Shown: positions 1 to 64,000 of the stretch, piece after piece
Position numbering within the stretch: the first letter of the stretch is position 1
Layout: every line of letters begins with the position of its first letter
Assembly (NCBI GenBank): GCA_018822435.1
Contig: JAHJKD010000050.1
Coordinates: 1,531 to 65,530 of the forward strand
Origin: Patescibacteria group bacterium
Lineage (GTDB): Bacteria; Patescibacteriota; Patescibacteriia; UBA9570; JAHJKD01
Length of the DNA: 64,000 nt
Reading direction: 5' to 3'
Position numbers and translations under genes: made by a program
Notes under the pieces: generated by a model
Told to the model about the DNA's origin: nothing
The model's input: the letters and a program-made list of their open reading frames with translations, nothing else
Databases searched by the model: none

Positions 1-681
1 ACCGGTCATGTCAATCACGACGGCATCTTCTTTAATCATGTTTTCTTTAACAGAATTCTGTTCATTCATTGTTGTGACCAAAATATCGGCTTGCCTGGTC
101 ACTTTAGGGTCCAACTTATATAACACTGTAACTCGACCGCCCATGCTAATAAATAACTGGCCTAAAGGACGGCTTAAAAACGGATTGTCGCCTAAAATTA
201 CCACTTCTTTATTTTTTACAGACACGCCCGTCATCTCCATCAGCCTTAAAGCCGCTTGTGAAGTTGAAGGAATAACGCGCGGCTCGCCCAAACTCATCCA
301 GCCTAAATTCTCCGGGTGAAAACCTTCCACGTCTTTCTCTGGATCAATAAAATCAATGATTCGATTTTGGTCCATGTCATCAGGCACAGGCAACTGTAAT
401 AAAATTCCATGCACACGCTTATCTTCATTTAATTTATCAATCAGCTTTAAAACTTCAGCTTGTTCGACATAGTCTTCAAGACCAAAAGTTTCCACTTTAA
501 TTCCAATTTCCTGAGCCTTATGAAAAAACTTCTGATAACCTTCTGATTCCAAATCCAAACCAACCATAATTACGGCCAAAAGCGGCTTAACCCGAAATTT
601 ATCAATTTTTTCCTTAAGCTCAGCAAAAAGCTCTTCGGCCAGGCCTTCACCTGTTAATATTTTAGTAACGTTCTCAGGCAT
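1..681 (-). CDS. folD: Bifunctional methylenetetrahydrofolate dehydrogenase/cyclohydrolase FolD, partial (C-terminal part runs off the window start)
   Basis: Absent from the supplied ORF track because it is open at the window edge. My translation of the minus strand from the ATG at 681-679 gives MPENVTKILTGEGLAEELF...KRVHGILLQLPVPDDMD...EGFHPENLG...DAVVIDMTG, which fits the FolD layout. The ATG overlaps the glyA stop (ATGCCTGA). Confidence 0.85.
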   Translation of the reverse strand, partial: MPENVTKILTGEGLAEELFAELKEKIDKFRVKPLLAVIMVGLDLESEGYQKFFHKAQEIGIKVETFGLEDYVEQAEVLKLIDKLNEDKRVHGILLQLPVPDDMDQNRIIDFIDPEKDVEGFHPENLGWMSLGEPRVIPSTSQAALRLMEMTGVSVKNKEVVILGDNPFLSRPLGQLFISMGGRVTVLYKLDPKVTRQADILVTTMNEQNSVKENMIKEDAVVIDMTG

Positions 682-1972
682 AGGTTATATCAGGATATAA
701 TTTAAATTCTTCTGTTAATTCTGATACTGTCTTCCTAGTATTTTCCTGGGCGTCAGTATTATCCAGATCTTTTAAGACAGCGGCAATGGCAACACCCACT
801 TTTTTCATTTCGCCTTCTTTCATTCCTCTTGAAGTCAGGGCTGGAGTGCCTAGTCTGATACCAGATGGATTAAACGGCGTACGCGTATCAAATGGGATCA
901 TGTTGAAGTTAGTGTAAATTCCCAGGTCTGCTAATTTATTAGCGCCTTCCTTGCCCGTGATATTCAGATCAGTACAATCGATCAACATCAAATGCGTGTC
1001 CGTGCCGCCAGAAACCAATCTCAAACCTTGATTCATAAGCTCATCTGCCAGGGCCTTGGCATTTTTCACGATCTGCCTCTGATATTCTTTATATTCGTCT
1101 GTCATGGCTTCCTTAAAGGCCACGGCTTTAGCGGCAATGACATGTTCTAATGGTCCGCCTTGCATGCCTGGGAATACAGAAAAGTCGATCATGCCCGCTA
1201 AATCTTTTTTAGAATCCGGATGATAAAGATCGTGATATCTGTCTTCTTTTTTGCACATTATAATTGCCGATCTCGGTCCGCGCAGAGTTTTAGTAGTCGT
1301 TGTCATGACGACATCATGGCTGGCCACCGGATTTTCATGGGCGCCCGCAATACATAAACCGGAAATATGAGAAATATCGGCAAAAGCATAAGCATCGATT
1401 TCTTTGGCAATGGCCGCAAACTTTTCAAATTCTACTTTTCGAGGATACGCTGTGGTTCCACAAAGCACGATCTTTGGCCGCTCCTTTAAAGCCAACTGCC
1501 TTACTTCTTCCATGTCCACTTTTTCATCCTTTTTAGAAACACCGTATGGGATGAATTCATATCTTTTTCCGGAAAAATTTACTGGTGAACCATGAGTAAG
1601 ATGACCGCCATGAGCCAGATTCATCCCTAATACCTTGTCTCCTGTATTAATTAAAGCGCCATAAACTTCCATGTTGGCAGAAGAACCAGAATGAGGCTGG
1701 ACATTAGCATGTTCGGCTCCAAAAAGCTCTTTCGCTCTTTCTATGGCCAAATTTTCAATCATATCTATATATTTTGCACCAGTATAGTATCTCTTGCCCG
1801 GATAACCTTCCGCGTATTTATTGGTACAAACCGTTCCCGTGGCTTCCATTACTGCCGGAGAAGCAAAATTTTCCGAAGGAATCATAACTAATCCTTCTCT
1901 TTGCCGGTTTAATTCTTTGTCTAACAGCTCCGCTATTTCTGGATCTTGCTTGCGAATGTTTTCAATGCTCAT
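674..1972 (-). CDS. glyA: Serine hydroxymethyltransferase
   Basis: 432-aa ORF with SHMT motifs NKYAEGYPGKRYYTG and TTTTKTLRGPR (PLP-lysine region). A TTGAGA-N17-TAAAAT promoter lies just upstream at about 2005-2035. Confidence 0.97.
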   Translation of the reverse strand: MSIENIRKQDPEIAELLDKELNRQREGLVMIPSENFASPAVMEATGTVCTNKYAEGYPGKRYYTGAKYIDMIENLAIERAKELFGAEHANVQPHSGSSANMEVYGALINTGDKVLGMNLAHGGHLTHGSPVNFSGKRYEFIPYGVSKKDEKVDMEEVRQLALKERPKIVLCGTTAYPRKVEFEKFAAIAKEIDAYAFADISHISGLCIAGAHENPVASHDVVMTTTTKTLRGPRSAIIMCKKEDRYHDLYHPDSKKDLAGMIDFSVFPGMQGGPLEHVIAAKAVAFKEAMTDEYKEYQRQIVKNAKALADELMNQGLRLVSGGTDTHLMLIDCTDLNITGKEGANKLADLGIYTNFNMIPFDTRTPFNPSGIRLGTPALTSRGMKEGEMKKVGVAIAAVLKDLDNTDAQENTRKTVSELTEEFKLYPDITYA

Positions 1973-2053
1973 TTATTTATGATAATTAATATTATTAGAT
2001 TTATATTTTACCATTCCGCTGATAATTTCTCAAGATATTATCAATGGGATGGG

Positions 2054-2086
2054 GGAGTTCGGAAAAGGAGGGGGAAACCGAACTCC
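2054..2086 (-). terminator. GC-rich hairpin downstream of the aminotransferase-like gene
   Basis: Perfect 9-bp inverted repeat GGAGTTCGG...CCGAACTCC with a 15-nt loop, about 30 nt past the stop codon. No clean U-tract follows. Confidence 0.4.
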
Positions 2087-2116
2087 GGGTGGGAAAAGGA
2101 AGGAAGGCGCCGCACA

Positions 2117-3265
2117 TCAGATCTCCGACGGATCCGGGACATCCGTATGCCACTCCGCGGGAATCTCGAATCCAGGCAGGAGCCGTTCGACCGTAGGCAT
2201 GTCCCGCCGGACCATGGCCCAGTAGGACTCGGCTGCTTTCGCCAGGAGGGGATGGGGCTCGCCGCGCCGTGCGAACGGGGCATCGATGGGCTTGGGATTG
2301 AGGCTGCGTTCCAGCCATTCGAGGTAGGCGTCGCCCTCGCCGTCATGGAAGACTCCCAGAGGCGGGTTCTCGTTGGTGGCTCGCATCACGGCCTGTACGG
2401 GCACGAAGCCGGACCAGGATCCAGAGACCGAAAATCCCTCGGCCTCGACCAGTTCGTGGCGGCTGACAGGCTTCTCTGCCACCGTGACACCCATGTGCTC
2501 GAAGATCTTGATCATGGTGGCCCGCGTCAGCCCGGGCAGGCACCACGAGTGCAGGTCAGGCGTGACCACGGTGTTCTCGTCCTGGAAGACGAAGAACAGG
2601 TTGGATCCGGTCGTCTCAGCCAGATCGTCTCCTTCGTGCGTCATGCCCAGGACTTCGTTGCAGCCGTACCACTTGGCCACCACGCCCTTGAACTTGGCGC
2701 CCAGGGGGTAGTTGGCCGCCGACTTGATGTGCGGGTAGCCGTTGTAGGGGCTGGCCCGCCGGAACAAACGTCCCGGGAAAAGCAAGTTGATGCCGAATTC
2801 GCCCTCAGGCAGTTTGAGGTACTCAGTCAGATCACGCGTGATGATCTGCCAGTCGGCCGTGCCCGTGGCGTGCACCCCGAGCTCTTCGCCCCAGGCCCCG
2901 CCGAAGATGCGGAGGTACACGTCCTGGGCCTGAGTCAGCTCAGCTGCGTTCAAAGAGGCAATCTTGACCATGGCCGTCAGAACTTGCTCGGCCGTAGGAA
3001 TCGTCTCCCGCGGCAAGCCCAGGGCCATCATATTCCGAACCAGTCGCCGAGCGTGGTCCGGACCGCGGAAGATGCGCCGCTTGCCGTCCGCGCACATCCA
3101 GGCTCCGGCCCCGCCGAAGATGCGTGTGCCGTAGTGGCCGTCGTGCCGGTACGGGCTGTGCCCGATCCCGCCGGTCTCGCGAATCTCGCCCTGGACGATC
3201 ATGTGGGTGTGATGGTAGGAACCATCCGCACCCTCGAAACTGTAAACCAAAGGCTTGACGCCCAT
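2117..3265 (-). CDS. Class IV (BCAT/DAAT-fold) aminotransferase-like protein; GC-rich island gene
   Basis: 382-aa ORF. The segments HDGHYGTRIFGG, HIKSAANYPLG and TGSNLFFV...TPDL...LPGLTRATMIKIFEHMGVTVAEKPVSRHEL...SGSWSGFVPV align in my reading with IlvE-type HALHYGTSVFEG, AAKAGGNY and GENLFEV...PGITRD...E. SD-like GGAAGGA lies about 10 nt upstream. The fully overlapping plus-strand ORF 1946..3289 is treated as a GC shadow. Confidence 0.75.
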   Translation of the reverse strand: MGVKPLVYSFEGADGSYHHTHMIVQGEIRETGGIGHSPYRHDGHYGTRIFGGAGAWMCADGKRRIFRGPDHARRLVRNMMALGLPRETIPTAEQVLTAMVKIASLNAAELTQAQDVYLRIFGGAWGEELGVHATGTADWQIITRDLTEYLKLPEGEFGINLLFPGRLFRRASPYNGYPHIKSAANYPLGAKFKGVVAKWYGCNEVLGMTHEGDDLAETTGSNLFFVFQDENTVVTPDLHSWCLPGLTRATMIKIFEHMGVTVAEKPVSRHELVEAEGFSVSGSWSGFVPVQAVMRATNENPPLGVFHDGEGDAYLEWLERSLNPKPIDAPFARRGEPHPLLAKAAESYWAMVRRDMPTVERLLPGFEIPAEWHTDVPDPSEI

Positions 3266-3405
3266 TTTCTTTTCCTTCCGTTAATGTGAGTTGTCAATTA
3301 ACTTTCTTATAATAAAACAGACCCCTCCTTTTTAGAACTCCTTTTTGGTCTGTATTAGCTTGTTTAAATTACTGGAAATACTAAAAAAAATCAAGCTTAA
3401 GTGAT

Positions 3406-3434
3406 TTGACATAAGCCAGGTAAAATAATAAGCT
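3406..3434 (+). promoter_or_regulatory. Sigma70-like promoter for 3475..4332
   Basis: TTGACA (3406-3411), 17-nt spacer, TAAGCT (3429-3434). Confidence 0.45.
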
Positions 3435-3474
3435 TTGGCCACCTTGACAACCTACCAAAAGGAGGGGGAAACCC

Positions 3475-4332
3475 ATGAAACTCACGACCGCACTGGTCAT
3501 CGCGTCCGCCATCACCTTCACTCCGTTTTGCTTCGCACAGATGGATGAAGGGCCCGAACCCGGGGCTGTCCGGTCACCGGGCGAGCCTGTCGACATGTGC
3601 CGCAGCCTTTATGGCTGGGTGCCCTGTTCCGAGGATATGGAGATCACTCATGTCTGTTTCGACCGGTCTTCCAGCTTCAACTGCCTTGACTGCACCATCA
3701 CCATGGCCCTGCTCGGCGTTCTCGATTCCGACCCGCAGAGCATGATCAACACGACCGCCGGCTGCCTCATGAACAACTTCACCCCGGAAGCCTGGGCCGA
3801 ACTCGAACACTGGGAGAAAGACTACACCAGCTCCCTGGGCCCGGCCTTGGCTGGCAAGGACATCGCCGACCTGCTCCAGAACAGTGTTTACATGGCCCGG
3901 TTTGCTTCCTACAATCTCATCTGCAAAGACAAGACCGAGGTGATCCCAGAATCCTTGACCGAGTACGTCACTTTCTGGCGAGAATCCTCCTGGGATGATC
4001 GCGCCCCCTTGCCGGTCATGATCGCCGAAGCTGCTTTTGAAGAGCATCTTGAAGCTCAAGCCTACCTCTTCTCCTTCAACTGCCTCGCCTTTTACCCGCG
4101 CACGCGTGGCAGCCCGCCCATCTACTTCACCCCGGAAGAAGACAGCGAAGCCGAACTTGGAGCCGCCTTGGTTGCTTTCCTTGCCCATCAAAAAATCACG
4201 GCCATCGCCGTGATCAAGGACTCGCCGGAGCAAGCTGCTCTAGAAGCCAAGGACTGGAAGGTCTGTCCTTCTGCCGCCACTGACAACTTCAACGTCGTCA
4301 TCCCCCCACCGATCGTCTACCACTTCCTCTGA
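3475..4332 (+). CDS. Secreted hypothetical protein; GC-rich island gene
   Basis: 285-aa ORF with signal-peptide-like N-terminus MKLTTALVIASAITFTPFCFAQ. Strong SD AAAAGGAGGGGGAAACC ends 1 nt before the ATG. GC-ending codons throughout. No family recognised. Confidence 0.7.
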   Translation: MKLTTALVIASAITFTPFCFAQMDEGPEPGAVRSPGEPVDMCRSLYGWVPCSEDMEITHVCFDRSSSFNCLDCTITMALLGVLDSDPQSMINTTAGCLMNNFTPEAWAELEHWEKDYTSSLGPALAGKDIADLLQNSVYMARFASYNLICKDKTEVIPESLTEYVTFWRESSWDDRAPLPVMIAEAAFEEHLEAQAYLFSFNCLAFYPRTRGSPPIYFTPEEDSEAELGAALVAFLAHQKITAIAVIKDSPEQAALEAKDWKVCPSAATDNFNVVIPPPIVYHFL

Positions 4333-4353
4333 TGCCGTCAAGGCACCTCATCG

Positions 4354-4386
4354 CCTCGGCAGTCTGCTACCCGCATTCTGCCGAGG
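4354..4386 (+). terminator. GC-rich hairpin after 3475..4332
   Basis: CCTCGGCAG (4354-4362) pairs with CTGCCGAGG (4378-4386), 22 nt after the stop. Confidence 0.45.
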
Positions 4387-4457
4387 CCGCCCACTTCTTG
4401 ACTTTTAAACAAAAATATGATAAAATTATTATAATAAAAAATCATTAATATAATTTT

Positions 4458-5030
4458 ATGCCTTCAAGAGAACCAAGTTTTGATTCACAACCAAAAACAA
4501 CAATCGAACAAAAACTCGAACAAAGAACTGACATTCTTGATGATCAAGCATTAACAGAAAAATACAAAGGTGGAATCCAAGTAGATTCATATCCAGTAAA
4601 ATCATCAGCTGACGGCCAATGCATGGCCCAGGAAACCAATCTCCGACTCCCAACTGAATAAACTCGAAGCACTTCAAGCAGAGACACTGTCACGCTACCA
4701 TTAGAAAGTAAAAATTTTTATAAAAATGAAGCAGACCCTAATGCCTCAGATCAATTAGCGTATCACTTTAAGGATAAATACGCTGATGTAAATGGAAAGG
4801 TCGTCCGCGTTGCCCGGCTTATAGGAACTGATAAAGGAGAAAAGTTCTTAATGACATTAGACTATGACATGGAAGGCAATGAAACAACAAAAACAATCAT
4901 GGATGCAAACGGAAATATTCTTAGTACAATGGATCGCCGACAAATAGAAAAACCCGGTAAAAATCTGCCGAACATGGAATTAAAATTTGATATTAAAGAC
5001 GGCGAAGAACAGGTTACCCTAAACTGGTAA
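4458..5030 (+). pseudogene. Hypothetical protein reading frame interrupted by one in-frame TAA (4659-4661)
   Basis: The track lists only 4458..4661 (67 aa). My translation shows the same frame stays open after the TAA to a stop at 5028-5030: ...TRSTSSRDTVTLPLESKNFYKNEADPNASDQLAYHFKDKYADVNGKVVRVARLIGTDKGEKFLMTLDYDMEG...EEQVTLNW. The total of 573 nt is an exact multiple of 3. Confidence 0.5.
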
Positions 5031-5603
5031 TTTTTTATAAGTCATCTTTTTAAGATCTTGCCACCAATCCGTGCTATTGGTGGTTTTTATTTTCTCAATC
5101 ATTTCTTTGGCAGAATCAGTCTCCACGGCTTCAGCTATTTTCACCACCCAGTCATTCATAGATTCATAGCCTTGCTCGGCAAATTCTTTCGCGGTCATGG
5201 CCATTTCCACCCAGTCGGCGTCCTTAGCAACTACTCCCTCTTTTTTGTCCCTGGAATTAAATTCTTTAAAATATTCCAATAATTTTTTCTCAATCTCTTT
5301 AGGCAAATTTTGTACTTGTTCTTCATAAGCTTTCTGCTCTGGTTCAGAATGATCCCAATATCTCGCCCCGACTTTATGCTGGTCGCCCACCCGGCACTCG
5401 CCAATATCATGAAATAAAACCATGCAAGCCGTTTTCTCCTCATCCGCCCCTTCCAGGCCGGCCATGACATAAGCGATGATCGCCGCCCGGCAGGTATGGT
5501 CGGCCAGTGAGTCAGGATCTTTCACGCCCGCCAAAATCGAGCCAGTATGCCTCTGCCTTTTCAATACGCCCATCTCATAAAAAAAATTAACGATTTTTTC
5601 CAT
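5019..5603 (-). CDS. HD-domain phosphohydrolase (YfbR-like 5'-deoxynucleotidase family)
   Basis: 194-aa ORF with ...LADHTCRAA...LFHDIGECRVGD... (H...HD...D metal-binding pattern). Confidence 0.8.
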   Translation of the reverse strand: MEKIVNFFYEMGVLKRQRHTGSILAGVKDPDSLADHTCRAAIIAYVMAGLEGADEEKTACMVLFHDIGECRVGDQHKVGARYWDHSEPEQKAYEEQVQNLPKEIEKKLLEYFKEFNSRDKKEGVVAKDADWVEMAMTAKEFAEQGYESMNDWVVKIAEAVETDSAKEMIEKIKTTNSTDWWQDLKKMTYKKLPV

Positions 5604-5973
5604 ATATCTCTCTTGGTTTATCTTGTTCTAAAAAATCTCCTAAATCTCGCTGCAAAACGTCAAAACTAAGAGTGTCTCGAAACATGAATTCTCCATTTTC
5701 TTTTTTTGCTTCCCATACCATTACCGCAAAATTCTTTAAATCTTCTTGCAATCCCTTGATAATTTTCTTGGAAGGATTCGGACCACAAGTCGAACGATCC
5801 AAAGCAAAACCATGATCAATCTGACCTCCGACATCCCATATTTCTCGACTTCCCTCGTAAGGTTCATCAGCATCAATATATTCATATAAAAAACGAAAGG
5901 CATCATTTAAGGCCTTCAAGTCATCTAAGTGGCTTATGAGGCTTAAAAATGTTGTAAACTCTTTTTCAGTCAT
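5587..5973 (-). CDS. Hypothetical protein
   Basis: 128-aa ORF. Its start overlaps the Elp3 stop (ATGA) and its end overlaps the HD gene start, so the three genes look like one operon. No family recognised. Confidence 0.6.
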   Translation of the reverse strand: MTEKEFTTFLSLISHLDDLKALNDAFRFLYEYIDADEPYEGSREIWDVGGQIDHGFALDRSTCGPNPSKKIIKGLQEDLKNFAVMVWEAKKENGEFMFRDTLSFDVLQRDLGDFLEQDKPREIYGKNR

Positions 5974-7508
5974 ATATTTTTTACCATATAATTATCCTCT
6001 AAATTATAACCCAATTTTCGATAATAGTCCCTTACACCTACTCCGGAGATAACCCAAAGATTGTCATGGCCAGCTTTCTTAGTCAGAGCTTCTGCTTCAG
6101 CCAATAATTTCTTGCCGAAACCAAAATGCTGGACTGCCTTTTCGCCTTTTGCCAGCTCCAGCATCTGCCCATAAGTATGAAGCTCACGAATAAAAGCTTT
6201 TTCTCCCAATCTCAATCGACAAAAAGCAAATAAATATTTTTCATCAGAAGATTCATAAGTTAAAAATATTTCTTTACCGCCTGAAGCCACATAGCCTCTT
6301 TTTACTAACTTGGCCTCACTCAAATCTACTTTAGCCTCACGCGGCTCTCTACATCTGATGCATTTGCACTCAACTCCCCCATCTTGAAGTAATTGCCTCA
6401 AATTAGACACAGTGCTTCCCGCCACGATCGACTCCTGGGGAATATCGCGAATTAATCTCGCAATCCTGACATACTCAGGCATCTCTTTCTTTACCTTTTT
6501 AAGCAATCCTACCAATTCTTCAGTAGTATATGGCTTATACTTTCCCTCTTTATACCATTTATATAATTCCGATCCTTTCGTGACTACGCACGGATAAATT
6601 TTAATCTGGTCTGGCTTAAAATCCGGATTTGTAAATAACTCCCGGAACATCTTATGGTCCTTATCCAAATCAGAGCCCGGCAGATTCGGCATCATATGAT
6701 AAGTTATTTTAAATCCGGCATCTTTTAATAATTTAGTCGCTTGAATAGTTTGCTCTACTCTATGCCCTCTCTGGTTTAGGTCTAAAATATCATCATAGAC
6801 AGTTTGCACGCCCAGCTCGACCCGAGTCGCCCCAAAATCTAACATACGCTGCACTTCTTTTTCATCTACATAATCCGGCCTGGTCTCCAGAGTTAGCCCC
6901 ACCACTCTATGTTCTGCTGTCTCATTTAGTTTCTTAGCCTCTTCCAAATCTTTAGATTCTTTTTTATTATAACCATCATAACAACGCTTAATAAAATCCT
7001 CCTGATATTCCGGCGGCAAGCAAGACCATGTTCCGCCCATCACAATCAACTCACACTTATCTGTCGGATGACCATTGTCATACAAAGCCCGCAGTCTCAT
7101 TTCCACTTGCTTATAGGGATCAAACTCACATAAAACTGCCCGCATCACCGCTGGCTCATTAGAAAGATAAGATTTAGGCATGTCTTTTTCCGTAGGGCAA
7201 TAAACACATTTTCCCGGGCAAGGATGTTCGCGAGTTAAAACAGAAATCACTGCCACACCCGATAAAGTTCGGACATCTCTTTTTCGAAGCATTCTAAAAA
7301 GCTGTTCGTCTTCTTTTATCTCCCCTTTTTTTACTAGAGATCTATATGCCTTAAGAATTTCCGCATTTGTCGCCATGCCTGTGCCATCTTTCTTGGCAAT
7401 CTCTCCTTTTATACGTCGAAGCTGGATCACGTTCTTGGGCTTTTCTTTTATGGCTAATTTTACCAATTCTTCTAGGGCTTTTTTCATAGGGTTATTATAT
7501 ATGAACAT
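5970..7508 (-). CDS. elp3: Elp3-family radical SAM / GNAT acetyltransferase (tRNA U34 cm5-type modification enzyme homolog)
   Basis: 512-aa ORF. Radical-SAM cluster motif CPGKCVYCP, then a TIM-barrel-like region and a C-terminal GNAT motif QHFGFGKKLLAEAE. This is the Elp3 architecture. Confidence 0.85.
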   Translation of the reverse strand: MFIYNNPMKKALEELVKLAIKEKPKNVIQLRRIKGEIAKKDGTGMATNAEILKAYRSLVKKGEIKEDEQLFRMLRKRDVRTLSGVAVISVLTREHPCPGKCVYCPTEKDMPKSYLSNEPAVMRAVLCEFDPYKQVEMRLRALYDNGHPTDKCELIVMGGTWSCLPPEYQEDFIKRCYDGYNKKESKDLEEAKKLNETAEHRVVGLTLETRPDYVDEKEVQRMLDFGATRVELGVQTVYDDILDLNQRGHRVEQTIQATKLLKDAGFKITYHMMPNLPGSDLDKDHKMFRELFTNPDFKPDQIKIYPCVVTKGSELYKWYKEGKYKPYTTEELVGLLKKVKKEMPEYVRIARLIRDIPQESIVAGSTVSNLRQLLQDGGVECKCIRCREPREAKVDLSEAKLVKRGYVASGGKEIFLTYESSDEKYLFAFCRLRLGEKAFIRELHTYGQMLELAKGEKAVQHFGFGKKLLAEAEALTKKAGHDNLWVISGVGVRDYYRKLGYNLEDNYMVKNI

Positions 7509-7535
7509 CGAATTTTAGACGAACTCGAATTAGTT
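7509..7535. repeat. Left arm of the 27-bp inverted repeat flanking the GxxExxY gene
   Basis: CGAATTTTAGACGAACTCGAATTAGTT. The reverse complement of 8356-8382 is CGAATTTGGGACGAACTCGAATTAGTT, giving 25/27 identity with an 18-bp perfect core. Confidence 0.85.
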
Positions 7536-8324
7536 CCTAATAAAATTCCAATTTAATCTTGTCCTATTGAAGTTTGCAATTAATCCTAGCTTAATATTAA
7601 AATATTTCAAGTTTTTCTTCATTTTTTCAATTTCAATTTCTGATATTTCTTTCACTGCTAAAACTCTAACTAATATTTTATTTTCAATAAAAAATAATTT
7701 TACATCGCTTTCCCCAAGGATTTCTCCCTTAAAAGACATGGATTTTTTCTTTTTATACAAAAAGGGAATGCCATTATTTCTTAATTCTATCCATAAGGCC
7801 CTTCTATATACATAATGAAAAAATCCTGGCCCTAAAATTGAATGAACTATTAATAAACAATCAAGAACATCTTTCGATAATCCTGGATAAAGCAAATCAG
7901 GTTTAATAGTTATTTCATTTTTTGGTTTAAAATTTTTATTTTTTAATTTTAAATTATTTATAACTCTCTCATACTGTGCCTTTTCTGATCCAAAATTCAT
8001 TAATATTCCTAAGGAGTAATCAGTAACTTTCAAATAAGAAATTAATTGGGCGATATTAATAGGATGAATTTCATCTCGCGCCTTCAATTCTAAAATTATT
8101 TTATCTTGCACAACAATATCAGGACGACAAAATCCTATTTTATGTCCTTTATAAAGCATGTCTAAAGGTTTCTCTAAAACAAAATTAATTTTCTTTTTGT
8201 TTAAACCAATCGCCATTGCTTTCTGATATATTTCCTCTTTATGTCCTGGGCCAATTTTATTATAAACATCATAATAGACACCTTGTACTAAATAAGATAA
8301 TTCCGGAAAAATAATTTCAGTCAT
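7530..8324 (-). CDS. Tandem GxxExxY-domain protein (PD-(D/E)XK nuclease-like superfamily)
   Basis: 264-aa ORF made of two homologous halves. The first half carries GHKEEIY (GxxExxY). The second half is degenerate (GFFHYVY). Confidence 0.75.
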   Translation of the reverse strand: MTEIIFPELSYLVQGVYYDVYNKIGPGHKEEIYQKAMAIGLNKKKINFVLEKPLDMLYKGHKIGFCRPDIVVQDKIILELKARDEIHPINIAQLISYLKVTDYSLGILMNFGSEKAQYERVINNLKLKNKNFKPKNEITIKPDLLYPGLSKDVLDCLLIVHSILGPGFFHYVYRRALWIELRNNGIPFLYKKKKSMSFKGEILGESDVKLFFIENKILVRVLAVKEISEIEIEKMKKNLKYFNIKLGLIANFNRTRLNWNFIRN

Positions 8325-8355
8325 AAAATATATGGATAATTAATAAATAATTAAA

Positions 8356-8382
8356 AACTAATTCGAGTTCGTCCCAAATTCG
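8356..8382. repeat. Right arm of the 27-bp inverted repeat flanking the GxxExxY gene
   Basis: AACTAATTCGAGTTCGTCCCAAATTCG, the partner of 7509-7535. Confidence 0.85.
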
Positions 8383-8512
8383 GTGTTCATATTCCTCATA
8401 CCAATTCGCGCCCGCGTATGATTCGCGGTAGTCTTCGCGATTGCCAATAAAAAAACGCCCAATGTTTGCCATTTGGACGCCGTAGTTATATATTAAAGGA
8501 AAGAATAACATT

Positions 8513-9190
8513 ATGCAACCATCGCAAGCTCGTGAAATATTGGCCCAAGTTAAGGCTGATTACGATAAAATTGCCCCTCATTTTGCTCAAACCAGGGCAC
8601 AAGGCTGGTCAGAATATGAGGAATTTAAGCCCTATTTAAAAAAAGGCGACGAAGTCTTGGATTTAGGCTGCGGCAATGGCCGTCTTGTTGAATTCCTAAT
8701 TCCTCTTGGAATTAAATACACAGGCTGTGATAATTCTAATCAATTATTAAAATTTGCGTCGGAAAAATATACTGACACCAAATTTGTCGTCGGTGACTTC
8801 ATGCATCCCCCTTTTGAAAAAGAAGAGTTTGATGTGGTCATGGCCATTGCCAGCTTGCATCATGTTCCTTCAGGGGAATTACGCCTGAGAGCCTTAAAAG
8901 AAATTTATCGTATTTTAAAACCAGGTGGATATCTGCTTATGACCAATTGGTATCTTTATCAAAAAAAATATAAGAAGTATATTAAAAATAATAAGGGCAA
9001 AATGGACAAAGGTGACGCCATAATCCCCTGGAAAGACAAATACGGAAATACCCAAGCAGAAAGATATTACCATGCCTTCAAACAAAAAGAGCTCAGCAAG
9101 CTAGCTAGGCAAATCGGTTTTAAAGTTATTTCCCAAAATATGAACGAATCAAAACAAGAAAGAAATATTGTCAGCATTTGGAAAAAATGA
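8513..9190 (+). CDS. Trm9/ALKBH8-like class I SAM-dependent methyltransferase
   Basis: 225-aa ORF. YDKIAPHFAQTR, LDLGCGNG, FDVVMAIASLHHV...RLRALKEIYRILKPGG, AIIPW and RYYHAFKQKEL align block by block with yeast Trm9 (YNEIAPHFSQTR, IDVGCGNG, FDFAISIAVVHH...GG, VFVPW, RYYHLYREGEL) as I recall it. Confidence 0.75.
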   Translation: MQPSQAREILAQVKADYDKIAPHFAQTRAQGWSEYEEFKPYLKKGDEVLDLGCGNGRLVEFLIPLGIKYTGCDNSNQLLKFASEKYTDTKFVVGDFMHPPFEKEEFDVVMAIASLHHVPSGELRLRALKEIYRILKPGGYLLMTNWYLYQKKYKKYIKNNKGKMDKGDAIIPWKDKYGNTQAERYYHAFKQKELSKLARQIGFKVISQNMNESKQERNIVSIWKK

Positions 9191-9232
9191 TATAATATTT
9201 CTCAGAAATAATTAAATAAATAAATATAAACT

Positions 9233-10603
9233 ATGACTTTTCGGAGGATCAAATGGTTCAGTATAGGCACCCTTATCGGGTCCCTTTTAGTACTGGCCCT
9301 ATCCATTCCTGTTTTAGCACAGGATAACACCAACGAAGAACCCTTAATTTCGCCTGATACGGAAACAGTATCAACTGATGCTACTGCTACCACTACTGAT
9401 GGTTCAGATGCAGTCGAAGAAGTGCCCGAAATCGTACCTATTAGCGCCGAACTTGGAAACGAAACCGTAACTGACATTGATTCTGATGTAGAAGAAACTG
9501 AAGTGCTCGGGACAACTACCTTTAAAACTGGTGAGACGGTAAACGTAACTGGCACTTATGATAATGATGTCATTGTCGCCGGAAACAACATAACTATTGA
9601 TGCTGTTGTTGATGGTGATGTTCTTGCCATGGGCGGAACAGTCACGATTCGGGGCCGCGTTGAAGGCAATATTCGCGTGATGGGTGGAACTGTAAATATT
9701 GAGGGTGAAGTAGCCAAAAATGCAACTGTCTCTGGCGGTTGGATCAATGTGGCTAACACTGCCAAAATAGGAAAAGATGCCATGTTCTGGGGCGGAACTG
9801 TAAATATTGACGGTGAAATCACTGGCAGCTTATTTGGCGGAGCCGGAACAGTTACTTTAGACGGAATTATTGGAGGAAATGTTGATGTTGAAGTTGGTTC
9901 TTTGAATGTTGGCAGTAAAGCCAATGTCACCGGCGACTTAAAATATAACGCTGGCCAAGATGCTTCCATTAGTTCCTCTGCGACAATCAACGGTGAAACA
10001 ATAAAAGTGGATCCAGCCACTGCCACTGATGATGCTGATACTGTAAAAAAAGATGACTCTAATTTAAGCAAGCAAATCGGCTGGAAACTTGTCTGGTGGG
10101 TTAGCAATCTGCTTCTCGGCTTGCTTCTAATTTACGCTTTCCCGAAATGCGTCAAAGGCACAGGCAAAGCTATGTTTGCAAAGGCCGGTCATTCTTTCCT
10201 CTGGGGCTTGCTTGTCTTATTTGTCACTCCGATCGTCCTACTAATTCTAATGGTTACAGTTATTGGCATTCCAATTAGTATAATCGGCTTTATCGCTTAC
10301 GGCATCGGCATTTATCTGGCCTCTATTGTTTTAGGCATCGCTCTAGGTAACAAGATTTTGCCAAAAATGGAAAATCCAATCCTCCCTATGGTTATTGGTG
10401 TAACTATTATCTATATTCTTGGCTTAATACCCTTCCTAGGTGGATTAGTCGGCTTTGTGGCTGCTCTCTGGGTACTTGGCGCTTGGATGGTTTATATTAA
10501 ACAAAAAAAAGAAGCCCAGAAAGAAATGAAGATGGAAGAGAAAGAAGAAAAAAAGCCTGCCAAGAAAATTTCTAAAAAAACAGACGCTAAAAAGAAGAAA
10601 TAA
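9233..10603 (+). CDS. Membrane-anchored protein with bactofilin-like (polymer-forming, beta-helical) repeats
   Basis: 456-aa ORF. N-terminal signal/anchor, then repeated G(D/N)V...V.I.G.V.G units, four C-terminal TM helices and a Lys-rich tail. Confidence 0.65.
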   Translation: MTFRRIKWFSIGTLIGSLLVLALSIPVLAQDNTNEEPLISPDTETVSTDATATTTDGSDAVEEVPEIVPISAELGNETVTDIDSDVEETEVLGTTTFKTGETVNVTGTYDNDVIVAGNNITIDAVVDGDVLAMGGTVTIRGRVEGNIRVMGGTVNIEGEVAKNATVSGGWINVANTAKIGKDAMFWGGTVNIDGEITGSLFGGAGTVTLDGIIGGNVDVEVGSLNVGSKANVTGDLKYNAGQDASISSSATINGETIKVDPATATDDADTVKKDDSNLSKQIGWKLVWWVSNLLLGLLLIYAFPKCVKGTGKAMFAKAGHSFLWGLLVLFVTPIVLLILMVTVIGIPISIIGFIAYGIGIYLASIVLGIALGNKILPKMENPILPMVIGVTIIYILGLIPFLGGLVGFVAALWVLGAWMVYIKQKKEAQKEMKMEEKEEKKPAKKISKKTDAKKKK

Positions 10604-11949
10604 TGAAAGAAAAAGTGAACGAAGGAATTTTCAAAGCATACGATATAAGGGGGATTTACCCCGATGAAATAAACGAAAACACGGCCTATTTACTGGGCCG
10701 TGCTTTCGCTGTATTTGCTGATTCCGATACAATTCTGGTCGGTCGCGACATGCGCACGTCCGGTAAATCATTAGTTAACGAATTTGCCCGCGGCGTTGTT
10801 GACCAAGGCAAAACCATAATTAAACTCGGCTTGATTTCCACTGACGCTCTTTATTTTGCGGCGGGAAAATTAGATGCCCCTGGCGCTATGTTCACGGCTT
10901 CCCACAATCCGCCAGAATACAACGGCATTAAATTTTGCAAAGCCGGAGCTGAACCTGTTTCCGACGAAACCGGCCTTAACGATATCCGCGACATGGTTCT
11001 TAAAAATGATTTTCCAGAAGCAAAAAATAAAGGCAAACAAGAAGAGAAAGACATTCTCCCTGATTATGTAAAACATGTCTTATCTTTCGTGGAAGAAAAA
11101 AAACTTGGAAATCTTAAAATAGTGATTGACGCCGGCAATGGCATGGCCGGAAAATTAGCTCCCATGGTATTTGATAAAACTCCCTGTGAAATCATCCCTA
11201 TGTATTTCGAACTGGACGGCACTTTTCCCAATCATGAAGCTAATCCTATTAAACCTGAGAACGTTCAGGACCTTATTACCAAAGTAAAAGAAGAAGGCGC
11301 TGATCTTGGCCTGGCCTTTGACGGCGATGCTGACCGGGTTTTCTTTATTGACGACCAGGGCAACCGCGTTTCCAGTTCTTTGATCACGGCCATGGTGGCT
11401 GACCAGGTTTTGGAAAAAAATCCGGGCGCTTCTATTATTTATAATGTCCCGTCATCCAAGATCGTCCCGGAAATAATCGAAAAAAAAGGCGGCATCGCGA
11501 TTTTAGAAAGAGTCGGCCATTCTTTCATTAAAGAAACGATGAAAGAAAAGAATTCCATCTTTGGCGGCGAACATTCCGGCCATTTTTATTTTCGAGACAA
11601 TTACAGAGCTGACAGCGGGTTAATAGCCGCCTTAATAGTAATAGAAATCATCTCTCAAGCTAAAGCCAAATTTTCTGAACTTTTAGCTCCTTATGCGAAA
11701 TACAATGCGATAGAAGAAACCAATTTTGAAGTTTCAGACAAAGAAAAGGCTCTGGCGGCATTAAAAGAAAAATATAGCAATGCCAGAATAGAAGAAATCG
11801 ACGGCATCACTTTCCATTATGATGATTTTTGGTTCAATGTCCGGCCTTCTAACACTGAACCTGTCATCAGGCTAAACCTTGAAGCAAATACAGAGGAGTT
11901 AATGAATGAGAAGACCAAAGAAATTAGCGGCTTCTTAACCAGCGTATGA
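10603..11949 (+). CDS. Phosphomannomutase/phosphoglucomutase (alpha-D-phosphohexomutase)
   Basis: 448-aa ORF with active-site TASHNPPEYNGIKF, metal loop FDGDADR and GEHSGH. Confidence 0.9.
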   Translation: MKEKVNEGIFKAYDIRGIYPDEINENTAYLLGRAFAVFADSDTILVGRDMRTSGKSLVNEFARGVVDQGKTIIKLGLISTDALYFAAGKLDAPGAMFTASHNPPEYNGIKFCKAGAEPVSDETGLNDIRDMVLKNDFPEAKNKGKQEEKDILPDYVKHVLSFVEEKKLGNLKIVIDAGNGMAGKLAPMVFDKTPCEIIPMYFELDGTFPNHEANPIKPENVQDLITKVKEEGADLGLAFDGDADRVFFIDDQGNRVSSSLITAMVADQVLEKNPGASIIYNVPSSKIVPEIIEKKGGIAILERVGHSFIKETMKEKNSIFGGEHSGHFYFRDNYRADSGLIAALIVIEIISQAKAKFSELLAPYAKYNAIEETNFEVSDKEKALAALKEKYSNARIEEIDGITFHYDDFWFNVRPSNTEPVIRLNLEANTEELMNEKTKEISGFLTSV

Positions 11950-13469
11950 AAATAAAGCGACCCATCGTGCTCACCATCATGGATGGCTGGGGTATTGGCA
12001 ATGATGATGCCCACAACCCCATCTTTTTGGCTGATACGCCTAATATTGACCATCTTCTGGCTACTTATTCCAATACCATTATTGGCGCGGCCGGAGAATT
12101 CATCGGCCTGACTCCGGGCCATCAGGGCTCATCAGAAATCGGTCATCTTATTATTGGCGCTGGTCGCAATGTTTTACTGCCTCAAACTCAGATCAAGCAA
12201 GCTACTCAAAATGGCGATATTAATAAAAATCCTGCTTATTTAGATTCACTAAAAAAGCGAGAAGAAAATAATAGCAATTTGCATATTTTTGGATTACTGT
12301 CAGATATGGGCGTGCACGCTTATGATGAAACCTGTCACGCCCTGCTAAAACTAGCTCGTGAAAAAGGCGTGCCTGACGAAAAAATATTTGTTCATGTCAT
12401 TGCGGACGGCCGCGACGTTATGCCCAAAACAGTTAATACTTTTTTGGACCGTTTAAATAAAGTCGGTATTGGCCGCATTGCTGATATTCAGGGCCGCTAC
12501 TTCTGCATGGACAGAGATCACCGTTGGGACCGGGTTGAAAAAGCTTATGATCTTTTCACGTCTGGCCAGGCCGAATTTAAAGCTGACGATGCTTACCAGG
12601 CAGTTGAAGCAGCTTATGAGCGTGGCGAAACTGATGAATTCATCAAACCCACTCTTATTATAGAAGGCGGACATTTTCAAGATAATGATGTTGTTTGGAA
12701 TTTTAATTATAGAGTAGATAGAGAAATTGAAATCACCGAAGCTTTAATTGAACCTGACTTCAAAAATTTCTTACGCCCTGTCTGGCCGCAAATTAATTAT
12801 GTTGCCATGACAGATTATTATCAAGGCATCACCTGCCCGGTCGCTTTTCAAAGAGAAGAACCAAAAAACACATTAGGCGAAATTTTAGCAGATAACAGCC
12901 TGACCAGTTTTCGTTGTACGGAAACGGAAAAATGGCCTTATCTCACAAAAATATTCAACGGCCTCCGTGAAGATCCCTTCCCAGGTGAAGTAAGAAAATT
13001 ATTTCCATCAGATAAAGTCGACACGTACGATGAATTGCCAGACATGCAAGCTATGAAAATTGCCAAAGCCGTCAGCCAGCACCTTCATGAAAAATCATTT
13101 GACGTTTATATGATCAACTTTGCCAACCCGGACATTCTCGGCCATACCGGCAACAAGGACGCCATCATGCAAGGCATTCACACAGTCGACAAGGCTCTCG
13201 GACTTATTTATGAAGAACTACTAAATATGGACGGTATCATGCTTGTCACCGCCGATCATGGCGATGCTGAAATTGTTTATGATAAAGAAAGCGGCCAACC
13301 CCATACTTCGCACACTGATTCTCATGTTCCCTTTATCTATATTGACGAAGAGAATAAAAATGCTACTCTAAGAGAAAATGGTGCCTTACAAGATGTTGCT
13401 CCCTCGATTCTTAAATTATTAGACATTAAAAAACCCAAAGAAATGACAGGTAAATCAATAATCATATGA
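11946..13469 (+). CDS. gpmI: 2,3-bisphosphoglycerate-independent phosphoglycerate mutase
   Basis: 507-aa ORF with iPGM hallmarks (VLTIMDGWG, GSSEIGH, NFANPDILGHTG, TADHGDAE). Its start overlaps the preceding stop. Confidence 0.93.
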   Translation: MKIKRPIVLTIMDGWGIGNDDAHNPIFLADTPNIDHLLATYSNTIIGAAGEFIGLTPGHQGSSEIGHLIIGAGRNVLLPQTQIKQATQNGDINKNPAYLDSLKKREENNSNLHIFGLLSDMGVHAYDETCHALLKLAREKGVPDEKIFVHVIADGRDVMPKTVNTFLDRLNKVGIGRIADIQGRYFCMDRDHRWDRVEKAYDLFTSGQAEFKADDAYQAVEAAYERGETDEFIKPTLIIEGGHFQDNDVVWNFNYRVDREIEITEALIEPDFKNFLRPVWPQINYVAMTDYYQGITCPVAFQREEPKNTLGEILADNSLTSFRCTETEKWPYLTKIFNGLREDPFPGEVRKLFPSDKVDTYDELPDMQAMKIAKAVSQHLHEKSFDVYMINFANPDILGHTGNKDAIMQGIHTVDKALGLIYEELLNMDGIMLVTADHGDAEIVYDKESGQPHTSHTDSHVPFIYIDEENKNATLRENGALQDVAPSILKLLDIKKPKEMTGKSIII

Positions 13470-14203
13470 TAGGAATCTTTGACTCCGGTTTAGGAGGATT
13501 AGGAATTTTCAAAAAAATCAAAGCCATGCTTCCGGATGAGGATATTTATTATTATGGCGATACCGCTAATATCCCTTATGGTGAAAAATCTCCAGACGAA
13601 TTAAAAGGCCTGATTACTGCTGGCTTAAAATATTTAGAAAAAAAAGGCGTGAATATTATTGTAATTGCCTGTAACACGGCTTCTGTTTTGGATACTACTT
13701 ATTTTCGCCGCCAAGTTAAAATTCCAGTTGTTGCGGTCGTACCGGTTATAAAAACTGCTTCCAATCAGTCAAGAAATAATAAGATCGCCTTGCTGTCCAC
13801 TAAAGCCACCGCCATAAGCCCTTACACGGATTACCTTATAGAAGAATTCGCCCCAGAAGCCGAGGTCAAAAAAATTGCCTGCTCTGGCTGGGTTGAAGCG
13901 ATTGAAAAAGGCAAGGTCTCTGACCACCGTTTAAATTCTTGCCTAAAAAAGGTCGATGAAGAAGACGTTGTCGTGCTCGGTTGCACCCACTACACTCTTA
14001 TCAAAGGCGATATCCAAAGATTGCTCGGTCCCAATAAAATCCTCCTTGATTCCAATGAAGCTGTCGCCCGCCAAGTTCTTCGTGTCATGAACAAAGAAAA
14101 ACTTTACCAACATATAAAAAAGCCGAGATATATTTTCGACGCTTCCGGACATAAGAAAAAATTCCAGAAAATGGTTGATAGGTATTTAGAGGAGATAGCA
14201 TAA
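13466..14203 (+). CDS. murI: Glutamate racemase
   Basis: 245-aa ORF with IGIFDSGLGGL, IACNTAS and LGCTHY motifs. Confidence 0.92.
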   Translation: MIGIFDSGLGGLGIFKKIKAMLPDEDIYYYGDTANIPYGEKSPDELKGLITAGLKYLEKKGVNIIVIACNTASVLDTTYFRRQVKIPVVAVVPVIKTASNQSRNNKIALLSTKATAISPYTDYLIEEFAPEAEVKKIACSGWVEAIEKGKVSDHRLNSCLKKVDEEDVVVLGCTHYTLIKGDIQRLLGPNKILLDSNEAVARQVLRVMNKEKLYQHIKKPRYIFDASGHKKKFQKMVDRYLEEIA

Positions 14204-14287
14204 TTTCACGCCCCCAATAAATTGGTGGCCTGAAATTATATTATAGTATATTAGCCAAGCCCCGAATTTATTCGGGGTATTGGCTAA
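14202..14287. repeat. Double-hairpin intergenic repeat, copy A
   Basis: AATTTCAcgCCCCCAATAAATTGGtGG...CCAAGCCCCGAATTTATTCGGGGTATTGG. A second copy lies at 41058-41140. It sits between convergent murI and murD. Confidence 0.8.
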
Positions 14288-14289
14288 TT

Positions 14290-15576
14290 TTATTTTATCT
14301 TTTTGACTTCCTTCACAAACTGTTCCCCTCTCATAAATTCATTCATGACCGGCAACCAAGTCAAGCCAGGCGATAACAATATCACATCGCCCTCTTCGGA
14401 AAGCTCCCAGGCCTTTTTTACCGCGTCCTTCATGTCCACGGCTTCCAGGCCGGCGGGCAGGTCCTTATTGGCGTTGCCCGGCAGTAAAATCAAGATCTTG
14501 GCTTTCTTGGCGATCTCCTGGCTGAACTGCTTCAGATCTAATCCCTTGGAATTGCCTCCGGAAATCAGGATAATGTCATTTTCAAACGCACTCAAAGCCG
14601 CCACCCCCGCGTCCGGGCTGGTCGCGGTCGTGTCATTATAAAATTCCCGGCCCTGGTGTTCCCGCACCAGTTCCAGGCGGTTAGGCACGCCCCGGAAATT
14701 CTCCACTACCTGGCGCGCCGCCTTTTTCGACACCTTAAATATATCCGCCACTCTCATGGCCGCGTCGGCATTGGCCAGATTATGCCTGCCTTTGATGTGC
14801 TTGGGCGTGAAATCGATCTCTGTAAAATAATAGCCATAGGCCGGCGTATGATGGATCATCTTGTTTACGACCGGATCACGCCGGTTCAGCACGACATAAT
14901 CATCTTCGGTCTGATTTTTTAAAATATTTTCTTTGTCTTTCCTATACTCCGCCATAGATCTATAAAAATTCAGGTGATCAGGCAGTAAATTTGTCATCAC
15001 GGCCACATTAAATCTTTCTTTCTTCAGTTCATGCAACTGGAATGAAGAAACTTCTAAAACCACAATATCTCCTTTTTTTATATCATCCACAAAATTCAGG
15101 GGCGAATTGCCGACATTGCCTCCGATCCAGACTTTGTTCTTAAATTTCTTCCTTAATATCTCATAAATCAAAAAAGTCGTGGTCGTCTTACCCCGCGTGC
15201 CGGTCACGCCTACGACTTTTACGTCCTTGTCTTTTATTTCATTGAAAAAGAGAGAGAGGTCATTCACGATCGGGGTGCCTTCTTTTCCGGCCACGGCCAG
15301 ATATTCCGAATCCCAATGCACGCCCGGGTTCCGCACTACCAGATCCCGGCCTTTAAAATCTTCTTTCCTGTGTTTGCCTAAGACTAGCTGGATATTTTTA
15401 AATTTTTTCAGCTGATTTATTGTGCTGGGGTTTAATTGCGACTTTTTTTTATGATCTGTCACAATAACGCGCGCGCCTTTTCGCGCCAAAAACCGGGCCG
15501 CGGAAAAACCAGAGCCTTTTTCAATGACCCCGAGCCCCATGACCGTGATTTTTTTATCTTTATATGAATCAATCAT
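14290..15576 (-). CDS. murD: UDP-N-acetylmuramoylalanine--D-glutamate ligase
   Basis: 428-aa ORF with Mur-ligase P-loop GVTGTRGKTTTT and a C-terminal Mur ligase domain. Confidence 0.9.
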   Translation of the reverse strand: MIDSYKDKKITVMGLGVIEKGSGFSAARFLARKGARVIVTDHKKKSQLNPSTINQLKKFKNIQLVLGKHRKEDFKGRDLVVRNPGVHWDSEYLAVAGKEGTPIVNDLSLFFNEIKDKDVKVVGVTGTRGKTTTTFLIYEILRKKFKNKVWIGGNVGNSPLNFVDDIKKGDIVVLEVSSFQLHELKKERFNVAVMTNLLPDHLNFYRSMAEYRKDKENILKNQTEDDYVVLNRRDPVVNKMIHHTPAYGYYFTEIDFTPKHIKGRHNLANADAAMRVADIFKVSKKAARQVVENFRGVPNRLELVREHQGREFYNDTTATSPDAGVAALSAFENDIILISGGNSKGLDLKQFSQEIAKKAKILILLPGNANKDLPAGLEAVDMKDAVKKAWELSEEGDVILLSPGLTWLPVMNEFMRGEQFVKEVKKIK

Positions 15577-16573
15577 TTGCTACTCCCAGGCCCACGACTT
15601 TCCTCACATTCTCCATGGTCGGCTGTGCCAGCTTGGCCGCTTCTTTAGCCCCATTCGTTAAAATCTTTTCCAGCTTAGGCTGATCATCAATATATTCTTT
15701 ATATTTTTTCTGAATCGGTTCAATAAATTCCACCACGGCTTCGGCCAGGCCTTTCTTGAAATCGCCATAACCTTTGCCCGCATATTCCTTTTCCAAAGAT
15801 TTTATATTTTTTTCCGTCACCAGCGAATAAATAGTCAACAAATTAGAAATCGCCGGTTTTTTCTCCTCGTCAAATTTCACCTCTGACCCGGAATCTGTCA
15901 CTGCCTTCATGATCTTCTTCCTGATTTTGTCCGGTTCATCGGTCATGGCAATGTAATTATTTCCACTACTCGCTGATTTGCTCATTTTTGATGTCGGATC
16001 ATCTAATCCCATAATTCTGGCGCCCACTTCCGGCAACAGTGCTTCCGGCTCTTCAAACACCTGGCCATATTTATTGTTCACTCTATGGGCAATGTCCCGT
16101 GTCAGCTCGACATGTTGTCTCTGATCTTCGCCCACTGGAACTTTATTGGTCTGATATAAAAGAATATCCGCTGCCATCAAGGCCGGATAAGTGAATAAAC
16201 CAGCATTAATATTTTGCTTATGCCTTTGTGATTTATCTTTAAATTGCGTCATGCGCTCCAATTCACCCATTTGCGTATTGCAATTCAGCACCCATGCTAA
16301 TTCTGTATGTGCTGAAACATCTGACTGCACAAATATAATCGCCTTTTTCGGATCTAATCCTGACGCCAGATAAATCGCCGCTAGTTCTCTGATATTTTTC
16401 TGCAGTTCTTCCGGCTCCTGCTGTACCGTAATCGCATGCATATCCACAATGCAAAAAATGGAAAAATATTTATCCTGTAAATCAATCCATTGTTTGATCG
16501 CACCAAGATAATTTCCTAAGTGAATTACACCGCTAGGTTGTATGCCTGAAAATACTATTTTTTTATTTGTCAT
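15569..16573 (-). CDS. trpS: Tryptophan--tRNA ligase
   Basis: The track ORF (15569..16903) carries a 110-aa extension running through the neighbouring GC island. The conserved protein starts at MTNKKIVFSGIQPSGVIHLGNYLGA (ATG 16573-16571) and contains KMSKS. Confidence 0.92.
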   Translation of the reverse strand: MTNKKIVFSGIQPSGVIHLGNYLGAIKQWIDLQDKYFSIFCIVDMHAITVQQEPEELQKNIRELAAIYLASGLDPKKAIIFVQSDVSAHTELAWVLNCNTQMGELERMTQFKDKSQRHKQNINAGLFTYPALMAADILLYQTNKVPVGEDQRQHVELTRDIAHRVNNKYGQVFEEPEALLPEVGARIMGLDDPTSKMSKSASSGNNYIAMTDEPDKIRKKIMKAVTDSGSEVKFDEEKKPAISNLLTIYSLVTEKNIKSLEKEYAGKGYGDFKKGLAEAVVEFIEPIQKKYKEYIDDQPKLEKILTNGAKEAAKLAQPTMENVRKVVGLGVAND

Positions 16574-16596
16574 AAAATAATTATACAATAAAAAAT

Positions 16597-16619
16597 ACCG
16601 TCTATCAAGCAGACTTTTT
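16597..16619 (+). terminator. Conserved hairpin family, degenerate copy 0
   Basis: ACCGTCTATCAAGCAGACT plus a T-run. It keeps the CTATCAAGC loop region of the family. Confidence 0.45.
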
Positions 16620-16690
16620 CCTTGACTATATCTCAATAAAAAGCTAAAAATACCCCACCACCCGTACCACCACCAAGGAGGAAAAAATCC

Positions 16691-16948
16691 ATGAAAGCGA
16701 GAATCATCGACCCTGGCACAAATTCTTTGGTCCTCTGGCTCATAGTCGAGGTGAATGAAGGCGAAATCGCCATCAAGCCCAGTAAAGGGGGGATCGAAGT
16801 AGCTGTGTTCGTCTCCGGCTGGTTTCCGGACACAATCATCGGGGAGACTGAGGTGCCGGAAGATTTGGTCGAGAAGGCAGTCGCCCATCTCCGGACCAAG
16901 CACGAGCTCGACCAGCTGGCCAACCAGCTCAAGGAGATCCTGCGCTGA
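16691..16948 (+). CDS. Hypothetical 85-aa protein; GC-rich island gene
   Basis: SD AAGGAGG lies 9 nt upstream. TTGACT-N17-TAAAAA(T) promoter at 16622-16651. GC-ending codons. Followed by an imperfect GC hairpin (about 16950-17000) and family hairpin copy 1. Confidence 0.6.
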   Translation: MKARIIDPGTNSLVLWLIVEVNEGEIAIKPSKGGIEVAVFVSGWFPDTIIGETEVPEDLVEKAVAHLRTKHELDQLANQLKEILR

Positions 16949-17026
16949 GTGGAGGGGGCGGGCGGCGGCTCATCAAAAAGCTGCCGTCCTCCCTCCAATC
17001 TAGTAACAATCACTTCATATAAAAAC

Positions 17027-17053
17027 GGCCCGCCTATCAAGCGAATTTTTTTT
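17027..17053 (+). terminator. Conserved hairpin family, copy 1 (right arm degenerate)
   Basis: GGCCCGCCTATCAAGCGAA followed by T8. Confidence 0.5.
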
Positions 17054-17115
17054 ATTCTTGTAAAAAAAGGATTTTTGTAGTATAAAGGAACCACCTAAGT
17101 ATTTACTTCAAACAT

Positions 17116-17934
17116 ATGAAAAAAATATTCTTATTCCCTATTCTGGGCATTTTATTATTTACTATTAATTTCTTAGCGACTCCTTCAACCAAAGCATTTA
17201 GCACCGCCACTCATCCCATAGTTATAGATAATATATTAATGGGAGGATCGGGAAATGATGTTTGGATAGATGCTTCATATGGTAAGTATTGGGATTTAAA
17301 AGGAAAAAAATACAAGTTGTATAAAATGCGTTCTTATATTGGCAAAGGTACGGGCAGTGGAATATACCAAGGCCCTCCATCCATGACAGAAATTGTGAGA
17401 ATGAAAAATAATGGGACATATCTGAATAATTTTGTGGCCATCAGAAGCAATTGGAAATTTTTCCCTCAAAAGATAAGGAAGGGCAGTAAAAAATCTCCTA
17501 CTTATAAAAAAGTTATCAAAAAAATATTACGCAGGAATGATTTAGGCCATTTAAAGCCAAAGATCAAACAAATTTACAAAGTTGACCTGGATGGTAATGG
17601 CACCAAAGAAAAAATTATTCATGCTTCCAATATTGATTTTAATAATCCAAATTACTATCAGGAAAAAAATACTTATTCAGTCGTATTTGTAAGAAAGTTA
17701 GTAAATGGAAAAAAGAAAAATATTATTTTGAGGAAAAGCTTTTACACAGAAGACGGAGATTTTGAAGACGGCCCTACATATTCGCATCGCATCCGCGCTA
17801 TCGGCGATTTTAACGGGGATGGAAGAATGGAGGTCGTAGTTGAGACAAGATACTATGAAGGAACTGGATTTTCAATCTTTGAAGTAAAAAAGAAAAAAGC
17901 CGTGCCTGTACTCAGTAACGGCTCAGGAGCATAA
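17116..17934 (+). CDS. Secreted protein with a C-terminal FG-GAP/VCBS-like repeat
   Basis: 272-aa ORF with signal peptide MKKIFLFPILGILLFTINFLATPSTKA and IGDFNGDGRMEVVVE near the C-terminus. Confidence 0.6.
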   Translation: MKKIFLFPILGILLFTINFLATPSTKAFSTATHPIVIDNILMGGSGNDVWIDASYGKYWDLKGKKYKLYKMRSYIGKGTGSGIYQGPPSMTEIVRMKNNGTYLNNFVAIRSNWKFFPQKIRKGSKKSPTYKKVIKKILRRNDLGHLKPKIKQIYKVDLDGNGTKEKIIHASNIDFNNPNYYQEKNTYSVVFVRKLVNGKKKNIILRKSFYTEDGDFEDGPTYSHRIRAIGDFNGDGRMEVVVETRYYEGTGFSIFEVKKKKAVPVLSNGSGA

Positions 17935-17946
17935 TATAAATAAAAC

Positions 17947-17971
17947 GACCCGCCTTCCAAGCGGGTCTTTT
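17947..17971 (+). terminator. Conserved hairpin family, copy 2
   Basis: GACCCGCCTTCCAAGCGGGTC plus TTTT, directly after the stop. Confidence 0.7.
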
Positions 17972-18023
17972 CTTATTTAAAAAAAATATGATATTATTAC
18001 ATTGAAAGGAATAAATTATATTT

Positions 18024-18761
18024 ATGGCAAATAATATGGAAGGGCGACGGCCAGCTCAAGAGCTGGAGTCAGCCAAAAATGTTACTAAAGAAGAGCTGGA
18101 AAAAATCGCCAAGAAAAAATTGAATTTTATGGTGAAAAAGGATGGATTAATTCTTGCTAGCTCGTTTGAAGATCTCAATTTGGGGGATGATGCCCAAGAC
18201 ACTGAAGGCAGTCCTTATGAATGGTTCCAAATCTTTGATGAAAAAGACCATCCCTACCGAATTGAAGGTAATGATGTCGTTCTTTATCGGAAGGAATGTC
18301 ATGGAAAAGGAAGAATTGAGAACGTTTATCATCGCGGCACCGATGTTTGGATAGTGAACCCAAAGAACGAACTCATGGTCCCTGTTAGAAGTGCAAAAAA
18401 AGACCTCTACTCCTCTATGGGAGACAACAGTGTAAGTGAACATAATAGCATAAGAGAGCCGTATTTAGGCACTGCCGTTAGGGGTTTCCAAGAAGAGCTT
18501 GGAATATCGGTCCCCCCTGAAGGACTATCCCTTGTGTGCAAATTTCCAGTGCATGATAAAAATCAATGGCAATGGTCTCAATATTACGTATTTCCCGATA
18601 AAGAAGGAAAATATAATCCGTCTGAAGAAGAAATAGGGGAAGTCCGCTGGATTCCCTTACAAAATTTATTTACAGAGGAAGGGATAAAAAAAATAAATTT
18701 TCGACTAGACCATTTACCCGCTCTAAAAGTATTTCTAGAAAAAATAAAAAATAAAAAATAA
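18024..18761 (+). CDS. Nudix hydrolase (IDI-like subfamily)
   Basis: 245-aa ORF with a Nudix box region GTAVRGFQEELGI and an upstream ...HRGTDVWIVNPKNELMV... layout. Confidence 0.7.
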   Translation: MANNMEGRRPAQELESAKNVTKEELEKIAKKKLNFMVKKDGLILASSFEDLNLGDDAQDTEGSPYEWFQIFDEKDHPYRIEGNDVVLYRKECHGKGRIENVYHRGTDVWIVNPKNELMVPVRSAKKDLYSSMGDNSVSEHNSIREPYLGTAVRGFQEELGISVPPEGLSLVCKFPVHDKNQWQWSQYYVFPDKEGKYNPSEEEIGEVRWIPLQNLFTEEGIKKINFRLDHLPALKVFLEKIKNKK

Positions 18762-18766
18762 AAAAA

Positions 18767-18793
18767 CGCCCGCCTATCAAGCGGGTCTTTTTT
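18767..18793 (+). terminator. Conserved hairpin family, copy 3
   Basis: CGCCCGCCTATCAAGCGGGTC followed by T6. Confidence 0.7.
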
Positions 18794-18832
18794 ATCCCTT
18801 TACATTCAGACTTTTTTTGATAAAATATCAAT

Positions 18833-19531
18833 ATGGGAGAAAAATACGAATACAATCAAAGTGGTGCAGAAGCCTACAAAGAATTAGGTATCGAGGGAAC
18901 TACATATGAAATGTCATTCTCTGAGATGAAAAGGATGCTTGGAAATATTCAAGGCATGAATTTTTTAGATTTCGGCTGCGGTTCAGGTCGTAGCGCACGA
19001 TTCCTAAAAACTCTCGGCGCTAAAAACGTCATTGGTGTTGATCATAATGAATCTATGATAAAACAGGCCAAGGCAACGGCAGTACAAGGGATTGATTTCA
19101 GGCTGATCAAAGAAAAAATTCCTCTAGACGATGATTCCGTTGACGGCGTAATTAGTTCAGCAGTTTTCTTAGAAATAAAAAATTTGGCTGATATGGAAAA
19201 AACGGCCAGGGAAATTGCCCGAGTTCTCAAGCCCGGTGGCGTATTCATACTAGTTACCGTAAATCCGGACGCCTTCGGGCATGATTTTGTAAGTTTTACC
19301 AGAACAGGAAACCCTGCAGAACTCGAAAGCGGCGATATGACTGAATGCCGGATGAAAGGAAAAAAACCATTTGTAATAGATGATATATTCTGGACCGAAG
19401 ACGATTATAGACAAGTGCTTGAATCAGCCGGTTTTACCATCGAAGATATTGTTTTCCCGAAAGCAGAATCAGGTAATTGGCTGGATGAAACAAATGTCGC
19501 ACCTGATATGGTCATAAAAGCAACAAAATAA
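18833..19531 (+). CDS. Class I SAM-dependent methyltransferase
   Basis: 232-aa ORF with motif I FLDFGCGSGR and a later LKPGGVFILV. The promoter TTTACA-N16-(TGa)TAAAAT ends 6 nt before the ATG, so the mRNA is possibly leaderless. Confidence 0.8.
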   Translation: MGEKYEYNQSGAEAYKELGIEGTTYEMSFSEMKRMLGNIQGMNFLDFGCGSGRSARFLKTLGAKNVIGVDHNESMIKQAKATAVQGIDFRLIKEKIPLDDDSVDGVISSAVFLEIKNLADMEKTAREIARVLKPGGVFILVTVNPDAFGHDFVSFTRTGNPAELESGDMTECRMKGKKPFVIDDIFWTEDDYRQVLESAGFTIEDIVFPKAESGNWLDETNVAPDMVIKATK

Positions 19532-19534
19532 AAC

Positions 19535-19561
19535 GACCCGCCTATCAAGCGGGTCTTTTTT
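19535..19561 (+). terminator. Conserved hairpin family, copy 4
   Basis: GACCCGCCTATCAAGCGGGTC followed by T6. Confidence 0.7.
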
Positions 19562-19614
19562 AATTTTTTAACCACTTCTTCTGAACACCAAAATTTGATA
19601 TACAAAAGAAGGGG

Positions 19615-19646
19615 CGGGGGCATGGTTCTTGCGAACGCAGCCCCCG
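19615..19646 (-). terminator. GC hairpin terminator of 19678..19923
   Basis: On the minus strand, CGGGGGC-18 nt-GCCCCCG is followed by CCCCTTCTTTTGTAT. Confidence 0.5.
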
Positions 19647-19677
19647 TTTGATCCCGTAAACTACCGAAGCATCCACG

Positions 19678-19923
19678 TCACTCTTCATCCTCGTCCTTCG
19701 TATCCTCCTCTTCTTTTTCCTCATTTTTTTCCTGAACAAGACGTGCGATGCTTTCAGGAATCTGACTGACTAGTAAACCTAAGAAGAAAAGAGACAGTGC
19801 TATAGCCATACAAAGCACGACAATCGCAACCTCTGCGTTCCCATTGAAAACACATATGCAAGCCAAACCAGAAGAGAGGAAAAAAGTAGCCATCCATAAA
19901 GGGAATACGATACTTTTTGTCAT
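19678..19923 (-). CDS. Small membrane protein (81 aa, two predicted TM helices, acidic tail); GC-rich island gene
   Basis: SD AGGAGG lies 5-6 nt upstream of the ATG. Two hydrophobic stretches, FPLWMATFFLSSGLACICVF and VAIVVLCMAIALSLFFLGLLV, are followed by an EEKEEEDTKDEDEE tail. Confidence 0.6.
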   Translation of the reverse strand: MTKSIVFPLWMATFFLSSGLACICVFNGNAEVAIVVLCMAIALSLFFLGLLVSQIPESIARLVQEKNEEKEEEDTKDEDEE

Positions 19924-20023
19924 GGTAACCTCCTAATAGGTGGATGAAGTTGTTAACGGTCGCCTGTTCCGGATTCGCCGGCAACTTATTTTGCCGACTA
20001 AATCACTAGATACAGGATAGGCG

Positions 20024-20052
20024 ACCTTACCATTTCAGCGATCCCTTGTCAA
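20024..20052 (-). promoter_or_regulatory. Sigma70-like promoter for 19678..19923
   Basis: Minus strand TTGACA (20052-20047), 17-nt spacer, TAAGGT (20029-20024). About 100 nt of GC-rich 5' UTR follows. Confidence 0.4.
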
Positions 20053-20085
20053 TAGTCGCTCTTGAATAATTATTATCAATAAAAA

Positions 20086-20110
20086 CACCCGCCTATCAAG
20101 CGGGTCTTTT
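20086..20110 (+). terminator. Conserved hairpin family, copy 5 (no plus-strand gene precedes it)
   Basis: CACCCGCCTATCAAGCGGGTC plus TTTT. Confidence 0.6.
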
Positions 20111-20168
20111 CTTTAATAAAAATAATATTTCTGATATATTTAATCATATCTAGATAAATAAACATTTT

Positions 20169-20639
20169 ATGCCACAAAATAATTCAAGACCAGCTAAAAA
20201 ACCTTTTACGGAAAACGAACAAGTTCTTCTAAGGAATAAAGCAATTGATAAAATCAAAGACCTTTTTCTGCCTAATGATAAAATTCTGAAAATAATTCTT
20301 ATTGGATCTTCTGTGAAGGGATCTTTTGGGGAATATGGACCGCCCGGTTTCAGAAACAGCCTATTTTCTGATTTTGATTTCATTTTCTTTGTAAAAGACG
20401 ATTATGAAATTCCTGATTGGTTAAAAAAAGAACCGTCGGGAAAACCTTTCACTGACGACAGTCTTAATCTTGCCTATCGCAACGCAAAAATGGTCGACGA
20501 TAAATATGATATCGAATTTTTCTTTATCAGGGAAGAGAATCTGGATGATAATAATTTTATCGAAGAAGGAGAAGGGGCAGGCATTCCTTTGAAAAAGAAT
20601 TCAAAAATTGAACATCTGACTATTTTTGAAAAAAAATAA
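20169..20639 (+). CDS. Nucleotidyltransferase-fold protein (Pol-beta/MNT-like)
   Basis: 156-aa ORF with LIGSSVKGSFG...SDFDFIFFV, matching the GS-x(n)-DxD pattern. Confidence 0.65.
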   Translation: MPQNNSRPAKKPFTENEQVLLRNKAIDKIKDLFLPNDKILKIILIGSSVKGSFGEYGPPGFRNSLFSDFDFIFFVKDDYEIPDWLKKEPSGKPFTDDSLNLAYRNAKMVDDKYDIEFFFIREENLDDNNFIEEGEGAGIPLKKNSKIEHLTIFEKK

Positions 20640-20643
20640 AAAC

Positions 20644-20670
20644 GATCCGCCTATCAAGCGGGTCTTTTTT
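20644..20670 (+). terminator. Conserved hairpin family, copy 6
   Basis: GATCCGCCTATCAAGCGGGTC followed by T6. Confidence 0.7.
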
Positions 20671-20696
20671 ATTTAAAGTAATTTTAGAAAAATAGT

Positions 20697-20722
20697 GGGA
20701 CTGAATGTAAGGATTCAGTCCC
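20697..20722 (-). terminator. GC hairpin terminator of 20758..21156
   Basis: GGGACTGAAT-GTAAGG-ATTCAGTCCC (10-bp perfect stem), followed on the minus strand by ACTATTTTTCT. Confidence 0.6.
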
Positions 20723-20757
20723 GGGGGAAACAACCGCGCCTTACCGCGGGTGCGACG

Positions 20758-21156
20758 CTAGGCCACTTCGTCGAAGTAGTCCCAGCGCGCCTCATCGATC
20801 TCCTCCACGACCGCCTCGCACATCATGTAGATCATGACGTCGCGCAGCGTGATGTGAGCGGAATGGTCGACGTTGCACTCGAAACCGCAGTAGCACTCAC
20901 AGCAAGATTCCTCGCGGACACCGACGATGCCTCTAGCGGTCTGATCCAGATCCAGCCCATCCAGCATCATGTCCTCGGTGTAGCGGAACAGGACGGCGTC
21001 GGTCATATCCGACGCGCGACCGTAAGCCGCCCGCCAGGTCGAGTCCGTCTCCTTCCACCAGTGATCCGGGCCGAAATGGTCCATGATCCGGCGAGCGAGC
21101 CGCTCGATCAGGTAGGAGGAATCATGCCGGTTACCCTTTTGTTGTACGTTCATCAC
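20758..21156 (-). CDS. Hypothetical acidic 131/132-aa protein; GC-rich island gene
   Basis: SD AAGGAG lies 7 nt upstream of the ATG at 21153 (a GTG at 21156 is also possible). GC-ending codons and a Cys-rich patch CCECYCGFEC. No family recognised. The plus ORF 20695..21264 is a shadow. Confidence 0.6.
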   Translation of the reverse strand: MMNVQQKGNRHDSSYLIERLARRIMDHFGPDHWWKETDSTWRAAYGRASDMTDAVLFRYTEDMMLDGLDLDQTARGIVGVREESCCECYCGFECNVDHSAHITLRDVMIYMMCEAVVEEIDEARWDYFDEVA

Positions 21157-21232
21157 GTATCTCCTTTCAGGAGTTTTACCGCACCTGCTCCATGCAGGAC
21201 GGCGATGGCAATGCCATCATTGAGGGTCAATC

Positions 21233-21261
21233 TGTATATCACATTTTTTCAATTTTGTCAA
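21233..21261 (-). promoter_or_regulatory. Sigma70-like promoter for 20758..21156
   Basis: Minus strand TTGACA (21261-21256), 17-nt spacer, TATACA (21238-21233). Confidence 0.4.
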
Positions 21262-21279
21262 TAGTAATCCATAAAAATA

Positions 21280-21308
21280 TTGACAAATTCTATAATATTT
21301 GCTAATAT
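21280..21308 (+). promoter_or_regulatory. Sigma70-like promoter for 21343..22083
   Basis: TTGACA (21280-21285), 17-nt spacer, TAATAT (21303-21308). Confidence 0.5.
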
Positions 21309-21337
21309 TTACATAGGTTTACATAGGTTTACATAGA
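21308..21337 (+). repeat. Three tandem 10-bp direct repeats (candidate operator)
   Basis: TTTACATAGG TTTACATAGG TTTACATAGA, between the -10 box and the ATG at 21343. Confidence 0.85.
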
Positions 21338-21342
21338 TTATT

Positions 21343-22083
21343 ATGAAAGAAAAATTACATTCAATCGGAGAAACAGCTAACATTATTGGAGTTTCTATTG
21401 ATACTCTACGAAAATGGGATAAAAAAGGCATTTTGCCTTCTTTTCGACCTTCACCTACCAGTAAAAGATACTATCGCCAAGAAGATATTGATGCTTTTTT
21501 AGCAAAAGAAACCCAACTAGATCTGAAATCCATGGCTGAAAAATGGGCCATTGATCCATCTCCTTCTCCCCTGTCCCCGGAATTATATTGCCAGACAAGC
21601 GATGTTTTTCATGCTCGCCTGCAACATCTAGAGGTAGAAATAGCCCGCGTACCTAAATTAAAAGATATTTTTCCCTTAATCGTCGCTGTTATTGGTGAAA
21701 TCGGCAATAATTCTTTCAACCATAACATTGGCAATTGGCCGGATGAGCCAGGCATATTTTTTGGATACGACCTAAAAAACCGCCAAGCTGTTCTGGCTGA
21801 CCGAGGCCAAGGCATCTTAAAAACTCTGAAGCGTGTAGTGCCGGATTTGAAAAACGACCAAACTGCCCTAAAAGTTGCTTTCACCGAATATATTTCCGGC
21901 CGCGCCCCCGAAGACAGGGGCAATGGCCTGAAATTCGTCCGGGACGTAGTGACGGAAAATCCGATACAGCTAAAATTCTTTACCGGTGAGGCGCAACTGG
22001 AGTTAGAACAAAATACAGCTGATTTAGATATTAAAAAAAGCGATCTTTCCTTCCATGGCTGCATCGCCATAATAAATTTCTAA
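21343..22083 (+). CDS. MerR-type HTH fused to a GHKL (RsbW/SpoIIAB-like) ATPase/kinase domain
   Basis: 246-aa ORF. N-terminus IGETANIIGVSIDTLRKWDKKGIL...YYRQEDID is a MerR-type HTH. C-terminus has an N-box-like EIGNNSFNH, a G1-like DRGQGI and a G2-like GNGLKF. Confidence 0.7.
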   Translation: MKEKLHSIGETANIIGVSIDTLRKWDKKGILPSFRPSPTSKRYYRQEDIDAFLAKETQLDLKSMAEKWAIDPSPSPLSPELYCQTSDVFHARLQHLEVEIARVPKLKDIFPLIVAVIGEIGNNSFNHNIGNWPDEPGIFFGYDLKNRQAVLADRGQGILKTLKRVVPDLKNDQTALKVAFTEYISGRAPEDRGNGLKFVRDVVTENPIQLKFFTGEAQLELEQNTADLDIKKSDLSFHGCIAIINF

Positions 22084-22100
22084 CATCCTAATCCTATACT

Positions 22101-22385
22101 ATGAATATTTATCTAAAAAAATTTGGTACTACTCTCGTTTCCCGGCCGGCCGGCAAAGAGGCTTGGCTCGCGCTCCAACCCAATCTTAAGGAATTAGAAG
22201 AAAACGAAAAAATAATTATTGATTTCAAAGGCGTGGCCGTGCTTACCCCTTCCTGGGCGGATGAAGTCGTCTCACCTTTAAAAGACAATTTTCAAAATCA
22301 GATCAGTCTGATAAATACGGAAAATCCGTCTGTCCAAGCCACATTAACTACACTAAAAAAAGCAAAGCAAGACCAAAAATCTTAG
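22101..22385 (+). CDS. STAS-like (DUF4325-type) protein
   Basis: 94-aa ORF. Its size and the pattern ...SRPAGKEAW...IIIDFKGV..LTPSWADEV... match the STAS-like DUF4325 family as I recall it. It lies 18 nt downstream of the GHKL gene. Confidence 0.55.
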   Translation: MNIYLKKFGTTLVSRPAGKEAWLALQPNLKELEENEKIIIDFKGVAVLTPSWADEVVSPLKDNFQNQISLINTENPSVQATLTTLKKAKQDQKS

Positions 22386-22466
22386 TAAAAATTAAAATTT
22401 TATTAATATTTGAATCCATCTATTGATACAATGTATACAAACTTTCTTAGATGTACATGAAAAATA

Positions 22467-22493
22467 ATTCCGCCGTTCAAGCGGGTCTTTTTT
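22467..22493 (+). terminator. Conserved hairpin family, variant copy 7
   Basis: ATTCCGCCGTTCAAGCGGGTC followed by T6. Confidence 0.5.
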
Positions 22494-22547
22494 GACTTAT
22501 CTATGCAAATTGCTATAAAATAGAATAGTAAACAAAAAAATAATTTC

Positions 22548-23021
22548 ATGAACAAGCAAGAAGCCCGAAGACCGACTCCTGAAAAACAAGAAATAAAAAA
22601 AGTTGAAATTGGCAATCTCGATGAGTTTGATATGGATTATTTCCACCAATTAGAGGGCGAAGACGGTTGGATCGCTATAGGACAAGATAATTGCCAAAAC
22701 CAAAAATATTTCACTCTAGGAGGAACAGAAGGAGACAAACTAGGAATAATCGGTGTTTTTGACACGGATGAAGATTCAAATATCACCCACACTGTAATTG
22801 ATCCAAAATTCCGTGGTCAAAGGCTGGCCAGCCGAGCCAAGCACGAATTGATGGACAAACTGAATCTGCCTTTTATTACTATGATAATAGATTTGGATAA
22901 TCTTCCCTCTATCAAAGCGACAGAAAAAATCCCTGGCGTTAAAAGAGTGAGCGATGATACTTATGAAGAAGAATTTCATAAGGTCAAACTTGTTTATGAA
23001 AAACCTCCAACAAATACCTAA
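22548..23021 (+). CDS. Putative GNAT-family acetyltransferase
   Basis: 157-aa ORF. VIDPKFRGQRLASRAKHELMDKL resembles GNAT motif A. Weak call. Confidence 0.45.
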   Translation: MNKQEARRPTPEKQEIKKVEIGNLDEFDMDYFHQLEGEDGWIAIGQDNCQNQKYFTLGGTEGDKLGIIGVFDTDEDSNITHTVIDPKFRGQRLASRAKHELMDKLNLPFITMIIDLDNLPSIKATEKIPGVKRVSDDTYEEEFHKVKLVYEKPPTNT

Positions 23022-23037
23022 AAATTAACTTAAAAAC

Positions 23038-23427
23038 ATGCTAGAATCATTTGAAGTTTCCGATATATTCCCGGTCAGCCCAGAAGAATTATATTCTGCC
23101 TGGTTAGATAGTAAAAAACATGGTGCCTTTACTGGCAGCAAAGCCAAAATCGATCCTAAAGTCGGGGGAAAATTTACGGCTTGGGACGGATACATTGAAG
23201 GTGAGACTGTAAAGCTCGAACCAAATAAAAAAATCTTGCAAAAATGGCGCACGACTGAATTCCCTGAAGATAGCAAGGATTCAAAACTTGAATTAATATT
23301 TGAGGAAGTTGATGAAGGCACTAAACTGACTATTAAACATTCTGATGTGCCTGAAGGCCAAGCGAAAAACTATAAACCAGGTTGGGATGAATCTTATTTC
23401 CAGCCCATGCAAGAATATTTTGAATAA
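23038..23427 (+). CDS. SRPBCC/AHSA1-domain protein
   Basis: 129-aa ORF. PEELYSAWLDSKKHGAFTG...GGKFTAWDGYIEGE...LQKWR... is typical of Aha1-like SRPBCC proteins. Confidence 0.65.
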   Translation: MLESFEVSDIFPVSPEELYSAWLDSKKHGAFTGSKAKIDPKVGGKFTAWDGYIEGETVKLEPNKKILQKWRTTEFPEDSKDSKLELIFEEVDEGTKLTIKHSDVPEGQAKNYKPGWDESYFQPMQEYFE

Positions 23428-23446
23428 TTAAAAATAAAATAATTTT

Positions 23447-24718
23447 ATGGAAGAAAAGATTTCTGAAAAAAAGGAAGTTGTCACAGAACCAAATCCAAAA
23501 CCAAAGAAAAAAAAGTCGACTCTAATTATAATTATTGTCATTGTTATTATAGCCCTACTATTGATCGGCAGTGTAATTGGCGTAGGAATTTATTTTTGGT
23601 CAAAATCAAACCAAGAAAAGCAAGATCAAGCCGCCCTCCAAATGCAATTAGAAGGCTTAGTCGCTGAAGCAGAAACATATATTGACGATTACGAATATGA
23701 ACCAGCCATTAAGGCGGCCACGCAAGCCATAAATTTAAGCCAAAATTATGTCCCGGCGTTAATAACCCGGTGTAAAGCCTACCGCAAAGACGAACAATAT
23801 GAAAAAGCTTATGCTGATTGCGACAAAGCCATTGAACTGAATCCGAATTCTGCCCGCGCTTATCATAACCGGGCCTACATTTATTTAAATGAGGAAAAAT
23901 ATGAAAAAGGCATTGCCGACGCCCAGAAAGCGATTGAATTAAATCCGCAAAACGCAAAAGGCTACACGGCATTATGTTGGGCCTACGGCGATCAAGGCAA
24001 ATATGAAGATGCCACCCTGCAATGCAACAAAGCCATTGAACTTGACCCCAACGATGACTTTCCGCACAGCCTGATTTGTTATGACTTGCGCGAACTAGGA
24101 AAAACAGAAAAGGCTCTCCAAGAATGCAATGAAGCGATTGAACTTGACCCGGAATATTCCTGGGCTTACCGCAACCGCGCCCTTGTCTATGAGGATAAGG
24201 AAAATTGGGACAAAGTCATTGCTGACACAACTAAGGCAATCAAATTAAGAGAAGACTTTGCCCATGCCTATGATATTCGCGGCTTCGCTTATTTTAAGCA
24301 AAAAAAATATAATAAAGCTAAGGAAGATTATAATAAAGCCATTAAGCTTGATCCGGAAAATGAATATTTTTTCTATGACCGTGCTTATTTAAACGAAAAA
24401 CAAGGCGACTGCGATAAAGCCATTGAAGATTACACCAAAGCGATTGAAATATACAAAGATTACCAGCAGGCTTATTCCAGCCGCGGTTATTGTTATACGG
24501 AATTAGAAAAATGGGACAAAGCGATTGATGATCTTAAAAAAGCCGTCAAACTGGACCCGAAAGATAAATACGCATTTAACAATCTTGGTTATGCCTATGA
24601 TAATCTTGAAGATTATGACAATGCTCTAAAATACTACGAAAAAGCGGTTGAACTTGATCCTGATTATGAAATCGCGATTGAAAATGTAAAAGGATTAAAA
24701 GAATTCCTTAATCAATAG
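23447..24718 (+). CDS. Membrane-anchored tetratricopeptide (TPR) repeat protein
   Basis: 423-aa ORF with an N-terminal TM segment (LIIIIVIVIIALLLIGSVIGVGIYFW), then about ten 34-aa repeats of the form A..Y.KAIELDP....AY.NRG. Confidence 0.85.
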   Translation: MEEKISEKKEVVTEPNPKPKKKKSTLIIIIVIVIIALLLIGSVIGVGIYFWSKSNQEKQDQAALQMQLEGLVAEAETYIDDYEYEPAIKAATQAINLSQNYVPALITRCKAYRKDEQYEKAYADCDKAIELNPNSARAYHNRAYIYLNEEKYEKGIADAQKAIELNPQNAKGYTALCWAYGDQGKYEDATLQCNKAIELDPNDDFPHSLICYDLRELGKTEKALQECNEAIELDPEYSWAYRNRALVYEDKENWDKVIADTTKAIKLREDFAHAYDIRGFAYFKQKKYNKAKEDYNKAIKLDPENEYFFYDRAYLNEKQGDCDKAIEDYTKAIEIYKDYQQAYSSRGYCYTELEKWDKAIDDLKKAVKLDPKDKYAFNNLGYAYDNLEDYDNALKYYEKAVELDPDYEIAIENVKGLKEFLNQ

Positions 24719-27700
24719 CTAAACTTTTTTCTTAAAAGTCAGTCCTCTTTTCCTGGTGTAGAAGAACATGAATATCGCGAAAGCCACTATCAGGCTCAGA
24801 TTGACTATGAACAGCCACATCGTTTTGGACAGGCCCTGGCCTTCTTCCGGTATGACGAATTTACCCAGCACGATCTCATCTGTTTCCACTCCGTACAATT
24901 CCGACTGGGCGTAAACGGTATGTTCGCCCTCGGGCAGCAATTCCATGGGCACGCGGATTTCCCAGCGGCCGTATTCATCCGCCTTAGTCACCCTAACCAC
25001 TTCTTCAGACCTTATTTTCACAGTCACGGTCGCATGAGGCAAAGTCAAGCCTTTAAGCACCAACTCCGGACCAGATACATTGATCAATGTCTGAATATTT
25101 CCCTCTTCATCAATATATTCTTCAATGCCCGGCACATCCCCGTAAGTCGCCTCAAAGAAATCCATGCCTTCCACATTGGTGTCATTCACCATTAAAAGTT
25201 TCAAGAAATTTTCCATGGTTTCTTTCAGTTCCTGCCGCTCTTCTTCGGTCTGGGGCGGCCTGATGTCGCGCGGAATTTTTATTTCCTCTTCATTTACAAT
25301 TACAATGATAAATTCTTCCTCTTCTTCCTCCTCAAATGCGAGCACGATAGTTTGCCCGGCTGATGAATGTCTGCTCACCGACGTATAAGCGGTCGCCGTA
25401 GCTGCGAAAGAGGAAGGCCCGAATACTTCCGCGTAATAAACGCCGGAACCAAGTCCGTAAAAAGTCAGTTCGCCATTTTCATTGGTTACTCCGGACGATA
25501 CTTTGTAGCCGTCTTTATAGATATAGACATAAGATCCGGGCAATGGATCCCCGATCGGATCTTGTACATAATAAGATAAAGTAGAAGTCTCGATCGGATT
25601 GCTGGTCATGTTAGAATTGGTCGCGGCCGATGCCTCATTAGATGAAAACGCTGCTTCACTGCCTACCACGGCTGAATTGAAATTCGGATTAATAACCCGA
25701 ACAACAAAGTAGACCGATTTTGTCTCTCCCGGCGCGATCGCTGTATCGCTGAAATCAAGCGTTGTACCGTTTACATTAAGATCTCCGCCATATGAGGAAA
25801 GATAGGTTCCTGATGGGATATAATCGCGAATATTTATAGATGTCGCATCGCCATCGCCCGTATTTCTATATGTCAGGGAATATTTCAGATAATTTCCCGG
25901 TTCAACTGGCACGCCGTTGTCGTCAGCTGCCTTAATGACCGGACTAAATATTGCAAACACGACCAAGGCGGCCGTAATTACGCCGGCGCCGACAGCGGCC
26001 CAGTGATTTGTTTTGGCATTGCCCCGGAACTGATCGTAAGACATTTGCCAAGTGCCCTTTTTATTGGCCGGGGCGATTTTCGAGAACGACCGGGCCGGAC
26101 TCCTGAATATGACCAGGTGCGGTTTTTTTAAGCCACCGGATAAAAAGAGGGTCACCAGAAATAGCGTCAGGAATATAAATAAAAATGACCAAAGAGGTAT
26201 CTGATAAGCCGAGTAATCAAGCTCGCGGAATTCTACATTTTCATTCCCTGTCGCGGCCATGGCCATTTTAATGAACTTATTAAGCCAGGTCAGCGGAGCC
26301 GTGCCTACTGTAACAATTTTTGTAAGGGATATTTCCGGATCAAGCGAAGTATTTACATAAAACTTCTTCGCACCAGACCATTCTCCTTTCAATCCTTCCG
26401 GATCAATCGCCCGCACAGTCCAGTAATAATCTGTTTCATCATTCAATTGATTAATCACGTTCACTTCCGGGCTGCCCGTGGCTGACGTATAGGAATATTC
26501 GTAATTATTGGCCGGATCAGAATTTTTCCCTATCCTTACCCGGTAATAAAGCTGGGACTTGCTGTGGTCCGGGTCGCTGGGCGCGTCCCATTTCAGGGTC
26601 GGCGTCTGGCTGGAAGTGGTGGAGTTATTTGGTGGTGAAAAACCTGAAGTTATCTTATTAGGCGGATCATTGACATTGTTGACGGTCAGGGTCACCTGAT
26701 TGGAATTCCTCGTATCTCCCTCGGTATCTATCGCCTTGAAAGTGACCGTAGCCGTGCCGTACCAGTTCGATTTCGGGGTAAAGGTCACTTTATTCTCGCT
26801 GCCGATGCTGACAGTAATATTGGCCGGGCTGTCCGAACCCAGCACTTCATAATGCATGGCCAGGCTCCTCAGGTCCTGGAAATAGTCATCCAGGTCAAAG
26901 GCCTTTGTCAAGGTCGTATCTTCATTCCATTGCTGGTTCGGGATCGTCCCGGTCTGTATTATATTTGAAGTAGAAGTCGTAAACACGGTGCAATTCGAAT
27001 AATTAGAGTAATTGCCATAAGAATTTTTATAGCGCACGTGCCACCAATAGGTCGCGCCCTTGGCCAGACTGCCGTACGGGACCGTGTAAGAGGTATTAGC
27101 GGCCGCGTCCCCCGTATTTAGAACGGCTCCGGAATCGGCCGCGCACTGGGAAGACGAATTATAAACTTTCCACTGTGAAGCGGCATGCGTCTCAGCCGCG
27201 TCCGCAAAAGCAGAAGCCGATAAAGCCACGTCTGTTTTTTGGTCAACTGATCCATTAGCCGGAGATGTATTGGCTGGCTGGTCCGGCACAGTGGAAACGA
27301 TCGCATCAGCGATCTGATACCGCCATACTCCGTCTGTATCATAATAAGAAGGCAGACCGCCTGGATTCGTATCATCGTCCTTGCCATTAAAAGTAAAAGT
27401 CGGATTCAAAGAATCATTTGCATAGTCGCCATAAACCTTGATAGTAAAAGGACCGTATTCAGTTTTTGAACCGTTTACGTCATATTCATAATCAGTAATA
27501 TAAAACCAGGTCGGTTCGTCATCGTATTCAAAGCTGGCCGGCCCCCACGCGCCCTGATCAGTATCACCAGCCGGATAGGGCGGATTCGTAAAAGTGCCAT
27601 TACTTAAAGTGGAGCCGCTGTAAGTGGCGCCTGACTGGGGAATCACAGAAACCGTATTGCTGCCGGATTTTATCGGATTCAGGTCCTTATATAAGATCTC

Positions 27701-29758
27701 AACTGCTCCCCACCAGGTCGAGCGAATGTCAAAATTATTATTATTATTACCGATATTATTATCGGTTAAAAGCGTTGTCTCATTAGCCGCTCTGGTATCA
27801 ACAAATAAAATACCGCCGTCCGTATTGCTGTTAATCGTATTTTCCACGCCGCTACCGCCAATATCAGGCTTTGAAACCAAATCATAAGAATGTCCGATCG
27901 GCGTCTGCTTATCATAATAAGGATCATAATGATTCGGTAAATCATCTTGATTCAGGGCATGGTCAAGAGTTCCGGCCGCATAAATACCATAATCTGCATT
28001 ACCGGTCAGAGTATTGCTTTCCAAAGTCATGGTTGATCCTTCAAGAAAAACACCTGAACCGCCATTACCTGATATTGTATTGTCTCTTACGATTGGTTCT
28101 TCACCCGGAGTCTGATCAAGATTATAGTCTTGGGCAAAAATTCCATGAGAAGAATTATTGGAAATATCATTATTTTGAATTATATATCCCGCGCCAGGAA
28201 ATCCAGATGAAGAATAAACCATGCGCATAACAACACCATAGGTATTATTTTTTATAGAATTTGTCCGATTGCCTGCCGCCCCAAAATAATCATTGCCTCC
28301 CGCTTCTCCCGCTATTATATTTATGCCCATATAATTTGGAATACTGGAATCATCTTTTCCAATACCAAAATAATTTCCATAAATCATGGAATCATCTCCC
28401 ACAATATGAGAAAATAACATACCGCTGCCATCATCAGCCGGATGTGAATCAGATATTCCTGTATTCCCAATAAAATAATTTCTTTGGTCGGCTAATAATC
28501 CCGCATTTGAGCACATGTTCACGGCCCAGCCTAAATCATCTGTATCATCGCAATAGCCGATGATATTACTATAATGATTATAAATAAATCTTACGCCCTG
28601 TTCTGTTTGTCCAGGTGCTGGAGTATAAATATCACTTGTTCCAGTCGGATCTCCTCCAATAATATTTCCTGATACACGATTATGATGAAAGCCCGGATTT
28701 GTGTCCTGATCAAATCCAAAAAAGGTACCATAATCATAACCCGCCCCAACATTGCCTTCTGAACTATCATCAACTCCGTCTCCATCTGTACCAATCGTAT
28801 TATATTTAGCATCAGTATATAAATATACTCCAAAAGCCAATTCTCCATAATGGACAATAGCAGAGCCATCAGGCCGAATATTAAAATAATTACCTGACAC
28901 TTTATTTTCCTGGCTGCTCCATCCTATAAAAAGTGAATCAGTATTTTGGTCATCGCCAGCTGCAAAAATATTCCGGGCTTGTGCCGCCGTACAAGAAAAA
29001 GCCGGATCATCATCAAAGCCGGTAATATTCTCATCCGAATTATAATAACGCAATGATGCGCCATTATTGCTATTCCAAGTCGTCCCGTTATCATCCAATG
29101 CAAACCAGTTGCCGGCCACATGATTTCTGTCCGCCACTAGCATGTAGATGCCGTTTCCTGAAGAAATTGCTCCCACAATATTATTGCCCACAATAACATT
29201 TCTTTGATGACTGTCAGGCGTACCAAAACAATCCAGTCCGATCTGGCTGTCTTCTGCCCTAAAAAATATTCCATTATCATCAAAGCCTTCCACTTTCAGT
29301 CCGCTAATGCGCGAATTATCAGCCGCATCATTAAAATACAATCCATTAAGGCAAGTTCCCGTTTTTGTTATACGAATTCCAGGTCTATCATTAATTGTAT
29401 CCCATTCATTTTCCGCTGTTAGAATTAAATCTTCATTTACGTTTGGCAACTGGCCCTGTCCGTCGCCGTCCACGGTAATGGTCACCTGGCTGCCAGCCAC
29501 AGCTACACCGGCAAAATCAACAGTATCTAATCCTGGATTTCCATTGGCCGCTGTTATGGCCTCGCGCAAAGAACAGTCGCCAGGATTGCAAGCACCCGGC
29601 GCCGGATCATCGTTCCTGGTGACGGAATAAGTGGCTGCGTATCCGGAAAAAGGCACACAAAGAAAAAGCCCTCCGATTAGGAGGGCCATAAAAAATCCAA
29701 AATATTTAGCATTTTGGCAGTTTTCACCGATGGATGCTATCTTTTTCCACAGTTTCAT
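24719..29758 (-). CDS. Giant (1679-aa) surface protein with parallel beta-helix, FN3/cadherin/Ig-like and DUF11-like modules
   Basis: N-terminal signal/anchor and many NxxGIxx beta-helix turns. Also has ...VTLTVNNVNDPP..., a DUF11-like LKYSLTYRNTGDGDATSINIRDYIP and a CarboxypepD_reg-like segment. There are two internal TM helices and a C-terminal TM anchor. Confidence 0.8.
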   Translation of the reverse strand: MKLWKKIASIGENCQNAKYFGFFMALLIGGLFLCVPFSGYAATYSVTRNDDPAPGACNPGDCSLREAITAANGNPGLDTVDFAGVAVAGSQVTITVDGDGQGQLPNVNEDLILTAENEWDTINDRPGIRITKTGTCLNGLYFNDAADNSRISGLKVEGFDDNGIFFRAEDSQIGLDCFGTPDSHQRNVIVGNNIVGAISSGNGIYMLVADRNHVAGNWFALDDNGTTWNSNNGASLRYYNSDENITGFDDDPAFSCTAAQARNIFAAGDDQNTDSLFIGWSSQENKVSGNYFNIRPDGSAIVHYGELAFGVYLYTDAKYNTIGTDGDGVDDSSEGNVGAGYDYGTFFGFDQDTNPGFHHNRVSGNIIGGDPTGTSDIYTPAPGQTEQGVRFIYNHYSNIIGYCDDTDDLGWAVNMCSNAGLLADQRNYFIGNTGISDSHPADDGSGMLFSHIVGDDSMIYGNYFGIGKDDSSIPNYMGINIIAGEAGGNDYFGAAGNRTNSIKNNTYGVVMRMVYSSSGFPGAGYIIQNNDISNNSSHGIFAQDYNLDQTPGEEPIVRDNTISGNGGSGVFLEGSTMTLESNTLTGNADYGIYAAGTLDHALNQDDLPNHYDPYYDKQTPIGHSYDLVSKPDIGGSGVENTINSNTDGGILFVDTRAANETTLLTDNNIGNNNNNFDIRSTWWGAVEILYKDLNPIKSGSNTVSVIPQSGATYSGSTLSNGTFTNPPYPAGDTDQGAWGPASFEYDDEPTWFYITDYEYDVNGSKTEYGPFTIKVYGDYANDSLNPTFTFNGKDDDTNPGGLPSYYDTDGVWRYQIADAIVSTVPDQPANTSPANGSVDQKTDVALSASAFADAAETHAASQWKVYNSSSQCAADSGAVLNTGDAAANTSYTVPYGSLAKGATYWWHVRYKNSYGNYSNYSNCTVFTTSTSNIIQTGTIPNQQWNEDTTLTKAFDLDDYFQDLRSLAMHYEVLGSDSPANITVSIGSENKVTFTPKSNWYGTATVTFKAIDTEGDTRNSNQVTLTVNNVNDPPNKITSGFSPPNNSTTSSQTPTLKWDAPSDPDHSKSQLYYRVRIGKNSDPANNYEYSYTSATGSPEVNVINQLNDETDYYWTVRAIDPEGLKGEWSGAKKFYVNTSLDPEISLTKIVTVGTAPLTWLNKFIKMAMAATGNENVEFRELDYSAYQIPLWSFLFIFLTLFLVTLFLSGGLKKPHLVIFRSPARSFSKIAPANKKGTWQMSYDQFRGNAKTNHWAAVGAGVITAALVVFAIFSPVIKAADDNGVPVEPGNYLKYSLTYRNTGDGDATSINIRDYIPSGTYLSSYGGDLNVNGTTLDFSDTAIAPGETKSVYFVVRVINPNFNSAVVGSEAAFSSNEASAATNSNMTSNPIETSTLSYYVQDPIGDPLPGSYVYIYKDGYKVSSGVTNENGELTFYGLGSGVYYAEVFGPSSFAATATAYTSVSRHSSAGQTIVLAFEEEEEEEFIIVIVNEEEIKIPRDIRPPQTEEERQELKETMENFLKLLMVNDTNVEGMDFFEATYGDVPGIEEYIDEEGNIQTLINVSGPELVLKGLTLPHATVTVKIRSEEVVRVTKADEYGRWEIRVPMELLPEGEHTVYAQSELYGVETDEIVLGKFVIPEEGQGLSKTMWLFIVNLSLIVAFAIFMFFYTRKRGLTFKKKV

Positions 29759-29783
29759 TAAATATAGTATAGCACATTTTCAA

Positions 29784-31583
29784 TTAAACTTCAATAACGA
29801 CCGGGAGTATCATGGGACGTCTTTCAGTTTTCTTGAATAAAAATTTTCCAATTTCATCCCGAAGCTTATTTTTCAAATACATCGGATTGGCTGCATCTTG
29901 GGGATTTTTATCCTTAGCGACTTCTCTTACTTTTTTTCGCGTATCCTCAATAAGATTTTTACTGCCTTTCATATATATAAAGCCGCGGGAAATAATATCA
30001 GGTGATCCGATCAATTCCCCGGTTTGTGCCGATACAGTCACGATCACGACAAACATGCCGTCATCGGCCATAACTTGCCTATCTCTTAAGACTACATTAG
30101 AAACGTCGCCCACGCCAAGACCGTCAACCATAACATAGTCAGTATCGACTTTATCTTTGGTCATCCTGCCTTCACCACCAGAAAATTCCATAACCTGGCC
30201 ATTTTTAGTAATAAAGACATGGTCTTTGTCCCAGCCCAGGCCTTCTGCCACCTTAGCCGCCGCATGCATCATGAATTGATTACCCATGATCGGAATAATA
30301 TATTTCGGCTTGATCAAAGTGTAAAGCAGTTTCAGGTCTTCTTCTTTAGCATGACCGCCGGCATGCACATCCATCATTTTATAATGGATAACATTGGCGC
30401 CTTCTTTTACTAAAGTGTCTTTTAGCCTTTGTACAGTTCTTTCATTTCCAGGAATGACTGAAGATGAAAACACGACTGTATCGCCCGGTTGGATCCGGAA
30501 ATATTTATGTTCCTTGCCGGCAATACGCATTAGAGCGGCATTGCCTTCGCCCTGGGCACCAGTACACATAATAATAACTTTATTATCAGGCAGCTTACTC
30601 GCTTCGGCTGAAGAAACGAATGTATTAGGTTTGGCTTTCAGATAGCCTAGCTCACGGCAGAGGGCCACGTTTGTTTTCATAGAATAGCCTTCCACCGTAA
30701 TCTTCCGTCCATACTTTTCCGCATCCCACACAATCTGCTGGACACGGGTAAGTAAAGATGCAAATGTACCGACAATTACCCGGCCTTCAGCATCTTTAAT
30801 AATATTTTCCAGAGTCTCCCCAATCGTCTTTTCTGATTCCTGATGGCCGGCTTGGTCAGCATTAGTCGAATCTGAAAACAGGGCCAGTACGCCTTCAGTG
30901 CCTAGGCGGGCAATTTTATCAAACTCCGCCACTTTATCCATGACTGGAGTATAATCAAATTTGAAATCACCGGTGTGAACCAATGTTCCTTCTGGCGTAT
31001 GCACAATTATGCCGACACAATCCGGGATATTATGGTTGACGCGAAAAAATTCTACGCGAAAAGCGCCTAGTTCCAATTCCGCATCTGGATTGATCTCTCT
31101 CGTATCAAGACTGCCTTTACCGGCAAAATCTTCCTGGCGCTTATCAATAATGCCCAGCGTCAATTTTGTGCCATAAATTGGGGGGTTCTTCAGACTAGGC
31201 GCGATATGCGGAATCCCGCCAATATGGTCGAGATGGCCATGCGTGATAATAATGCCTTTAACATTTTTTTCCTTGCCTTTTAAGTAGTTCATGTTCGGAA
31301 TGATGTAATCAATTCCGGGCTGATCCTCTTCAGGAAATTGCAAACCACAATCAATCATGATGATGTCATCACCGTACTCGATTAATGTCATGTTGCGGCC
31401 GACTTCTTCGGCTCCTCCCATGATCATGACTTTCAGCTTGGCACCACGCCGGCCTTTTGCCATTGTTGTCGGCCTTTTTTGTCCGCGCTGGAAAGTTCTA
31501 TTTGATTTTGTCCTGTTCTTGACCACTATGGTCTTACGCCTTTTTGGCGAATGACCTTTATAGGTCTTCTTCTTTGGTGTCAT
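29784..31583 (-). CDS. rnj: Ribonuclease J
   Basis: 599-aa ORF with metallo-beta-lactamase motif ITHGHLDHIGG, beta-CASP and a C-terminal domain. A basic N-terminal extension is present. Confidence 0.9.
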   Translation of the reverse strand: MTPKKKTYKGHSPKRRKTIVVKNRTKSNRTFQRGQKRPTTMAKGRRGAKLKVMIMGGAEEVGRNMTLIEYGDDIIMIDCGLQFPEEDQPGIDYIIPNMNYLKGKEKNVKGIIITHGHLDHIGGIPHIAPSLKNPPIYGTKLTLGIIDKRQEDFAGKGSLDTREINPDAELELGAFRVEFFRVNHNIPDCVGIIVHTPEGTLVHTGDFKFDYTPVMDKVAEFDKIARLGTEGVLALFSDSTNADQAGHQESEKTIGETLENIIKDAEGRVIVGTFASLLTRVQQIVWDAEKYGRKITVEGYSMKTNVALCRELGYLKAKPNTFVSSAEASKLPDNKVIIMCTGAQGEGNAALMRIAGKEHKYFRIQPGDTVVFSSSVIPGNERTVQRLKDTLVKEGANVIHYKMMDVHAGGHAKEEDLKLLYTLIKPKYIIPIMGNQFMMHAAAKVAEGLGWDKDHVFITKNGQVMEFSGGEGRMTKDKVDTDYVMVDGLGVGDVSNVVLRDRQVMADDGMFVVIVTVSAQTGELIGSPDIISRGFIYMKGSKNLIEDTRKKVREVAKDKNPQDAANPMYLKNKLRDEIGKFLFKKTERRPMILPVVIEV

Positions 31584-31632
31584 AAATTTAAAAAAATTTA
31601 ATTGTTAAAATAATAAATAGAAGAAATTTATT

Positions 31633-31716
31633 GTGCCGGGAAGAGGATTTGAACCTCCACGGAGTTGCCCCCACACGGCTCTGAACCGTGCGTGTCTACC
31701 AATTTCACCATCCCGG
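31633..31716 (-). tRNA. tRNA-Leu (anticodon CAG)
   Basis: Minus-strand sequence GCCGGGATGGTGAAATTGGTAGACACGCACGGTTCAGAGCCGTGTGGGGGCAACTCCGTGGAGGTTCAAATCCTCTTCCCGGCA. It has a 7-bp acceptor stem, anticodon loop TTCAGAG, a long variable arm and T-loop TTCAAAT. Confidence 0.9.
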
Positions 31717-31804
31717 CCCTTCGATGCGCTATGCTTACTCAGGGTCTACTTATAATATTTAAATTTATCCTGAGTAGCCCGAAGGGCGTACCGAAGGATA
31801 AAAA

Positions 31805-33826
31805 TTACTCTTGTGTGTCTTCGGCTGTTTCTTCCTCTTCTTTTACAGCCTCTTCATCTGTAGCTGTTTCTTCCTCAGAAGCATCAGTCGCTGTCGCATC
31901 TGTAGCGACCGCATCTGTTGCTTCTGTGGAGTCCTGCGAAGCCTCTGGCGTAGCAGACTCCGGCGGTAATTCAACCACATCCGTTTCTTCTTCATCCTCT
32001 ATTTTGGATTTCCATATCCTGCTTGTCTTTACATACCAATTGGCAATACCAGCAAACCGGTCAGACGGTATCGTAATATATTGTGATTCAATTCCCTTAA
32101 CTTTCTTATGTACGGCATAAGTATAAAGTGGGTTATATAAGAAGATGGCAGGCAGTTCATCTGCTAAAATATTTTGAAAATGATAATATTTTTTAGCTCT
32201 TTCTTCATCGTCTGTGGCCACGCGTGCTTCTTCTAGTAACTGGTCAACATCTTTAAGCCTTTTATAAGGAATAGCCAGATTCAAACCAGGATGTTCATCC
32301 TGAGAAGAATGCCAGAAAGGATACGGATCCGGATCAGTTCCGACGATCTCGCCAAATAATAAAGCTTCATAATTTCTGTCTTTAATGACTTCTGTCTGGA
32401 TATCTTCCACACTATAGGTGTTGATATTAACTTTCATGCCCATGTCTTCCCAGTTCTGCTTCAAAACATCCAGGGTCTGGATAAATTCTGGCTGGTCAAC
32501 TGTCACGATCGTAAACTCTAAAACACGATCATTTCTAGTGCGATATTCTTCGTCATCATCTTTTGTCCAACCGCCTTCGTTTAATATTTCCCTGGCCTTT
32601 TTAATATCATATTCATATTTTCTGATTTCTTCATTATAGCCGACATAGCCAGGCAGAATTGATGCAAAAATCGGTTCGCCATTTCCACCCAAAACATCAT
32701 CAATAATCTTTTTTCTGGGAATGCCATGGGCCATGGCTTCACGCACAGCTTTATAAGCTAAGACATTATCTTCGCCTTCTTTTTGATTAAAGAAAATAGC
32801 CGTATATTGCGGTAATCTTAAATAATGATATTCGAGCTTTCTATTCCTTTTATGGAGGTCTTCCTGCATGTCAAACGGCACAAAAGCAACGCTTTCGACT
32901 TTTTTTGCTGCGGCTGCATCTACCGCCGCTGTAATATCTGGATAAAAAATAAAATTCAAATTATCCAAATAGGGTAAACGTTCAAAATAATTCTTATTCT
33001 TTTCCAGATGGAAAGATTTAATATTACCATCGCGGTCCTTCACCAATTCTTTGAATTGATAAGGGCCGGAACCGATCGGCTTAATATTATATTCAGTCAA
33101 TAAAACATTTTTCGTTGATACGGAATAAGCATCAAACCAGATATGTTTGGGCATGATGCCAAAAGTCAGGGTTGATAAGAAAGGAGCAAATGGTTCTTTC
33201 AAAAACATTTTAAAATTATATTCATCCACCTTTTCCACGCCAACACCGCGCAAACTGGGCAAGAGCGGGCTTTGAAAGTTTTCATCCTGGATAGCGCCTA
33301 TGGTAAAAACAATATCTTCAGCCGTCAGCGGTTCACCATCATGCCAAACCACGCCTTCTTTTATCTTAAATGAATATTCTTTCTGGTCTTCAGAAATCTC
33401 ATAAGACTCTACTAAGTCAGGCACTAATTCCTGATCTTCATTATATTTGAACAATCCTGAAAAAATAAGGCGGGAAAGATCCATGTCCACGTCATTTGTC
33501 TGGGCCAGAATCGGATTAATATGTTCCGGGTAACCCACTAGAGCTTCTGTGTATTCTCCGCCATTTTGCGGAATTGCTTCGGTATTACTGAAATATGCAT
33601 ACCCAATCAAGCCAACCACACCTGCTATTAATAGCATGCTGGCAACATAGGCAATTATTCTTTCCTTTTTCGGTAAAACTTTAAAAAAATATTTTGTCTG
33701 CTCCCAGGAAGGTTTCTTTTTATCGCTCACGCCATAAATAAGCTCCTCGCTTGGATCAGCTTTTTTTTCTTTATTTTCACCTTCCTTTTTCTTAGGAATA
33801 AATGATTTAAATGGATTGTTCTTCAT
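31805..33826 (-). CDS. ABC transporter substrate-binding protein, family 5 (peptide/nickel, OppA-like)
   Basis: 673-aa ORF with an N-terminal TM anchor, an SBP_bac_5-like core and an acidic low-complexity C-terminal tail. Confidence 0.8.
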   Translation of the reverse strand: MKNNPFKSFIPKKKEGENKEKKADPSEELIYGVSDKKKPSWEQTKYFFKVLPKKERIIAYVASMLLIAGVVGLIGYAYFSNTEAIPQNGGEYTEALVGYPEHINPILAQTNDVDMDLSRLIFSGLFKYNEDQELVPDLVESYEISEDQKEYSFKIKEGVVWHDGEPLTAEDIVFTIGAIQDENFQSPLLPSLRGVGVEKVDEYNFKMFLKEPFAPFLSTLTFGIMPKHIWFDAYSVSTKNVLLTEYNIKPIGSGPYQFKELVKDRDGNIKSFHLEKNKNYFERLPYLDNLNFIFYPDITAAVDAAAAKKVESVAFVPFDMQEDLHKRNRKLEYHYLRLPQYTAIFFNQKEGEDNVLAYKAVREAMAHGIPRKKIIDDVLGGNGEPIFASILPGYVGYNEEIRKYEYDIKKAREILNEGGWTKDDDEEYRTRNDRVLEFTIVTVDQPEFIQTLDVLKQNWEDMGMKVNINTYSVEDIQTEVIKDRNYEALLFGEIVGTDPDPYPFWHSSQDEHPGLNLAIPYKRLKDVDQLLEEARVATDDEERAKKYYHFQNILADELPAIFLYNPLYTYAVHKKVKGIESQYITIPSDRFAGIANWYVKTSRIWKSKIEDEEETDVVELPPESATPEASQDSTEATDAVATDATATDASEEETATDEEAVKEEEETAEDTQE

Positions 33827-33876
33827 GAAAAATTAGGGAAACAGTATTTGTGTTCCGCCTATAAATTTAGCGTTAA

Positions 33877-34098
33877 TTATCCTTGGATCAGAAATGAAAA
33901 CAAGGCCAGCCCGAGAAATAGAACAGAGAGTACAATAGAAGAGTAAAAAATAAACTTTTCTGCCCCGCGGCGCATGCCAAAAGACTCGCCTCCGCCGCCG
34001 AAAGCAGCGCCTAAACTTGATCCTCTTTGTTGCATCAGGATAGTGATTACAAGCAAAACAACTACCACTATCTGGGCAATACTTAAAGCTGTGTTCAT
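33877..34098 (-). CDS. secG: Preprotein translocase subunit SecG
   Basis: 73-aa ORF with two TM helices flanking the Gly-rich loop QQRGSSLGAAFGGGGESFG. Confidence 0.85.
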   Translation of the reverse strand: MNTALSIAQIVVVVLLVITILMQQRGSSLGAAFGGGGESFGMRRGAEKFIFYSSIVLSVLFLGLALFSFLIQG

Positions 34099-34181
34099 AT
34101 ATGTAAAAAGTCTTTAAATCGCATAATTACGTCAAAAAGTACTATATCATGAGTGCTTATATTTGTCAATGAGACCTGTTT

Positions 34182-35237
34182 TTAGGCCGCTTCTTTGTCT
34201 TCCCTGTTTCTCTCATTTTCTTTCGCCATTCTAATCATTTCTTCCATAAAATCCACTTCTTCCTCTGGACCTTCTTCATCCCAGTTCTCTTCTTCTGGTA
34301 AACCTTCAGTCGGCTTTCTGGCAATTTCCTCATATTCCTGCCAAGTTAATTCATCCTCCCGATCCTGCCGATAACCTCTCGCCTCTGCTTCTGCGTATGA
34401 TCCAGCTGTTTCCTGGCCCATTTGTTCTATGGCGTCGGCTTTTTCTTCTATTCTCGTTTTCCGGTCCCGTTGCCTTAATTCCTGCCTGCCTGTCTTTCTT
34501 GTCCGTAATTCCGCCATAATCGCCTCCTGCCAAATATCAAAATTGTCTTTTCCGGAAAATTGCTGTTCCAAGGATTCTTCCATTTCTTGCCTTGAAAATC
34601 TTTCCTTTCCAAACCTGGCAGCCTCCAGGTCCCGGGCCACAAAATTTAGTTTCGATAATACCTGGCTGTGCCTGGCCTCTTTTTCCCTGATAAGGCTCTT
34701 GTCCGCCTTATTCTTAATCAACGACCCGATCTCGTCTTCCAGAGCCCGGTTCTCATCTTTATAATATTTAATCAGATCGGAAAAATGAATAATATTCCCC
34801 CTAAATTTTTTATCAGCTTTATTGTCTGCTTTTTCCTTTTCCGCTTTGATCTGATCCAACATATACACAAGCTGCTCTTTTTTCATATTCCTGACCCGGC
34901 CGGCCACTCTTCTTTCAATCACATGAGAAGGCGCCTTGGTTTTTTCCCTGCCCAGGCCGATTTGTTTTCTTTGTATGTTTTCTTTTTCACCAACATCAAA
35001 TGCCTCTGGTTGATGACCTATTGCATGATCCTCATTAAAACGCATTTCCAATTCATGATCCAGAAGCTCAGCCTCAGTTGCCGGCTGCCCTCTTCTTTCA
35101 ATGATTTCTCTTGCGTTATCAGGCCAATCTTGGGACGCCTGCATCTTATTATAAATGCGTCCTCTTTTTTCTGCACCTGATCTGTATGTTGCTCCTCTCA
35201 TATAAGTAAAAATACCTAAAAATCGGCCCCTAGTCAA
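34182..35237 (-). CDS. Highly charged coiled-coil-like hypothetical protein
   Basis: 351-aa ORF, E/K/R-rich, no family recognised. The true start is uncertain. Confidence 0.55.
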   Translation of the reverse strand: MTRGRFLGIFTYMRGATYRSGAEKRGRIYNKMQASQDWPDNAREIIERRGQPATEAELLDHELEMRFNEDHAIGHQPEAFDVGEKENIQRKQIGLGREKTKAPSHVIERRVAGRVRNMKKEQLVYMLDQIKAEKEKADNKADKKFRGNIIHFSDLIKYYKDENRALEDEIGSLIKNKADKSLIREKEARHSQVLSKLNFVARDLEAARFGKERFSRQEMEESLEQQFSGKDNFDIWQEAIMAELRTRKTGRQELRQRDRKTRIEEKADAIEQMGQETAGSYAEAEARGYRQDREDELTWQEYEEIARKPTEGLPEEENWDEEGPEEEVDFMEEMIRMAKENERNREDKEAA

Positions 35238-35272
35238 ACCCCATTATTTCTGGTACACTAATCGGACTGAAT

Positions 35273-37366
35273 ATGGCAAATACGAAAAAAATCAATCCAA
35301 TTTTATATCCGCTGAATCCGAAACAGCAAGAAGCCGCTTCCGTGAATGAAGGGCCGGTTTTAATTTTGGCCGGCGCCGGTTCTGGCAAGACAAAAACACT
35401 GGTCCACCGCATTGCCAACCTCATCGCCGCTTACAAAGTTAAGCCTTGGAATATTCTGGCTGTCACTTTCACCAATAAAGCGGCTGGAGAAATAAAAGAA
35501 CGCGTGCAAAAGCTGATCGGCAAGAAATACAAGCATCTTCCTGCTATGGGTACTTTTCATTCCATCTGCGTCCGCATTTTAAGGCAGGAAATTGAGATAC
35601 TAGGCTACAAAAAGAACTATAATATTTTTGATTCTCATGACTCTCTGTCACTTATTAAGAAAGTCATGAAAGATCTGAACATCGATATTAAGCAAGTTAA
35701 TCCTCGGGCGATCGCGGCCATCATTTCTAATGCCAAAAACGAATTAATAGGGCCTGATGAGTATGCCGGACAAGCAAAAGGCTATATGGAACAAATGGTT
35801 GTAAAGGTCTATCCCGAATATCAGCGCCAGTTAAAAGACGCCAACTCGCTTGATTTTGACGACCTGATCATGAAAACCGTCCAGATTTTCCAGCAATATC
35901 CCGAAGTTTTAAAAAAATATCAGAATCTTTGGCATTATATATTAGTAGATGAGTATCAGGACACTAATCATGCCCAATACTTGTTCATTAAATTATTAGC
36001 CGAAGAAAAGAAAAACATTTGTGCCATAGGCGATGATTATCAGTCTATTTACGCCTTCCGCGGCGCAAATTACCAAAACATCCTGGATTTTGAAGATACA
36101 TTTGAAGATACAAAAACTGTTTATTTAGAGCAGAACTATCGTTCCACGCAAAATATTCTTGATACTGCTAACGAAATTATCAGTCATAATAAAAACCAAA
36201 AAGACAAAAAACTTTGGACAGAAAACCCCAAAGGCGACCGCGTCGTGGTTAAGGAGGTTCATGACGAAATCGACGAAGGCGAATATATTATTAAGTCTAT
36301 CTTTGGAATTGACGATGTAGGGGTCCGGAATTCTGAACCCGATCCCGACAGTGAAATAACTTATGAACCAGAAGAGCCCCAACACCAAACCATTCTAGAA
36401 AAAGTTATGGCTTCTAAAACTTTCCAAGAAAGACAAGAAGACAAAGATATATTAAATGCCGTGGAAAAATCTCTTAAAAAAACTGACTTATCCCAGTACG
36501 TAATTTTATACCGCACTAATGCCCAGTCCCGCGCCTTAGAAGAGTCTTTCTTAAAATATGGGATTCCCTATCGCATTATCGGCGGCATCAAGTTTTACGA
36601 AAGAAAAGAAATCAAAGACGTCCTCGCTTTCATGCGCGTCCTTTCCAATCCCTTGGACTGGGTCGCCCTGGAAAGATTGATCAATGTCCCTCCGCGCGGC
36701 GTTGGCCAAAAATCCTGGTTGAAAATTGAACGCGCCTGCCGCGATGCTGGGAAGACATATTTAGAAATAACTCCTAATGAAACTCCGGATGTGACTACTC
36801 GTTCCCGCCAAGGTTTTTTTATCTTTCAGGAAGCTATGAAAGAAATTGATGCCAAAAAAGAAAAATTAAATCCCACGGAAATATTAGACCTAATAGTAAA
36901 CAAGACTGGAATGAAGGCCTTTCTTAAAGATGGCAGTGAAGAGGGAGAAAGACGATGGGAAAATATCATGGAATTAAAAACTGTCACAAAAAAATACTTC
37001 GGCCAAAAAGGCCAGAAATCTTTAGAGGCATTTTTAGAGGAAGTCGCTCTAATATCTGATCAAGATAATATTGATGAAAAAGCCAAGGCCGTCAACATGA
37101 TGACGATTCATGCCGCCAAAGGCCTGGAATTTCCTAATGTATTTTTAGCGGGCATGGAAGAAGGCTTGTTCCCTCATTCCCGTTCTTTGTTTGAACCTAA
37201 AGAAATGGAAGAAGAACGCCGCCTCTGCTACGTCGCCCTCACCCGCGCCCGGGAAAAACTGAATTTAATTTATACATCACAACGGACTGTTTACGGCAAT
37301 ACGCAAATAAACGCTCCGTCAAGATTTATTGACGATCTTCCCAAAGAAAATATTGAAATGCGGTAA
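35273..37366 (+). CDS. pcrA: ATP-dependent DNA helicase PcrA/UvrD (SF1)
   Basis: 697-aa ORF with Walker A AGAGSGKT, DEYQDTN, QNYRST and later helicase motifs. Confidence 0.92.
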   Translation: MANTKKINPILYPLNPKQQEAASVNEGPVLILAGAGSGKTKTLVHRIANLIAAYKVKPWNILAVTFTNKAAGEIKERVQKLIGKKYKHLPAMGTFHSICVRILRQEIEILGYKKNYNIFDSHDSLSLIKKVMKDLNIDIKQVNPRAIAAIISNAKNELIGPDEYAGQAKGYMEQMVVKVYPEYQRQLKDANSLDFDDLIMKTVQIFQQYPEVLKKYQNLWHYILVDEYQDTNHAQYLFIKLLAEEKKNICAIGDDYQSIYAFRGANYQNILDFEDTFEDTKTVYLEQNYRSTQNILDTANEIISHNKNQKDKKLWTENPKGDRVVVKEVHDEIDEGEYIIKSIFGIDDVGVRNSEPDPDSEITYEPEEPQHQTILEKVMASKTFQERQEDKDILNAVEKSLKKTDLSQYVILYRTNAQSRALEESFLKYGIPYRIIGGIKFYERKEIKDVLAFMRVLSNPLDWVALERLINVPPRGVGQKSWLKIERACRDAGKTYLEITPNETPDVTTRSRQGFFIFQEAMKEIDAKKEKLNPTEILDLIVNKTGMKAFLKDGSEEGERRWENIMELKTVTKKYFGQKGQKSLEAFLEEVALISDQDNIDEKAKAVNMMTIHAAKGLEFPNVFLAGMEEGLFPHSRSLFEPKEMEEERRLCYVALTRAREKLNLIYTSQRTVYGNTQINAPSRFIDDLPKENIEMR

Positions 37367-37407
37367 AACTAAATATCCTACCCCTTAAGGGGCAGGATAT
37401 TTAGTTT
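37366..37407. terminator. Long bidirectional hairpin after pcrA
   Basis: AAACTAAATATCCTACCCCT-TA-AGGGGCAGGATATTTAGTTT, with 19/20 paired arms. Confidence 0.7.
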
Positions 37408-37413
37408 TTATTT

Positions 37414-37554
37414 TTATTTTTCCTTCAATTTCTGCAAATCAAAAACGGCCTTGCCTGAGACTTTCATTTTAGGCTTTTTTGTTTTCTTCTGCTGCCGTCG
37501 TTTTGACTTGGCTTCAGCTTTCTTTTCTAACTCATGAGAGTGGTTGTTCTTCAT
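37414..37554 (-). CDS. Small basic protein (46 aa)
   Basis: Below the track threshold. My translation is MKNNHSHELEKKAEAKSKRRQQKKTKKPKMKVSGKAVFDLQKLKEK. It ends at the pcrA hairpin. Confidence 0.35.
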   Translation of the reverse strand: MKNNHSHELEKKAEAKSKRRQQKKTKKPKMKVSGKAVFDLQKLKEK

Positions 37555-37668
37555 GAGTGTATTATATAAAACGAACTAGAATTTGAAAAGAAGGAGGGGG
37601 AGGATTTCGGGAGGGGGAGGAGGATCCGAGGGGTTATGCCGAAGCAAAACCACACGGACCTCCTTCCC

Positions 37669-37998
37669 CTATGGGAGAACAAATCGGAACAAACAAGTGT
37701 CCCCAGCCACGACCACCTTGCGGGGGTCATAACCGTCTGCCCATGAGATCCCCCGAAGGGTTTCCCACAAAAAAATATCGTCTCCCAACGTACATGCTTT
37801 CAGCATGATCATGTAGTAGGACTGTCCCACGTACACGATTTTGCCTTCTGCACGCACGCCCCCCACCAACGCTACTGTCTCCTCCGAAGGGACATCCTCC
37901 GAATACTCGAAGACCAGAACGAGCGTATCGTCCGTAGTCCTCATAGCGTCGACATTTTGGGGGGTGGAGCATTCTCCCGAAGGCTGCGTGGCCAACAT
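37669..37998 (-). CDS. Hypothetical 109-aa protein; GC-rich island gene
   Basis: SD AAGGAGG lies 7 nt upstream of the ATG. GC-ending codons. Overlapping ORFs on both strands are shadows. No family recognised. Confidence 0.6.
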   Translation of the reverse strand: MLATQPSGECSTPQNVDAMRTTDDTLVLVFEYSEDVPSEETVALVGGVRAEGKIVYVGQSYYMIMLKACTLGDDIFLWETLRGISWADGYDPRKVVVAGDTCLFRFVLP

Positions 37999-38063
37999 CT
38001 CTCTGCCTCCTTTAAATACTCACCCCCTTGCAGGGGGCTATGCGGCTTGATTGCCGACGGTAA

Positions 38064-38092
38064 AACTTACAATTTTTCTTGAATTAAGTCAA
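38064..38092 (-). promoter_or_regulatory. Sigma70-like promoter for 37669..37998
   Basis: Minus strand TTGACT (38092-38087), 17-nt spacer, TAAGTT (38069-38064). Confidence 0.4.
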
Positions 38093-38214
38093 TATTGTTA
38101 TCTACATTGACAAATTAGCAAAAATATGATATTATATATATAATATAAGCCAAACCTTGACATTATAAGCAAATTGCGCTAATATAATTCGTTTTACTAT
38201 TAGCTTAAAATTAT

Positions 38215-38511
38215 ATGTTTAAAGAAGGAACAAACACTTCAACCCAACCTAGGCCTGAACCAAAAAAACAGGATAAAAAAATCAATGGCACAAGATCAGA
38301 ACAGCCTACTTCTGAAGATTTAGCTGATCTGCAATCTGCTTTTCCAGAGAGAGACTTAACCAGCCATGCTGTTGGTGGAAAGCAAGCCCAGGAAGGACTG
38401 CAACAGACTCTCCAAGAAATCAGAGCCAGCGAGGAAAGCCGAAAAGCACGATACGCTTCCCTGAAAGAAAAAATGGACAAAGAAAGAGAAGACAGAGAAA
38501 AAAGAGCTTAA
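38215..38511 (+). CDS. Hypothetical charged protein (98 aa), N-terminal paralog of the next gene
   Basis: KQDKKINGTRSEQPTSEDLADLQSAFPE matches KQDRKIKGVRAEQPTQADADALQAAFPD of 38530..39789. TTGACA-N17-TATTAT promoter at about 38121-38149. Confidence 0.6.
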   Translation: MFKEGTNTSTQPRPEPKKQDKKINGTRSEQPTSEDLADLQSAFPERDLTSHAVGGKQAQEGLQQTLQEIRASEESRKARYASLKEKMDKEREDREKRA

Positions 38512-38529
38512 TTATTATATCTATATACT

Positions 38530-39789
38530 ATGCCTAATTTAGAAACCAGAATGGGCTCAAAGCCCGCCACACAAGAAGGTGCTAAACAAGACAGAAAAAT
38601 AAAAGGTGTAAGAGCAGAACAGCCTACTCAGGCTGATGCTGATGCATTGCAGGCTGCTTTTCCTGATAAAAAAATCAAGCAAGCCATTGCCGCTCAAGAT
38701 GCTGACCAAATTGCGGCTGTAAAAAAGAAAATGGGTGTTGATCCTAGTGTTGCGCAAAAGCGCCCTGGCGAAACAACTGGTGAATACAAAACCAGACTAT
38801 CCCGATACAATCTGGAAGAAAATTATGGCGCCCCGAAAAAACCTGTTTCTGCCGCTGCTATGAAACCTGGCGAAGTAATGGTGGCCCGCAAAGATCCAGG
38901 CCAGCCTGTCCAGCCTGTTGAGGAAGTTAAATCCAAACTAGACGACTTAATGAGTGAATACGTAAACCTTCGCACCAAGATGAAAAAACTTGAAGGCAAA
39001 GGCTTTGCTTTCTTTAAAAAAGCTCGCCTTAACCGCCTCAAACAAATGGAAGGAAATCTAAATACCCAAGTTGCCGAACTGACTCCGATTGAAAATAGAA
39101 AAGATGCTCGTGCGCTTTATGACAGAATGGACATCAATTTAGGTGACCGCATGACTGCCAATGCCCGCGCGGAAGTAGAAAAACAAAATGCCTCTTATAT
39201 GGAAGCAATTGGTCCGGCTTTAGAAGCCCGGCGTGTAGCTGAAGCGGAAAAAAGCCTTGGCGAAGCAGCTGCAGCCAGAGAAGAGGAAATGGCGGCTTAT
39301 CGTCCCATTACTGACGTTGAGGAAAATATTACTGAAAAACAGCCAGATGTAACTGAACAATTAGAATTAATTGAAGAAAAACCTGATGTAAGTGAAGATC
39401 TTGAATTAGTTGATGAAACAAAACCGACAAGAAAAGATATGGAAGGAGCAATTCAAGCCAGAAAAATTTTAGTTGAAGATATGGGTGAAATTGAGGCTGG
39501 CGACGACGAACCAACTGATGAAGAAATTGCTGCTCAAATGGAAGAAATTAATCTACAATTAGCCGAAGAAGAAAAAGCTGCCAGAATGGCAAAATATCCT
39601 AAGGCTATTAAGCTAAAAGAGGGTACTCAGCCTGAACCATATGCGGGGGGCCCGACTCTAACGGAAAGCTCCGCTCCAAAATCTGCCACGCAAGTGCCAG
39701 AAAAGGATCTGCCTGAATTAAAACTTGATGATGAAGTTGAAGAAATCGAACTGGATGAAGATGATAAAGACCAGGCTGCGTCAGCTTAA
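38530..39789 (+). CDS. Hypothetical charged/acidic protein (419 aa)
   Basis: Long ORF in AT-rich context sharing its N-terminal module with 38215..38511. No family recognised. Confidence 0.65.
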   Translation: MPNLETRMGSKPATQEGAKQDRKIKGVRAEQPTQADADALQAAFPDKKIKQAIAAQDADQIAAVKKKMGVDPSVAQKRPGETTGEYKTRLSRYNLEENYGAPKKPVSAAAMKPGEVMVARKDPGQPVQPVEEVKSKLDDLMSEYVNLRTKMKKLEGKGFAFFKKARLNRLKQMEGNLNTQVAELTPIENRKDARALYDRMDINLGDRMTANARAEVEKQNASYMEAIGPALEARRVAEAEKSLGEAAAAREEEMAAYRPITDVEENITEKQPDVTEQLELIEEKPDVSEDLELVDETKPTRKDMEGAIQARKILVEDMGEIEAGDDEPTDEEIAAQMEEINLQLAEEEKAARMAKYPKAIKLKEGTQPEPYAGGPTLTESSAPKSATQVPEKDLPELKLDDEVEEIELDEDDKDQAASA

Positions 39790-41024
39790 ATACCTTTTAA
39801 CCTAAGCTTGCGATGATAAGCTATGGCAAAACGATGCGCTTCATCGCGCATGCGCTGCATTAAATAATATCCTTCTGAATCCTCGGTCAACTTCCGGGGA
39901 TTCTTTATATTTGGCATATAAATTTCTTCTTCCCTCTTTGCTAAAGCCACAACTGGCACTTTATATTCTTCCCAAATATCTTTTACTGCATTTAATTGCC
40001 CCTTGCCGCCGTCCATGATCGCCAAATCCGGCTTGGGCCACTTATTTTTCACCCGCCGCATAATAACTTCTTTCATCATAGCGACGTCATTAATGCCGGA
40101 CACGGTTTTTATCTTAAATTTTCTGTATTCCTGCTTATCCGCCTGACCATTTGTAAACACGACCATAGAACCGACGGCAAACGTGCCCTGAATATTAGAA
40201 ATGTCGTAAATCTCTATCCGCTGGGGCAGCTTATTTAATTTTAATTTTAATTTAATCTGCACCAGCGCTTTGCGTATCTTCTCTTGCTCAGAACGTTTCT
40301 GAATTTGAAGCGAAGTAAGACGAATCTCTTTAAGTTTATTCATCGCCCGCATCTGGTCCCGATAATATGCCGCCTTTTCAAAATTCTTTTGTTCAGAAGC
40401 TTTTTTCATCTTTGCTTCCGCTGCAACAATAAATTTATCTTCATTGCCTTCAAAAAAATCAATTACTTCGTTTATTATCTTCTGATACTCCTCTTTTGGT
40501 ATACCATCCACGCATGGCGCCAGGCATCGGCCCATATGATATTCCAGGCACGGCTTTTTCGGCATAGCGGAACAGGAACGAAGCGGGAATATCTTGTGAA
40601 AATATCGATACACTTGCTTGACCGGCCGGCTCCAGGGAAACGGGCCGAAATATCTGGCCTTTTGCCGGAAATTCGGTCGGCGCACAAATTCCACTTTTGG
40701 AAAATCTTCTTCTTTTATTTTTAAATATAAATAATTCTTATCATCTTTCAACATTATGTTATAAGGTGGCTTGTATTTCTTAATCAACATTCTCTCCAAT
40801 ATTAAAGCCCTGGCTTCGTTCTTGGTATTTTGCACTTTCACGTCAGCTATTAAACGGACCATAACTTGCTTCATTACGGACAAATCAGAGCCTTTTTGAA
40901 AATATGACCTCACTCGGGAACGTAAATTCACGGCCTTACCAATATAAAGCACCCGGCCTTTTTTATCATAAAAAGTATAGGCCCCGGCCGTATTTGGTAG
41001 ATTTTGTAGCTTTTTATTTTCCAT
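39786..41024 (-). CDS. uvrC: Excinuclease ABC subunit C, short form lacking the C-terminal (HhH)2 domain
   Basis: 412-aa ORF. It has GIY-YIG (GAYTFYDKKGRVLYIGKAVNLRSRV), a UVR-like region and an RNase H-like endonuclease region (IEIYDISNIQG...DGGKGQ...RDEAHRFA). The ORF ends directly after that region. Confidence 0.85.
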   Translation of the reverse strand: MENKKLQNLPNTAGAYTFYDKKGRVLYIGKAVNLRSRVRSYFQKGSDLSVMKQVMVRLIADVKVQNTKNEARALILERMLIKKYKPPYNIMLKDDKNYLYLKIKEEDFPKVEFVRRPNFRQKARYFGPFPWSRPVKQVYRYFHKIFPLRSCSAMPKKPCLEYHMGRCLAPCVDGIPKEEYQKIINEVIDFFEGNEDKFIVAAEAKMKKASEQKNFEKAAYYRDQMRAMNKLKEIRLTSLQIQKRSEQEKIRKALVQIKLKLKLNKLPQRIEIYDISNIQGTFAVGSMVVFTNGQADKQEYRKFKIKTVSGINDVAMMKEVIMRRVKNKWPKPDLAIMDGGKGQLNAVKDIWEEYKVPVVALAKREEEIYMPNIKNPRKLTEDSEGYYLMQRMRDEAHRFAIAYHRKLRLKGI

Positions 41025-41057
41025 AATTTAATTATAGCAATATCTCTTTCCAAAACA

Positions 41058-41140
41058 AATTTCAAACCCCCAATAAATTGGGAGCTTGAAATTAAATAAT
41101 CGTAAACTCCAAGCCCCGAATTTATTCGGGGTATTGGAGT
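41058..41140. repeat. Double-hairpin intergenic repeat, copy B
   Basis: AATTTCAaaCCCCCAATAAATTGGgaG...CCAAGCCCCGAATTTATTCGGGGTATTGG. It is the partner of 14202-14287 and lies between divergent uvrC and uvrA. Confidence 0.8.
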
Positions 41141-41212
41141 TTATGTCCATATTCTTGACCAAAACGAAAATCTAGTATATAATACTTCAGTTGAATTTTT
41201 TTACAAGATTTC

Positions 41213-44047
41213 ATGGATATAAATAAAATTAGCGTCAAAGGCGCCCGTGTCCACAACCTAAAGAATATCAACGTCGATATTCCTCGGGACAAGTTAGTTG
41301 TTATTACCGGCATTTCCGGATCAGGCAAGTCATCGCTCGCTTTTGATACGATTTATGCGGAAGGACAAAGAAGATATGTCGAAAGCCTGTCTGCTTATGC
41401 CCGCCAGTTCTTAGGTTTAATGGACAAGCCTGATGTCGACCAAATTGAAGGCCTTTCTCCGGCCATTTCCATAGACCAGAAAACAGCTTCTCATAATCCG
41501 CGTTCTACTGTGGGCACAGTCACCGAAGTTTATGATTATTTACGTCTGCTATACGCCCGCATTGGCATTCCTCATTGTCCTAAATGCGGACAAGTTATAG
41601 TTAAGCAAACTCGAAAACAAATCTCCGATAAAATTTTAAAAATGGAAGAGGGCACCGAATTCATGATTATTTCCCCTATTATTCGTGATAAAAAAGGTGA
41701 ACATAAATCCGTTATTGAAGAAGCCCGAAAATCTGGCTATGTCCGCCTACGGATCGATAACAATCTATATTCTATCGAAGAAGCCGAAGACAAGGACCTG
41801 GATAAGAAGAAAAAACATAATATAGACGTTGTAATTGACCGGCTGACAATTGGAAAAGAATTAGAAAAAGAAAGATTGACAGAATCTTTAGAAACGGCCC
41901 TGGATCTTTCCAACGGCTTAGTCGTGGTTCATGATTCTAAAGCAGAAAAAGACAATATCTTTTCTGAACACTTTTCTTGTCCAAAATGTGACATTTCCCT
42001 GGAAGACATTGAACCTAGAAACTTTTCCTTTAACAGCCCGCATGGTGCTTGTCCTGAATGTACAGGCCTGGGCACGAAGCTGGAAGTTGATGAAAATTTA
42101 GTTATACCAAATAAAAAACTTTCTATTGCTGAGGGCGCTATCCGTCCCTGGTCCCGCACTTCTTCTAATCAGACCTGGCAAATGCGTATCCTGGAAGCTG
42201 TGGCTAAAACAAATGGTTTTTCTACCCGTACTCCGATTAAAAATCTATCGCCGCAAGACTTGAATGTCATTCTGTTTGGAACTGGCAGTAAATCTTATGA
42301 TGTAAATGCTCCGTATACTACTGGCAAAGTCAAAGAATTCTATACAAACTATGAAGGCGTTATTCCTAATTTGGAACGCCGGCACAGAGAAACCGAGTCT
42401 GATTACATGCGTACCGAGATTGAAAGATATATGCGTATTTACGCTTGTCCGCTATGTGTTGGCAAGCGCTTAAGAAAAGAAGCTCTTGGCGTCACCATTG
42501 CCGACCAGAACATATCCCAAGTCACTTCCCTGCCCATTGATAAGACCCTGGATTTTTTCCGCGGATTAAAACTTAATCAGCGGGATCAAAAAATTGCCAA
42601 GCAAATATTAAAAGAAATTGATTCGCGGTTGAAATTCCTGACTAATGTCGGCCTTTCCTATTTGACCCTGGACAGAACCGCGTCCACTTTGGCCGGCGGT
42701 GAGGCCCAGCGCATCCGTTTGGCTACCCAAATCGGCTCTGCCCTGACTGGCGTATTATATATTCTCGATGAACCTTCCATCGGCTTGCACCAAAGAGATA
42801 ATATGCGATTGATTGAAACTCTGCAAAATCTCAAAGCCTTAGGAAATACAGTTATAGTAGTAGAACATGATGAAGAAACCATTTTAGAAGCTGATTATGT
42901 CATTGACATCGGCCCTGGAGCTGGCGCCCAAGGAGGAGAAGTTGTCGCCCAAGGCACGCCGGCCGAATTAATGAAAAAAAAATGTCTGACTGGCGAATAT
43001 CTTTCCGGCAAAAAAGAAATTGCTGTTCCAAAAAAATTCCGCAAAGGCAATGGCCTGGACATTGAAGTTATTGGCGCGGCCGCCCATAACCTTAAAGAAA
43101 TAGATGTTAAGATTCCTTTAGGTAAGCTCGTTTCTATCACTGGTGTTTCCGGGTCTGGAAAATCAACCTTAATGACAGATATTCTTGCCCGTGCCCTGGC
43201 CCTGCAATTCCATAATGCAAAAAATCTTCCGGCCGAACATAAAGAAATTAAAGGTCTTAAAAACTTGGATAAAGTTATTCATATAGACCAATCTCCTATT
43301 GGCCGCACCCCGCGTTCCAACCCCGCCACCTACACCGGCGTTTTCACTTATATCCGAGACCTCTTTACCCAAGTCCCAGAATCTAAAATGCGCGGGTATA
43401 AAGCGGGACGCTTCTCTTTCAATGTAAAAGGTGGTCGTTGCGAAGCTTGCCAGGGCGATGGTGTCCAAAGGATTGAAATGCATTTCCTGCCTGATGTTTA
43501 TGTTAAATGCCCGGAATGCAAAGGCAAACGTTATAATCCTGAAGCTCTTGAAATCCATTATCGGGAAAAAAACATTTCCGACGTCTTAGAAATGAGCGTG
43601 GAAGAAGCTTATCATTTCTTTGGCAATATCCCGGCTGTTAAAGAAAAAATGCAGACTCTGCGCGATGTCGGCCTTGGTTATATCAAGCTTGGCCAGAATG
43701 CCACCACTCTTTCCGGCGGTGAAGCCCAGCGGGTTAAGTTAGCGACAGAATTATCCCGCCGCGCTACTGGAAAAACACTTTATATTTTAGATGAACCGAC
43801 CACCGGCCTGCACTTTGAAGATGTGAAAAAATTATTATCTGTATTAAACCGGCTTGTCGATAAAGGCAATAGTGTCTTAATTATCGAACACAATCTCGAC
43901 GTCATTAAATCATGCGATTGGATTATTGATCTTGGTCCGGAAGGCGGCGATCGCGGCGGCCTAGTGATTGCCCAGGGTACTCCACCTGAAGTGGCTAAAG
44001 AAAAAAAATCTTATACCGGTAAATATTTAAGGCGATATTTTAAATAA
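41213..44047 (+). CDS. uvrA: Excinuclease ABC subunit A
   Basis: 944-aa ORF with two ABC ATPase modules ([18 protein letters not shown]), Zn-finger cysteines and LSGGEAQR signatures. Confidence 0.97.
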
Positions 44048-44055
44048 CACCTCTC

Positions 44056-44095
44056 TGTAGTGTAGGGACAACCCTAGGGTTGTCCCTACACTACA
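44056..44095. repeat. Perfect 40-bp palindrome, GTAG-type (REP-like), copy 1
   Basis: TGTAGTGTAGGGACAACCCT|AGGGTTGTCCCTACACTACA. It shares its outer 15-bp arms with 56245-56285. Confidence 0.9.
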
Positions 44096-44106
44096 GGTAT
44101 TTCATA

Positions 44107-45006
44107 ATGGATAACCTAGAAAATTCCATCCTTAAAACCCTCACATACTTCGATCTTTTCGACTACCCTTTAACTTTGCTGGAAATTCAGAAATGGTTAT
44201 GGGAAACAAAAGAGGAAGATCTTAATAAAATCAAACAAGTCTTAAACAATAGCCCTCAAATAGAAAGCCGCGAGGGCTTTTATTATTTACAGGGACGGGG
44301 CGACATTGTGCGAAAAAGAAAAAACCGTTATGTCGTGGCCCAAAAAAAATTCAAGAAAAGACTTCCCTATATCCGCCTGCTTACCTGGCTGCCCCATGTC
44401 AAAGCTATTTTTGTGGTAAACAACCTGGCTATTGCCAATGCCGGCACAAACAGCGACATTGACCTCATGATCATCTCCCCGGACGATAAAATATGGACCA
44501 CGCGCATGTTTACGACCACGCTCATGAAAATCTTCGGCCTCCGTCCTACGCAAGAAAAAAACAAAGACCAACTTTGCTTAAGCATTTACCTCACGGAAAA
44601 AAATCTAAATCTGGAAGATTATAAAATTAATCCGGACGACATCCATTTCACTTACTGGGCAGATCAGATCTTCCCGGTTTATGACCCAGACAACCTGGAA
44701 AAAAAATATATTAAGGCTAATGCCTGGATTAAAAACAAGCTGCCCGCTTCAATTGGATATCAGGCTGCCTGGCCTCGCACTATTAATCGATCCGGCTTAA
44801 ATAGATTTATGCAGTCTTTCTTAAGTCTGGCTTCTTTTGAAAATGCTTATAAAAAATGGCAGCTGAAAAATCTGCCCCAAAACCTGAAAGACATGATGAA
44901 TAAAGATACCAGAGTAGTTGTCAACGACAAAATTTTAAAATTCCATGACAATGACCCCCGAGCAGAAATCCTCCAAAAGTGGGAGCAAAAAATCCAACAA
45001 ATTTGA
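44107..45006 (+). CDS. Hypothetical protein with a nucleotidyltransferase-like core
   Basis: The track start at 44080 (TTG) lies inside the palindrome. ATG 44107 (MDNLENSILK...) is preferred. GTNSDIDLMII resembles an NTase G[ST]-x(n)-DxD motif. Confidence 0.6.
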   Translation: MDNLENSILKTLTYFDLFDYPLTLLEIQKWLWETKEEDLNKIKQVLNNSPQIESREGFYYLQGRGDIVRKRKNRYVVAQKKFKKRLPYIRLLTWLPHVKAIFVVNNLAIANAGTNSDIDLMIISPDDKIWTTRMFTTTLMKIFGLRPTQEKNKDQLCLSIYLTEKNLNLEDYKINPDDIHFTYWADQIFPVYDPDNLEKKYIKANAWIKNKLPASIGYQAAWPRTINRSGLNRFMQSFLSLASFENAYKKWQLKNLPQNLKDMMNKDTRVVVNDKILKFHDNDPRAEILQKWEQKIQQI

Positions 45007-45835
45007 ACAGCGCGCCGACATCATAGACGCGATTCGCGCCTTCTTTAAAAATGAAGGTTTTTTGGAAGTTGATACGCCTTGCCTGGTTGATCTGCCTGGC
45101 ATGGAACCATATTTAGATCCATTAAAAACTGAAAAAATAAATGGCCGAGGAAACAAGAAAGATGCCTATTTAATTACATCTCCTGAATACGCCATGAAAA
45201 AATTATTAGTCGATGGCTTTAAAAGAATATACACGATCTGCTCTTGCTTTCGTAACGGCGAAACCCCTTCCTCTCTTCATAACACTGAATTTAAAATGCT
45301 CGAATGGTACCGGGCTGACGCCGATTACAAAGACATCATGAAAGACACGGAAAACCTAATCTATTTTGTAAATAAAAAAATTAATAATTCAGATTTTTTA
45401 GAATACCAAGGCAAAAAAATTGACCTCACTCCTCCCTGGTCGCGAAAAAACCATACTGGAGATGAAATAGACGAGCATCTTGGCTGGGAAAAACCAGAAT
45501 TTATAATTGACTATCCTGCAGCAGAAGCATCTCTTTCTAAAATTAATAAAGAAGACAAAGCCGAAAGATTCGAATTATTTATTGCCGGCATTGAACTAGG
45601 TAATGCTTTTTCTGAATTAACTGACTGGCAAGAACAAGAAAAAAGGCTCATAAGAGAGAGGGAAGAAAGAATAAAGATGGAAAAAATTATGTACCCCGTT
45701 GACAATACCTTTATAGAAGCGCTAAAATGTGGAATGCCCGAATCAGGCGGAATCGCCCTGGGCGTCGACCGACTAGTCATGTTATTGACCAATAGTCGGT
45801 CTTTAAAAGAAGTAATTTTATTTCCTGACGATTAA
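44945..45835 (+). CDS. epmA: EF-P lysine beta-lysyltransferase EpmA (PoxA/GenX-like, class II LysRS paralog), short form
   Basis: 296-aa ORF. IRAFFKNEGFLEVDTP, TSPEYAMKKLL, CFRNGE...HNTEFKMLEWY, ERFELFIAGIELGNAF and GIALGVDRLVML parallel E. coli EpmA blocks. It lies next to efp. Confidence 0.8.
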   Translation: MTMTPEQKSSKSGSKKSNKFEQRADIIDAIRAFFKNEGFLEVDTPCLVDLPGMEPYLDPLKTEKINGRGNKKDAYLITSPEYAMKKLLVDGFKRIYTICSCFRNGETPSSLHNTEFKMLEWYRADADYKDIMKDTENLIYFVNKKINNSDFLEYQGKKIDLTPPWSRKNHTGDEIDEHLGWEKPEFIIDYPAAEASLSKINKEDKAERFELFIAGIELGNAFSELTDWQEQEKRLIREREERIKMEKIMYPVDNTFIEALKCGMPESGGIALGVDRLVMLLTNSRSLKEVILFPDD

Positions 45836-45840
45836 TTTTT

Positions 45841-46401
45841 ATGATTGACGCCAACCAAATCCAAAAAGGCACTGCCTTTAAATGGAAAGGCGACCCGTAT
45901 GTGGTGACTGAATTTGAATTTTACAAGCCTGGCAAAGGCAATTCCCTGACCCGGACGAAAATGAGAAATCTGAAAACAGGCAATGTCGCTTCTAACAATT
46001 TCCAGTCTGGTGAGAAGCTGGAAAACATACAAGTCAGCTTCCTGCCTGTTTCTTTCCTATATAAGGACGATACTGACTTTTTTTTCATGGACAAGAATTT
46101 TGAACAATTCCAAATCCCAAAAAACATTATTGCCGAACGCGATAAATACCTGGTCGAAGAAGGCCAAGTCGACGGCATCTTCATTGAAGACGCCCTCTAT
46201 GACATCCGCCTGCCTAAAAAAATGCAGTTCAAAGTCGTGGAAGCCCCAGAAGGCGCCCGCGGTGATACAGCTAACGCCGCCACTAAGCCAGTCAAACTAG
46301 ATACCGGCGCGGAAGTCCAGGCCCCTCTATTTATTAAAGAAGGTGAAATTATTCAGATCAATACAGAGACGGATGAATATGTCGGGCGGGTGAATGAATA
46401 A
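45841..46401 (+). CDS. efp: Elongation factor P
   Basis: 186-aa ORF with the conserved loop YKPGKGNSLTRTKMRNLKTG, which includes the modifiable Lys. Confidence 0.95.
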   Translation: MIDANQIQKGTAFKWKGDPYVVTEFEFYKPGKGNSLTRTKMRNLKTGNVASNNFQSGEKLENIQVSFLPVSFLYKDDTDFFFMDKNFEQFQIPKNIIAERDKYLVEEGQVDGIFIEDALYDIRLPKKMQFKVVEAPEGARGDTANAATKPVKLDTGAEVQAPLFIKEGEIIQINTETDEYVGRVNE

Positions 46402-46465
46402 GCTCCAACAATAAATATTCCAAAAGGCGGATGTAGCGACATCCGCTTTCATTTTTTATATATAT

Positions 46466-47281
46466 TTATGACAATTTCTTATTCTGAGGTTTTTTAAGAT
46501 AATTATTTTTAATTGAAATCTTTTTTCCCGTACGTTTCTCAATGTCCTTACGGGTAGATCCGGCTACTTCACCGCCTTCTTTAGCATCTTTTTTTAATGG
46601 TTTGAAAGATTTGGACTCTTTGTCTTGAGTTAATCTGGTTGTTGTCGCTTCACCCAGCATTGTCAGGATCAATTCCAAATCATCCATATGATCCCTTAGA
46701 TTCTCACGCTGTAAATTCTTAAACTTTTTATACTCCTCCGGCGACATGTCAAAAGTGGCCTTAGAAATTTCTGAAGTCAAAATGGCGTATTCCCTCGCTT
46801 GTTTTAGCCCTCTTTTACTCCACTCATCAGTCAGCTCTTCCCGCACAGCAATGCCCCTCATCCTCTTCTCAATCCAGGAGTCACTATATCCCTTGGCTTT
46901 ATATAGCGCCTTTGTCCTTTTTGTTGCCAATTCCGGATCTTCAATTTCTTTGATCCTTTCATAGCCAACTCTGGCTAGCCAACGCTTGAAAGGTTCGGCT
47001 TTAGGCGAAGGGATTGATTGGATAATACGAAATATCCCCTCTGTATTGGCGCAATTCATCTCTTGTTTGCCGCCTTTAGTGCCTATTTCAAGGGTGTGTA
47101 CAATTTGTACCCACCCCTTAGCTATTTCTGCGTCTCTCTGCTTCATCCGTTGTATATATTGTTTTGCGTCCCGAGAATCAATTAATGCTAAAACAACATC
47201 TTCAACAACAAACCACCATTCATTATCATGAATAGTCCTTCTCACTTTTTTCCCTTTAAAAATCGCAATTTTATTATTCAT
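46466..47281 (-). CDS. Bro-N domain / DinD-like (phage antirepressor-type) protein
   Basis: 271-aa ORF. IHDNEWWFVVEDVVLAL...NTEGIFRIIQSIPSPKAEPFKRWLA is characteristic of Bro-N/DinD proteins. Confidence 0.75.
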   Translation of the reverse strand: MNNKIAIFKGKKVRRTIHDNEWWFVVEDVVLALIDSRDAKQYIQRMKQRDAEIAKGWVQIVHTLEIGTKGGKQEMNCANTEGIFRIIQSIPSPKAEPFKRWLARVGYERIKEIEDPELATKRTKALYKAKGYSDSWIEKRMRGIAVREELTDEWSKRGLKQAREYAILTSEISKATFDMSPEEYKKFKNLQRENLRDHMDDLELILTMLGEATTTRLTQDKESKSFKPLKKDAKEGGEVAGSTRKDIEKRTGKKISIKNNYLKKPQNKKLS

Positions 47282-47637
47282 CTAATTTTATTTTAAATGA
47301 TTATATTAATTATAACAAAAATAAATAAAAACACCCGGATTTTTTTGGGTGTTCTGAATTTAACATATAAATTTTTATATCTCAAATTTAACACAAAATT
47401 TGAAATATGGCAAATCCTTATTTCAAGTAAAATTTAATTAACTATTATATAAAATAGACAAAATTTAAACTGCCACCGAGAACTTCCTTTGTGTATGACA
47501 GTCGCTGCTGTCGCTGAGGGAGGCGTGGACACCGTCATCAGGAAGATGATGTTCGGAAATGGGTTGTGGTGTCTCTGAGGGCAAGTACGGAGCAGACTTC
47601 TTCCTCCAGCTGGCGAAGAAGTAGAAAGGAGGAGGCC

Positions 47638-47736
47638 ATGTCTCATTCACGAGCCGGGCCAACAGACTCGCCAGCGGAGGCCTCAAGCCAAGAATCCCTG
47701 GTGAGTCTCCGTAAAATTATTACATTTTTAAAATAA
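47638..47736 (+). CDS. Candidate 32-aa peptide at the 3' end of a GC-rich segment
   Basis: AAAGGAGGAGG SD precedes the ATG at 47638. Translation is MSHSRAGPTDSPAEASSQESLVSLRKIITFLK, with the stop just before hairpin ACCCGA-ATATCA-TCGGGT plus a T-run. The competing minus-strand ORFs 47465..47686 and 47434..47646 lack any SD. Confidence 0.25.
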   Translation: MSHSRAGPTDSPAEASSQESLVSLRKIITFLK

Positions 47737-47774
47737 TAAAAACACCCGAATATCATCGGGTATTTTTATTGTTG

Positions 47775-47816
47775 GTTGCGGGGGGCGGATTCGAACCGCC
47801 GACCTGATGGTTATGA
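47775..47816 (-). repeat. Orphan copy of the 3' half of tRNA-Met (att-like direct repeat)
   Basis: 42/42 identity with 49829-49870 (GTTGCGGGGGGCGGATTCGAACCGCCGACCTGATGGTTATGA). It covers the tRNA 3' end up to the anticodon loop. Confidence 0.9.
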
Positions 47817-47994
47817 AGATTGGGACCCCTCATCAACCAATTTGGCTAACCTAAGTCATTTATAGCTGAGCTCAGCTAAAATTTACCCACCTATCATTTT
47901 CTCAAGCATTCCCAAACTTGATCAAATGTACTCAATCATCATCACTTCGTGGGCAACTGGTGGGCAACGCTTTTTAAGAAAGTAATTATTAATT

Positions 47995-48204
47995 ATGAAA
48001 ACCAATCACAATGAATCCAAGCCATTGGATGAATCTCTCTTAACCGTAAGCCAAGTTGCGAAGCTGTTGAATCTTTCCAAAACAACAATCTATCGTCTGG
48101 TTGAGACGCGACAAATTCCACACTACAGAATTTCCGGGTCTCTCCGCTTTTCACGGAAAGAGATAGAAGAATATTTAAGGCAAGAAAGCTACAGATCTCC
48201 CTAG
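47995..48204 (+). CDS. Excisionase/AlpA-type (MerR-superfamily) HTH DNA-binding protein
   Basis: 69-aa ORF. LLTVSQVAKLLNLSKTTIYRLVETRQIPHYRI...RFSRKEIEEYL matches the helix_turn_helix_17/Xis pattern. Confidence 0.75.
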   Translation: MKTNHNESKPLDESLLTVSQVAKLLNLSKTTIYRLVETRQIPHYRISGSLRFSRKEIEEYLRQESYRSP

Positions 48205-48296
48205 AACCCAATTTAGAAAATTTTTATATTTCCTGCCTACATTGACAAATAGCAAATCTTTCTTAAGATAAATGTACTTATTTTTAACACAATATT

Positions 48297-48839
48297 ATGA
48301 GTGTAAAATTTTTAAAGAGCTTTGATGATTATTGCGAAGAGCACACATCAAAGGAAGATGTAAACGAAGCAATTAAAAATCCAGATAAAGTGACCAGAGA
48401 AGATATGGGTAATCAGCAATCCCTGTTCTTTTTGAAACATTTCTCTGAAGGCGAAAATGAATATTACATTCTTGCCTGCGCTACCAAAAAGGAAGATGAA
48501 ACTAGTGTATATGCCGCTTTTTATCTGCCACCGGAATTTGATAGTCAACTATCTAAAATGGATGCAATAGATGTAATGGTGGCTGTGGCCGAGGCATTTG
48601 GTTTAGAGGCAACTAGCGGTTCAGCCAAATCTAAGTTTATTCATCATCAGACCTATTGGACTGACAACGATAATTCTATACCTTTTATAGAAGGATTTCA
48701 GCCAGGTGATAAAAAAATGATATGTCAAACGTGGTTTAAAAAAGAGCCCCACGGAAGCAAAGTTCGTATCGAAATTCATACTGCTTTTTGCATCAATATG
48801 GATATTTATTACGAATGGCTACATTCTATTAAAAGATAA
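48297..48839 (+). CDS. Hypothetical protein (180 aa)
   Basis: ORF with TTGACA-N17/18 promoter at about 48243. No family recognised. Confidence 0.55.
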   Translation: MSVKFLKSFDDYCEEHTSKEDVNEAIKNPDKVTREDMGNQQSLFFLKHFSEGENEYYILACATKKEDETSVYAAFYLPPEFDSQLSKMDAIDVMVAVAEAFGLEATSGSAKSKFIHHQTYWTDNDNSIPFIEGFQPGDKKMICQTWFKKEPHGSKVRIEIHTAFCINMDIYYEWLHSIKR

Positions 48840-48849
48840 GAATAAGAAC

Positions 48850-49701
48850 TCATGCTAAAATATATTTCTTTATATAAACATCTAACTCTATCCAATTAAC
48901 CAAGGGCCTATTAAATTTTTGTATAATTGGTTCGACTTCCTTCGCTATAATATTATTTTTAATCAAGAAATACATTTGTGAGAATTTTCCTCTGTTCTCA
49001 TTATCTTGTTCTTCCCAACTTATTATCACTCCAAGGATATTCTTGTTTGAAGATAAAAATAGCTGGACTGGTATAGACATCTCTGCCAAGCCTGGTTTTA
49101 GAATCCAGTGCTGAGGTACTCTAAGAAATATAATTCCTAAGTTTTCTTTTCGAATTTGTTCAGCTGCTTTCTCACAAGGTTTTACTATTGATTCTTCAGA
49201 ATAGGGGGTAGTTTCAGATTTATTTTTTACCTCACATCGTATTTCAGGAGTAGTCTTTAAAAGTATATCAAAATTTTTATCTTTATCCTTATCTTTATCA
49301 GCGATAACAAACTCAAATGGTAAATTTCTTCTGAAGAAATGAGCACCACCACCCAATTCAGCAAATCGCGAAGTTAGATTTCCTCTTTTTATATGCTTAA
49401 CAACAGAGTCTATCCCCTCAACATGCTGCATGTTGTAAACCATTTCAGCTAAATCAGTAACCCGATTTTGATGGACAAATCCCATTTTCTTTGTGAGTAG
49501 AAACACCCTAGCTTCTTCTGTTTGTTGTGGATGCCGGCTATGTTGCATAAAAAGCGTTTGATTGGCCCATTCGTTTCTTATCATTCTTCTTATCAATTCT
49601 ATTGAGACGGCGCTCCTATAGAAATCAAACTTTTCTTTTGGGAGCTTGTTTTTTATTGTTTGGCATAATTTTTTTATTTCTGCCTCACTGACTTTTTCCA
49701 T
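48850..49701 (-). CDS. Hypothetical protein with a possible PD-(D/E)XK nuclease motif
   Basis: 283-aa ORF. NFDILLKTTPEIRCEVKNK fits D-x(n)-E-x-K. The call is tentative. Confidence 0.5.
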   Translation of the reverse strand: MEKVSEAEIKKLCQTIKNKLPKEKFDFYRSAVSIELIRRMIRNEWANQTLFMQHSRHPQQTEEARVFLLTKKMGFVHQNRVTDLAEMVYNMQHVEGIDSVVKHIKRGNLTSRFAELGGGAHFFRRNLPFEFVIADKDKDKDKNFDILLKTTPEIRCEVKNKSETTPYSEESIVKPCEKAAEQIRKENLGIIFLRVPQHWILKPGLAEMSIPVQLFLSSNKNILGVIISWEEQDNENRGKFSQMYFLIKNNIIAKEVEPIIQKFNRPLVNWIELDVYIKKYILA

Positions 49702-49829
49702 ATGTTTCTTATTAATAATTACCCACTACTTATTTTATCATGTTCAATTACAATAATAACAACATAATATAATTGTAGTTTTTAGGTGTGATTTGATTTA
49801 ATCAGTAAACACCGATGAGGGACTTCTTG

Positions 49830-49901
49830 TTGCGGGGGGCGGATTCGAACCGCCGACCTGATGGTTATGAGCCACCCGAGCTGCCACTGCTCCACCCCGC
49901 G
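49830..49901 (-). tRNA. tRNA-Met (anticodon CAT), initiator-like
   Basis: Minus-strand sequence CGCGGGGTGGAGCAGTGGCAGCTCGGGTGGCTCATAACCATCAGGTCGGCGGTTCGAATCCGCCCCCCGCAA. A C1:A72 mismatch and the CGCGGGG acceptor match bacterial tRNA-fMet. CCA is not encoded. TTGACA-N17-TAATAT promoter at about 49958-49986. Confidence 0.88.
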
Positions 49902-50013
49902 TCATTGACCCTGAGCTTGTCGAAGGGTCTCATTACTCTTATAGAGCAAGCTATATATTAACCCCAAAAATTAAATATGTCAAATCTTAGCCAAATTTGG
50001 TATAATTAACCTC

Positions 50014-50955
50014 ATGAAAAGAAGGGCCAAGGGAATCAAAAAACCACGCGGCGAGCGCATTAAAAAAGCGCTGGTTGTTTTTAATCCCGAGGCCGGGCTG
50101 GCCGTTCTGCGCATGGGCGATAAAAAAATAATTGAAAGATATCTCAAAAGAAAACTGATTCAATATACTTTTTACACCACCAAGGAAGACAAACCGATCG
50201 AATTGGAAAAATACAAAGAAGAAAAATTTGATATTATTATTGTCGCTGGCGGGGACGGAACAGTCAGGGAAGTTGCCCATTGGATGCTTAAAAATAACGA
50301 CAAGACCCCCTTGGCGATTATTCCTTCTGGTACCAGTAATTTTTACGCCATGGGCCTGGGCGTTCCCCTCACTTTAAGAAGAGCCTTGTCATTTGCCATC
50401 AAACATAAGGCCATGCCCCAGGATGTGGGTATAGTTAATAAAAAACAATATTTCCTTTTTGTGGCCGGCGCCGGGTATTCTGCAAAATTTGCCCAGGATA
50501 CTCCCCGCCGATTAAAAAAAGTAATTGGTTTCCCGTCTTACTTACTCATTGCTGTCGCTCATTCTTTTAATAAAGACTATATCGAAGGCACTCTGCAAAC
50601 AGATGGTGACACCAGGGAAATAAGAACCAGAGCTTTGGTCGCCTTTAATATGAGATCGGCCCTGAATGTTAATCCTTATGTCCCTTTAGATGCTCATCCT
50701 GGTGTATTAGATGTTTTAATTGCCGATGAAATTAAAGTCACCAATGTCATGCGCTTGGCAAAACGTTTCACCGATGAAAAAAGGACCCTTGATCAGAACC
50801 AGGTTAAATTAATTAAAACAAAAAAATTAATTTTTGAATCAAAGTCTGTGATACCCATGGAAATCGACGGGGAAACATGGACTGGAAAAAAATTAGAGAT
50901 CGAATTAATTCCTAACGCCTTAAATATCGTATGCGGCAAATCATCGCCAAAATAG
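50014..50955 (+). CDS. Diacylglycerol-kinase-family lipid kinase (YegS/BmrU-like)
   Basis: 313-aa ORF with IIIVAGGDGTVREVA and IIPSGTSNFYA motifs. Confidence 0.8.
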   Translation: MKRRAKGIKKPRGERIKKALVVFNPEAGLAVLRMGDKKIIERYLKRKLIQYTFYTTKEDKPIELEKYKEEKFDIIIVAGGDGTVREVAHWMLKNNDKTPLAIIPSGTSNFYAMGLGVPLTLRRALSFAIKHKAMPQDVGIVNKKQYFLFVAGAGYSAKFAQDTPRRLKKVIGFPSYLLIAVAHSFNKDYIEGTLQTDGDTREIRTRALVAFNMRSALNVNPYVPLDAHPGVLDVLIADEIKVTNVMRLAKRFTDEKRTLDQNQVKLIKTKKLIFESKSVIPMEIDGETWTGKKLEIELIPNALNIVCGKSSPK

Positions 50956-52214
50956 GTGAATGGCTCTTATATATTTTTGCCTTCTTGCTTCCCTGGCAAA
51001 CCCGGTGGATTTTTTTTGAAGGTGAAATAAATAATGGCTTCTGGGAATATGGCTCTTATAGTTTGTATGGTTTTGATATTATATTGTTTCTTCTGCTCAT
51101 CATTACAATCATAGTCGGAAAAAAGAAAAACTTTTTCATCAATCGATTTAGTCTGGCTGCTCTTGGCCTTCTCCTGGTTGCCTTTTTCTCTCTCTACTGG
51201 GCCCTGGACAAAGAAATCGCCCTATATGCTTTTACCCGCCTGCTGGCTGCCATGCTGCTTATTATTATTGTCTGGCAGATCAAATTCAAGCCTCTTTTTC
51301 TGGCTGGCGCCATTGCATTGGCCGGAGTATTTCAATCTATTCTCGCCACCTGGCAATTTTTCACACAAAAAGCTGTGGCCATAAAATTTTTAGGCATGGC
51401 TGAACACCTACCCTGGATCCTGGGGGATCAGGTTATTGAATTTACCGGCGGCCGAATGCTCCGGGCTTATGGCTCTTTTCCGCATCCCAATATTCTAGCC
51501 GCTTTTCTCGCTATCGCTGTCATTCTCTCTATTGGTATTTATTTAAAATCAACTAATAAATGGGGTAAGTATTTTGCTCTGGCTTCTCTGGTAATAAATT
51601 CTGCCGGATTATTCTTTACTTTCTCCCGCGCCGCCTGGATCGGCTTATTTATTACTTTGCTTTTTTATGGTTTGCTGATCTTCTGGATCTACCATCGCCG
51701 TGAGCTGACATATATAAAATTATTCACTGCTATTCTTCTGCCGTTTATTTTGCTGACTGCCATTTATCCTAATCTCGTTTTAACTAGATTCGGATTAGGA
51801 GAAGATTTTCAGAGATTAGAGATAAAATCTATTGAACAGCGGGCCGATTATACGGAACAATCATTGGAAATCATTAAAGCCAATTTCATGACTGGTGTTG
51901 GCATTGGCAATTATACCTGGACCTTGCATGAACAAGTTGATAAACATTTGGAATCTTATGATTATCAGCCTGTCCATAATGTTTATTTACTTGTCTTGGC
52001 TGAATTAGGAATATTTGGATTATTATTTTTTATATATTTAATCGCGGCTGTATTATTGAAAATTGATTTGAAATCTCGTCTTAATCTGGCTTTTGCCATG
52101 TGCTTCTTGTTTTTCGCCTTTATCGCTTTTTTCGACCACTTCCTCTGGACTATGGCGATTGGACTTTATCTTTTCTTTTTGATATTCGCCGTCAACAGTA
52201 AATATAGTAATTAG
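50931..52214 (+). CDS. O-antigen ligase (Wzy_C) family membrane protein
   Basis: 427-aa polytopic ORF with FSRAAWIGL in a central loop region. Its last codons lie inside the MITE-like repeat. Confidence 0.7.
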   Translation: MRQIIAKIGEWLLYIFAFLLPWQTRWIFFEGEINNGFWEYGSYSLYGFDIILFLLLIITIIVGKKKNFFINRFSLAALGLLLVAFFSLYWALDKEIALYAFTRLLAAMLLIIIVWQIKFKPLFLAGAIALAGVFQSILATWQFFTQKAVAIKFLGMAEHLPWILGDQVIEFTGGRMLRAYGSFPHPNILAAFLAIAVILSIGIYLKSTNKWGKYFALASLVINSAGLFFTFSRAAWIGLFITLLFYGLLIFWIYHRRELTYIKLFTAILLPFILLTAIYPNLVLTRFGLGEDFQRLEIKSIEQRADYTEQSLEIIKANFMTGVGIGNYTWTLHEQVDKHLESYDYQPVHNVYLLVLAELGIFGLLFFIYLIAAVLLKIDLKSRLNLAFAMCFLFFAFIAFFDHFLWTMAIGLYLFFLIFAVNSKYSN

Positions 52215-52428
52215 GATCACGAAAATTCGAAAAAACGAATTTCTCGAAGGTATTAACTTCATTTATATTGTAATGGCTGATGACTATTTTGTTGGGAATT
52301 TATATTACAGAAATCTTTTCGGCTTATTAAATAATTTCACTTTAAAATTAGTCCAAAGGCGCTTATTAATTTATAAGAGTAATTACCTTCGAGTTTTTCG
52401 TAACTTCATGCTTTCGTGATCCAAATTT
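52204..52428. mobile_element. MITE-like element, copy 1
   Basis: ATAGTAATTAGGATCACGAAAATTCGAAAAAACGAATTTCTCGAAGGTA...TACCTTCGAG...TTTCGTGATCCAAAT. It has imperfect terminal inverted repeats of about 44 bp (about 31/44 paired by my count) and no ORF. Confidence 0.7.
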
Positions 52429-52526
52429 CCCCTAAACGAAATAGAGCCCGTGACATGCACAGAATAGCGTCATAAAATTCACGATAATTTCAGAATAAAT
52501 AATTTGCTTATTTTCTCTGAAACGAT

Positions 52527-52563
52527 GGGATGAAAGACGGACGCTGGGTCCGTCTTTCATCCC
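52527..52563 (-). terminator. 16-bp perfect GC hairpin downstream of 52592..52888
   Basis: GGGATGAAAGACGGAC-GCTGG-GTCCGTCTTTCATCCC. Confidence 0.55.
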
Positions 52564-52591
52564 AAACAGGAAACCGCTCTTCCGGCAAGCG

Positions 52592-52888
52592 TCAGAGCCT
52601 CTCGATGATCCCGCCGGGTCCATGGGGGCCGTAGCCGTGGCCGTCCAATGACCCGATCAAGGCCCGCAGCCTGTCCGCCTTCGCGACTTTGCTGCGGACA
52701 ATGCTCATGATCCCTTCCCAGACGGCCTGGCGCTCGTCGTCTTCCAGAGCCATGAAAACTTCATAACTGCGGGCAGTGAAGCTTTCATCCGCCATCAGGG
52801 AAACCGGATCATCAGAACTGGAATCAATTGACTCACACACCTGCTCGAAAAAACTCGCCAAAATCTCACGATTATCAGATTTAGCCAA
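52592..52888 (-). CDS. Hypothetical acidic 98-aa protein; GC-rich island gene
   Basis: TTG start with SD AAGGAGG 8 nt upstream. GC-ending codons. No family recognised. Confidence 0.55.
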   Translation of the reverse strand: MAKSDNREILASFFEQVCESIDSSSDDPVSLMADESFTARSYEVFMALEDDERQAVWEGIMSIVRSKVAKADRLRALIGSLDGHGYGPHGPGGIIERL

Positions 52889-52921
52889 TTAGGTTGCCTC
52901 CTTTCTTCCTGTTGAAGACTT

Positions 52922-52951
52922 AGCTTACCAAGAAAGGCAAAAAAAAGTCAA
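52922..52951 (-). promoter_or_regulatory. Sigma70-like promoter for 52592..52888
   Basis: Minus strand TTGACT (52951-52946), 18-nt spacer, TAAGCT (52927-52922). Confidence 0.4.
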
Positions 52952-53023
52952 TAAATCCCTTAAAATAAGGGGAATTTTACCCTCTTGACGCAATTTTTAA
53001 ATTTGTTAAGATAATATCATTGC

Positions 53024-53050
53024 TTAGCACTCTTATTTTAGGAGTGCTAA
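53024..53050 (+). promoter_or_regulatory. CIRCE operator (HrcA binding site) of groESL
   Basis: TTAGCACTC-N9-GAGTGCTAA is a perfect consensus. It lies downstream of TTGACG at 52985-52990. Confidence 0.92.
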
Positions 53051-53114
53051 TTAAACCCTAAAATATGGCTAAAATTAAACAAATTTAATTTAATAATAAT
53101 TAAGAAAAAATATT

Positions 53115-53390
53115 ATGGCATTACAACCACTCGGAGACAGAATCCTAGTAAAACCTCTCTCAGAAGAGGAGACAACCAAGTCCGGTATCGTCTTACCTGA
53201 CACAGTTGATAAAGAAAAAAAGGCCGAAGGCGAAATCTTAGGCATCGGTGACGGCGAAGACATTAAAAAACTTGGCCTTAAAGAAGGTGACAAGGTTCTT
53301 TTTGGTAAATATTCCGGCGAAGACGTCGAATATGAAGAAGACGAATTAAAGTTCTTAAAGTACGACGAAATTCTCGCCGTAGTTAAATAA
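53115..53390 (+). CDS. groES: Co-chaperonin GroES
   Basis: 91-aa ORF MALQPLGDRILVKP...GIVLPD... Confidence 0.97.
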   Translation: MALQPLGDRILVKPLSEEETTKSGIVLPDTVDKEKKAEGEILGIGDGEDIKKLGLKEGDKVLFGKYSGEDVEYEEDELKFLKYDEILAVVK

Positions 53391-53410
53391 TTATTAATTA
53401 ATTTATGTAA

Positions 53411-55093
<1,683 letters not shown>

Positions 55094-55095
55094 AA

Positions 55096-55129
55096 CACGA
55101 AATCACGAAATTTTCGAAAATCACGAAGG
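55096..55129. repeat. Solo terminal-repeat fragment of the MITE-like family
   Basis: CACGAAATCACGAAATTTTCGAAAATCACGAAGG resembles the left TIR ATCACGAAAATTCGAAAAAACGAATTTCTCGAAGG. Confidence 0.5.
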
Positions 55130-55160
55130 CGAGACTAAATATCTCGCCTTCATTTTATTT

Positions 55161-55320
55161 ATAGTAATTGGGATCACGAAAGTACGAAATTACGAATAAC
55201 TCGAAGGTAATGACTTTTAATATAAAATATTCGTTTTATTACTAATTTATTACGTATAAATATTGGTATCACGACTTTCTTCGTGTTCTTAACTCTTTCG
55301 AAATTTCGTGTTCCAAATCA
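55161..55320. mobile_element. MITE-like element, copy 2 (shorter)
   Basis: ATAGTAATTGGGATCACGAAAGTACGAAATTACGAATAACTCGAAGGTA...TTTCGTGTTCCAAAT. It has the same ends as copy 1. Confidence 0.7.
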
Positions 55321-55345
55321 CTTTATTTTTTGCTATAATTACCCC

Positions 55346-55819
55346 ATGGAATACCCTAATACAACCCAGATAGAAATCCCCAAAAAAGATATATCCGCCG
55401 GAGTAGGTAAAGCGAAGGAGGGCGATACTCAGGCTTTAGCCGAAAAATATTTTAGGACTTTTTTCCTACCTGGAATAATTGCCACTATTTTTGCTGTATC
55501 AGCCCAATTTATTGATAATACTTTCTGGATATCTCTGATCGCATATGTGGCCTTATTAATGTATGTCTCTTGGAGATTATATGAAGAAAAGGCTTCTCCA
55601 AAAATTTCTTTCTGGGCCATGTTTGTCGCTATGTTAATGATAACTTTCCTGGTCGCCGTCGTAAAATTAGTTATAAATTTCAAATTCGTGTATTTTCTGA
55701 ATTTAATTACAGAACCTCTCATCTATGCTATAATTGGTGGAGCTTTAGGTTATCTGGTTATGCTTGCCCTCACGCGGGGCCAGAAAAACCCAAAACCAGA
55801 AACTAAACCTAAACAGTAA
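55346..55819 (+). CDS. Integral membrane hypothetical protein
   Basis: The track start at 55283 lies inside the MITE. ATG 55346 (MEYPNTTQIEIPKK) is preferred. Four predicted TM helices. Confidence 0.6.
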   Translation: MEYPNTTQIEIPKKDISAGVGKAKEGDTQALAEKYFRTFFLPGIIATIFAVSAQFIDNTFWISLIAYVALLMYVSWRLYEEKASPKISFWAMFVAMLMITFLVAVVKLVINFKFVYFLNLITEPLIYAIIGGALGYLVMLALTRGQKNPKPETKPKQ

Positions 55820-55856
55820 TTAATCAATAAAAATTAAAACTGAAGGGAGGTGGATT

Positions 55857-56186
55857 ATGGAAGAAGAAAAAAAACAACCGGAAGCAGATTTAAAGTTTGA
55901 TCCTAAAGACGTAGAAGAGAATAAAGCTATCGCATGTCTGAGCTACATCGGTATTCTATGCTTAATTCCTCTACTGGCTAAGAAGGATTCCAAATTTGCC
56001 CAAGCTAATGCTAAGCAGGGATTAGTCATGTTAATCGCCTGGGTATTAGTAGTCATCCCATTTATTGGCTGGCTATGGGGATTGATCTTATTAGTTGTGT
56101 CTTTGATCGCTCTTATTAATTGTCTATCTGGCAAATATTGGAAGATTCCTGGCGCAAATGACATCGCCAAGAAATTCAACTTCTAA
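55857..56186 (+). CDS. DUF4870-like small membrane protein
   Basis: 109-aa ORF. KAIACLSYIGILCLIPLLAKKDSKFAQANAKQGLVMLI is typical of DUF4870. It is one of the few backbone genes with an SD (GGGAGG). Confidence 0.65.
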   Translation: MEEEKKQPEADLKFDPKDVEENKAIACLSYIGILCLIPLLAKKDSKFAQANAKQGLVMLIAWVLVVIPFIGWLWGLILLVVSLIALINCLSGKYWKIPGANDIAKKFNF

Positions 56187-56244
56187 TTTTATCTCTAGAG
56201 ATAACAATAAAGGCCCGCTATATCGCGGGCCTTTATTTATTTTT

Positions 56245-56285
56245 TGTAGTGTAGGGACAGAACAATGTTCTGTCCCTACACTACA
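56245..56285. repeat. 41-bp palindrome, GTAG-type (REP-like), copy 2
   Basis: TGTAGTGTAGGGACAGAACA-A-TGTTCTGTCCCTACACTACA. The outer 15 bp match copy 1. The inner 5 bp differ but remain complementary. Confidence 0.9.
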
Positions 56286-56291
56286 AAGTTC

Positions 56292-57299
56292 TTATTTATC
56301 TTCTTCTTTAACAGCTTCCCAGACTTCTTTTTTGATATTATTCATAATCTTGGGATTTTCTTTCAAGTAAGCTTTGGCATTTTCCCGGCCGACACCGAGT
56401 TTTTCTTCCTTGAATTTGTAGCTATTGCCGGATTTATCAACTACGCCAAATTGTATGCCTGTATCTAAAATATCGCCAGATAATGATATGCCTTCGTTAT
56501 ACATGATATCAAATTCAGTTGTCCTGAATGGAGCGGCTACTTTATTTTTTACGATCTTACATTTTACGCGATTGCCGATCACCCGGTCAACTTGCTTGAT
56601 TTGGGCGGATCGTCTGACTTCAATACGAACAGATGAATAAAATTTCAACGCTGTGCCACCAGTCGTTGTTTCCGGGTTGCCAAACATCACACCAATCTTC
56701 ATGCGAGTTTGGTTGATGAAAATCACAGATGTTTTAGTTTTAGCTATAATACCAGCCAGTTTTCTTAAAGCCTGGCTCATAAGCCTGGCTTGCAGACCCA
56801 TATGCACATCTCCCATTTCACCTTCAATTTCTGCCTTTGGCGTCAAAGCGGCAACTGAATCAACCACAATTACGTCAACACCGTTTGAACGGACCAAAGT
56901 TTCTACGATTTCTAAGGCCTGTTCACCTGTATCTGGTTGGGAAATTAGCATCTCATCTACATTAACTCCTATCTTCTTGGCATATTCCGGGTCTAAAGCA
57001 TGCTCTGCGTCTACAAAAGCAGCTACACCGCCTTCTCTTTGTACACTAGCCACAATATGCTGGGCCAAAGTGGTTTTACCAGAAGCTTCCGGGCCATAGA
57101 TTTCAATAATCCGGCCGCGTGGCACGCCGCCTACGCCTAAGGCCAAATCCAGAGACAAACAAGAGGTAGATATAACATCTACTTCCATTTGTTTGGCATC
57201 TCCAAATTTCATAATAGAACCTTCTCCAAAGCGCTCCCTAATCTGGTCAATTGCCTCCTGGGTTGCTTTTGATTTATTTTCGTCTTGTTTTTTTGTCAT
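56292..57299 (-). CDS. recA: Recombinase RecA
   Basis: 335-aa ORF with GPEASGKTT Walker A and conserved L1/L2 regions. Confidence 0.98.
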
Positions 57300-57395
57300 T
57301 TTTTTTCATTAATTTTTTCTACGGGGTTTGTACAACTCATAATAACCGAAGAAAAACCGAAACACAAGTCCTCCCTGTGGATAACAGTAGACAGG

Positions 57396-58070
57396 CTATT
57401 TTTGCGTCTTTTTCTTGACTTTAATCTGTTTGACTATAACTAATTCCTTAGAATGTTTTTTCTTGGCTGAAATAGTCATCGTATTGATCCCCTCTTGCAG
57501 AGAAACTACTTCTTGAAAATTTCCACTTGGATCAACGCTTATCATTTGGCCATTTATAAAAACATTGGCCTCTGGATCTGTTTGGCCCACTATATTAACA
57601 GAATTATCTTCTGTAATCATGTTATCTGGCACATTGTAAACTTCCAAAGTCGGCGGCTCCACAATATTTGATATTTCAAATCCTAAATATGAAAAAATAA
57701 TTAAAACCACCATGGCAATCAGCAATCCATAAACTAATTTTGGTACATTTAAGGCCCTTTTAATATGCCGGGCTGACTTACCTGGTTTTTCCGGCTCTTT
57801 ATACATAATGCGTTCCTGATCATACATTTTTTTTACCCGCGGCCAGCTTAGTTGCAGGAAATTTGTGTATGTTTTTAAATAATTTTCTATAAATAAAAGC
57901 CCGGGTAATTTATTGTATTGCCCGGTTTCTAAATAATTAATATTTGATGGCTTGATCCTGGTCTGATCAGCGACCTGCTCTAAAGTATAGCCTTGTTCTT
58001 CTCTGGCATTTTTTAACTTTTCCCCCAAAGTTTCACTTCCAATAATTTCTTTCTTTTGAAACTCTGTCAT
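57396..58070 (-). CDS. RodZ-like HTH (Xre-type) membrane protein
   Basis: 224-aa ORF with an N-terminal HTH (LKNAREEQGYTLEQVADQTRI), a single TM helix and an extracytoplasmic C-terminal domain. Confidence 0.65.
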   Translation of the reverse strand: MTEFQKKEIIGSETLGEKLKNAREEQGYTLEQVADQTRIKPSNINYLETGQYNKLPGLLFIENYLKTYTNFLQLSWPRVKKMYDQERIMYKEPEKPGKSARHIKRALNVPKLVYGLLIAMVVLIIFSYLGFEISNIVEPPTLEVYNVPDNMITEDNSVNIVGQTDPEANVFINGQMISVDPSGNFQEVVSLQEGINTMTISAKKKHSKELVIVKQIKVKKKTQK

Positions 58071-58071
58071 T

Positions 58072-60399
58072 TTATTCTTCTTTACTTTCTTCCTCAGATT
58101 CTTCTTCTGTCATTTCTTCCTCTTCTGAATTATTCTCTTCACTTATTTCTGGTTCGTCAATTTTTACTTCTTCTTCACTATCCTCAGTAACATTACCCGT
58201 CTGCTCTTCATCTCTTTCAAAAAACTTATCGCCCTTAACCAATATTTCCCTTGGTTTAGCGCCATCAGCCGGCCCAATAATGCCCTGTTCTTCCATGATA
58301 TCTAAAATTCGGGCAGCCCGGGCATATCCGATTCGGAGTCTTCGTTGTAAAAGTGAGGCAGAAGCTTTTTGGGCTCTGATTACCACTTCTTTTGCTTCAG
58401 GCAATAACTCATCTTCCGCTTCATCAAAGCTGCCATTAGCGCCGCCCCCGGCACTGCTTGTCTGGATCTCTGTTACATCTTCAGTATATTCCGGCTTAGC
58501 TTTGCCTTTTAGGAAATTAGCCACATTTTCAATTTCATGATCTGTCAGTAATGCGCCCTGCAAACGTTTGGGGCTGGAAAGGCTGGCTGAAATATAAAGC
58601 ATGTCTCCTTTTCCTAATAATTTCTCTGCCCCAGAATGGTCAAGAATAGTTCTTGAGTCTACTAAGGAAGCCACATTAAAGGCAATACGAGAAGTAATAT
58701 TAGCTTTGATCAAACCAGTGATAACATCAACTGAAGGCCTTTGAGTAGCCAATACTAAATGAATGCCCACGGCTCTGGCCATTTGTGCTAATCTGGTAAT
58801 GGCTGCTTCCACGTCTCGGGCGGCTGTCGCCATCAAATCAGCTAATTCATCCACTACTAATACTATGAAAGGCATTTTCGCATCTGGATTAGCCGAATTG
58901 TATGCGTTTATATCTCTTTTACCTGATTGTGATAATAATTCATAACGCCTGTCCATTTCTGCTACCACCCATTTCAAAGCGTTAATTGTCTTTTTAACAT
59001 CTGTAATAACCGGCGTCAATAAATGAGGGATGTCATTGTAGACTGTAAATTCTACTCTTTTTGGATCAACTAATATTAATTTCAAATCATCTGGTCCGTT
59101 CTGGAAAAGCAAGCTCATGATAATGGCATTAATACAAACAGATTTACCAGATCCAGTCGCGCCAGCAATCAGTAGATGAGGCATGGTGCCAAGGTCAACC
59201 ATGGACATTTTACCGGACACGTCCCGGCCCAGGCATATCGTCAGATCACTTTTTCTTTGTTTTTTGAATTCCGATGAAGCTAGCATCTCTTTCAGGCCCA
59301 CTATAGCCACGGCCTTGTTCGGCACCTCAATGCCAACCAAAGATTTTCCCGGGATCGGTGCTTCTATTCTGACCGGATGCGCGGCCAGAGCAAGAGCCAA
59401 ATCATTAGAAAGAGTTGTAATCTGAGATATTTTCACGCCTTCGGCCGGATGCATGGCATATTGGGTCACCGTCGGGCCGACAGAAACATCAGCCATGTCC
59501 ACTTCAATGCCAAAATTATCCAAAGCTTGTTTGATCTTTTCTTTATTGGCGTCTATGTCGCCGGCGGACGGCTTGCCTTTCTTTTCTTCCAACAATTCAA
59601 GCGGGATGGCGATTTGCCTTCTCTTTCTCTTTAAAGTTGGCATCAATTCCATTTGCTCGCCGTCACCTTTTCCGGCCACTTCTTTTGTTTTAAATTTAGC
59701 CTCTTCCCCGTCTTCTGGATTTTCTTCACCTTCGGCCATTTCTTCAGTCACAAAACTAGATTTTTCAATGCCATCGTCAATGGCTCCATCTTTTTTAAAC
59801 AAGGCAGTAGCTTTGTACCAGGTCCGCCTGAAAATATTTCCTGACGGAGCTTTTTCCATGATCCGGGAAAGCGACCAATTAAACATAAGCAACCAGGAAA
59901 TCGCAAACAAAGCAATCAAAACTACTAATGCTCCCCAGAAGCTTAAAGCCTTTTCTAAAGTATATCCAAAAACATAGCCCAGATATCCGCCACTATGGCT
60001 TTCATTGGATAAAAGATCAAACAATCCGAAAAAGCTTAAAACAAAAATTGCCAATCCAATATAATTGGTAACTTTTATTTCATATTTTTCCGGAAATATT
60101 AAAATGTATCCAAAAACGATCAAAACCAAAGGCGCCACATATTTGCCCCAACCGAGAGCCATGTCCATGCCCGTATCCAGCCATCCGCCGATCCGGCCCG
60201 CTCCCCCGAACATGGAAAGCAGCAATAATAAAGCCAGCGCAAATAAAGCCACGATCACAATGCCTTTTTGCGTGTCCTTAGAAAGCCCGGCTACAGAGCT
60301 AGGATCATCCTCTTGTTCTGTGTCTTTGCCTTTTCTTCTCTTCTCTTTCTTGTCTTTCTTTTCTTTGGCTTTTTTTAATTTTTTCCTCTTTCTTGCCAT
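58072..60399 (-). CDS. ftsK: DNA translocase FtsK
   Basis: 775-aa ORF with N-terminal TM helices, the motor domain (AGATGSGKS, VVDELADL) and a gamma winged-helix domain (LLQRRLRIGYARAARILD). Confidence 0.95.
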   Translation of the reverse strand: MARKRKKLKKAKEKKDKKEKRRKGKDTEQEDDPSSVAGLSKDTQKGIVIVALFALALLLLLSMFGGAGRIGGWLDTGMDMALGWGKYVAPLVLIVFGYILIFPEKYEIKVTNYIGLAIFVLSFFGLFDLLSNESHSGGYLGYVFGYTLEKALSFWGALVVLIALFAISWLLMFNWSLSRIMEKAPSGNIFRRTWYKATALFKKDGAIDDGIEKSSFVTEEMAEGEENPEDGEEAKFKTKEVAGKGDGEQMELMPTLKRKRRQIAIPLELLEEKKGKPSAGDIDANKEKIKQALDNFGIEVDMADVSVGPTVTQYAMHPAEGVKISQITTLSNDLALALAAHPVRIEAPIPGKSLVGIEVPNKAVAIVGLKEMLASSEFKKQRKSDLTICLGRDVSGKMSMVDLGTMPHLLIAGATGSGKSVCINAIIMSLLFQNGPDDLKLILVDPKRVEFTVYNDIPHLLTPVITDVKKTINALKWVVAEMDRRYELLSQSGKRDINAYNSANPDAKMPFIVLVVDELADLMATAARDVEAAITRLAQMARAVGIHLVLATQRPSVDVITGLIKANITSRIAFNVASLVDSRTILDHSGAEKLLGKGDMLYISASLSSPKRLQGALLTDHEIENVANFLKGKAKPEYTEDVTEIQTSSAGGGANGSFDEAEDELLPEAKEVVIRAQKASASLLQRRLRIGYARAARILDIMEEQGIIGPADGAKPREILVKGDKFFERDEEQTGNVTEDSEEEVKIDEPEISEENNSEEEEMTEEESEEESKEE

Positions 60400-60476
60400 T
60401 TTTAAATAAAAAAAATAGGGTATATCTATCTTATTTTACCACTATTTCACCCCTTCGTCAAAGCTAAGCTTTGCCC

Positions 60477-60605
60477 CTAAGTTGTCTTTAAAAGCACATA
60501 CCATATTACATATAAAAAAACCAAAACCGCTGCCAGGCTGATATACTTCATTATCAGCGAAGCGTCTTTGGATAAGTGTTTTTTCTTAATCTTTTTCTCT
60601 TCCAT
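60477..60605 (-). CDS. Candidate 42-aa single-TM peptide
   Basis: My translation is MEEKKIKKKHLSKDASLIMKYISLAAVLVFLYVIWYVLLKTT. Below the track threshold. Confidence 0.3.
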   Translation of the reverse strand: MEEKKIKKKHLSKDASLIMKYISLAAVLVFLYVIWYVLLKTT

Positions 60606-60670
60606 AGTATTCTTATCCTATACTATATTATAAAAAATTCCAAGTAGAGTTATATGCTATAATAAAACAT

Positions 60671-60991
60671 ATGAAAATCATCTACGACCAAAATCCGCCC
60701 ATCAACATGCGCAACCTGCTCATGAAAATCGGTTATCACGAACATTATGACTATAAAATGAAAAGGTCTTCTTTTGTTTCTCCCCTTAGCTCTGGTTATT
60801 ACCCCCGCTTTCATATTTATACAAAGGATAAACACGACGGCTCCATAGAGCTTGATCTTCATCTTGATCAAAAAAAGGCCTCATACAAAGGTACGAAGGC
60901 CCATATGGGCGAGTCTGACTCTTCTAATGTTTTAGAAGAAGGCGCCCGCATCCAGCGCTGGCTGGATTACGCCCGCATCCAGCGCCGTTAA
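60671..60991 (+). CDS. Hypothetical protein (106 aa)
   Basis: ORF in AT-rich context. No family recognised. Confidence 0.5.
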   Translation: MKIIYDQNPPINMRNLLMKIGYHEHYDYKMKRSSFVSPLSSGYYPRFHIYTKDKHDGSIELDLHLDQKKASYKGTKAHMGESDSSNVLEEGARIQRWLDYARIQRR

Positions 60992-62800
60992 TTACTCCCA
61001 TTCAATCGTTCCTGGCGGTTTATTTGTAATATCGTAAAAGATATAATCTATGCCTTTTATTTTTTTCAAACGGTTTACCAGTAATTTCAGCAAGTGGTCG
61101 TCCATGCGGTAAAAATTTACAGTCATGGCTTCTTCAGATTCAATCGGCCTAAGAACGATAGATTCGCCTTTATTGCCAAACGGCACTAACACGACCGGGT
61201 TTTGCCAGATATCTTTATAAATCTCTTTTTCCCGCATAAATCTGGTCACTTCATCATCCACTTCCCGGAGTAAGTCTAATCTCTTTTTTGTCAGAGTCGC
61301 TTTTTTCATTTTTGCCTCGCTGGAAATCTTCTTCTTGTCCACTAAATAGATAACTCTGTTAATATCTTTGTCATTGGTAATATTAATGGAAAGAGTATTT
61401 AATAGTTCCCAGTCCGTCTCGCCGATAATTACGGCCGGGTGGCGATAGGTTCTTTCGTCTCCTTGCACACCCACGCTTTTAACAGGTAAAATCTCTACAT
61501 CTAGACCGTGCGGTTTAACATATTTTCCTAATTTATCTAAAATTCGCTTTTTCTCCTCTACTTTCTCTTTTCCATCTGAACAAAGACAGCGGATGGCCAG
61601 GCCCGGACCGGGAAAAGGATGCCGTGATAAAAGTTCCCTGTTTATTTTCAATTGCTTGCCTAACTCCCTAACTTCATCTTTATAAAAATCCGCAATCGGT
61701 TCAATTATCTTTCCCTCATCCATCATCTCCTGGATCAGGTCTACCCGGTTATGATGGGTTTTGATTTTATCCGCGTGTTGGGTGCTGCCGGATTCAATCG
61801 TGTCCGGATAAATCGTGCCCTGCCCGAGGAGCCAACCTTCTTTGTCTGGGTCAATGTCTAATTTTTCCATTTCTTCATTGGCGATATTCACGAACATCTC
61901 TCCGATGATCTGCCTCTTTTTTTCCGGATCAATCACGCCTTCTACCGCTTTTAAAAATCTGGCCGAAGCATCAACCATATGTAAATCCGGAAAACCGGCC
62001 TTTTTTAAGAATTCCATTACTTTCTTGCTTTCATCTTTTCTCATGAAACCGTTGTCCACGTGCAGACCGTATACATCATCCAAACCAAGCGCTTTTTCCA
62101 GTAAGGCAAAACTGACAGTTGAATCAACTCCGCCAGAAACCAGCAAAAATACATTTTTATTTTTTGCTTCGGTTTTTAAGGTATTCATTAATTCTATCGT
62201 CATGTCATCAACTTTCCAGTCCGGCTTCATTTTACAAATATCAAATACAAAATTAGATAATATATCCTGGCCGTGTTTGGTATGGTTCACTTCCGGATGG
62301 AATTGAAACCCGTAAACCTTTTTTGCTTTATTGCGCATAGCTGCCACTGGACAATCCGTAGTCGCCCCGATCAGTTCAAAGCCTTCTGGCATTTTCACGA
62401 CTTGATCGCCATGACTCATCCAAATTCGTTCTTTGTCCTTTAGACCCTTGAAAATATCATCTTTTTCTTCCACAAACAGATCGGCCTGGCCATATTCGCC
62501 CTGATCACCAGAAAGTAATGTTCCGCCTAAATATGTCGCTATTAATTGATGGCCATAGCACAAACCCAAAACAGGCACACCCATTTTGAATATACCGGGG
62601 TCAAATCTTAAAAAACCCTTATCTTTTACAATCGATCTAGGACCGCCAGATAAAATAATGCCGCCAATGTTCTTCACTTTAGAAAAATCCGTATCAGGTG
62701 CGTAAATTTTGGCTAAAACATCAAGCTGCCTGATTCTTCTGGAAATCAGGTGTGTATATTGGGATCCGAAGTCTAAAATTGCGATTTGTTTATGTTCCAT
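60992..62800 (-). CDS. guaA: GMP synthase (glutamine-hydrolysing), long form
   Basis: 602-aa ORF with a GATase domain (LGLCYGHQ), the PP-loop SGGVDSTV and a C-terminal ...KPPGTIEWE. Confidence 0.95.
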   Translation of the reverse strand: MEHKQIAILDFGSQYTHLISRRIRQLDVLAKIYAPDTDFSKVKNIGGIILSGGPRSIVKDKGFLRFDPGIFKMGVPVLGLCYGHQLIATYLGGTLLSGDQGEYGQADLFVEEKDDIFKGLKDKERIWMSHGDQVVKMPEGFELIGATTDCPVAAMRNKAKKVYGFQFHPEVNHTKHGQDILSNFVFDICKMKPDWKVDDMTIELMNTLKTEAKNKNVFLLVSGGVDSTVSFALLEKALGLDDVYGLHVDNGFMRKDESKKVMEFLKKAGFPDLHMVDASARFLKAVEGVIDPEKKRQIIGEMFVNIANEEMEKLDIDPDKEGWLLGQGTIYPDTIESGSTQHADKIKTHHNRVDLIQEMMDEGKIIEPIADFYKDEVRELGKQLKINRELLSRHPFPGPGLAIRCLCSDGKEKVEEKKRILDKLGKYVKPHGLDVEILPVKSVGVQGDERTYRHPAVIIGETDWELLNTLSINITNDKDINRVIYLVDKKKISSEAKMKKATLTKKRLDLLREVDDEVTRFMREKEIYKDIWQNPVVLVPFGNKGESIVLRPIESEEAMTVNFYRMDDHLLKLLVNRLKKIKGIDYIFYDITNKPPGTIEWE

Positions 62801-62896
62801 ATAGGCTTATTTTAGCAAAAAATTTTTACTTTGGCCAGATACAATTTTATCTTAAAAACATTGACTTTTTCGCTAATTTCTGCTAAAATTACATAT

Positions 62897-63307
62897 ATGC
62901 CTGAACCAAAACCAGAACGACAACCTGATCTGGCCCGCAAGATCCAAAGAGAATTTGGAATTATTTTGATCAAAGAGGGTGACGTTGACTTTGACAGTGA
63001 CATGTATAACGCAACCTTAGAAAATCTTTATAAAACATTAAAAGCACTGAAAAAAATTGATGAAAGAGAAGGCAATCAATTTATTCGCGGAACAAGTATT
63101 TTTATAAGCGATGAAGAACCAGAAAATGCTACGCCAGATGGGATTCGGGGGCATAGCGTCAAATGGGGGGATACACCAGCAGCAATGTTGAAAAAATTGC
63201 AAATAGTCAGGAAAAAGCGCGGCGAAATTTTCAACGATGAAAGGAAGACTCTCCCTTTAGACGCGGATGATGAAGACAATAAAGAAACCTTCAATACTGA
63301 CGAATAA
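62897..63307 (+). CDS. Hypothetical protein (136 aa), probably leaderless
   Basis: TTGACT (62861-66), 17-nt spacer, TAAAAT (62884-89), then 7 nt to ATG 62897. The track start at 62831 would lie upstream of this promoter. Confidence 0.5.
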   Translation: MPEPKPERQPDLARKIQREFGIILIKEGDVDFDSDMYNATLENLYKTLKALKKIDEREGNQFIRGTSIFISDEEPENATPDGIRGHSVKWGDTPAAMLKKLQIVRKKRGEIFNDERKTLPLDADDEDNKETFNTDE

Positions 63308-63351
63308 TAAATATTAAGACCCGTAAATTAGCTCTGAGTGACCGGCAATAA

Positions 63352-64000
63352 TCAGTGTTTGAAAGCGCGTGAACCAGTAAACACCATCGGGATCTTGTGT
63401 TCATTGCAAGCGGCGATCACCTCGGCATCGCGCTTGGACCCGCCAGGCTGAATAATGGCCCGAATTTTTTTATCCGCAATTTCATCAATGGAGTCGCGGA
63501 AAGGGAAAAAGGCGTCAGATGCTAAAATGCATCCTTCTACATTACCTTCTGCTTTCATAAGAGCGACCTTAGTGGAATCAACCCGGCTCATCTGGCCCGC
63601 GCCCACTCCCACTGTGGTCATATCTCTAGTAAATAAAATTCCGTTTGATTTGATGTGCTTGATCACTTTCCAGGCAAAAAGCATTTCCTGGATATCTTCT
63701 TTTTTTGGCTTAATTTTTGTGGCCACTTCCAGATCCTTTTCCGTAACAATCAGCCTGTCCAGATCCTGAATCAACATGCCGCCCACAACTTTTCTCATGT
63801 CCCATAAATGCGGTTCCTTAGAAATCGGTCCGACTTCAATCAAACGCAAATTCTTTTTCTTGGCTAACACGTCATGGGCGTCATTATCAAAGCTCGGGGC
63901 AATTACAATTTCCACGAATACTTTGGCCAGCTCTTCCGCAATTTCTTTAGTACAGTCTCGGTTCAAAGCAATGACCCCGCCAAAAGCAGAGAGAGAATCT
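63352..64000 (-). CDS. purH: Bifunctional purine biosynthesis protein PurH (AICAR transformylase domain), partial; N-terminus beyond the window end
   Basis: The frame is open to the window end. Translation ...DSLSAFGGVIALNRDCT...GAGQMSRVDS...IIQPGGSKRD...MVFTGSRAFKH matches the PurH C-terminal domain. Confidence 0.9.
   Translation of the reverse strand, partial: DSLSAFGGVIALNRDCTKEIAEELAKVFVEIVIAPSFDNDAHDVLAKKKNLRLIEVGPISKEPHLWDMRKVVGGMLIQDLDRLIVTEKDLEVATKIKPKKEDIQEMLFAWKVIKHIKSNGILFTRDMTTVGVGAGQMSRVDSTKVALMKAEGNVEGCILASDAFFPFRDSIDEIADKKIRAIIQPGGSKRDAEVIAACNEHKIPMVFTGSRAFKH

Follow-up and report, generated by a model that had tools for sequence, protein, structure and literature searches.

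The 64-kb window analysed here, from a Patescibacterium near Kerfeldbacteria, contains scattered GC-rich units led by Shine-Dalgarno (SD) sequences. On balance we favour the view that they form a clade-specific class of autonomous, moron-like single-gene accessory modules circulating by DNA uptake and recombination. The start sites of the organism's own mRNAs have no SD and are preceded by A-rich, G-poor sequence. Each module starts from a sigma-70-type promoter (TTGACW, 17 nt, usually TAAGNT) and continues through a 35-120-nt leader to a strong SD and a single ORF, closing with a GC-rich stem-loop that lacks a U tract. The modules encode a BCAT-like aminotransferase, a cysteine-rich protein that is secreted, a small membrane protein and several acidic proteins of small size. 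As some modules have been gained or lost while others are fixed with swapped alleles, they look like a clade-wide accessory class rather than an artefact or fresh host DNA.

The window is 41.4% GC overall, and its 49 backbone genes have a GC3 of 0.377 +/- 0.063, with a maximum of 0.566. The preliminary description had listed eight GC-rich coding segments. Six of these, the ORFs of islands 1, 2, 3, 5, 6 and 8, are indeed strongly atypical (GC3 0.64-0.81, z 4.3-7.0 against the backbone; Table 1). The ORF of island 4 is not (GC3 0.40, z 0.4); the GC-rich parts of this unit are its 5' leader, which is about 100 nt long and structured (z -2.9), and its 3' hairpin. Island 7, placed at about 47470-47715, is GC-rich (54.5% GC) but contains no gene of roughly 80 aa. 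A GC-rich leader (about 170 nt) and an SD are followed there by a 32-aa ORF running into AT-rich DNA, and the whole is probably a truncated unit or remnant.

Table 1. Positions of the islands, their component features and comparison units. Coordinates refer to the window unless a related locus is named; z beside GC3 is relative to backbone genes.
Feature	Position	Strand	GC3	z	Description
Island 1 unit	2051-3356	-			1306-bp insertion lying between the divergent promoters of glyA and island 2
Island 1 left-end hairpin	2054-2086				9-bp stem, folding z -2.4; holds inverted-repeat arm 2054-2073 and AAAAGGAGGGGGAAACC
Island 1 ORF	2117-3265	-	0.815	7.0	382 aa; divergent class IV (branched-chain-type) aminotransferase
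Island 1 right-end arm	3322-3341	-			inverted repeat GGAGTTCTAAAAAGGAGGGG
Island 2 promoter and leader	3406-3474	+			TTGACA-N17-TAAGCT; CCACCTTGACAACC...AAAAGGAGGGGGAAACCC
Island 2 ORF	3475-4332	+	0.738	5.8	285 aa; secreted, signal peptide and seven conserved cysteines; hypervariable allele
Island 2 3' hairpin	4353-4387	+			-31.3 kcal/mol, z -5.9; conserved in L091
Island 3 unit	16622-16997	+	0.733	5.7	promoter 16622-16651, SD, ORF 16691-16948 (85 aa), hairpin 16950-16997 (z -6.0)
Island 4 unit	19615-20052	-	0.40	0.4	promoter 20052-20024 (TTGACA-N17-TAAGGT), SD, ORF 19678-19923 (81-aa membrane protein), hairpin 19615-19646
Island 5 unit	20697-21261	-	0.803	6.8	promoter 21261-21233 (TTGACA-N17-TATACA), ORF 20758-21153 (131 aa), terminator 20697-20722 (z -4.2)
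Island 6 unit	37614-38092	-	0.645	4.3	promoter 38092-38064 (TTGACT-N17-TAAGTT), SD, ORF 37669-37998 (109 aa)
Island 6 hairpins	37614-37668 (3' hairpin)	-			leader hairpin CCCCCUUGCAGGGGG
Island 7, truncated-looking unit	47470-47736	+			SD AAAGGAGGAGG, 32-aa ORF 47638-47736
Island 8 unit	52526-52951	-	0.657	4.5	promoter 52951-52922 (TTGACT-N18-TAAGCT), SD, ORF 52592-52888 (98 aa, TTG start), hairpin 52526-52564 (16 bp, z -6.4)
Native SD-led gene (control)	55857-56186	+			MamF/DUF4870-like, 109 aa; backbone composition
Private GC-rich or SD-led units of relatives	L092 10101-10364; L095 3969-4361; L097 13930-14250				

SD strength was taken as the energy of the duplex formed with the 3' tail of 16S rRNA, with -9 kcal/mol or lower counted as strong. 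The SD strings quoted in the preliminary description were present at all eight units, with energies of -9.0 to -12.3 kcal/mol in seven and -6.3 in island 1, against a backbone mean of -1.1 kcal/mol (sd 3.2). Strong SDs precede 7/8 units and 1/49 backbone genes (Fisher p = 2.4e-7). The genes singled out earlier as lacking an SD (glyA, trpS, groES, groEL, recA, uvrA, pcrA and efp) do lack one (-3.2 to +2.3), and backbone start regions are A-rich and G-poor upstream, 73% of genes having A at -5. The sole backbone gene with a strong SD (GAAGGGAGGTG, -12.9 kcal/mol) is MamF-like. This SD is kept in the window, L095 and L097, and its conservation in three lineages suggests that ribosomes of this clade are able to use one. 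In the leader of island 5 the SD is paired (CUCCU-GAA-AGGAG, z -3.1). The common promoter proposed for four units was recovered: TTGACW-N16-18-TAAGNT had five matches where 0.17 were expected, upstream of islands 2, 4, 6 and 8 and, for the fifth (48242), within an element integrated at tRNA-Met. Every 3' hairpin described earlier folds strongly (z -2.0 to -6.4), and most lack a U tract.

An assembly or binning chimera, to which nothing beyond the compositional contrast itself points, is refuted as far as short-read assemblies can show, and we regard it as practically eliminated. Independent assemblies are 100% identical over every junction they cover: contigs of Logan assemblies SRR2544004 and SRR2540949 and of three NCBI MAGs match window 1-44084, which spans islands 1-6 plus their junctions. 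The same three MAGs also contain the island 8 protein, as do Logan assemblies, and assemblies of relatives from unrelated studies hold homologous units at the same loci.

Comparison with relatives shows that modules are gained or lost whole in promoter-to-promoter gaps, as seen for islands 1 and 8 and for the private units of L092, L095 and L097. Island 1 is a clean indel, missing from L091, L092 and L100, with exact breakpoints against L091, in which window positions 2050 and 3357 meet at position 1521. The GC-rich block containing its gene (2031-3271) is 62.9% GC. The protein matches Pfam Aminotran_4 (E = 1.5e-19) and its closest PDB relatives are BCATs; it scores under all NCBIfam equivalog cut-offs. 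The subfamily is rare, with 8 representatives at E < 1e-30, and the named ones (2/2) are Patescibacteria. Island 8 is missing from L095 and L097. The first is without the entire 52215-52975 interval, which leaves about 10 nt between its Wzy_C stop and the groES promoter, while the second has another gene set there. The island 8 indel takes in about 300 bp of AT-rich repeats. L097 also has a 67%-GC unit at the position equivalent to island 7, after tRNA-Met.

The two arms of the island 1 inverted repeat match at 18/20 positions, where 0.04 such pairs would be expected by chance, and lie 3 and 15 nt from the breakpoints, as might be found if the units were MITE- or MIC-like cassettes, transposable but non-autonomous and dependent on mobilisation in trans. 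We nevertheless think this improbable, as the comparison with L091 showed no target duplication, the repeat has no second copy in the window, the 99 fetched loci or the viral collection, no transposase was found and the terminal inverted repeats of the other islands did not rise above shuffled controls. The left hairpin of island 1 also holds a 17-mer, AAAAGGAGGGGGAAACC, identical to the island 2 SD region (3455-3471). The earlier remark that no integrase or transposase is adjacent to any unit held by Pfam, with qualifications for these repeats and for island 7, which adjoins a terminator, a Bro-N gene and a duplicated tRNA-Met 3' end (47775-47816 = 49829-49870).

A capture mechanism acting on transcript-sized units had also been suggested. 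Reverse transcription of foreign mRNAs and their integration would explain why the GC-rich part begins near the predicted transcription start and stops at the 3' hairpin, but AT-rich promoters are predicted on functional grounds anyway. The island 1 indel exceeds the transcription unit, taking in a flanking hairpin and about 90 nt of sequence ahead of the ORF, and the island 8 indel carries its AT-rich repeats. Relatives conserve the untranscribed -35 and -10 boxes along with the gene, and A tails, target duplications and a reverse transcriptase are all absent in the window. Capture through RNA is thus very hard to credit.

Island 2 is a fixed locus in four lineages and island 6 in two, and the comparisons show that their promoter and leader are conserved while the coding part is replaced or fast-diverging, off the backbone phylogeny. 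Island 2 adjoins glyA in the window, L091, L092 and L100, and its -35 box, -10 box, CCACCTTGACAAC and SD are invariant in all four, coexisting with protein identity as low as 39%. Between the window and L091, island 2 is 88% identical in amino acids (dS 0.55, dN 0.056) and glyA 84% (dS 2.7, dN 0.106); the two share a derived 75-nt promoter spacer, including 46/46 identical bases. Against L092, island 2 is 39% and glyA 90% identical in amino acids. L100 has the nearest glyA at the nucleotide level (84%) and a partial island 2 copy 43-47% identical in amino acids. As the island 2 alleles (39-88% identical) are incongruent with the glyA tree, and the window and L091 differ less in island 2 than in glyA in both dN and dS, lateral exchange of island 2 is required. 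The positional orthologue of island 6, L095 3969-4361, has 34% amino acid identity (E = 4e-13), a GC3 of 0.60, an SD, and flanking genes and a leader hairpin in common with it. Backbone synonymous sites are saturated between all compared lineages, so islands 2 and 6, found at the same sites in these lineages, are not fresh insertions. Repeated acquisition of single genes, as first proposed, therefore fits islands 1 and 8 and does not fit islands 2 and 6.

This bears on the source. Recent repeated transfer of single genes from high-GC, SD-using bacteria outside the Patescibacteria, such as a physical host, with amelioration still to come, would leave lineage-specific indels like islands 1 and 8, but islands 2 and 6 keep their sites, and are GC-rich throughout, in lineages whose dS is saturated, and the gene is co-conserved with its promoter and leader. 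Pooled island codon usage looks generically high-GC: its correlation is higher with Corynebacterium loci, which are high-GC and unrelated (r 0.79-0.86), than with L092, a GC-rich relative (r 0.66). In addition, strong SDs and 3' hairpins without U tracts are typical of high-GC bacteria. However, an island 1-family gene in a distant Patescibacterium, L099, retains an SD and a long leader at native composition (GC3 0.28). In keeping with an outside donor, islands 3, 5 and 8 are orphans, the searches having found no homologue of island 3; islands 3, 4 and 5 are without comparators. The searches covered 5.8 billion clusters and 1.84 billion representatives, and placed homologues of island genes only in the clade, other Patescibacteria or unnamed metagenome contigs. 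Matches would be expected from a donor in well-sampled host phyla. An outside donor is therefore unlikely, and the host origin raised in the preliminary description is not borne out.

It also seems doubtful that the units are a vertically inherited, fast-evolving class whose GC-rich synonymous sites and SDs are kept up by an active process, be it selection on mRNA structure or translation or GC-biased gene conversion at loci prone to recombination, and which is not imported. Such maintenance would fit the invariant island 2 leader, an island 2 GC3 of 0.65-0.87 across four genomes that differ widely in glyA GC3 (0.21-0.79), and an island 6 GC3 of 0.60-0.65 in two genomes (window and L095) with backbone GC3 near 0.38. 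SD-led genes of native GC also exist (island 4, the MamF-like gene and genes of L099). It fits poorly with the clean presence and absence of islands 1 and 8, with the off-tree alleles of island 2 and with its dN and dS between the window and L091, both lower than those of glyA. The GC3 excess of +0.3 to +0.5 also far exceeds the effects reported for GC-biased gene conversion in bacteria.

The accessory modules that we favour resemble several known systems. Phage morons, in the concept of Hendrix and Juhala, are single genes with their own promoter and terminator, atypical composition and variable presence among relatives. The units described here likewise sit between two unrelated genes without disturbing them, differ from these neighbours in base composition and are present or absent among relatives. 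Unlike morons, they lie in a housekeeping chromosome (glyA, trpS, pcrA, groESL) rather than a prophage, have no PHROG or viral-collection matches, and include two fixed loci at which alleles have been exchanged. O-antigen (rfb) and capsule loci are compositionally atypical, hypervariable and replaced by recombination through their flanks. Island 2 shares with them its conserved flanks, divergent alleles off the phylogeny and lastingly atypical GC across lineages, but is a single small gene of high GC in an AT-rich genome, and its conserved 'flank' is its own promoter and leader.

Integron gene cassettes and mobile insertion cassettes are also single-gene units, and the modules are like them in ending in a hairpin and, for island 1, in carrying inverted repeats at the ends. 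They differ in having their own promoters, no common end sequences and no integrase, attI/attC consensus or array. Genomic islets and recently transferred ORFans, as described by Lawrence and Ochman, have atypical composition that later ameliorates. The units match them in GC3 and codon usage, lineage-specific presence (islands 1 and 8) and orphan products, but lack mobility genes and are each one transcription unit. Contrary to simple amelioration, orthologous sites stay GC-rich despite saturated synonymous divergence. In the Bacteroidia, translation is SD-blind and SD-led genes, rpsU among them, are rare (PMC7797042, PMC9976891, PMC13000457). The backbone here similarly has no SDs and has A-rich, G-poor upstream positions, and a small minority of genes have very strong SDs, one conserved across lineages. 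However, sequestration of the anti-SD by bS21, bS18 and bS6 is not known for this clade, and its SD-led genes are mostly accessory and GC-rich rather than a ribosomal autoregulatory gene.

It seems likely that modules spread by DNA uptake followed by recombination, which at fixed loci would be homologous, through the conserved flanks, and for new insertions may be illegitimate or guided by short repeats. The source would be other Patescibacteria rather than the host. Horizontal transfer among Patescibacteria is documented; they receive most transfers from other Patescibacteria, and pili and competence genes are common there (PMC12455944). The high GC may come from repeated re-import out of a GC-rich reservoir (GC3 is as high as 0.79 in close relatives), perhaps strengthened by selection or by GC-biased repair at recombining loci. 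Because backbone synonymous sites are saturated, the GC-rich orthologous islands 2 and 6 need either frequent re-import or selection or biased repair. The step that makes a GC-rich relative the reservoir has no specific support, as no donor genome was identified and island codon usage is closer to the Corynebacterium loci than to L092, and a relative of this kind as donor does not explain why GC-richness and SD go together in the window, since the backbone genes of L092 have no SD. The SD may belong to the module class, and would enable the translation of GC-rich, structured mRNAs in a recipient cell otherwise tuned to AU-rich, SD-less starts.

The pattern of GC-rich units led by a Shine-Dalgarno (SD) sequence is real and statistically clear, and it is neither an artefact nor the product of a new capture mechanism. 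Overall GC in the window is 41.4%, and a 100-bp scan located the GC-rich blocks listed in the table. Six island ORFs had GC3 values of 0.645-0.815, against 0.377 +/- 0.063 in the backbone (n = 49 genes; z 4.3-7.0), with the order GC3 > GC1 > GC2 that real genes should show. These six bear out part of the preliminary description, which had listed eight GC-rich coding segments, and have the codon usage and GC unlike the resident genome that mark a genomic islet. The ORF of island 4 (I4) does not: its GC3 is 0.40 (z 0.4), the GC-richness being confined to the leader and 3' hairpin. I7, described as a coding segment at 47470-47715, holds no gene of that size. It has a GC-rich leader and SD followed by a 32-aa ORF that continues into AT-rich DNA, and is most simply a truncated unit. 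The GC peaks are not structured or other non-coding RNAs, as Rfam and ARAGORN found nothing in the window besides two tRNAs.

Coordinates of islands and neighbouring features (window positions unless a relative's locus is named; blocks from the 100-bp scan)
Feature	Position	GC-rich block	Remarks
I1 ORF	2117-3265	2031-3271	62.9% GC
I2 ORF	3475-4332	3431-4415	57.7% GC
I3 ORF	16691-16948	16728-17045	56.9% GC
I4 ORF	19678-19923
I5 ORF	20758-21153	20684-21167	58.3% GC
I6 ORF	37669-37998	37570-38069	54.0% GC
I7 segment	47470-47736	47470-47724	54.5% GC
I8 ORF	52592-52888	52513-52823	58.5% GC
I6 orthologue, L095	3969-4361		130 aa
Private unit, L092	10101-10364		87 aa, GC3 0.81, SD -13.0; the window's genome has a 75-nt gap here
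17-mer AAAAGGAGGGGGAAACC, I1 loop	2063-2079
17-mer AAAAGGAGGGGGAAACC, I2 SD region	3455-3471
PDDEXK_3 gene	7530-8324		26% GC
Inverted repeat around PDDEXK_3	7499-8392		43 nt, 88% complementary
trpS promoter	16608-16580
Accessory stretch	16588-22493		6 kb
Further AAAACGACCCGCCTATCAAGCGGGTCTTTTTT terminators	47736; 56204
46-aa basic-protein gene	37414-37554		minus strand; L095 3737-3874
Palindrome	56243-56287		related copy 44081-44110
Bro-N gene	46466-47281
tRNA-Met	49829-49901		minus strand
Copy of tRNA-Met 3' end	47775-47816		42 nt, exact
tRNA-Met element	47775-49901		~2 kb, three ORFs
~83-nt repeat	52203-52259; 52345-52427; 55160-55248		three copies around groES-groEL
groES promoter	53027-53053		with CIRCE operator; L095 15306-15332
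MamF/DUF4870-like gene	55857-56186		L095 17978-18307; L097 20097-20432

All eight SD strings quoted in the preliminary description were found. Predicted pairing to the 16S tail was -9.0 to -12.3 kcal/mol in seven units and -6.3 in I1, against a backbone mean of -1.1 kcal/mol, and a strong SD preceded 7/8 units and 1/49 backbone genes (p = 2.4e-7). The genes glyA, trpS, groES, groEL, recA, uvrA, pcrA and efp, said to have no SD, indeed gave energies between -3.2 and +2.3. Backbone starts are A-rich and G-poor upstream, with A at -5 in 73% and T at -1 in 67% of genes and A enrichment spanning -8 to -5. GC-rich, structured mRNAs may require an SD for initiation in a cell tuned to A-rich, unstructured starts, and we infer that such a requirement would account for the GC-rich genes being SD-led. 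Bacteroidia ribosomes ignore SDs, and their rare SD-led genes are a special class (PMC7797042, PMC9976891). The window resembles this in its few SD-led genes, SD-less background (48/49 genes, window only) and A-rich upstream regions. The sole SD-led backbone gene in the window encodes a MamF/DUF4870-like membrane protein and has backbone composition. Its strong SD, GAAGGGAGGTG, is kept in the loci L095 and L097 from two relatives, and this conservation across three lineages suggests that SDs are usable in this clade.

The promoter form claimed for four units was also recovered: TTGACW-N16-18-TAAGNT occurs five times in the window against 0.17 expected, four of them upstream of I2, I4, I6 and I8, while backbone TTGACW promoters carry all-A/T -10 boxes. 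The claim that most units end in their own hairpin holds, with strong folding at every unit (z -2.0 to -6.4). A U tract is usually absent, in contrast to the canonical A-tract/U-tract terminators of the backbone. Two other candidate shared features were rejected: SD-sequestering leader hairpins are clear for I5 and I7 only, and the leader motif TTGACAAC, seen three times with 1.4 expected, is not significantly enriched. A 17-mer within the I1 3' hairpin loop repeats the I2 SD region exactly, and the I1 transcript loop would therefore complement the ribosome-binding site of I2. The window has five GGAGGGGG runs (1.45 expected), every one of them at an island edge. Near-identical bidirectional terminators, AAAACGACCCGCCTATCAAGCGGGTCTTTTTT, follow almost every gene of the accessory stretch that contains I3-I5; their loop, read as the reverse complement, provides a TTGATA -35 box that is apparently used by the trpS promoter.

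An assembly or construction artefact, one of the origins first proposed, is contradicted by independent assemblies. Over 1-44084, a span that takes in I1-I6 and their junctions, contigs of two per-run Logan assemblies and of three NCBI MAGs match the window at 100% identity, and the I8 protein was found in the same three MAGs and in Logan assemblies. A Logan contig breaks at 44084, within a sequence related to a perfect 22-nt palindrome (TTTGTAGTGTAGGGACAGAACA with its complement).

At species level the nearest genome is GCA_043821615.1 (TrpS and UvrA 83%), and Candidatus Kerfeldbacteria is the next named group (UvrA about 73%). The nearest GTDB species representative (TrpS 83%) shows no synteny around I3-I5, and no syntenic locus for these three islands was recovered elsewhere. 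JGI metagenome scans gave no matches for EF-P or the I2 leader pattern. Three relatives cover the glyA locus: L091 (ERZ24794666; GlyA 84% aa identity to the window, glyA GC3 0.21), L100 (ERZ24794666; same 90% GlyA cluster, glyA DNA 84% to the window, GC3 0.36) and L092 (Logan SRR17165146_346794, run SRR17165146; 54% GC). In L092 the glyA GC3 is 0.79 (0.38 in the window) although GlyA is 90% identical at the aa level, a very wide compositional gap for near relatives. L092 is also a compositional mosaic, with a radical-SAM gene at GC3 0.48 and flanking genes at 0.75-0.87. Backbone synonymous sites are saturated in all lineage comparisons (pS 0.68-0.88).

I1 is missing in all three of these relatives. 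Compared with L091, it is a 1306-bp insertion with exact breakpoints (window 2050 joins 3357), placed inside a 75-nt spacer separating the divergent glyA and I2 promoters and showing no target duplication. Near its ends, at distances of 3 and 15 nt, lie inverted repeats matching at 18/20 positions, with no further copy in the window, the fetched loci or the viral collection. Shared terminal repeats were rejected as a common feature, the other islands being at shuffle level. The I1 product is a divergent branched-chain-type class IV aminotransferase (Pfam Aminotran_4); its IKSAANY, compared with the motif of E. coli IlvE, suggests that the catalytic-lysine motif is still present. Its subfamily has just eight close members (33-41% identity) among 5.8 billion clusters and 1.84 billion representatives, and the two named ones are both Patescibacteria; a 46-aa 'cluster mate', P0004, proved to be a clustering artefact on an unrelated contig. 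The family member in L099, a locus of 34% GC, has a native GC3 of 0.28, a strong SD, a TTGACT-N17-TAATAT promoter and a leader of ~55 nt. As this gene keeps its SD at native GC3, the SD belongs to the gene class and is more than a scar of foreign origin. Two small genes adjoining it are also SD-led; polA and other genes there are not.

In L095 the interval holding I8 (52215-52975) is missing, and ~10 nt separate the Wzy_C stop from the conserved groES promoter and CIRCE; L097 has different genes in this interval. L095 and the window share that promoter, TTGACG-N17-TAAGAT, and the CIRCE element (TTAGCACTC-N9-GAGTGCTAA). Two of the three copies of a ~83-nt repeat form an inverted pair just upstream of I8. 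The relatives L092, L095 and L097 have GC-rich or SD-led units of their own, the one in L095 being that at 3969-4361; the unit of L097, an uncalled one of 67% GC, directly follows tRNA-Met, the same relative position as I7. I1, I8 and the private units of relatives fit modules that enter or leave promoter-to-promoter gaps. The whole PDDEXK_3 inverted-repeat unit is missing from L092, which makes it an AT-rich counterpart of the GC-rich insertions. Near I7, tRNA-Met and an exact copy of its 3' end bracket an element adjoined by a Bro-N gene; the equivalent region of L095 holds an IS200-like Y1 transposase. The statement that no integrase or transposase is adjacent to the islands was borne out by Pfam, which recognised no integrase in the tRNA-Met element either.

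I2 behaves differently from I1 and I8. An I2-family gene lies at the same site, divergent from glyA, in four lineages (the window, L091, L092 and L100), with an invariant -35 box, AATAAG(C/G)TT -10 region, CCACCTTGACAAC and AAAGGAGGGGGAAA(C/T)CCATG. Its proteins have in common a signal peptide and seven cysteines, and their identity to the window protein is 88% in L091, 39% in L092 and 43-47% in the partial L100 copy. The alleles are at odds with the backbone, as L100 (closest glyA DNA) and L092 (GlyA 90%) have I2 alleles far more distant than that of L091. Between the window and L091, I2 has dS 0.55 and dN 0.056, against 2.7 and 0.106 in glyA. These two also share the derived 75-nt spacer, with 46/46 bases identical beside the junction, where L092 and L100 have back-to-back -35 boxes. 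Spacer sharing together with the allele-backbone conflict indicates that the I2 allele was replaced laterally, together with adjacent intergenic DNA. Conserved flanks with backbone-incongruent alleles, as at hypervariable replacement loci, were found at I2 only. I6, compared in two lineages only, is compatible with flank-mediated replacement: its SD-led positional orthologue in L095 (34% identity, E = 4e-13, GC3 0.60) is flanked, as I6 is, by the 46-aa basic-protein gene and the tandem promoters, with a leader hairpin as in I6 and a G-rich 3' flank. The very basic protein (MKNNHSHELEKKAEAKSKRRQQKKTKKPKMKVSGK...) has no NCBIfam match. I2, and probably I6, would be fixed expression sites whose coding part is swapped by recombination via conserved flanks.

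Repeated acquisition of single genes, as first suggested, therefore fits I1 and I8, with their empty sites in relatives, and not I2 and I6, which are old residents. A GC-rich host organism as donor is a weakened reading, because island homologues were found only in Patescibacteria or on unnamed metagenome contigs, which leaves no identifiable donor lineage, because promoters are conserved together with their units, and because I2 and I6 are of old residence. Capture of transcript-sized units fails, since the units move together with their untranscribed promoter and the indels of I1 and I8 reach beyond the transcribed part. A reservoir of GC-rich DNA within the clade is plausible, because in L092 glyA, folD and PGM, whose proteins are 80-90% identical to those of the window, have GC3 0.75-0.83. 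The evidence does not specifically favour it, because the L092 backbone is without SDs and pooled island codon usage, which is generically high-GC, correlates better with unrelated high-GC Corynebacterium loci (r 0.79-0.86) than with the L092 backbone (r 0.66); a codon-usage match to L092 was rejected. Transfers into Patescibacteria come mostly from other Patescibacteria, in which pili and competence genes are common (PMC12455944).

The main alternative is that the units are kept GC-rich by selection acting on synonymous sites or by GC-biased repair where loci recombine. I2 has GC3 0.74 in the window, 0.71 in L091, 0.87 in L092 and 0.65 in L100, irrespective of backbone. Its substitutions polarised with L092 run 14 S>W to 1 W>S, a count confounded by the outgroup GC3 of 0.87. 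We think it rather unlikely that the units form an insulated class actively maintained in SD-less Patescibacteria, with composition and SD as functional signals and not transfer scars. The units would then encode quickly evolving proteins, secreted or effector-like as well as small acidic ones, and be read only when the anti-SD is available, through a switch like that of Bacteroidia bS21, or be adapted to a high-GC, SD-using partner cell. Bacteroidia ribosomes ignore SDs, and their rare SD-led genes are a special class (PMC7797042, PMC9976891). The window resembles this in its few SD-led genes, SD-less background (48/49 genes, window only) and A-rich upstream regions. In Bacteroidia the anti-SD is present but sequestered by bS21/bS18/bS6; no gene for these or for 16S rRNA lies within the 64-kb window.

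The data fit autonomous, moron-like single-gene modules circulating within this Patescibacteria clade. The promoter-gene-terminator layout of a moron is present as predicted signals, the I1 promoter not being clear-cut. Phage morons live in phages or prophages, whereas the islands lie beside glyA, trpS, pcrA, uvrC and groES, with no PHROG or viral-collection matches to indicate a phage context; the viral collection gave none for the I1, I2, I5 and I8 proteins or two DNA motifs. Apart from I1, island proteins had no matches in Pfam, NCBIfam, PADLOC or PHROGs; an L092 unit has a weak Lar-like match. For I3, I5 and I8, neither clustering at 90% identity nor a search of the fetched loci turned up any relative, and predicted structures of I5 and I2 reached pLDDT 38 and 33. 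Integron cassettes have attC, intI/attI and a promoterless ORF, whereas the islands have no shared end repeat and each has its own promoter. MITE or MIC transposons have terminal inverted repeats, target duplication and multiple copies; among the islands only I1 has such repeats, and it shows neither a target duplication nor a further copy. They are best described as a variant of known single-gene lateral modules in which composition and SD persist unusually.

Patescibacteria are ultra-small, largely uncultured episymbionts, and the renewal of their gene content is poorly known. The exact empty and filled sites show complete single-gene expression units added and swapped between housekeeping promoters, and this gain and swapping proceeds without visible mobility genes. 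Three facts stand out: an SD-led minority of genes within otherwise SD-less genomes, orthologous sites that stay GC-rich across lineages with saturated synonymous sites, and backbone GC3 ranging from 0.21 to 0.79 among relatives sharing 84-90% GlyA identity. Any of them could inform work on how translation initiation evolved, on whether biased gene conversion or selection sets codon composition, and on the genes with which candidate phyla radiation bacteria interact with hosts.

What the first reader, a model, noticed from the sequence alone, without database searches (positions are those of the whole stretch)
2040..4395. Largest GC island: divergent aminotransferase-like and secreted-protein genes around an AT-rich spacer, with a duplicated 17-mer
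Two GC-rich genes diverge from a 210-bp spacer (about 3266-3474) whose composition looks like the backbone. The genes are the class IV aminotransferase-like 2117-3265 on the minus strand and the signal-peptide protein 3475-4332 on the plus strand.

A single imported block from a GC-rich donor would be expected to carry a donor-like intergenic region, so this layout is odd.

The 17-mer AAAAGGAGGGGGAAACC occurs twice in the same orientation:
- Once as the SD of 3475-4332 (3457-3473).
- Once as the loop of the hairpin at the far end of the aminotransferase gene (2063-2079).

The aminotransferase unit is therefore bracketed by a direct repeat. An 11-mer core AAGGAGGGGGA recurs at 37591-37601 at the edge of another island. 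The spacer also holds a 7-bp stem (3317-3323 / 3347-3353) enclosing two CCTCC-type anti-SD-like words.
Basis: partly seen in the sequence, partly recalled or inferred. Interest (0 to 1): 0.6.

Follow-up and report, generated by a model that had tools for sequence, protein, structure and literature searches.

The report
Two accessory gene modules upstream of SHMT
The GC-rich island is two separately gained or lost accessory genes sitting in a variable slot next to a housekeeping gene of an ultra-small (Patescibacteria) bacterium, and the repeated 17-mer is one gene's ribosome-binding site plus the loop of a conserved hairpin at the end of the other gene, not a recombination scar.

Summary
The island, the AT-rich spacer and the exact 17-mer at 2063-2079 and 3457-3473 are all there.

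**The direct repeat does not mark a junction.**
- A related contig (L008) joins window 2050 directly to 3356. The aminotransferase (AT) module is therefore a discrete 1,305-bp block (2051-3355) with no target duplication.
- Copy 2 of the 17-mer is the native ribosome-binding site (RBS) of the secreted-protein gene. It is kept in two relatives that lack the AT.
- Copy 1 is the 15-nt loop of a hairpin inside the module.

**The spacer is composite.** 3266-3355 is the module's own leader. 3356-3474 is native intergenic DNA with promoter-like sites.

**A second lineage (L260) carries the same kind of module.**
- It has a 36%-identical, equally GC-rich AT in the same slot upstream of SHMT.
- Its 5' and 3' hairpins are homologous, with compensatory stem changes.
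- Its two ends are again inverted complements.
- The hairpins are therefore conserved parts of the module.

**AT protein.** It is a fold-type-IV, BCAT-like PLP enzyme of a rare subfamily.

**Unexplained.**
- These genes stay GC3-rich (0.8-0.9) in three AT-rich genomes.
- The same 15-nt loop recurs in hairpins of unrelated bacteria and phages.

Function of the hairpins through SD/anti-SD pairing is inferred, not shown.

The parts
2004..2050 (-). 47-nt block upstream of SHMT. It holds candidate promoter P1 (-35 TTGAGA 2033-2028, TG-extended -10 TAAAAT 2010-2005) and the palindrome TGATAAT(2020-2026)-N10-ATTATCA(2037-2043). It abuts the left junction of the AT module.
   Evidence: 100% identical to L008 1475-1521, although SHMT itself is only 77% nt identical. 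Promoter-like site found. Hairpin/palindrome seen (I3).
2051..3355 (-). AT module: a 1,305-bp block that is present here and absent in L008. The boundary is ambiguous by 1 nt (T). There is no target-site duplication.
   Evidence: BLAST of L008: 2-1521 = window 530-2050 and 1521-2526 = window 3356-4386. Alignment.
2054..2086 (-). 3' hairpin of the AT module. Stem 2054-2062/2078-2086. The 15-nt loop 2063-2077 reads UUUCCCCCUCCUUUU on the AT-sense strand. 17-mer copy 1 = 2063-2079. No U-run follows it.
   Evidence: Fold and hairpin scan. The homologous hairpin in L260 (5240-5268) has 2 compensatory pairs out of 9.
2117..3265 (-). Fold-type-IV (class IV) PLP aminotransferase-like gene, 382 aa, BCAT-like fold with a C-terminal extension of about 85 aa. 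GC 64%, GC3 0.81.
   Evidence: Pfam PF01063, 71 bits. Below all NCBIfam equivalog cut-offs. K181, E217 and R74 invariant in the subfamily alignment. AF2 pLDDT 82. Foldseek TM about 0.83 to BCATs. GC3.
3266..3316 (-). AT-rich leader of the AT gene, with a weak SD (GGAAGGA) and a TTGACAAC word.
   Evidence: Sequence. The L260 leader has the same order of elements.
3317..3353 (-). 5' hairpin of the AT module. Stem ACAGACC/GGUCUGU. The 23-nt loop has two SD-like words, and UUUUAUUAU follows the stem. 3322-3341 is the inverted complement (18/20) of 2054-2073.
   Evidence: I1; 0 of 2000 shuffles reach the score. The L260 counterpart is at about 3877-3915.
3356..3474 (.). Native intergenic DNA, orthologous to L008 1521-1641. 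Candidate minus-strand promoter P2: -35 TTGATT 3394-3389, 17 nt, -10 TAATTT 3371-3366, pointing into the AT module. Candidate plus-strand promoter of the secreted gene: TTGACA 3406-3411, 17 nt, TAAGCT 3429-3434.
   Evidence: Hexamers and the 17-nt spacing are conserved in L008 (both promoters) and L090 (secreted-gene promoter). This was read. The promoters are inferred, not mapped.
3457..3473 (+). 17-mer copy 2: the native SD/RBS of the secreted-protein gene.
   Evidence: Exact in L090, and TAAAGGAGGGGGAAATC in L008. Both lack the AT gene.
3475..4332 (+). Cys-rich protein gene, 285 aa, with an N-terminal hydrophobic stretch that looks like a signal peptide (by eye). No known domain. GC 58%, GC3 0.74.
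   Evidence: dN/dS 0.10 against the L008 ortholog. About 50%-identical homolog in L090 with conserved Cys pattern.
4353..4387 (+). GC-rich hairpin ending the secreted-gene module (arms 4353-4367/4373-4387).
   Evidence: I13. Also present in L008.

Best explanation
The island is two independent accessory modules stacked in a variable slot between an ELP3-like radical-SAM gene and the SHMT-FolD genes of a Patescibacteria (CPR) genome.

**Module 1: the secreted-protein gene.** It encodes a Cys-rich protein and runs from a native AT-rich promoter and a very strong RBS, which is 17-mer copy 2.

**Module 2: the AT module (2051-3355).**
- It is a 1,305-bp block carrying a BCAT-like fold-type-IV PLP enzyme gene.
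- It is bounded by two hairpins whose sequences are inverted complements of each other.
- It lies exactly between a native minus-strand promoter (P2) and the SHMT promoter block (P1), in the same orientation as SHMT.
- It is therefore probably read from P2.
- Its 3' hairpin has no U-run, so it is probably co-transcribed with SHMT-FolD.

**The 17-mer repeat.** It is not a recombination scar. Copy 1 is the loop of the module's conserved 3' hairpin. On the transcribed strand this loop is an anti-SD word (UUUCCCCCUCCUUUU).

**Shown.**
- The block boundaries.
- The native status of copy 2.
- Homology and compensatory change of the hairpins in a second lineage.
- Inverted complementarity of the two ends in both lineages.
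- The fold and catalytic residues of the enzyme.

**Inferred.**
- The promoters and co-transcription.
- That the hairpins act at the RNA level. The 3' loop plus right arm would pair with the SD-like 5' leader, as in 5'/3'-UTR interactions.
- That in this lineage the loop may also pair with the neighbour's RBS.
- That alleles of both modules are swapped among related Patescibacteria by recombination in the conserved flanks.
For: **Empty site.** L008 joins 2050 to 3356.

**Copy 2 is native.** It is conserved as the RBS in L090 and L008, which have no AT.

**Same slot in a second lineage.**
- L260/L261 (SHMT 90% aa identical) has the order kinase-AT-SHMT-FolD. Its AT gene is 65% GC in a backbone of about 38%.
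- The intergenic DNA upstream of its 5' hairpin is homologous to the window/L008 intergenic region.

**Homologous flanks.**
- 5' side: a hairpin with two SD-like words, then GUUUUAU(U/A)AUA, then TTGACAAC.
- 3' side: hairpin GAGGTTCG-[TTTATCTCCTTTT]-CGAACCTC against GGAGTTCGG-[TTTCCCCCTCCTTTT]-CCGAACTCC. Two of 9 pairs are compensatory, and pairing collapses when the partner is slid.

**End-to-end inverted complementarity.** Window: score 30, reached by 0 of 2000 shuffles. L260: p = 0.008.

**Independent histories of the two modules on the SHMT tree.**
- AT is present in the window and L260, and absent in L090 and L008.
- The secreted gene is present in the window, L090 and L008, and absent in L260.
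- The secreted gene is incongruent with SHMT: 88% identity to the L008 copy but about 50% to the L090 copy, and dS 0.55 where SHMT is saturated.

**Enzyme.**

**Context from a paper.** Horizontal transfer into Patescibacteria, mostly from other Patescibacteria, is documented (PMC12455944).
Against: - The direction of the event (insertion in the window lineage or deletion in L008) is not resolved. Only one clean empty site exists.
- The promoters are consensus-like sites only. P2 was found by eye, not by the scan.
- The 5' hairpin followed by a U-run could be a terminator/insulator or could overlap a -10 box. In that case it would not be part of the AT mRNA.
- In L260 the 5' element that matches the 3' hairpin is shifted by one SD-like word relative to the window. 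The pairing is therefore conserved in kind, not column by column.
- Covariation rests on two sequences. The shuffle control is not significant (123/500).
- A third GC-rich AT homolog (L262) has no such end complementarity.
- No transcript data exist.
Confidence: 0.7

Rival explanations
1. First reader's model. The AT unit was inserted by a recombination or transposition event that duplicated, or used, the 17-mer. The direct repeat would then mark the junctions, as a target-site duplication or att-like core.
For: An exact 17-nt direct repeat brackets the AT gene, with 0.02 expected by chance.
Against: - The empty site in L008 places the junctions at 2050|2051 and 3355|3356, not at the repeats.
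- The 101 nt between the right junction and copy 2 are native and contiguous with the SHMT promoter block in L008.
- L090 has the exact 17-mer as RBS without any AT.
- Excision between the repeats would leave GGGGGAGTTCGG upstream of the RBS. This is seen in no relative.
Confidence: 0.03
2. The AT module is a mobile cassette. It would be a passenger gene bounded by terminal inverted repeats or hairpins, moved by a recombinase acting in trans. Candidate types are MIC/MITE-like, IS200/IS605-PATE-like, integron-cassette-like or invertible. It would have been inserted site-specifically upstream of SHMT.
For: - The block boundaries fall 3 nt and 2 nt outside the feet of the two hairpins.
- An 18/20 inverted repeat lies near both ends, and is conserved in kind in L260.
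- There is no target duplication, and the module apparently has no promoter of its own.
- The same slot is occupied in two lineages by very different alleles (36% identity).
- A faint Y1-transposase-like gene lies near the slot in L103.
Against: - No recombinase is adjacent in the window or in L260.
- There is a single copy in 64 kb. The end motif gave 0 hits in 2.9 million viral contigs.
- The inverted-repeat arms are 3 and 14 nt inside the ends, not terminal.
- The two hairpin stems are unrelated to each other, unlike IS200/IS605 ends.
- The 3' hairpin is 33 nt and perfect, unlike attC sites.
- The intergenic DNA upstream of the module is homologous in L260 and the window. That fits inheritance or homologous replacement of a locus rather than repeated transposition.
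Confidence: 0.12
3. Trans-antisense control. The anti-SD loop in the AT mRNA 3' region pairs with the RBS of the divergently transcribed secreted-protein mRNA. The match is 17 nt and perfect, and it is presented in a hairpin loop. Pairing would repress translation of the secreted protein when the AT-SHMT transcript is abundant.
For: - The predicted duplex is -32.3 kcal/mol. The next-best of 80 translation-initiation regions in the window is -17.6, and the median is -4.65.
- The loop is single-stranded in the predicted fold.
- The window's loop matches the neighbour's RBS at the positions where it differs from the L260 loop.
- Anti-SD motifs in 3' UTRs that pair with SD regions are a known mechanism (icaR, PMC3868564; hbs, PMC5737220; titles and abstracts seen).
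Against: - The pairing cannot be tested by covariation. No other genome has both genes: L260 lacks the secreted gene, and L090 and L008 lack the AT.
- Other loci with the identical loop show no comparably matched RBS nearby. Their best duplexes are -9 to -17 kcal/mol.
- The same 16-17-mer is used as an RBS and as a hairpin loop in unrelated genomes, so identity by convergence is possible.
Confidence: 0.2
4. The identity of the two 17-mers has no functional or historical link. Both would be independent instances of a recurrent strong-SD word, one as an RBS and one as a hairpin loop.
For: - The exact 17-mer is found in more than 120 metagenome contigs and 9 viral contigs in unrelated contexts.
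- The 16-mer is the RBS of a whole phage family.
- The identical 15-nt loop sits in 11-13-bp-stem hairpins of at least 4 unrelated contigs.
- The L260 loop already shares AAAAGGAG...AAA, so only about 5-6 further positions need to coincide.
Against: - About 5-6 extra matching positions is still roughly 1e-3 to 2e-4 by chance (my estimate).
- The two copies are 1.4 kb apart on mRNAs from the same intergenic region.
Confidence: 0.45
5. One block recently imported from a GC-rich donor outside the CPR. The AT-rich spacer would be a later insertion or would have drifted toward the host's composition (amelioration).
For: GC3 is 0.74-0.81 against 0.38 in the backbone, with strong SDs in an SD-poor genome.
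Against: - The two genes have different presence/absence patterns.
- The named members of the rare AT subfamily come from Patescibacteria MAGs.
- Every GC-rich copy seen (window, L260, L262) sits in an AT-rich backbone.
- No closer homolog was found among 1.8 billion representative proteins, nor in plasmids or phages.
Confidence: 0.05

Closest known systems
Accessory-gene islets in integration hot spots between conserved core genes, as in bacterial pangenome hot spots (my own knowledge). HGT and genomic islands in Patescibacteria are documented in PMC12455944.
   Same: - A variable slot between conserved genes (ELP3-like and SHMT) with different cargo in each lineage.
- Presence/absence polymorphism.
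- Deviant composition.
- Allele incongruence with the core-gene tree.
   Different: - No mobility genes.
- Cargo genes are GC-richer than the host, with one shared codon usage pattern across lineages.
- The flanks are more conserved than the cargo.
- No donor was identified.
Branched-chain amino acid aminotransferases (fold-type IV PLP enzymes, e.g. PDB 6gkr, 1i1k)
   Same: - The Pfam domain.
- Catalytic Lys in the ...IKSAANY motif.
- The conserved Glu and Arg.
- Overall fold, with TM about 0.83 normalised by target length.
   Different: - 19-23% identity.
- Far below the IlvE/DAAT/PabC equivalog cut-offs.
- A C-terminal extension of about 85 aa with a conserved W..F.P...YW..VR...P..WHT pattern.
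- Only 8 representatives at E < 1e-30 among 1.8 billion proteins.
- Substrate unknown.
5'/3'-UTR base pairing through a 3'-UTR anti-SD motif (icaR of S. aureus, PMC3868564; hbs of B. subtilis, PMC5737220)
   Same: - A C-rich anti-SD word in the 3' region of an mRNA.
- It is complementary to a purine-rich SD-type word in the 5' leader of the same gene.
- This holds in two lineages.
   Different: - The 5' partner is an SD-like word in a far-upstream hairpin, not the functional SD.
- Nothing is known about the transcripts.
- The 3' motif sits in a 15-nt hairpin loop with no terminator tail.
STAB-SD / 5' stabiliser elements of Gram-positive mRNAs (my own knowledge: cryIIIA, phage SP82)
   Same: SD-like polypurine words far upstream of the start codon, next to a 5'-proximal hairpin.
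   Different: Not tested here. Presence in the transcript is uncertain.
C-rich hairpin loops of trans-acting sRNAs that bind SD regions (RNAIII, RsaE; my own knowledge, and PMC6158497 by title and abstract)
   Same: A C-rich loop that is perfectly complementary to a target RBS.
   Different: - It is part of an mRNA 3' region rather than a separate sRNA.
- There is a single perfectly matched target.
- No evidence of processing.
Mobile insertion cassettes / MITEs and integron cassettes (my own knowledge)
   Same: - One passenger gene with no transposase.
- Inverted repeats near both ends.
- Placed downstream of a resident promoter.
   Different: - No target duplication.
- The repeats are not terminal.
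- Single copy.
- No attC-type site and no integrase.

Membership tests
Fold-type IV (class IV) PLP-dependent aminotransferase superfamily | Pfam PF01063 domain above the gathering score | tested here: met
   71.2 bits against a cut-off of 28.5
Fold-type IV (class IV) PLP-dependent aminotransferase superfamily | Catalytic Lys, and conserved Glu and Arg of the PLP site | tested here: met
   K181 aligns with the Lys of ...IKALANY in 6gkr. K181, E217 and R74 are invariant in 11 subfamily members.
Fold-type IV (class IV) PLP-dependent aminotransferase superfamily | Two-domain BCAT/DAAT fold | tested here: met
   AF2 pLDDT 82, pTM 0.84. Foldseek E 1.9e-22 and TM 0.83 (target-normalised) to BCATs.
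IlvE / D-amino-acid aminotransferase / PabC (specific enzymes) | Score above the NCBIfam equivalog cut-off | tested here: not met
   The best hit is 99 bits against a cut-off of 279 (PRK06606). DAAT and PabC models give 32-37 bits against 260-320.
Transposon-type insertion with target-site duplication | A direct repeat of target sequence exactly at both junctions | tested here: not met
   The junctions 2050|2051 and 3355|3356 share at most 1 nt. The 17-mer copies lie 12 nt inside and 101 nt outside the block.
MITE / mobile insertion cassette | Terminal inverted repeats at the very ends, and multiple copies | tested here: not met
   The 18/20 inverted repeat lies 3 and 14 nt from the ends. There is no second copy in the window and there are 0 viral hits.
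Integron gene cassette | An attC site (57-141 bp imperfect palindrome with R/L cores), an integrase and an array | tested here: not met
   The hairpin is 33 nt and perfect with no GTTRRRY core. The neighbours are SHMT and the secreted-protein gene. The attC definition is from my own knowledge.
IS200/IS605-type (Y1 HUH) element or PATE | Similar subterminal hairpins at both ends on one strand, and a TnpA gene | tested here: not met
   The stems GGAGTTCGG and ACAGACC are unrelated. No TnpA is seen in the locus. The absence of a target duplication is compatible with this family.
icaR/hbs-type 5'/3'-UTR interaction | A 3'-UTR anti-SD word complementary to the 5' region of the same mRNA | tested here: met
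   Window: 7+11 bp with a 2-nt mismatch, reached by 0 of 2000 shuffles. L260: 5+10 bp, p = 0.008.
icaR/hbs-type 5'/3'-UTR interaction | Both partners on one transcript, and an effect on translation or stability | not testable with these tools
   No transcript data. The promoters are only inferred.
Trans-acting anti-SD RNA | Complementarity to the target RBS kept across lineages | tested here: inconclusive
   The match is perfect (17 nt) in the window. No other genome holds both genes. Other loci with the same loop lack a matched RBS.
Rfam families | A match at the gathering score | tested here: not met
   Only two tRNAs in the window. A weak SprD hit (32 bits against 100) spans the junction. 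Nothing on the other hairpin loci.
Horizontally acquired genomic islet | Deviant composition plus presence/absence among relatives | tested here: met
Horizontally acquired genomic islet | An identifiable donor | tested here: not met
   The closest AT homolog is 40-41% identical, and the named homologs are from Patescibacteria. No plasmid or phage source was found.

The most novel reading that the evidence does not exclude
The AT module and the other GC-rich, SD-led islets may not be fading relics of GC-rich donors. They may be a class of genes that stays GC3-rich (0.8-0.9, one shared codon usage pattern) inside AT-rich, SD-poor Patescibacteria genomes, and that is exchanged as hairpin-bounded alleles in fixed slots.

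Their 3' hairpin would then belong to an undescribed, widespread structured motif. The motif has a variable stem and a fixed 15-nt loop, AAAAGGAGGGGGAAA / UUUCCCCCUCCUUUU. It is found in unrelated bacteria and phages, almost always between co-directional genes with the pyrimidine loop on the mRNA. It would work by SD/anti-SD pairing, and here it would link the AT-SHMT transcript to translation of the neighbouring secreted protein.
Probability: 0.15. Interest if true: 0.75.

Novelty: new variant of a known kind. Interest (0 to 1): 0.45.

Why it matters
- **A general caution.** An apparent 'direct repeat around a gene' can be a regulatory word used twice rather than a recombination scar. The finding gives a clean, testable anatomy: an empty site, two promoters and two hairpins.
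- **An accessory-gene slot in reduced genomes.** It documents a slot next to one-carbon metabolism genes in ultra-small Patescibacteria, where gene gain is thought to shape their limited metabolism.
- **If the hairpin complementarity acts at the RNA level.** It would extend 5'/3'-UTR and anti-SD control from Firmicutes to the CPR.
- **If GC3-richness of these modules is maintained in place.** It would challenge the usual reading of GC islands as recent imports.

Tried and rejected
- **Structure of the secreted protein.** pLDDT 33, unusable. No fold search was run.
- **Domain, defence and structure searches.** Pfam, NCBIfam, PADLOC and PDB-sequence searches of the secreted protein found nothing. 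Pfam and PADLOC searches of the small GC-rich ORFs also found nothing.
- **Rfam.** No family covers either hairpin. The weak SprD match at 1954-2086 spans the module junction and was rejected.
- **Intrinsic terminator reading of the 3' hairpin.** Rejected for canonical terminators: the loop is 15 nt and no U-run follows on either strand.
- **Small ORF driven by copy 1 on the + strand.** No start codon lies at a usable distance.
- **General enrichment of SD-like words in large hairpin loops.** Not found. Apart from the 17-mer sites, 3 of 313 large-loop hairpins in 2.2 Mb have them, about the 1% I estimate for chance. The hairpin association is therefore specific to this word.
- **Search of the end motif GGAGTTCNNAAAAGGAGGGG in viral contigs.** 0 hits.
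- **tblastn of both proteins against plasmids and phages.** Only generic BCATs at 25-31% identity, and nothing for the secreted protein.
- **Assembly chimera.** Rejected: four independent assemblies are identical.

Full report
**1. Observation.** The window is 41.4% GC.
- The two largest GC-rich runs are 2001-3300 (61.5%) and 3401-4400 (57.5%). A spacer of about 32-33% GC separates them.
- ORF 2117-3265(-) hits Pfam Aminotran_4. ORF 3475-4332(+) has an N-terminal hydrophobic stretch that looks like a signal peptide (by eye) and no known domain.
- The 17-mer AAAAGGAGGGGGAAACC occurs exactly twice, at 2063-2079 and 3457-3473, both on the + strand. Chance expectation is 0.02, and no further copy appears at up to 2 mismatches.
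- Copy 1 is the 15-nt loop (plus 2 stem bases) of a 9-bp hairpin at 2054-2086.
- The 7-bp stem 3317-3323/3347-3353 and the 11-mer at 37591 are also real.

**2. Source.**
- The locus is 100% identical in two NCBI Patescibacteria MAGs (GCA_018814995.1 contig JAHIYR010000040.1; GCA_018825215.1) and in two independent Logan assemblies. It is not an assembly chimera.
- The backbone is SD-poor. Only 7 of 50 ORFs of at least 100 aa have an SD core.
- AAGGAGG/CCTCCTT occurs 13 times in 64 kb, mostly at the edges of GC-rich islets.

**3. Empty site.** The only database homolog of the secreted protein (P0002, 86-88% identity) lies on contig L008. There SHMT and the secreted-protein gene are direct divergent neighbours.
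- BLAST aligns L008 2-1521 with window 530-2050, and L008 1521-2526 with window 3356-4386.
- The AT gene therefore sits in a discrete 1,305-bp block, 2051-3355, with at most 1 nt (T) shared at the junctions.
- The left flank is a 47-nt stretch (2004-2050) that is 100% identical in L008, although SHMT is only 77% nt identical. It holds a promoter-like site for SHMT (TTGAGA-17-TG-TAAAAT) and the palindrome TGATAAT-N10-ATTATCA.
- Copy 1 of the 17-mer is 12 nt inside the block. Copy 2 is 101 nt outside it.
- The direct repeat is not a target duplication and not the crossover point.

**4. The spacer is composite.**
- 3356-3474 is native intergenic DNA.
- It carries the secreted gene's candidate promoter (TTGACA 3406-3411, 17 nt, TAAGCT). 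The hexamers and spacing are kept in L008 and L090.
- It also carries a candidate minus-strand promoter P2 (TTGATT 3394-3389, 17 nt, TAATTT 3371-3366). Both hexamers and the spacing are kept in L008 while the spacer sequence differs. I read this.
- P2 would start transcription about 3357-3360, at the very edge of the AT block.
- 3266-3355 belongs to the block. It is the AT gene's own AT-rich leader and includes the 5' hairpin.

**5. Secreted-protein module.**
- L090 (SHMT 96% aa identical) has the exact 17-mer as RBS. A homolog of only about 50% identity follows, with the same Cys pattern, and there is no AT gene.
- L008 (SHMT 84%) has an 88%-identical ortholog. This is incongruent with the SHMT tree.
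- Against L008 the gene has dN/dS 0.10 and dS 0.55, while SHMT synonymous sites are saturated (pS 0.73).
- The gene is therefore under purifying selection. Its alleles have moved among lineages more recently than the backbone diverged.

**6. AT protein.**
- It is a fold-type-IV PLP enzyme. The evidence is the Pfam domain, alignment to BCATs with the catalytic Lys in ...IKSAANY, invariant K181/E217/R74 in the subfamily, an AF2 model with pLDDT 82, and Foldseek TM about 0.83 to BCATs at 19-23% identity.
- It is far below every NCBIfam equivalog cut-off.
- It belongs to a rare subfamily: 8 representatives at E < 1e-30 among 1.8 billion proteins, the best at 41% identity.
- The named members come from Patescibacteria MAGs.
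- No closer relative exists in the plasmid or phage collections.

**7. A second AT module in the same slot.** L260/L261 is the same lineage as L091, with SHMT 90% identical. Its gene order is PDDEXK - ELP3-like - Ser/Thr kinase - AT - SHMT - FolD - YchF.
- Its AT is only 36% identical to the window's, while backbone proteins are 47-89% identical.
- It is just as GC-rich, 65% in a backbone of about 38%.
- The flanks are built the same way.
  - 5' side: a hairpin whose large loop holds two SD-like words, then GUUUUAU(U/A)AUA, then TTGACAAC, then the start codon.
  - 3' side: hairpin GAGGTTCG-[TTTATCTCCTTTT]-CGAACCTC against GGAGTTCGG-[TTTCCCCCTCCTTTT]-CCGAACTCC.
- On the alignment, 8-9 pairs are kept and 2 have changed on both sides. 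Pairing falls from 94% to 61% or less when the partner is slid. With two sequences the shuffle control is not significant.
- In both lineages the 5' leader contains the inverted complement of the 3' hairpin's loop plus right arm. The window has GGAGTTCnnAAAAGGAGGGG, reached by 0 of 2000 shuffles. L260 has GGTTC--GAAAAGGAGA, p = 0.008.
- The intergenic DNA upstream of the 5' hairpin in L260 is homologous to the window/L008 intergenic region (GGCTTxTGTCAAA...CTTGATTT). The two modules therefore occupy the same locus.
- The hairpins, and hence copy 1 of the 17-mer, are conserved components of the module. They are not junction debris.

**8. Composition puzzle.**
- GC3 is 0.81 (window AT), 0.89 (L260 AT) and 0.92 (L262 AT, a third backbone of about 40% GC). 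SHMT has 0.34-0.38. Two other subfamily members are not GC-rich: L258 0.28 and L009 0.59.
- Relative codon usage was compared for the AT, the secreted gene, the small GC-rich ORFs of the window, and the L260 and L262 ATs. These correlate with each other at r = 0.58-0.91, and with the backbone at -0.15 to 0.10.
- Every GC-rich copy seen lies in an AT-rich genome, and no GC-rich home genome was found.
- There are two possible readings. Either new GC-rich alleles are repeatedly imported into the same slot by recombination in the conserved flanks, or GC3 is maintained in place. I cannot tell which.

**9. History.** SHMT identities are tree-like: ((((window, L090), L260), L008), L092), (L102, L103).
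- The AT is present in the window and L260 and absent in L090 and L008.
- Two histories fit equally well:
  - one gain after L008 split off, with loss in L090, whose intergenic region is shorter and spans the site;
  - two separate gains.
- The interval between the ELP3-like gene and SHMT holds different cargo in every lineage.

**10. The 17-mer elsewhere.** None is from this lineage. It has three uses:
- as an RBS, including a whole phage family with AAAAAGGAGGGGGAAACTATG;
- as the left half of ordinary terminators, AAAAGGAGGGG-GAAA-CCCCTCCTTTT;
- as the loop of hairpins with unrelated stems.

Of 101 distinct contexts, 4 have perfect 11-13-bp stems around the identical 15-nt loop (L220, L178, L189, L172), and several more have 6-7 bp. 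At random positions, 2 of 2020 reach stems of at least 9 bp.
- Two related phages differ by a compensatory A-T to G-C change in the stem.
- The L178 stem resembles the window's.
- In 4 of the 5 clear cases, counting the window, the hairpin lies between co-directional genes with the pyrimidine loop on the mRNA. L178 is the exception: its hairpin lies between divergent genes.
- No Rfam family matches.
- Large-loop hairpins in general are not enriched for SD words.
- This recurrent motif is unexplained.

**11. How it most likely works.**
- Shown: block boundaries, native RBS, conserved hairpins and end complementarity, enzyme fold.
- Inferred:
  - The module is read from P2 and, lacking a terminator tail, continues into SHMT-FolD.
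  - The 3' hairpin marks or protects the AT 3' end, and its anti-SD loop pairs with the SD-like 5' leader. This resembles the icaR and hbs 5'/3'-UTR interactions (PMC3868564, PMC5737220).
- The loop is also a perfect 17-nt match to the neighbour's RBS (-32.3 kcal/mol against -17.6 for the next best). A trans effect on the secreted protein is therefore possible.
- However, loci elsewhere with the same loop lack such a partner, and no second genome has both genes.
- I give the trans effect 0.2, and coincidence of two strong-SD words 0.45.

**12. Verdict.**
Its recombination-junction reading is not.
- What is there is a known kind of thing, accessory modules in a hot spot, with unusual and partly unexplained features:
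  - co-varying SD/anti-SD hairpins at both ends of a gene;
  - persistently GC3-rich alleles in AT-rich genomes;
  - a recurrent fixed-loop hairpin.

Noticed in passing
whole window, e.g. starts at 60671, 39786-41024(-), 50014: The backbone is SD-poor. Only 7 of 50 ORFs of at least 100 aa have a GGAG/GAGG/AGGA core at -20..-4, and many starts have a TATAAT-like box a few nt upstream, which looks leaderless. Strong SDs are almost confined to the GC-rich islets.
   Followed up: partly
16691-16948(+), 20758-21156(-), 37669-37998(-), 52592-52888(-), 47638-47736(+): Further small GC-rich ORFs led by a strong SD (85-132 aa). They have no Pfam or PADLOC hit and share the codon usage pattern of the AT and secreted-protein genes. 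Relatives have similar islets: L103 3156-3389, L091 5131-5700, L262 4322-4699.
   Followed up: partly
37591-37636: The 3' flank of the 109-aa islet gene has two GGAGGGGG words. It also has a short hairpin, TTCGG-[15-nt purine loop]-CCGAG, that resembles the AT module's 3' hairpin.
   Followed up: no
2004-2050: A 47-nt block is 100% identical to L008 although the adjacent SHMT gene is 77% nt identical. It holds a promoter-like site plus the palindrome TGATAAT-N10-ATTATCA, probably an operator for SHMT-FolD.
   Followed up: partly
window 5019-8324 vs L102, L103, L104, L260: The interval between the ELP3-like radical-SAM gene and SHMT is a variable slot. L103 and L104 have nothing there. L102 has two paralogs of about 400 aa. 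L260 has a kinase plus the AT. The window has a 128-aa gene, an HD-domain gene, two small ORFs, the secreted-protein gene and the AT.
   Followed up: partly
L260 5310-5440, L091 30-140, L009 4395-4440, L102 7259-7295: C-rich/G-rich REP-like hairpins (CCCCTCTCTCC...GGAGAGAGGGG and CCTCTCCC...GGGAGAGG) recur in intergenic DNA of related genomes. In L260 they lie between the AT and SHMT.
   Followed up: no
16598-16625, 17020-17050, 20640-20670: Native intrinsic terminators share the loop word CTATCAAGC between different stems.
   Followed up: no
L109 1570-1586 and 1721-1737: Two copies of the 17-mer lie 151 nt apart, each inside a 15-bp-stem hairpin (GCGTAATCCGCGGTT...AACCGCGGATTACGC). This is a repeated structured element in an unrelated metagenome contig.
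   Followed up: no
L094 2132-2222 / L095 9128-9220: In two related phages, two adjacent long-stem hairpins upstream of a DNA polymerase gene both have 16-nt loops containing CUCCUUUU on the mRNA strand.
   Followed up: partly
L103 2328-2993: A 221-aa gene with a faint Y1 (IS200-like/RAYT-like) transposase signal lies two genes from the variable slot in a relative.
   Followed up: no
L260 2292-3722 and L262 3048-4214: A Ser/Thr protein kinase gene is the neighbour of the GC-rich AT homolog in two different genomes.
   Followed up: no

Follow-up and report, generated by a model that had tools for sequence, protein, structure and literature searches.

The window that we analyzed, a stretch of 64,000 nucleotides from a Patescibacteria group bacterium, contains the following features between positions 4,727 and 9,190.

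4727–4748, minus strand: terminator-like hairpin 3' of the HD gene (7-bp stem and then a T-run; a pattern match only)
5019–5603, minus strand: HD_3 family phosphohydrolase, 194 aa (PF13023), the last gene of the cluster
5587–5973, minus strand: 128-aa ORFan, acidic and predicted helical, without a family match
5970–7508, minus strand: Elp3, 512 aa, radical-SAM plus acetyltransferase (TIGR01211), predicted synthase of cm5U34 from tRNA U34
7530–8324, minus strand: tandem GxxExxY / PD-(D/E)XK_3 protein, 264 aa (PF13366, TIGR04256)
8325–8512, no strand assigned: intergenic region 5' of the methyltransferase; both strands carry promoter-like sites (consensus matches)
8513–9190, plus strand: Trm9-family class I SAM methyltransferase, 225 aa (Methyltransf_11), predicted tRNA cm5U34 carboxyl-methyltransferase

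Every gene that an earlier, sequence-only reading of this DNA had named lies where that reading put it. Because the Elp3, 128-aa, and HD genes overlap at their junctions (4 nt between the Elp3 stop and the start of the 128-aa ORF, 17 nt between that ORF and the start of the HD gene), the three fit a single predicted minus-strand transcription unit. The promoter-like sites, TTGCCA-17-TATATT at 8466–8494 on the plus strand and TTGGCA-18-AATCAT at 8447–8418 on the minus strand, are consensus matches whose number does not rise above that in shuffled sequences. The methyltransferase had been described as divergent from a nearby Elp3, and the opposite orientation of the two genes stands, but they are not directly divergent: the GxxExxY gene (7530–8324, minus strand) intervenes. 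That gene, of which the earlier reading made no mention, matches PF13366 in two stretches (184 bits) and also TIGR04256. Among related loci, it occupies this place only in the window and in one other (L001); it is an insertion that splits the pair and lies outside the pathway discussed below.

The Elp3 identification proves sound, for the protein is full length and every cofactor motif is intact. It aligns over residues 16–512 of 512 with TIGR01211 (581.3 bits; cutoff, 350), and it matches both the Elp3 of M. infernus (PDB 6iaz; E about 1e-140 to 2e-140) and the bacterial Elp3 structure 5l7j (E about 1e-132 to 3e-132). The radical-SAM [4Fe-4S] cysteine triad is C97-x3-C101-x2-C104, found in 46 of 47 full-length relatives; the linker carries the Zn-binding Cys3 motif C381-x-C383-x2-C386, known from bacterial and archaeal Elp3 (PMC6367351); and the GNAT/KAT domain has the Q/R-x-x-G-x-G acetyl-CoA motif as QHFGFG at 460–465, which, like YYRKLGY at 495–501, aligns to the KAT domain of M. 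infernus Elp3. The radical-SAM cysteines, Zn cysteines, and acetyl-CoA motif are each kept in 43–46 of the 47 relatives. The order of domains (radical SAM, Radical_SAM_C, and GNAT/KAT) is that of the M. infernus (6iaz/6ia8) and D. mccartyi (5l7j) enzymes, with which the cluster cysteines, the Zn Cys3, and the acetyl-CoA motif are also held in common; these are stand-alone enzymes for which, as here, further Elongator subunits are not expected. There are differences as well. The basic N-terminal extension (approximately 75 residues here) is shared with the archaeal enzyme, whereas D. mccartyi Elp3 has none (PMC6367351); the cluster motif reads Cx3Cx2C here, against Cx4Cx2C in the archaeal enzyme; and, unlike either reference Elp3, this one belongs head-to-head with a Trm9-type gene.

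How good is the case for Trm9 on the other side of the pair? Among PDB sequences, the methyltransferase matches Yarrowia Trm9 best (5cm2_Z; residues 25–208, E 3.6e-18), at an identity of only about 26%. The single sequence gives a score of 69 bits; two family profiles raise it to 85.8 and 89.7 bits, with a small margin over other PDB methyltransferases (79.8 and 82.4 bits, respectively). In the reciprocal direction, Yarrowia Trm9 finds the window protein at 69 bits and 38 family members at 28–63 bits, and its best match to any other PDB methyltransferase reaches 28.9 bits; judged by sequence, the window protein and Trm9 are reciprocally closest among solved structures. The next-best PDB matches of the window protein, 1ve3 and 3sm3, are without the HH, W, and R signature. 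An AF2 model (pLDDT 93) has the class I fold, and a fold search with it puts 3sm3, an uncharacterised archaeal methyltransferase, first and Trm9 second.

A further comparison is made residue by residue. Yeast Trm9 is inactivated by mutations at R29, D72, H116, W145, W168, R241, Y243, and N271 (PMC4678810), for which the window protein has R28, D73, H117, W146, W173, R184, Y186, and N218. That is, seven of the eight are kept and the eighth probably is, N218 being a probable rather than an exact equivalent of N271, placed by pattern without a clean alignment. The conserved residues also include H116, next to H117, and both the SAM-binding motif I (D50-x-GCGNG) and D73, at the end of strand 2, are invariant in the family. 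Among 80 metagenome members, the counts are 78/79 for R28, 76/80 for H117, 80/80 for W146, 65/80 for W173 (with F in 11 more), 72/80 for R184, and 29/32 for N218, and most of the equivalents of essential residues are invariant or nearly so across three independent samples. The class I fold, the SAM-binding aspartates, and the residues of the methyl-transfer site (R, HH, W, an aromatic, R-Y-x-H, and N) are features in common with Trm9 of S. cerevisiae and Y. lipolytica (5cm2), the methyltransferase domain of ALKBH8, and Haloferax volcanii HVO_1032; unlike all of these, the window methyltransferase is bacterial.

The linkage that had been seen in one genome turns out to be conserved across Patescibacteria loci. 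The methyltransferase lies head-to-head with the gene in 37 of 42 bacterial loci selected by their Elp3, and downstream of it in 2 more; when metagenome loci are selected by the methyltransferase instead, a divergent Elp3 is found in 66 of 69 (median gap, 26 bp) and in 4 of 4 of a further set. Recurring in 37/42 and 66/69 loci, the divergent pair is linked far beyond chance, and with no more than tens of bases between their start codons in most relatives, the two genes make up a single divergent unit. Elp3 and this methyltransferase are, in other words, a near-obligate module in Patescibacteria, and a coupling of the methyltransferase to Elp3 is seen at the genomic level only. Eight archaeal/DPANN Elp3 loci had no adjoining member of the family, and one such locus (L039) has a weak 42-bit methyltransferase match about 3 kb upstream. 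A genomic link to Elp3 is something that the window methyltransferase shares with Trm9 of Sulfolobus, where the two genes are clustered (PMC6144793). Our search of the literature found no paper that ties Elp3 or Trm9 to Patescibacteria.

What would such a pair do? It is probably, we think, the form that the archaeal and eukaryotic two-step pathway from cm5U34 to mcm5U34 at the wobble uridine takes in Patescibacteria (CPR). A stand-alone Elp3 would use its radical-SAM [4Fe-4S] cluster and acetyl-CoA to place a carboxymethyl group on C5 of tRNA U34, giving cm5U34, and the divergently encoded Trm9-family methyltransferase would use SAM to turn the carboxyl of cm5U34 into its methyl ester, giving mcm5U34; in this genome, the tandem GxxExxY gene would simply have been inserted between the two. 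The membership of both proteins in their families by sequence, the conservation of functional residues, and the near-obligate linkage are matters of observation. The chemistry is a different matter: we infer that of Elp3 by homology to the M. infernus and D. mccartyi enzymes, and that of the methyltransferase, which would act without Trm112, by homology to Trm9 of yeast and of Haloferax, where Trm9 makes mcm5U (PMC6144793). On these grounds—the Elp3 motifs, the Trm9 residues, the reciprocal similarity, and the conserved pair—the mcm5U-type pathway that the sequence-only reading had proposed is what we would predict too.

The alternative to be taken most seriously, unlikely as we think it, keeps the dependence of the methyltransferase on Elp3 and changes its product, which would be a different cm5U derivative or involve another position, RNA, or partner, and would not be mcm5U34. 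Such diversion has a precedent, for in Haloferax the cm5U intermediate also goes to other products (PMC6144793). The position equivalent to yeast Y243 varies in the family (Y, F, H, or I), and no Trm112 was found nearby. What favors mcm5U34 over this alternative is the conservation of R28, H116/H117, W146, R184, and N218, the proposed holders of the uracil ring and of the carboxylate of cm5U.

The matter of Trm112 deserves a closer look within the mcm5U34 pathway itself. Known Trm9 enzymes require Trm112. We searched the window and related loci, and a gene for it could sit elsewhere in the genome; PF03966 (Trm112p) matched none of 28 small ORFs in the window, and a Trm112-like motif was present neither in the window nor in 135 related loci (L001–L055 and L060–L139). 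The positions that match V59 and F78 of Yarrowia Trm9, both buried by Trm112, are mostly K/R and D/E in the family and both charged in the window protein. Because no Trm112 gene was found nearby, in contrast to the Trm112-dependent enzymes, and because the positions of the Trm112 patch are charged, there are hints that this methyltransferase may work stand-alone.

Could the methyltransferase instead be a generic UbiE-like enzyme for small molecules, with its place beside Elp3 an inherited synteny of no functional meaning? Public annotation would have it so, naming family members “class I SAM-dependent methyltransferase” or “UbiE” (one has already been named “alkB family protein 8” by the JGI pipeline). 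In profile searches, the Pfam match is Methyltransf_11, all NCBIfam scores fall under the cutoff, and only generic class I models are matched, the Pfam and NCBIfam libraries that we used having no Trm9-specific model. Synteny with further genes, such as SHMT, FolD, and RlmN, is also seen. Those neighbors vary between loci, however, as do all others, whereas the head-to-head pair persists; the family has Trm9-specific residues that the other top PDB methyltransferases lack; and the reciprocal Trm9 score is more than twice that for any other solved methyltransferase. We regard this reading as very improbable.

A still smaller chance attaches to the suggestion that makes the 128-aa protein an activator like Trm112 or a dedicated accessory subunit of the pair. 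It had been put forward on the size of the protein, and the 4-nt overlap would couple its translation to that of Elp3. The evidence runs the other way. Neither Pfam nor NCBIfam assigns the protein to a family at E ≤ 0.01, so PF03966 is unmatched as well; its best PDB match (E 0.44) is not credible; and in sets of 5.8 billion and 1.84 billion proteins its only credible homologue is itself, the two weak matches being unrelated TPR and SpaA repeat proteins. It is missing from all 138 related loci. It has a single cysteine and thus no zinc knuckle, and its AF2 model, made from the single sequence at moderate confidence (pLDDT 68), consists of five helices and no strands and found no fold match at E < 0.1. 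As a Trm112 candidate, then, it fails for want of a Trm112p match, zinc-knuckle cysteines, a strand-containing fold, and co-occurrence with the methyltransferase. Nor does the evidence support a role in the pathway for the HD hydrolase. It is an HD_3 protein (PF13023; 84.3 bits against a gathering score of 22.5), with AF1432 and human HDDC2 as its nearest structures; it neighbors Elp3 in only one other related locus (L019), and a NUDIX-like hydrolase gene takes its slot in 13. Both would be lineage-specific passengers of the Elp3 operon and no components of the pathway.

That this Elp3 homologue is no tRNA enzyme at all but, for example, a protein acetyltransferase, as the historical label of histone acetyltransferase (still on PDB entries) would suggest, is hardly credible, given that it is tRNA specifically, and not peptides, to which Elp3 from bacteria, archaea, and eukaryotes responds (PMC6367351), that the radical-SAM cluster cysteines, needless for an acetyltransferase, are kept, and that the gene with which it is conservedly paired encodes a Trm9-type enzyme.

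Bacteria normally take a different route at the wobble uridine. MnmE and MnmG, which make cmnm5U34, likewise act on C5 of that base in tRNA and to the same end in decoding, but the enzymes are unrelated and their chemistry (GTPase, FAD, and methylene-THF) differs from the radical SAM and acetyl-CoA of Elp3. Neither was among the 20 largest ORFs scanned in the 64-kb window. Because the pairing of Elp3 with Trm9 is conserved across Patescibacteria, an mcm5U-type modification is probable in these bacteria, and those with the pair probably make a wobble modification that is not known from bacteria. Tentatively, and with considerable doubt, one might go further and imagine that a large part of Patescibacteria/CPR makes mcm5U34 through a divergent Elp3 and a Trm112-free Trm9, perhaps in place of MnmE/MnmG. 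If that is true, these organisms would have a minimal two-gene module, in which Trm9 has lost its otherwise obligate activator, Trm112.

The strongest result of this analysis is the linkage of two genes, one encoding Elp3 and the other a class I methyltransferase that we place with Trm9. Four genes of the stretch that holds them had been listed in an earlier, sequence-only reading, and all four are present, but a fifth, the GxxExxY gene that separates the pair, had been missed:

5019-5603, minus strand: HD_3 phosphohydrolase (PF13023, 84 bits), overlapping the 128-aa ORF by 17 nt
5587-5973, minus strand: 128-aa ORF, with a 4-nt overlap with the Elp3 stop
5970-7508, minus strand: Elp3 (TIGR01211, 581 bits)
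7530-8324, minus strand: tandem GxxExxY / PD-(D/E)XK_3 protein of 264 aa (PF13366 in two stretches, 184 bits; TIGR04256)
8513-9190, plus strand: class I methyltransferase of 225 aa, placed with Trm9 by sequence comparison

How constant is this pairing? Bacterial loci selected by Elp3 numbered 47, 42 of them with at least 700 bp of sequence upstream of Elp3, and in 37 of those 42 the methyltransferase is divergently adjacent; in 2 further bacterial loci it lies downstream. Selection from the other side gives the same picture, with all four long contigs chosen by methyltransferase carrying a divergent Elp3-type gene 0-80 bp away and 66 of 69 methyltransferase-selected metagenome loci carrying a divergent Elp3 (aligned N-termini a median of 26 bp apart, overlapping in some), while all other neighbors of the pair vary from locus to locus. 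None of 8 archaeal/DPANN Elp3 loci has an adjacent member of the methyltransferase family; one of them, L039, has a weak 42-bit match ∼3 kb upstream of Elp3. The divergent start codons lie a median of 26 bp apart, overlapping at times, in L056-L059 and L060-L139 (e.g., L056:5001 and L057:5000/5001), and with so little room between them, each promoter would have to lie inside the partner gene or the transcripts would have to be leaderless. A pattern scan of the window for promoter and terminator sites gave counts not above those of shuffles and, thus, weak hints only.

In the window, the pair is ∼1 kb apart, the space being filled by the GxxExxY gene, and among the loci compared, only the closest relative, L001, shares this insertion (L001:1075-1842). 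The insertion is a two-domain tandem duplicate; elsewhere, the pair is contiguous. The idea that the HD, 128-aa, and GxxExxY proteins act in defense or come from phage was rejected, as PADLOC and PHROG scans gave no meaningful match for any of them. The rest of the window reads as an ordinary bacterial chromosome (RNase J, GroEL, RecA, UvrA, UvrC, PcrA, FtsK, MurD, TrpRS, GuaA, and SHMT). The National Center for Biotechnology Information (NCBI) already holds the 128-aa and methyltransferase proteins, as "Patescibacteria group bacterium," and an exact-protein lookup found no identical protein on record for the Elp3.

The Elp3 is full length and, judged by its sequence, apparently functional. 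Its TIGR01211 match runs across the whole length (581 bits against a cutoff of 350), its solved-structure matches include the Elp3 proteins of M. infernus (E 2e-140) and D. mccartyi (E 3e-132), and the cofactor motifs are all in place: the radical-SAM triad C97-x3-C101-x2-C104, a zinc motif, C381-x-C383-x2-C386, of the Cys3 type usual in bacterial and archaeal Elp3, and both QHFGFG, the acetyl-CoA motif, and a C-terminal YYRKLGY. The earlier assignment of this gene, thus, holds. Lysine and arginine make up 25% of residues 1-85, and this N terminus aligns with the N-terminal extension of archaeal Elp3, which serves tRNA binding (PMC6367351). Nearly all of the nearest Elp3 loci come from Patescibacteria/CPR metagenome-assembled genomes (MAGs). 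Many third-party "binchicken" MAG records (L004, L005, L014, L016, L017, L023, L025, L027, and others) bear titles that assign them to uncultured Gammaproteobacteria, Bdellovibrionales, or Saccharibacteria; because they hold the same CPR-type Elp3-methyltransferase arrangement, at ∼50% identity, these labels look unreliable.

The methyltransferase needs more argument, since Pfam and NCBIfam scans give it only a generic class I assignment. Its PDB match, a reciprocal test, its functional residues, and its modeled fold together place it with Trm9. The best PDB match of the single sequence is Yarrowia Trm9 (5cm2_Z; 69 bits, residues 25-208), which also ranks first with each of two independent profiles of the family (85.8 and 89.7 bits), with a small margin over other PDB methyltransferases. 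In the reverse direction, Yarrowia Trm9 matched 38 of 38 locus-derived family members at 28-63 bits, its best other methyltransferase in the whole PDB scored 28.9 bits, and its search of 846 neighboring ORFs found nothing outside the family. The AF2 model is confident (pLDDT 93), and a fold search with it put Trm9 second, after the uncharacterized archaeal methyltransferase 3sm3; structure prediction worked from database proteins.

Alanine substitutions that abolish activity in yeast Trm9 have been cataloged (PMC4678810), and the residues concerned map onto the window protein, which bears out the Trm9/ALKBH8 alignment first noticed in the sequence.

Activity-sensitive residues of S. cerevisiae Trm9, their counterparts in the window methyltransferase, and conservation among 80 independently retrieved metagenome members
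R29: R28, kept in 78 of 79
D72: D73, kept in 80 of 80
H116: H117, kept in 76 of 80
W145: W146, kept in 80 of 80
W168: W173, kept in 65 of 80, with F in 11 more
R241: R184, kept in 72 of 80
Y243: Y186, a position variable across the family
N271: N218 (a pattern match, not a clean alignment), kept in 29 of 32

The spacing from Y17 to R28 is 11 residues, identical to that from Y18 to R29 in yeast, and in the next PDB matches, 1ve3 and 3sm3, the signature of the family (HH, W, and R) is absent.

Does this enzyme have a partner? The 128-aa protein had been put forward as a Trm112-like or other accessory protein, an idea that we must abandon. Searches of 5.8 billion proteins (word indexed) and 1.84 billion representatives (exhaustive HMMER) found no credible homolog, the two marginal HMMER matches, to TPR and SpaA repeat proteins, looking like chance helix similarity; Pfam, NCBIfam, and PDB searches gave no credible family or structure. 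The protein is acidic, has one cysteine, is predicted to form five helices (pLDDT 68) with no fold match, and is missing from all 138 related loci. In none of these respects does it look like Trm112.

Neither it nor the HD hydrolase is part of the module. The latter belongs to the HD_3 family, with A. fulgidus AF1432 and human HDDC2 as its nearest structures, and among related loci, it directly follows Elp3 only in L019 (L019:9573-10142). In 13 loci (L002, L003, L014, L017, L020, L023, L027, L028, L033, L040, L050, L052, and others), one to three tandem copies of a NUDIX-like hydrolase gene, assigned from sequence motif without a family-library scan, lie on the same strand immediately 3′ of Elp3. 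The HD_3 gene takes this slot in the window and L019, and a nucleotide-phosphohydrolase gene, thus, recurs next to Elp3.

Trm112 itself is required by eukaryotic and Haloferax Trm9 (PMC4678810; PMC6144793). Scanned against Pfam, 28 small ORFs of the window gave Cpn10, SecG, AHSA1, and similar families and nothing like Trm112. A regular expression for the Trm112 motif YPIxDGIPxL, a lead rather than a test, matched nothing in the window or 135 related loci. These searches covered the window and related loci, and another part of the genome could encode a Trm112-like protein. The hydrophobic patch of Yarrowia Trm9 that Trm112 buries (V59, F78, V102, A110, P112, and F116) aligns with E47, K68, V92, P100, E102, and F106, and in the family, 57 of 80 members have K or R at position 47, and 57 of 80 have D, E, or K at position 68. 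Charged residues at these two positions suggest, from alignment, a soluble stand-alone enzyme, which may be a Trm112-independent variant of Trm9.

The window has further features:

674-1972: SHMT (by NCBIfam)
2117-3265, minus strand: class IV aminotransferase, within a GC-rich island
3475-4332, plus strand: 285-aa unknown protein, within the same island
9233-10603, plus strand: 456-aa protein, directly after the methyltransferase
24719-29758, minus strand: 1679-aa ORF

The island (2101-4300) has sharp edges, is mostly 55-66% GC (one 300-bp bin is 46%) against ∼40% elsewhere, and lies between SHMT and the HD gene; it resembles foreign DNA or a chimeric assembly. The SHMT occupies a position matching that of SHMT- and FolD-like one-carbon/folate genes, assigned from ORF sequence only, that follow Elp3 in seven loci (L001, L002, L003, L004, L017, L019, and L040). 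In 14 other loci, a convergent gene for an RlmN-like radical-SAM RNA methylase is found downstream. The 456-aa protein has no Pfam match; an N-terminal signal or transmembrane segment is followed by a repetitive middle rich in G-x-V/I, the C-terminal part has transmembrane helices and a tail rich in lysine, and homologs of the protein adjoin the methyltransferase in L036 and L072.

What, then, would the pair do? By homology to characterized enzymes, Elp3 would make cm5U34, and the Trm9-type enzyme would methyl-esterify it to mcm5U34. This two-step reading had been proposed from the sequence, and family membership, residue conservation, and linkage, all demonstrated here, speak for it. The Elp3-to-Trm9 route and mcm5U34 are regarded as archaeal and eukaryotic, the bacterial textbook route being MnmE/MnmG. 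Neither MnmE nor MnmG is among the 20 largest ORFs of the 64-kb window, and a literature search found nothing on MnmE/MnmG/GidA in CPR. Stand-alone bacterial Elp3 is already known, called "rare" by some (PMC6367351) and said to occur in "numerous bacteria" by others (PMC13315578), as are archaeal Trm9 and mcm5U, with Elp3-Trm9 gene clustering noted in Sulfolobus (PMC6144793). In the library searched, we found no paper connecting Elp3 or Trm9 with Patescibacteria, and the named family members listed are labeled "class I SAM-dependent methyltransferase" or "UbiE," save a single JGI entry labeled "alkB family protein 8."

More than 1,000 proteins gain a specific predicted function, a profile search having given 1,440 of them at E≤1e-10. 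If truly Trm112 free, the enzyme would provide structural and mechanistic studies of cm5U methyl-esterification with a Trm9 that is both simple and soluble. For Patescibacteria, the Elp3-Trm9 module would be one more archaeal-like trait, and its conservation across them leads us to expect archaeal/eukaryotic chemistry in a major, poorly understood radiation of bacteria.
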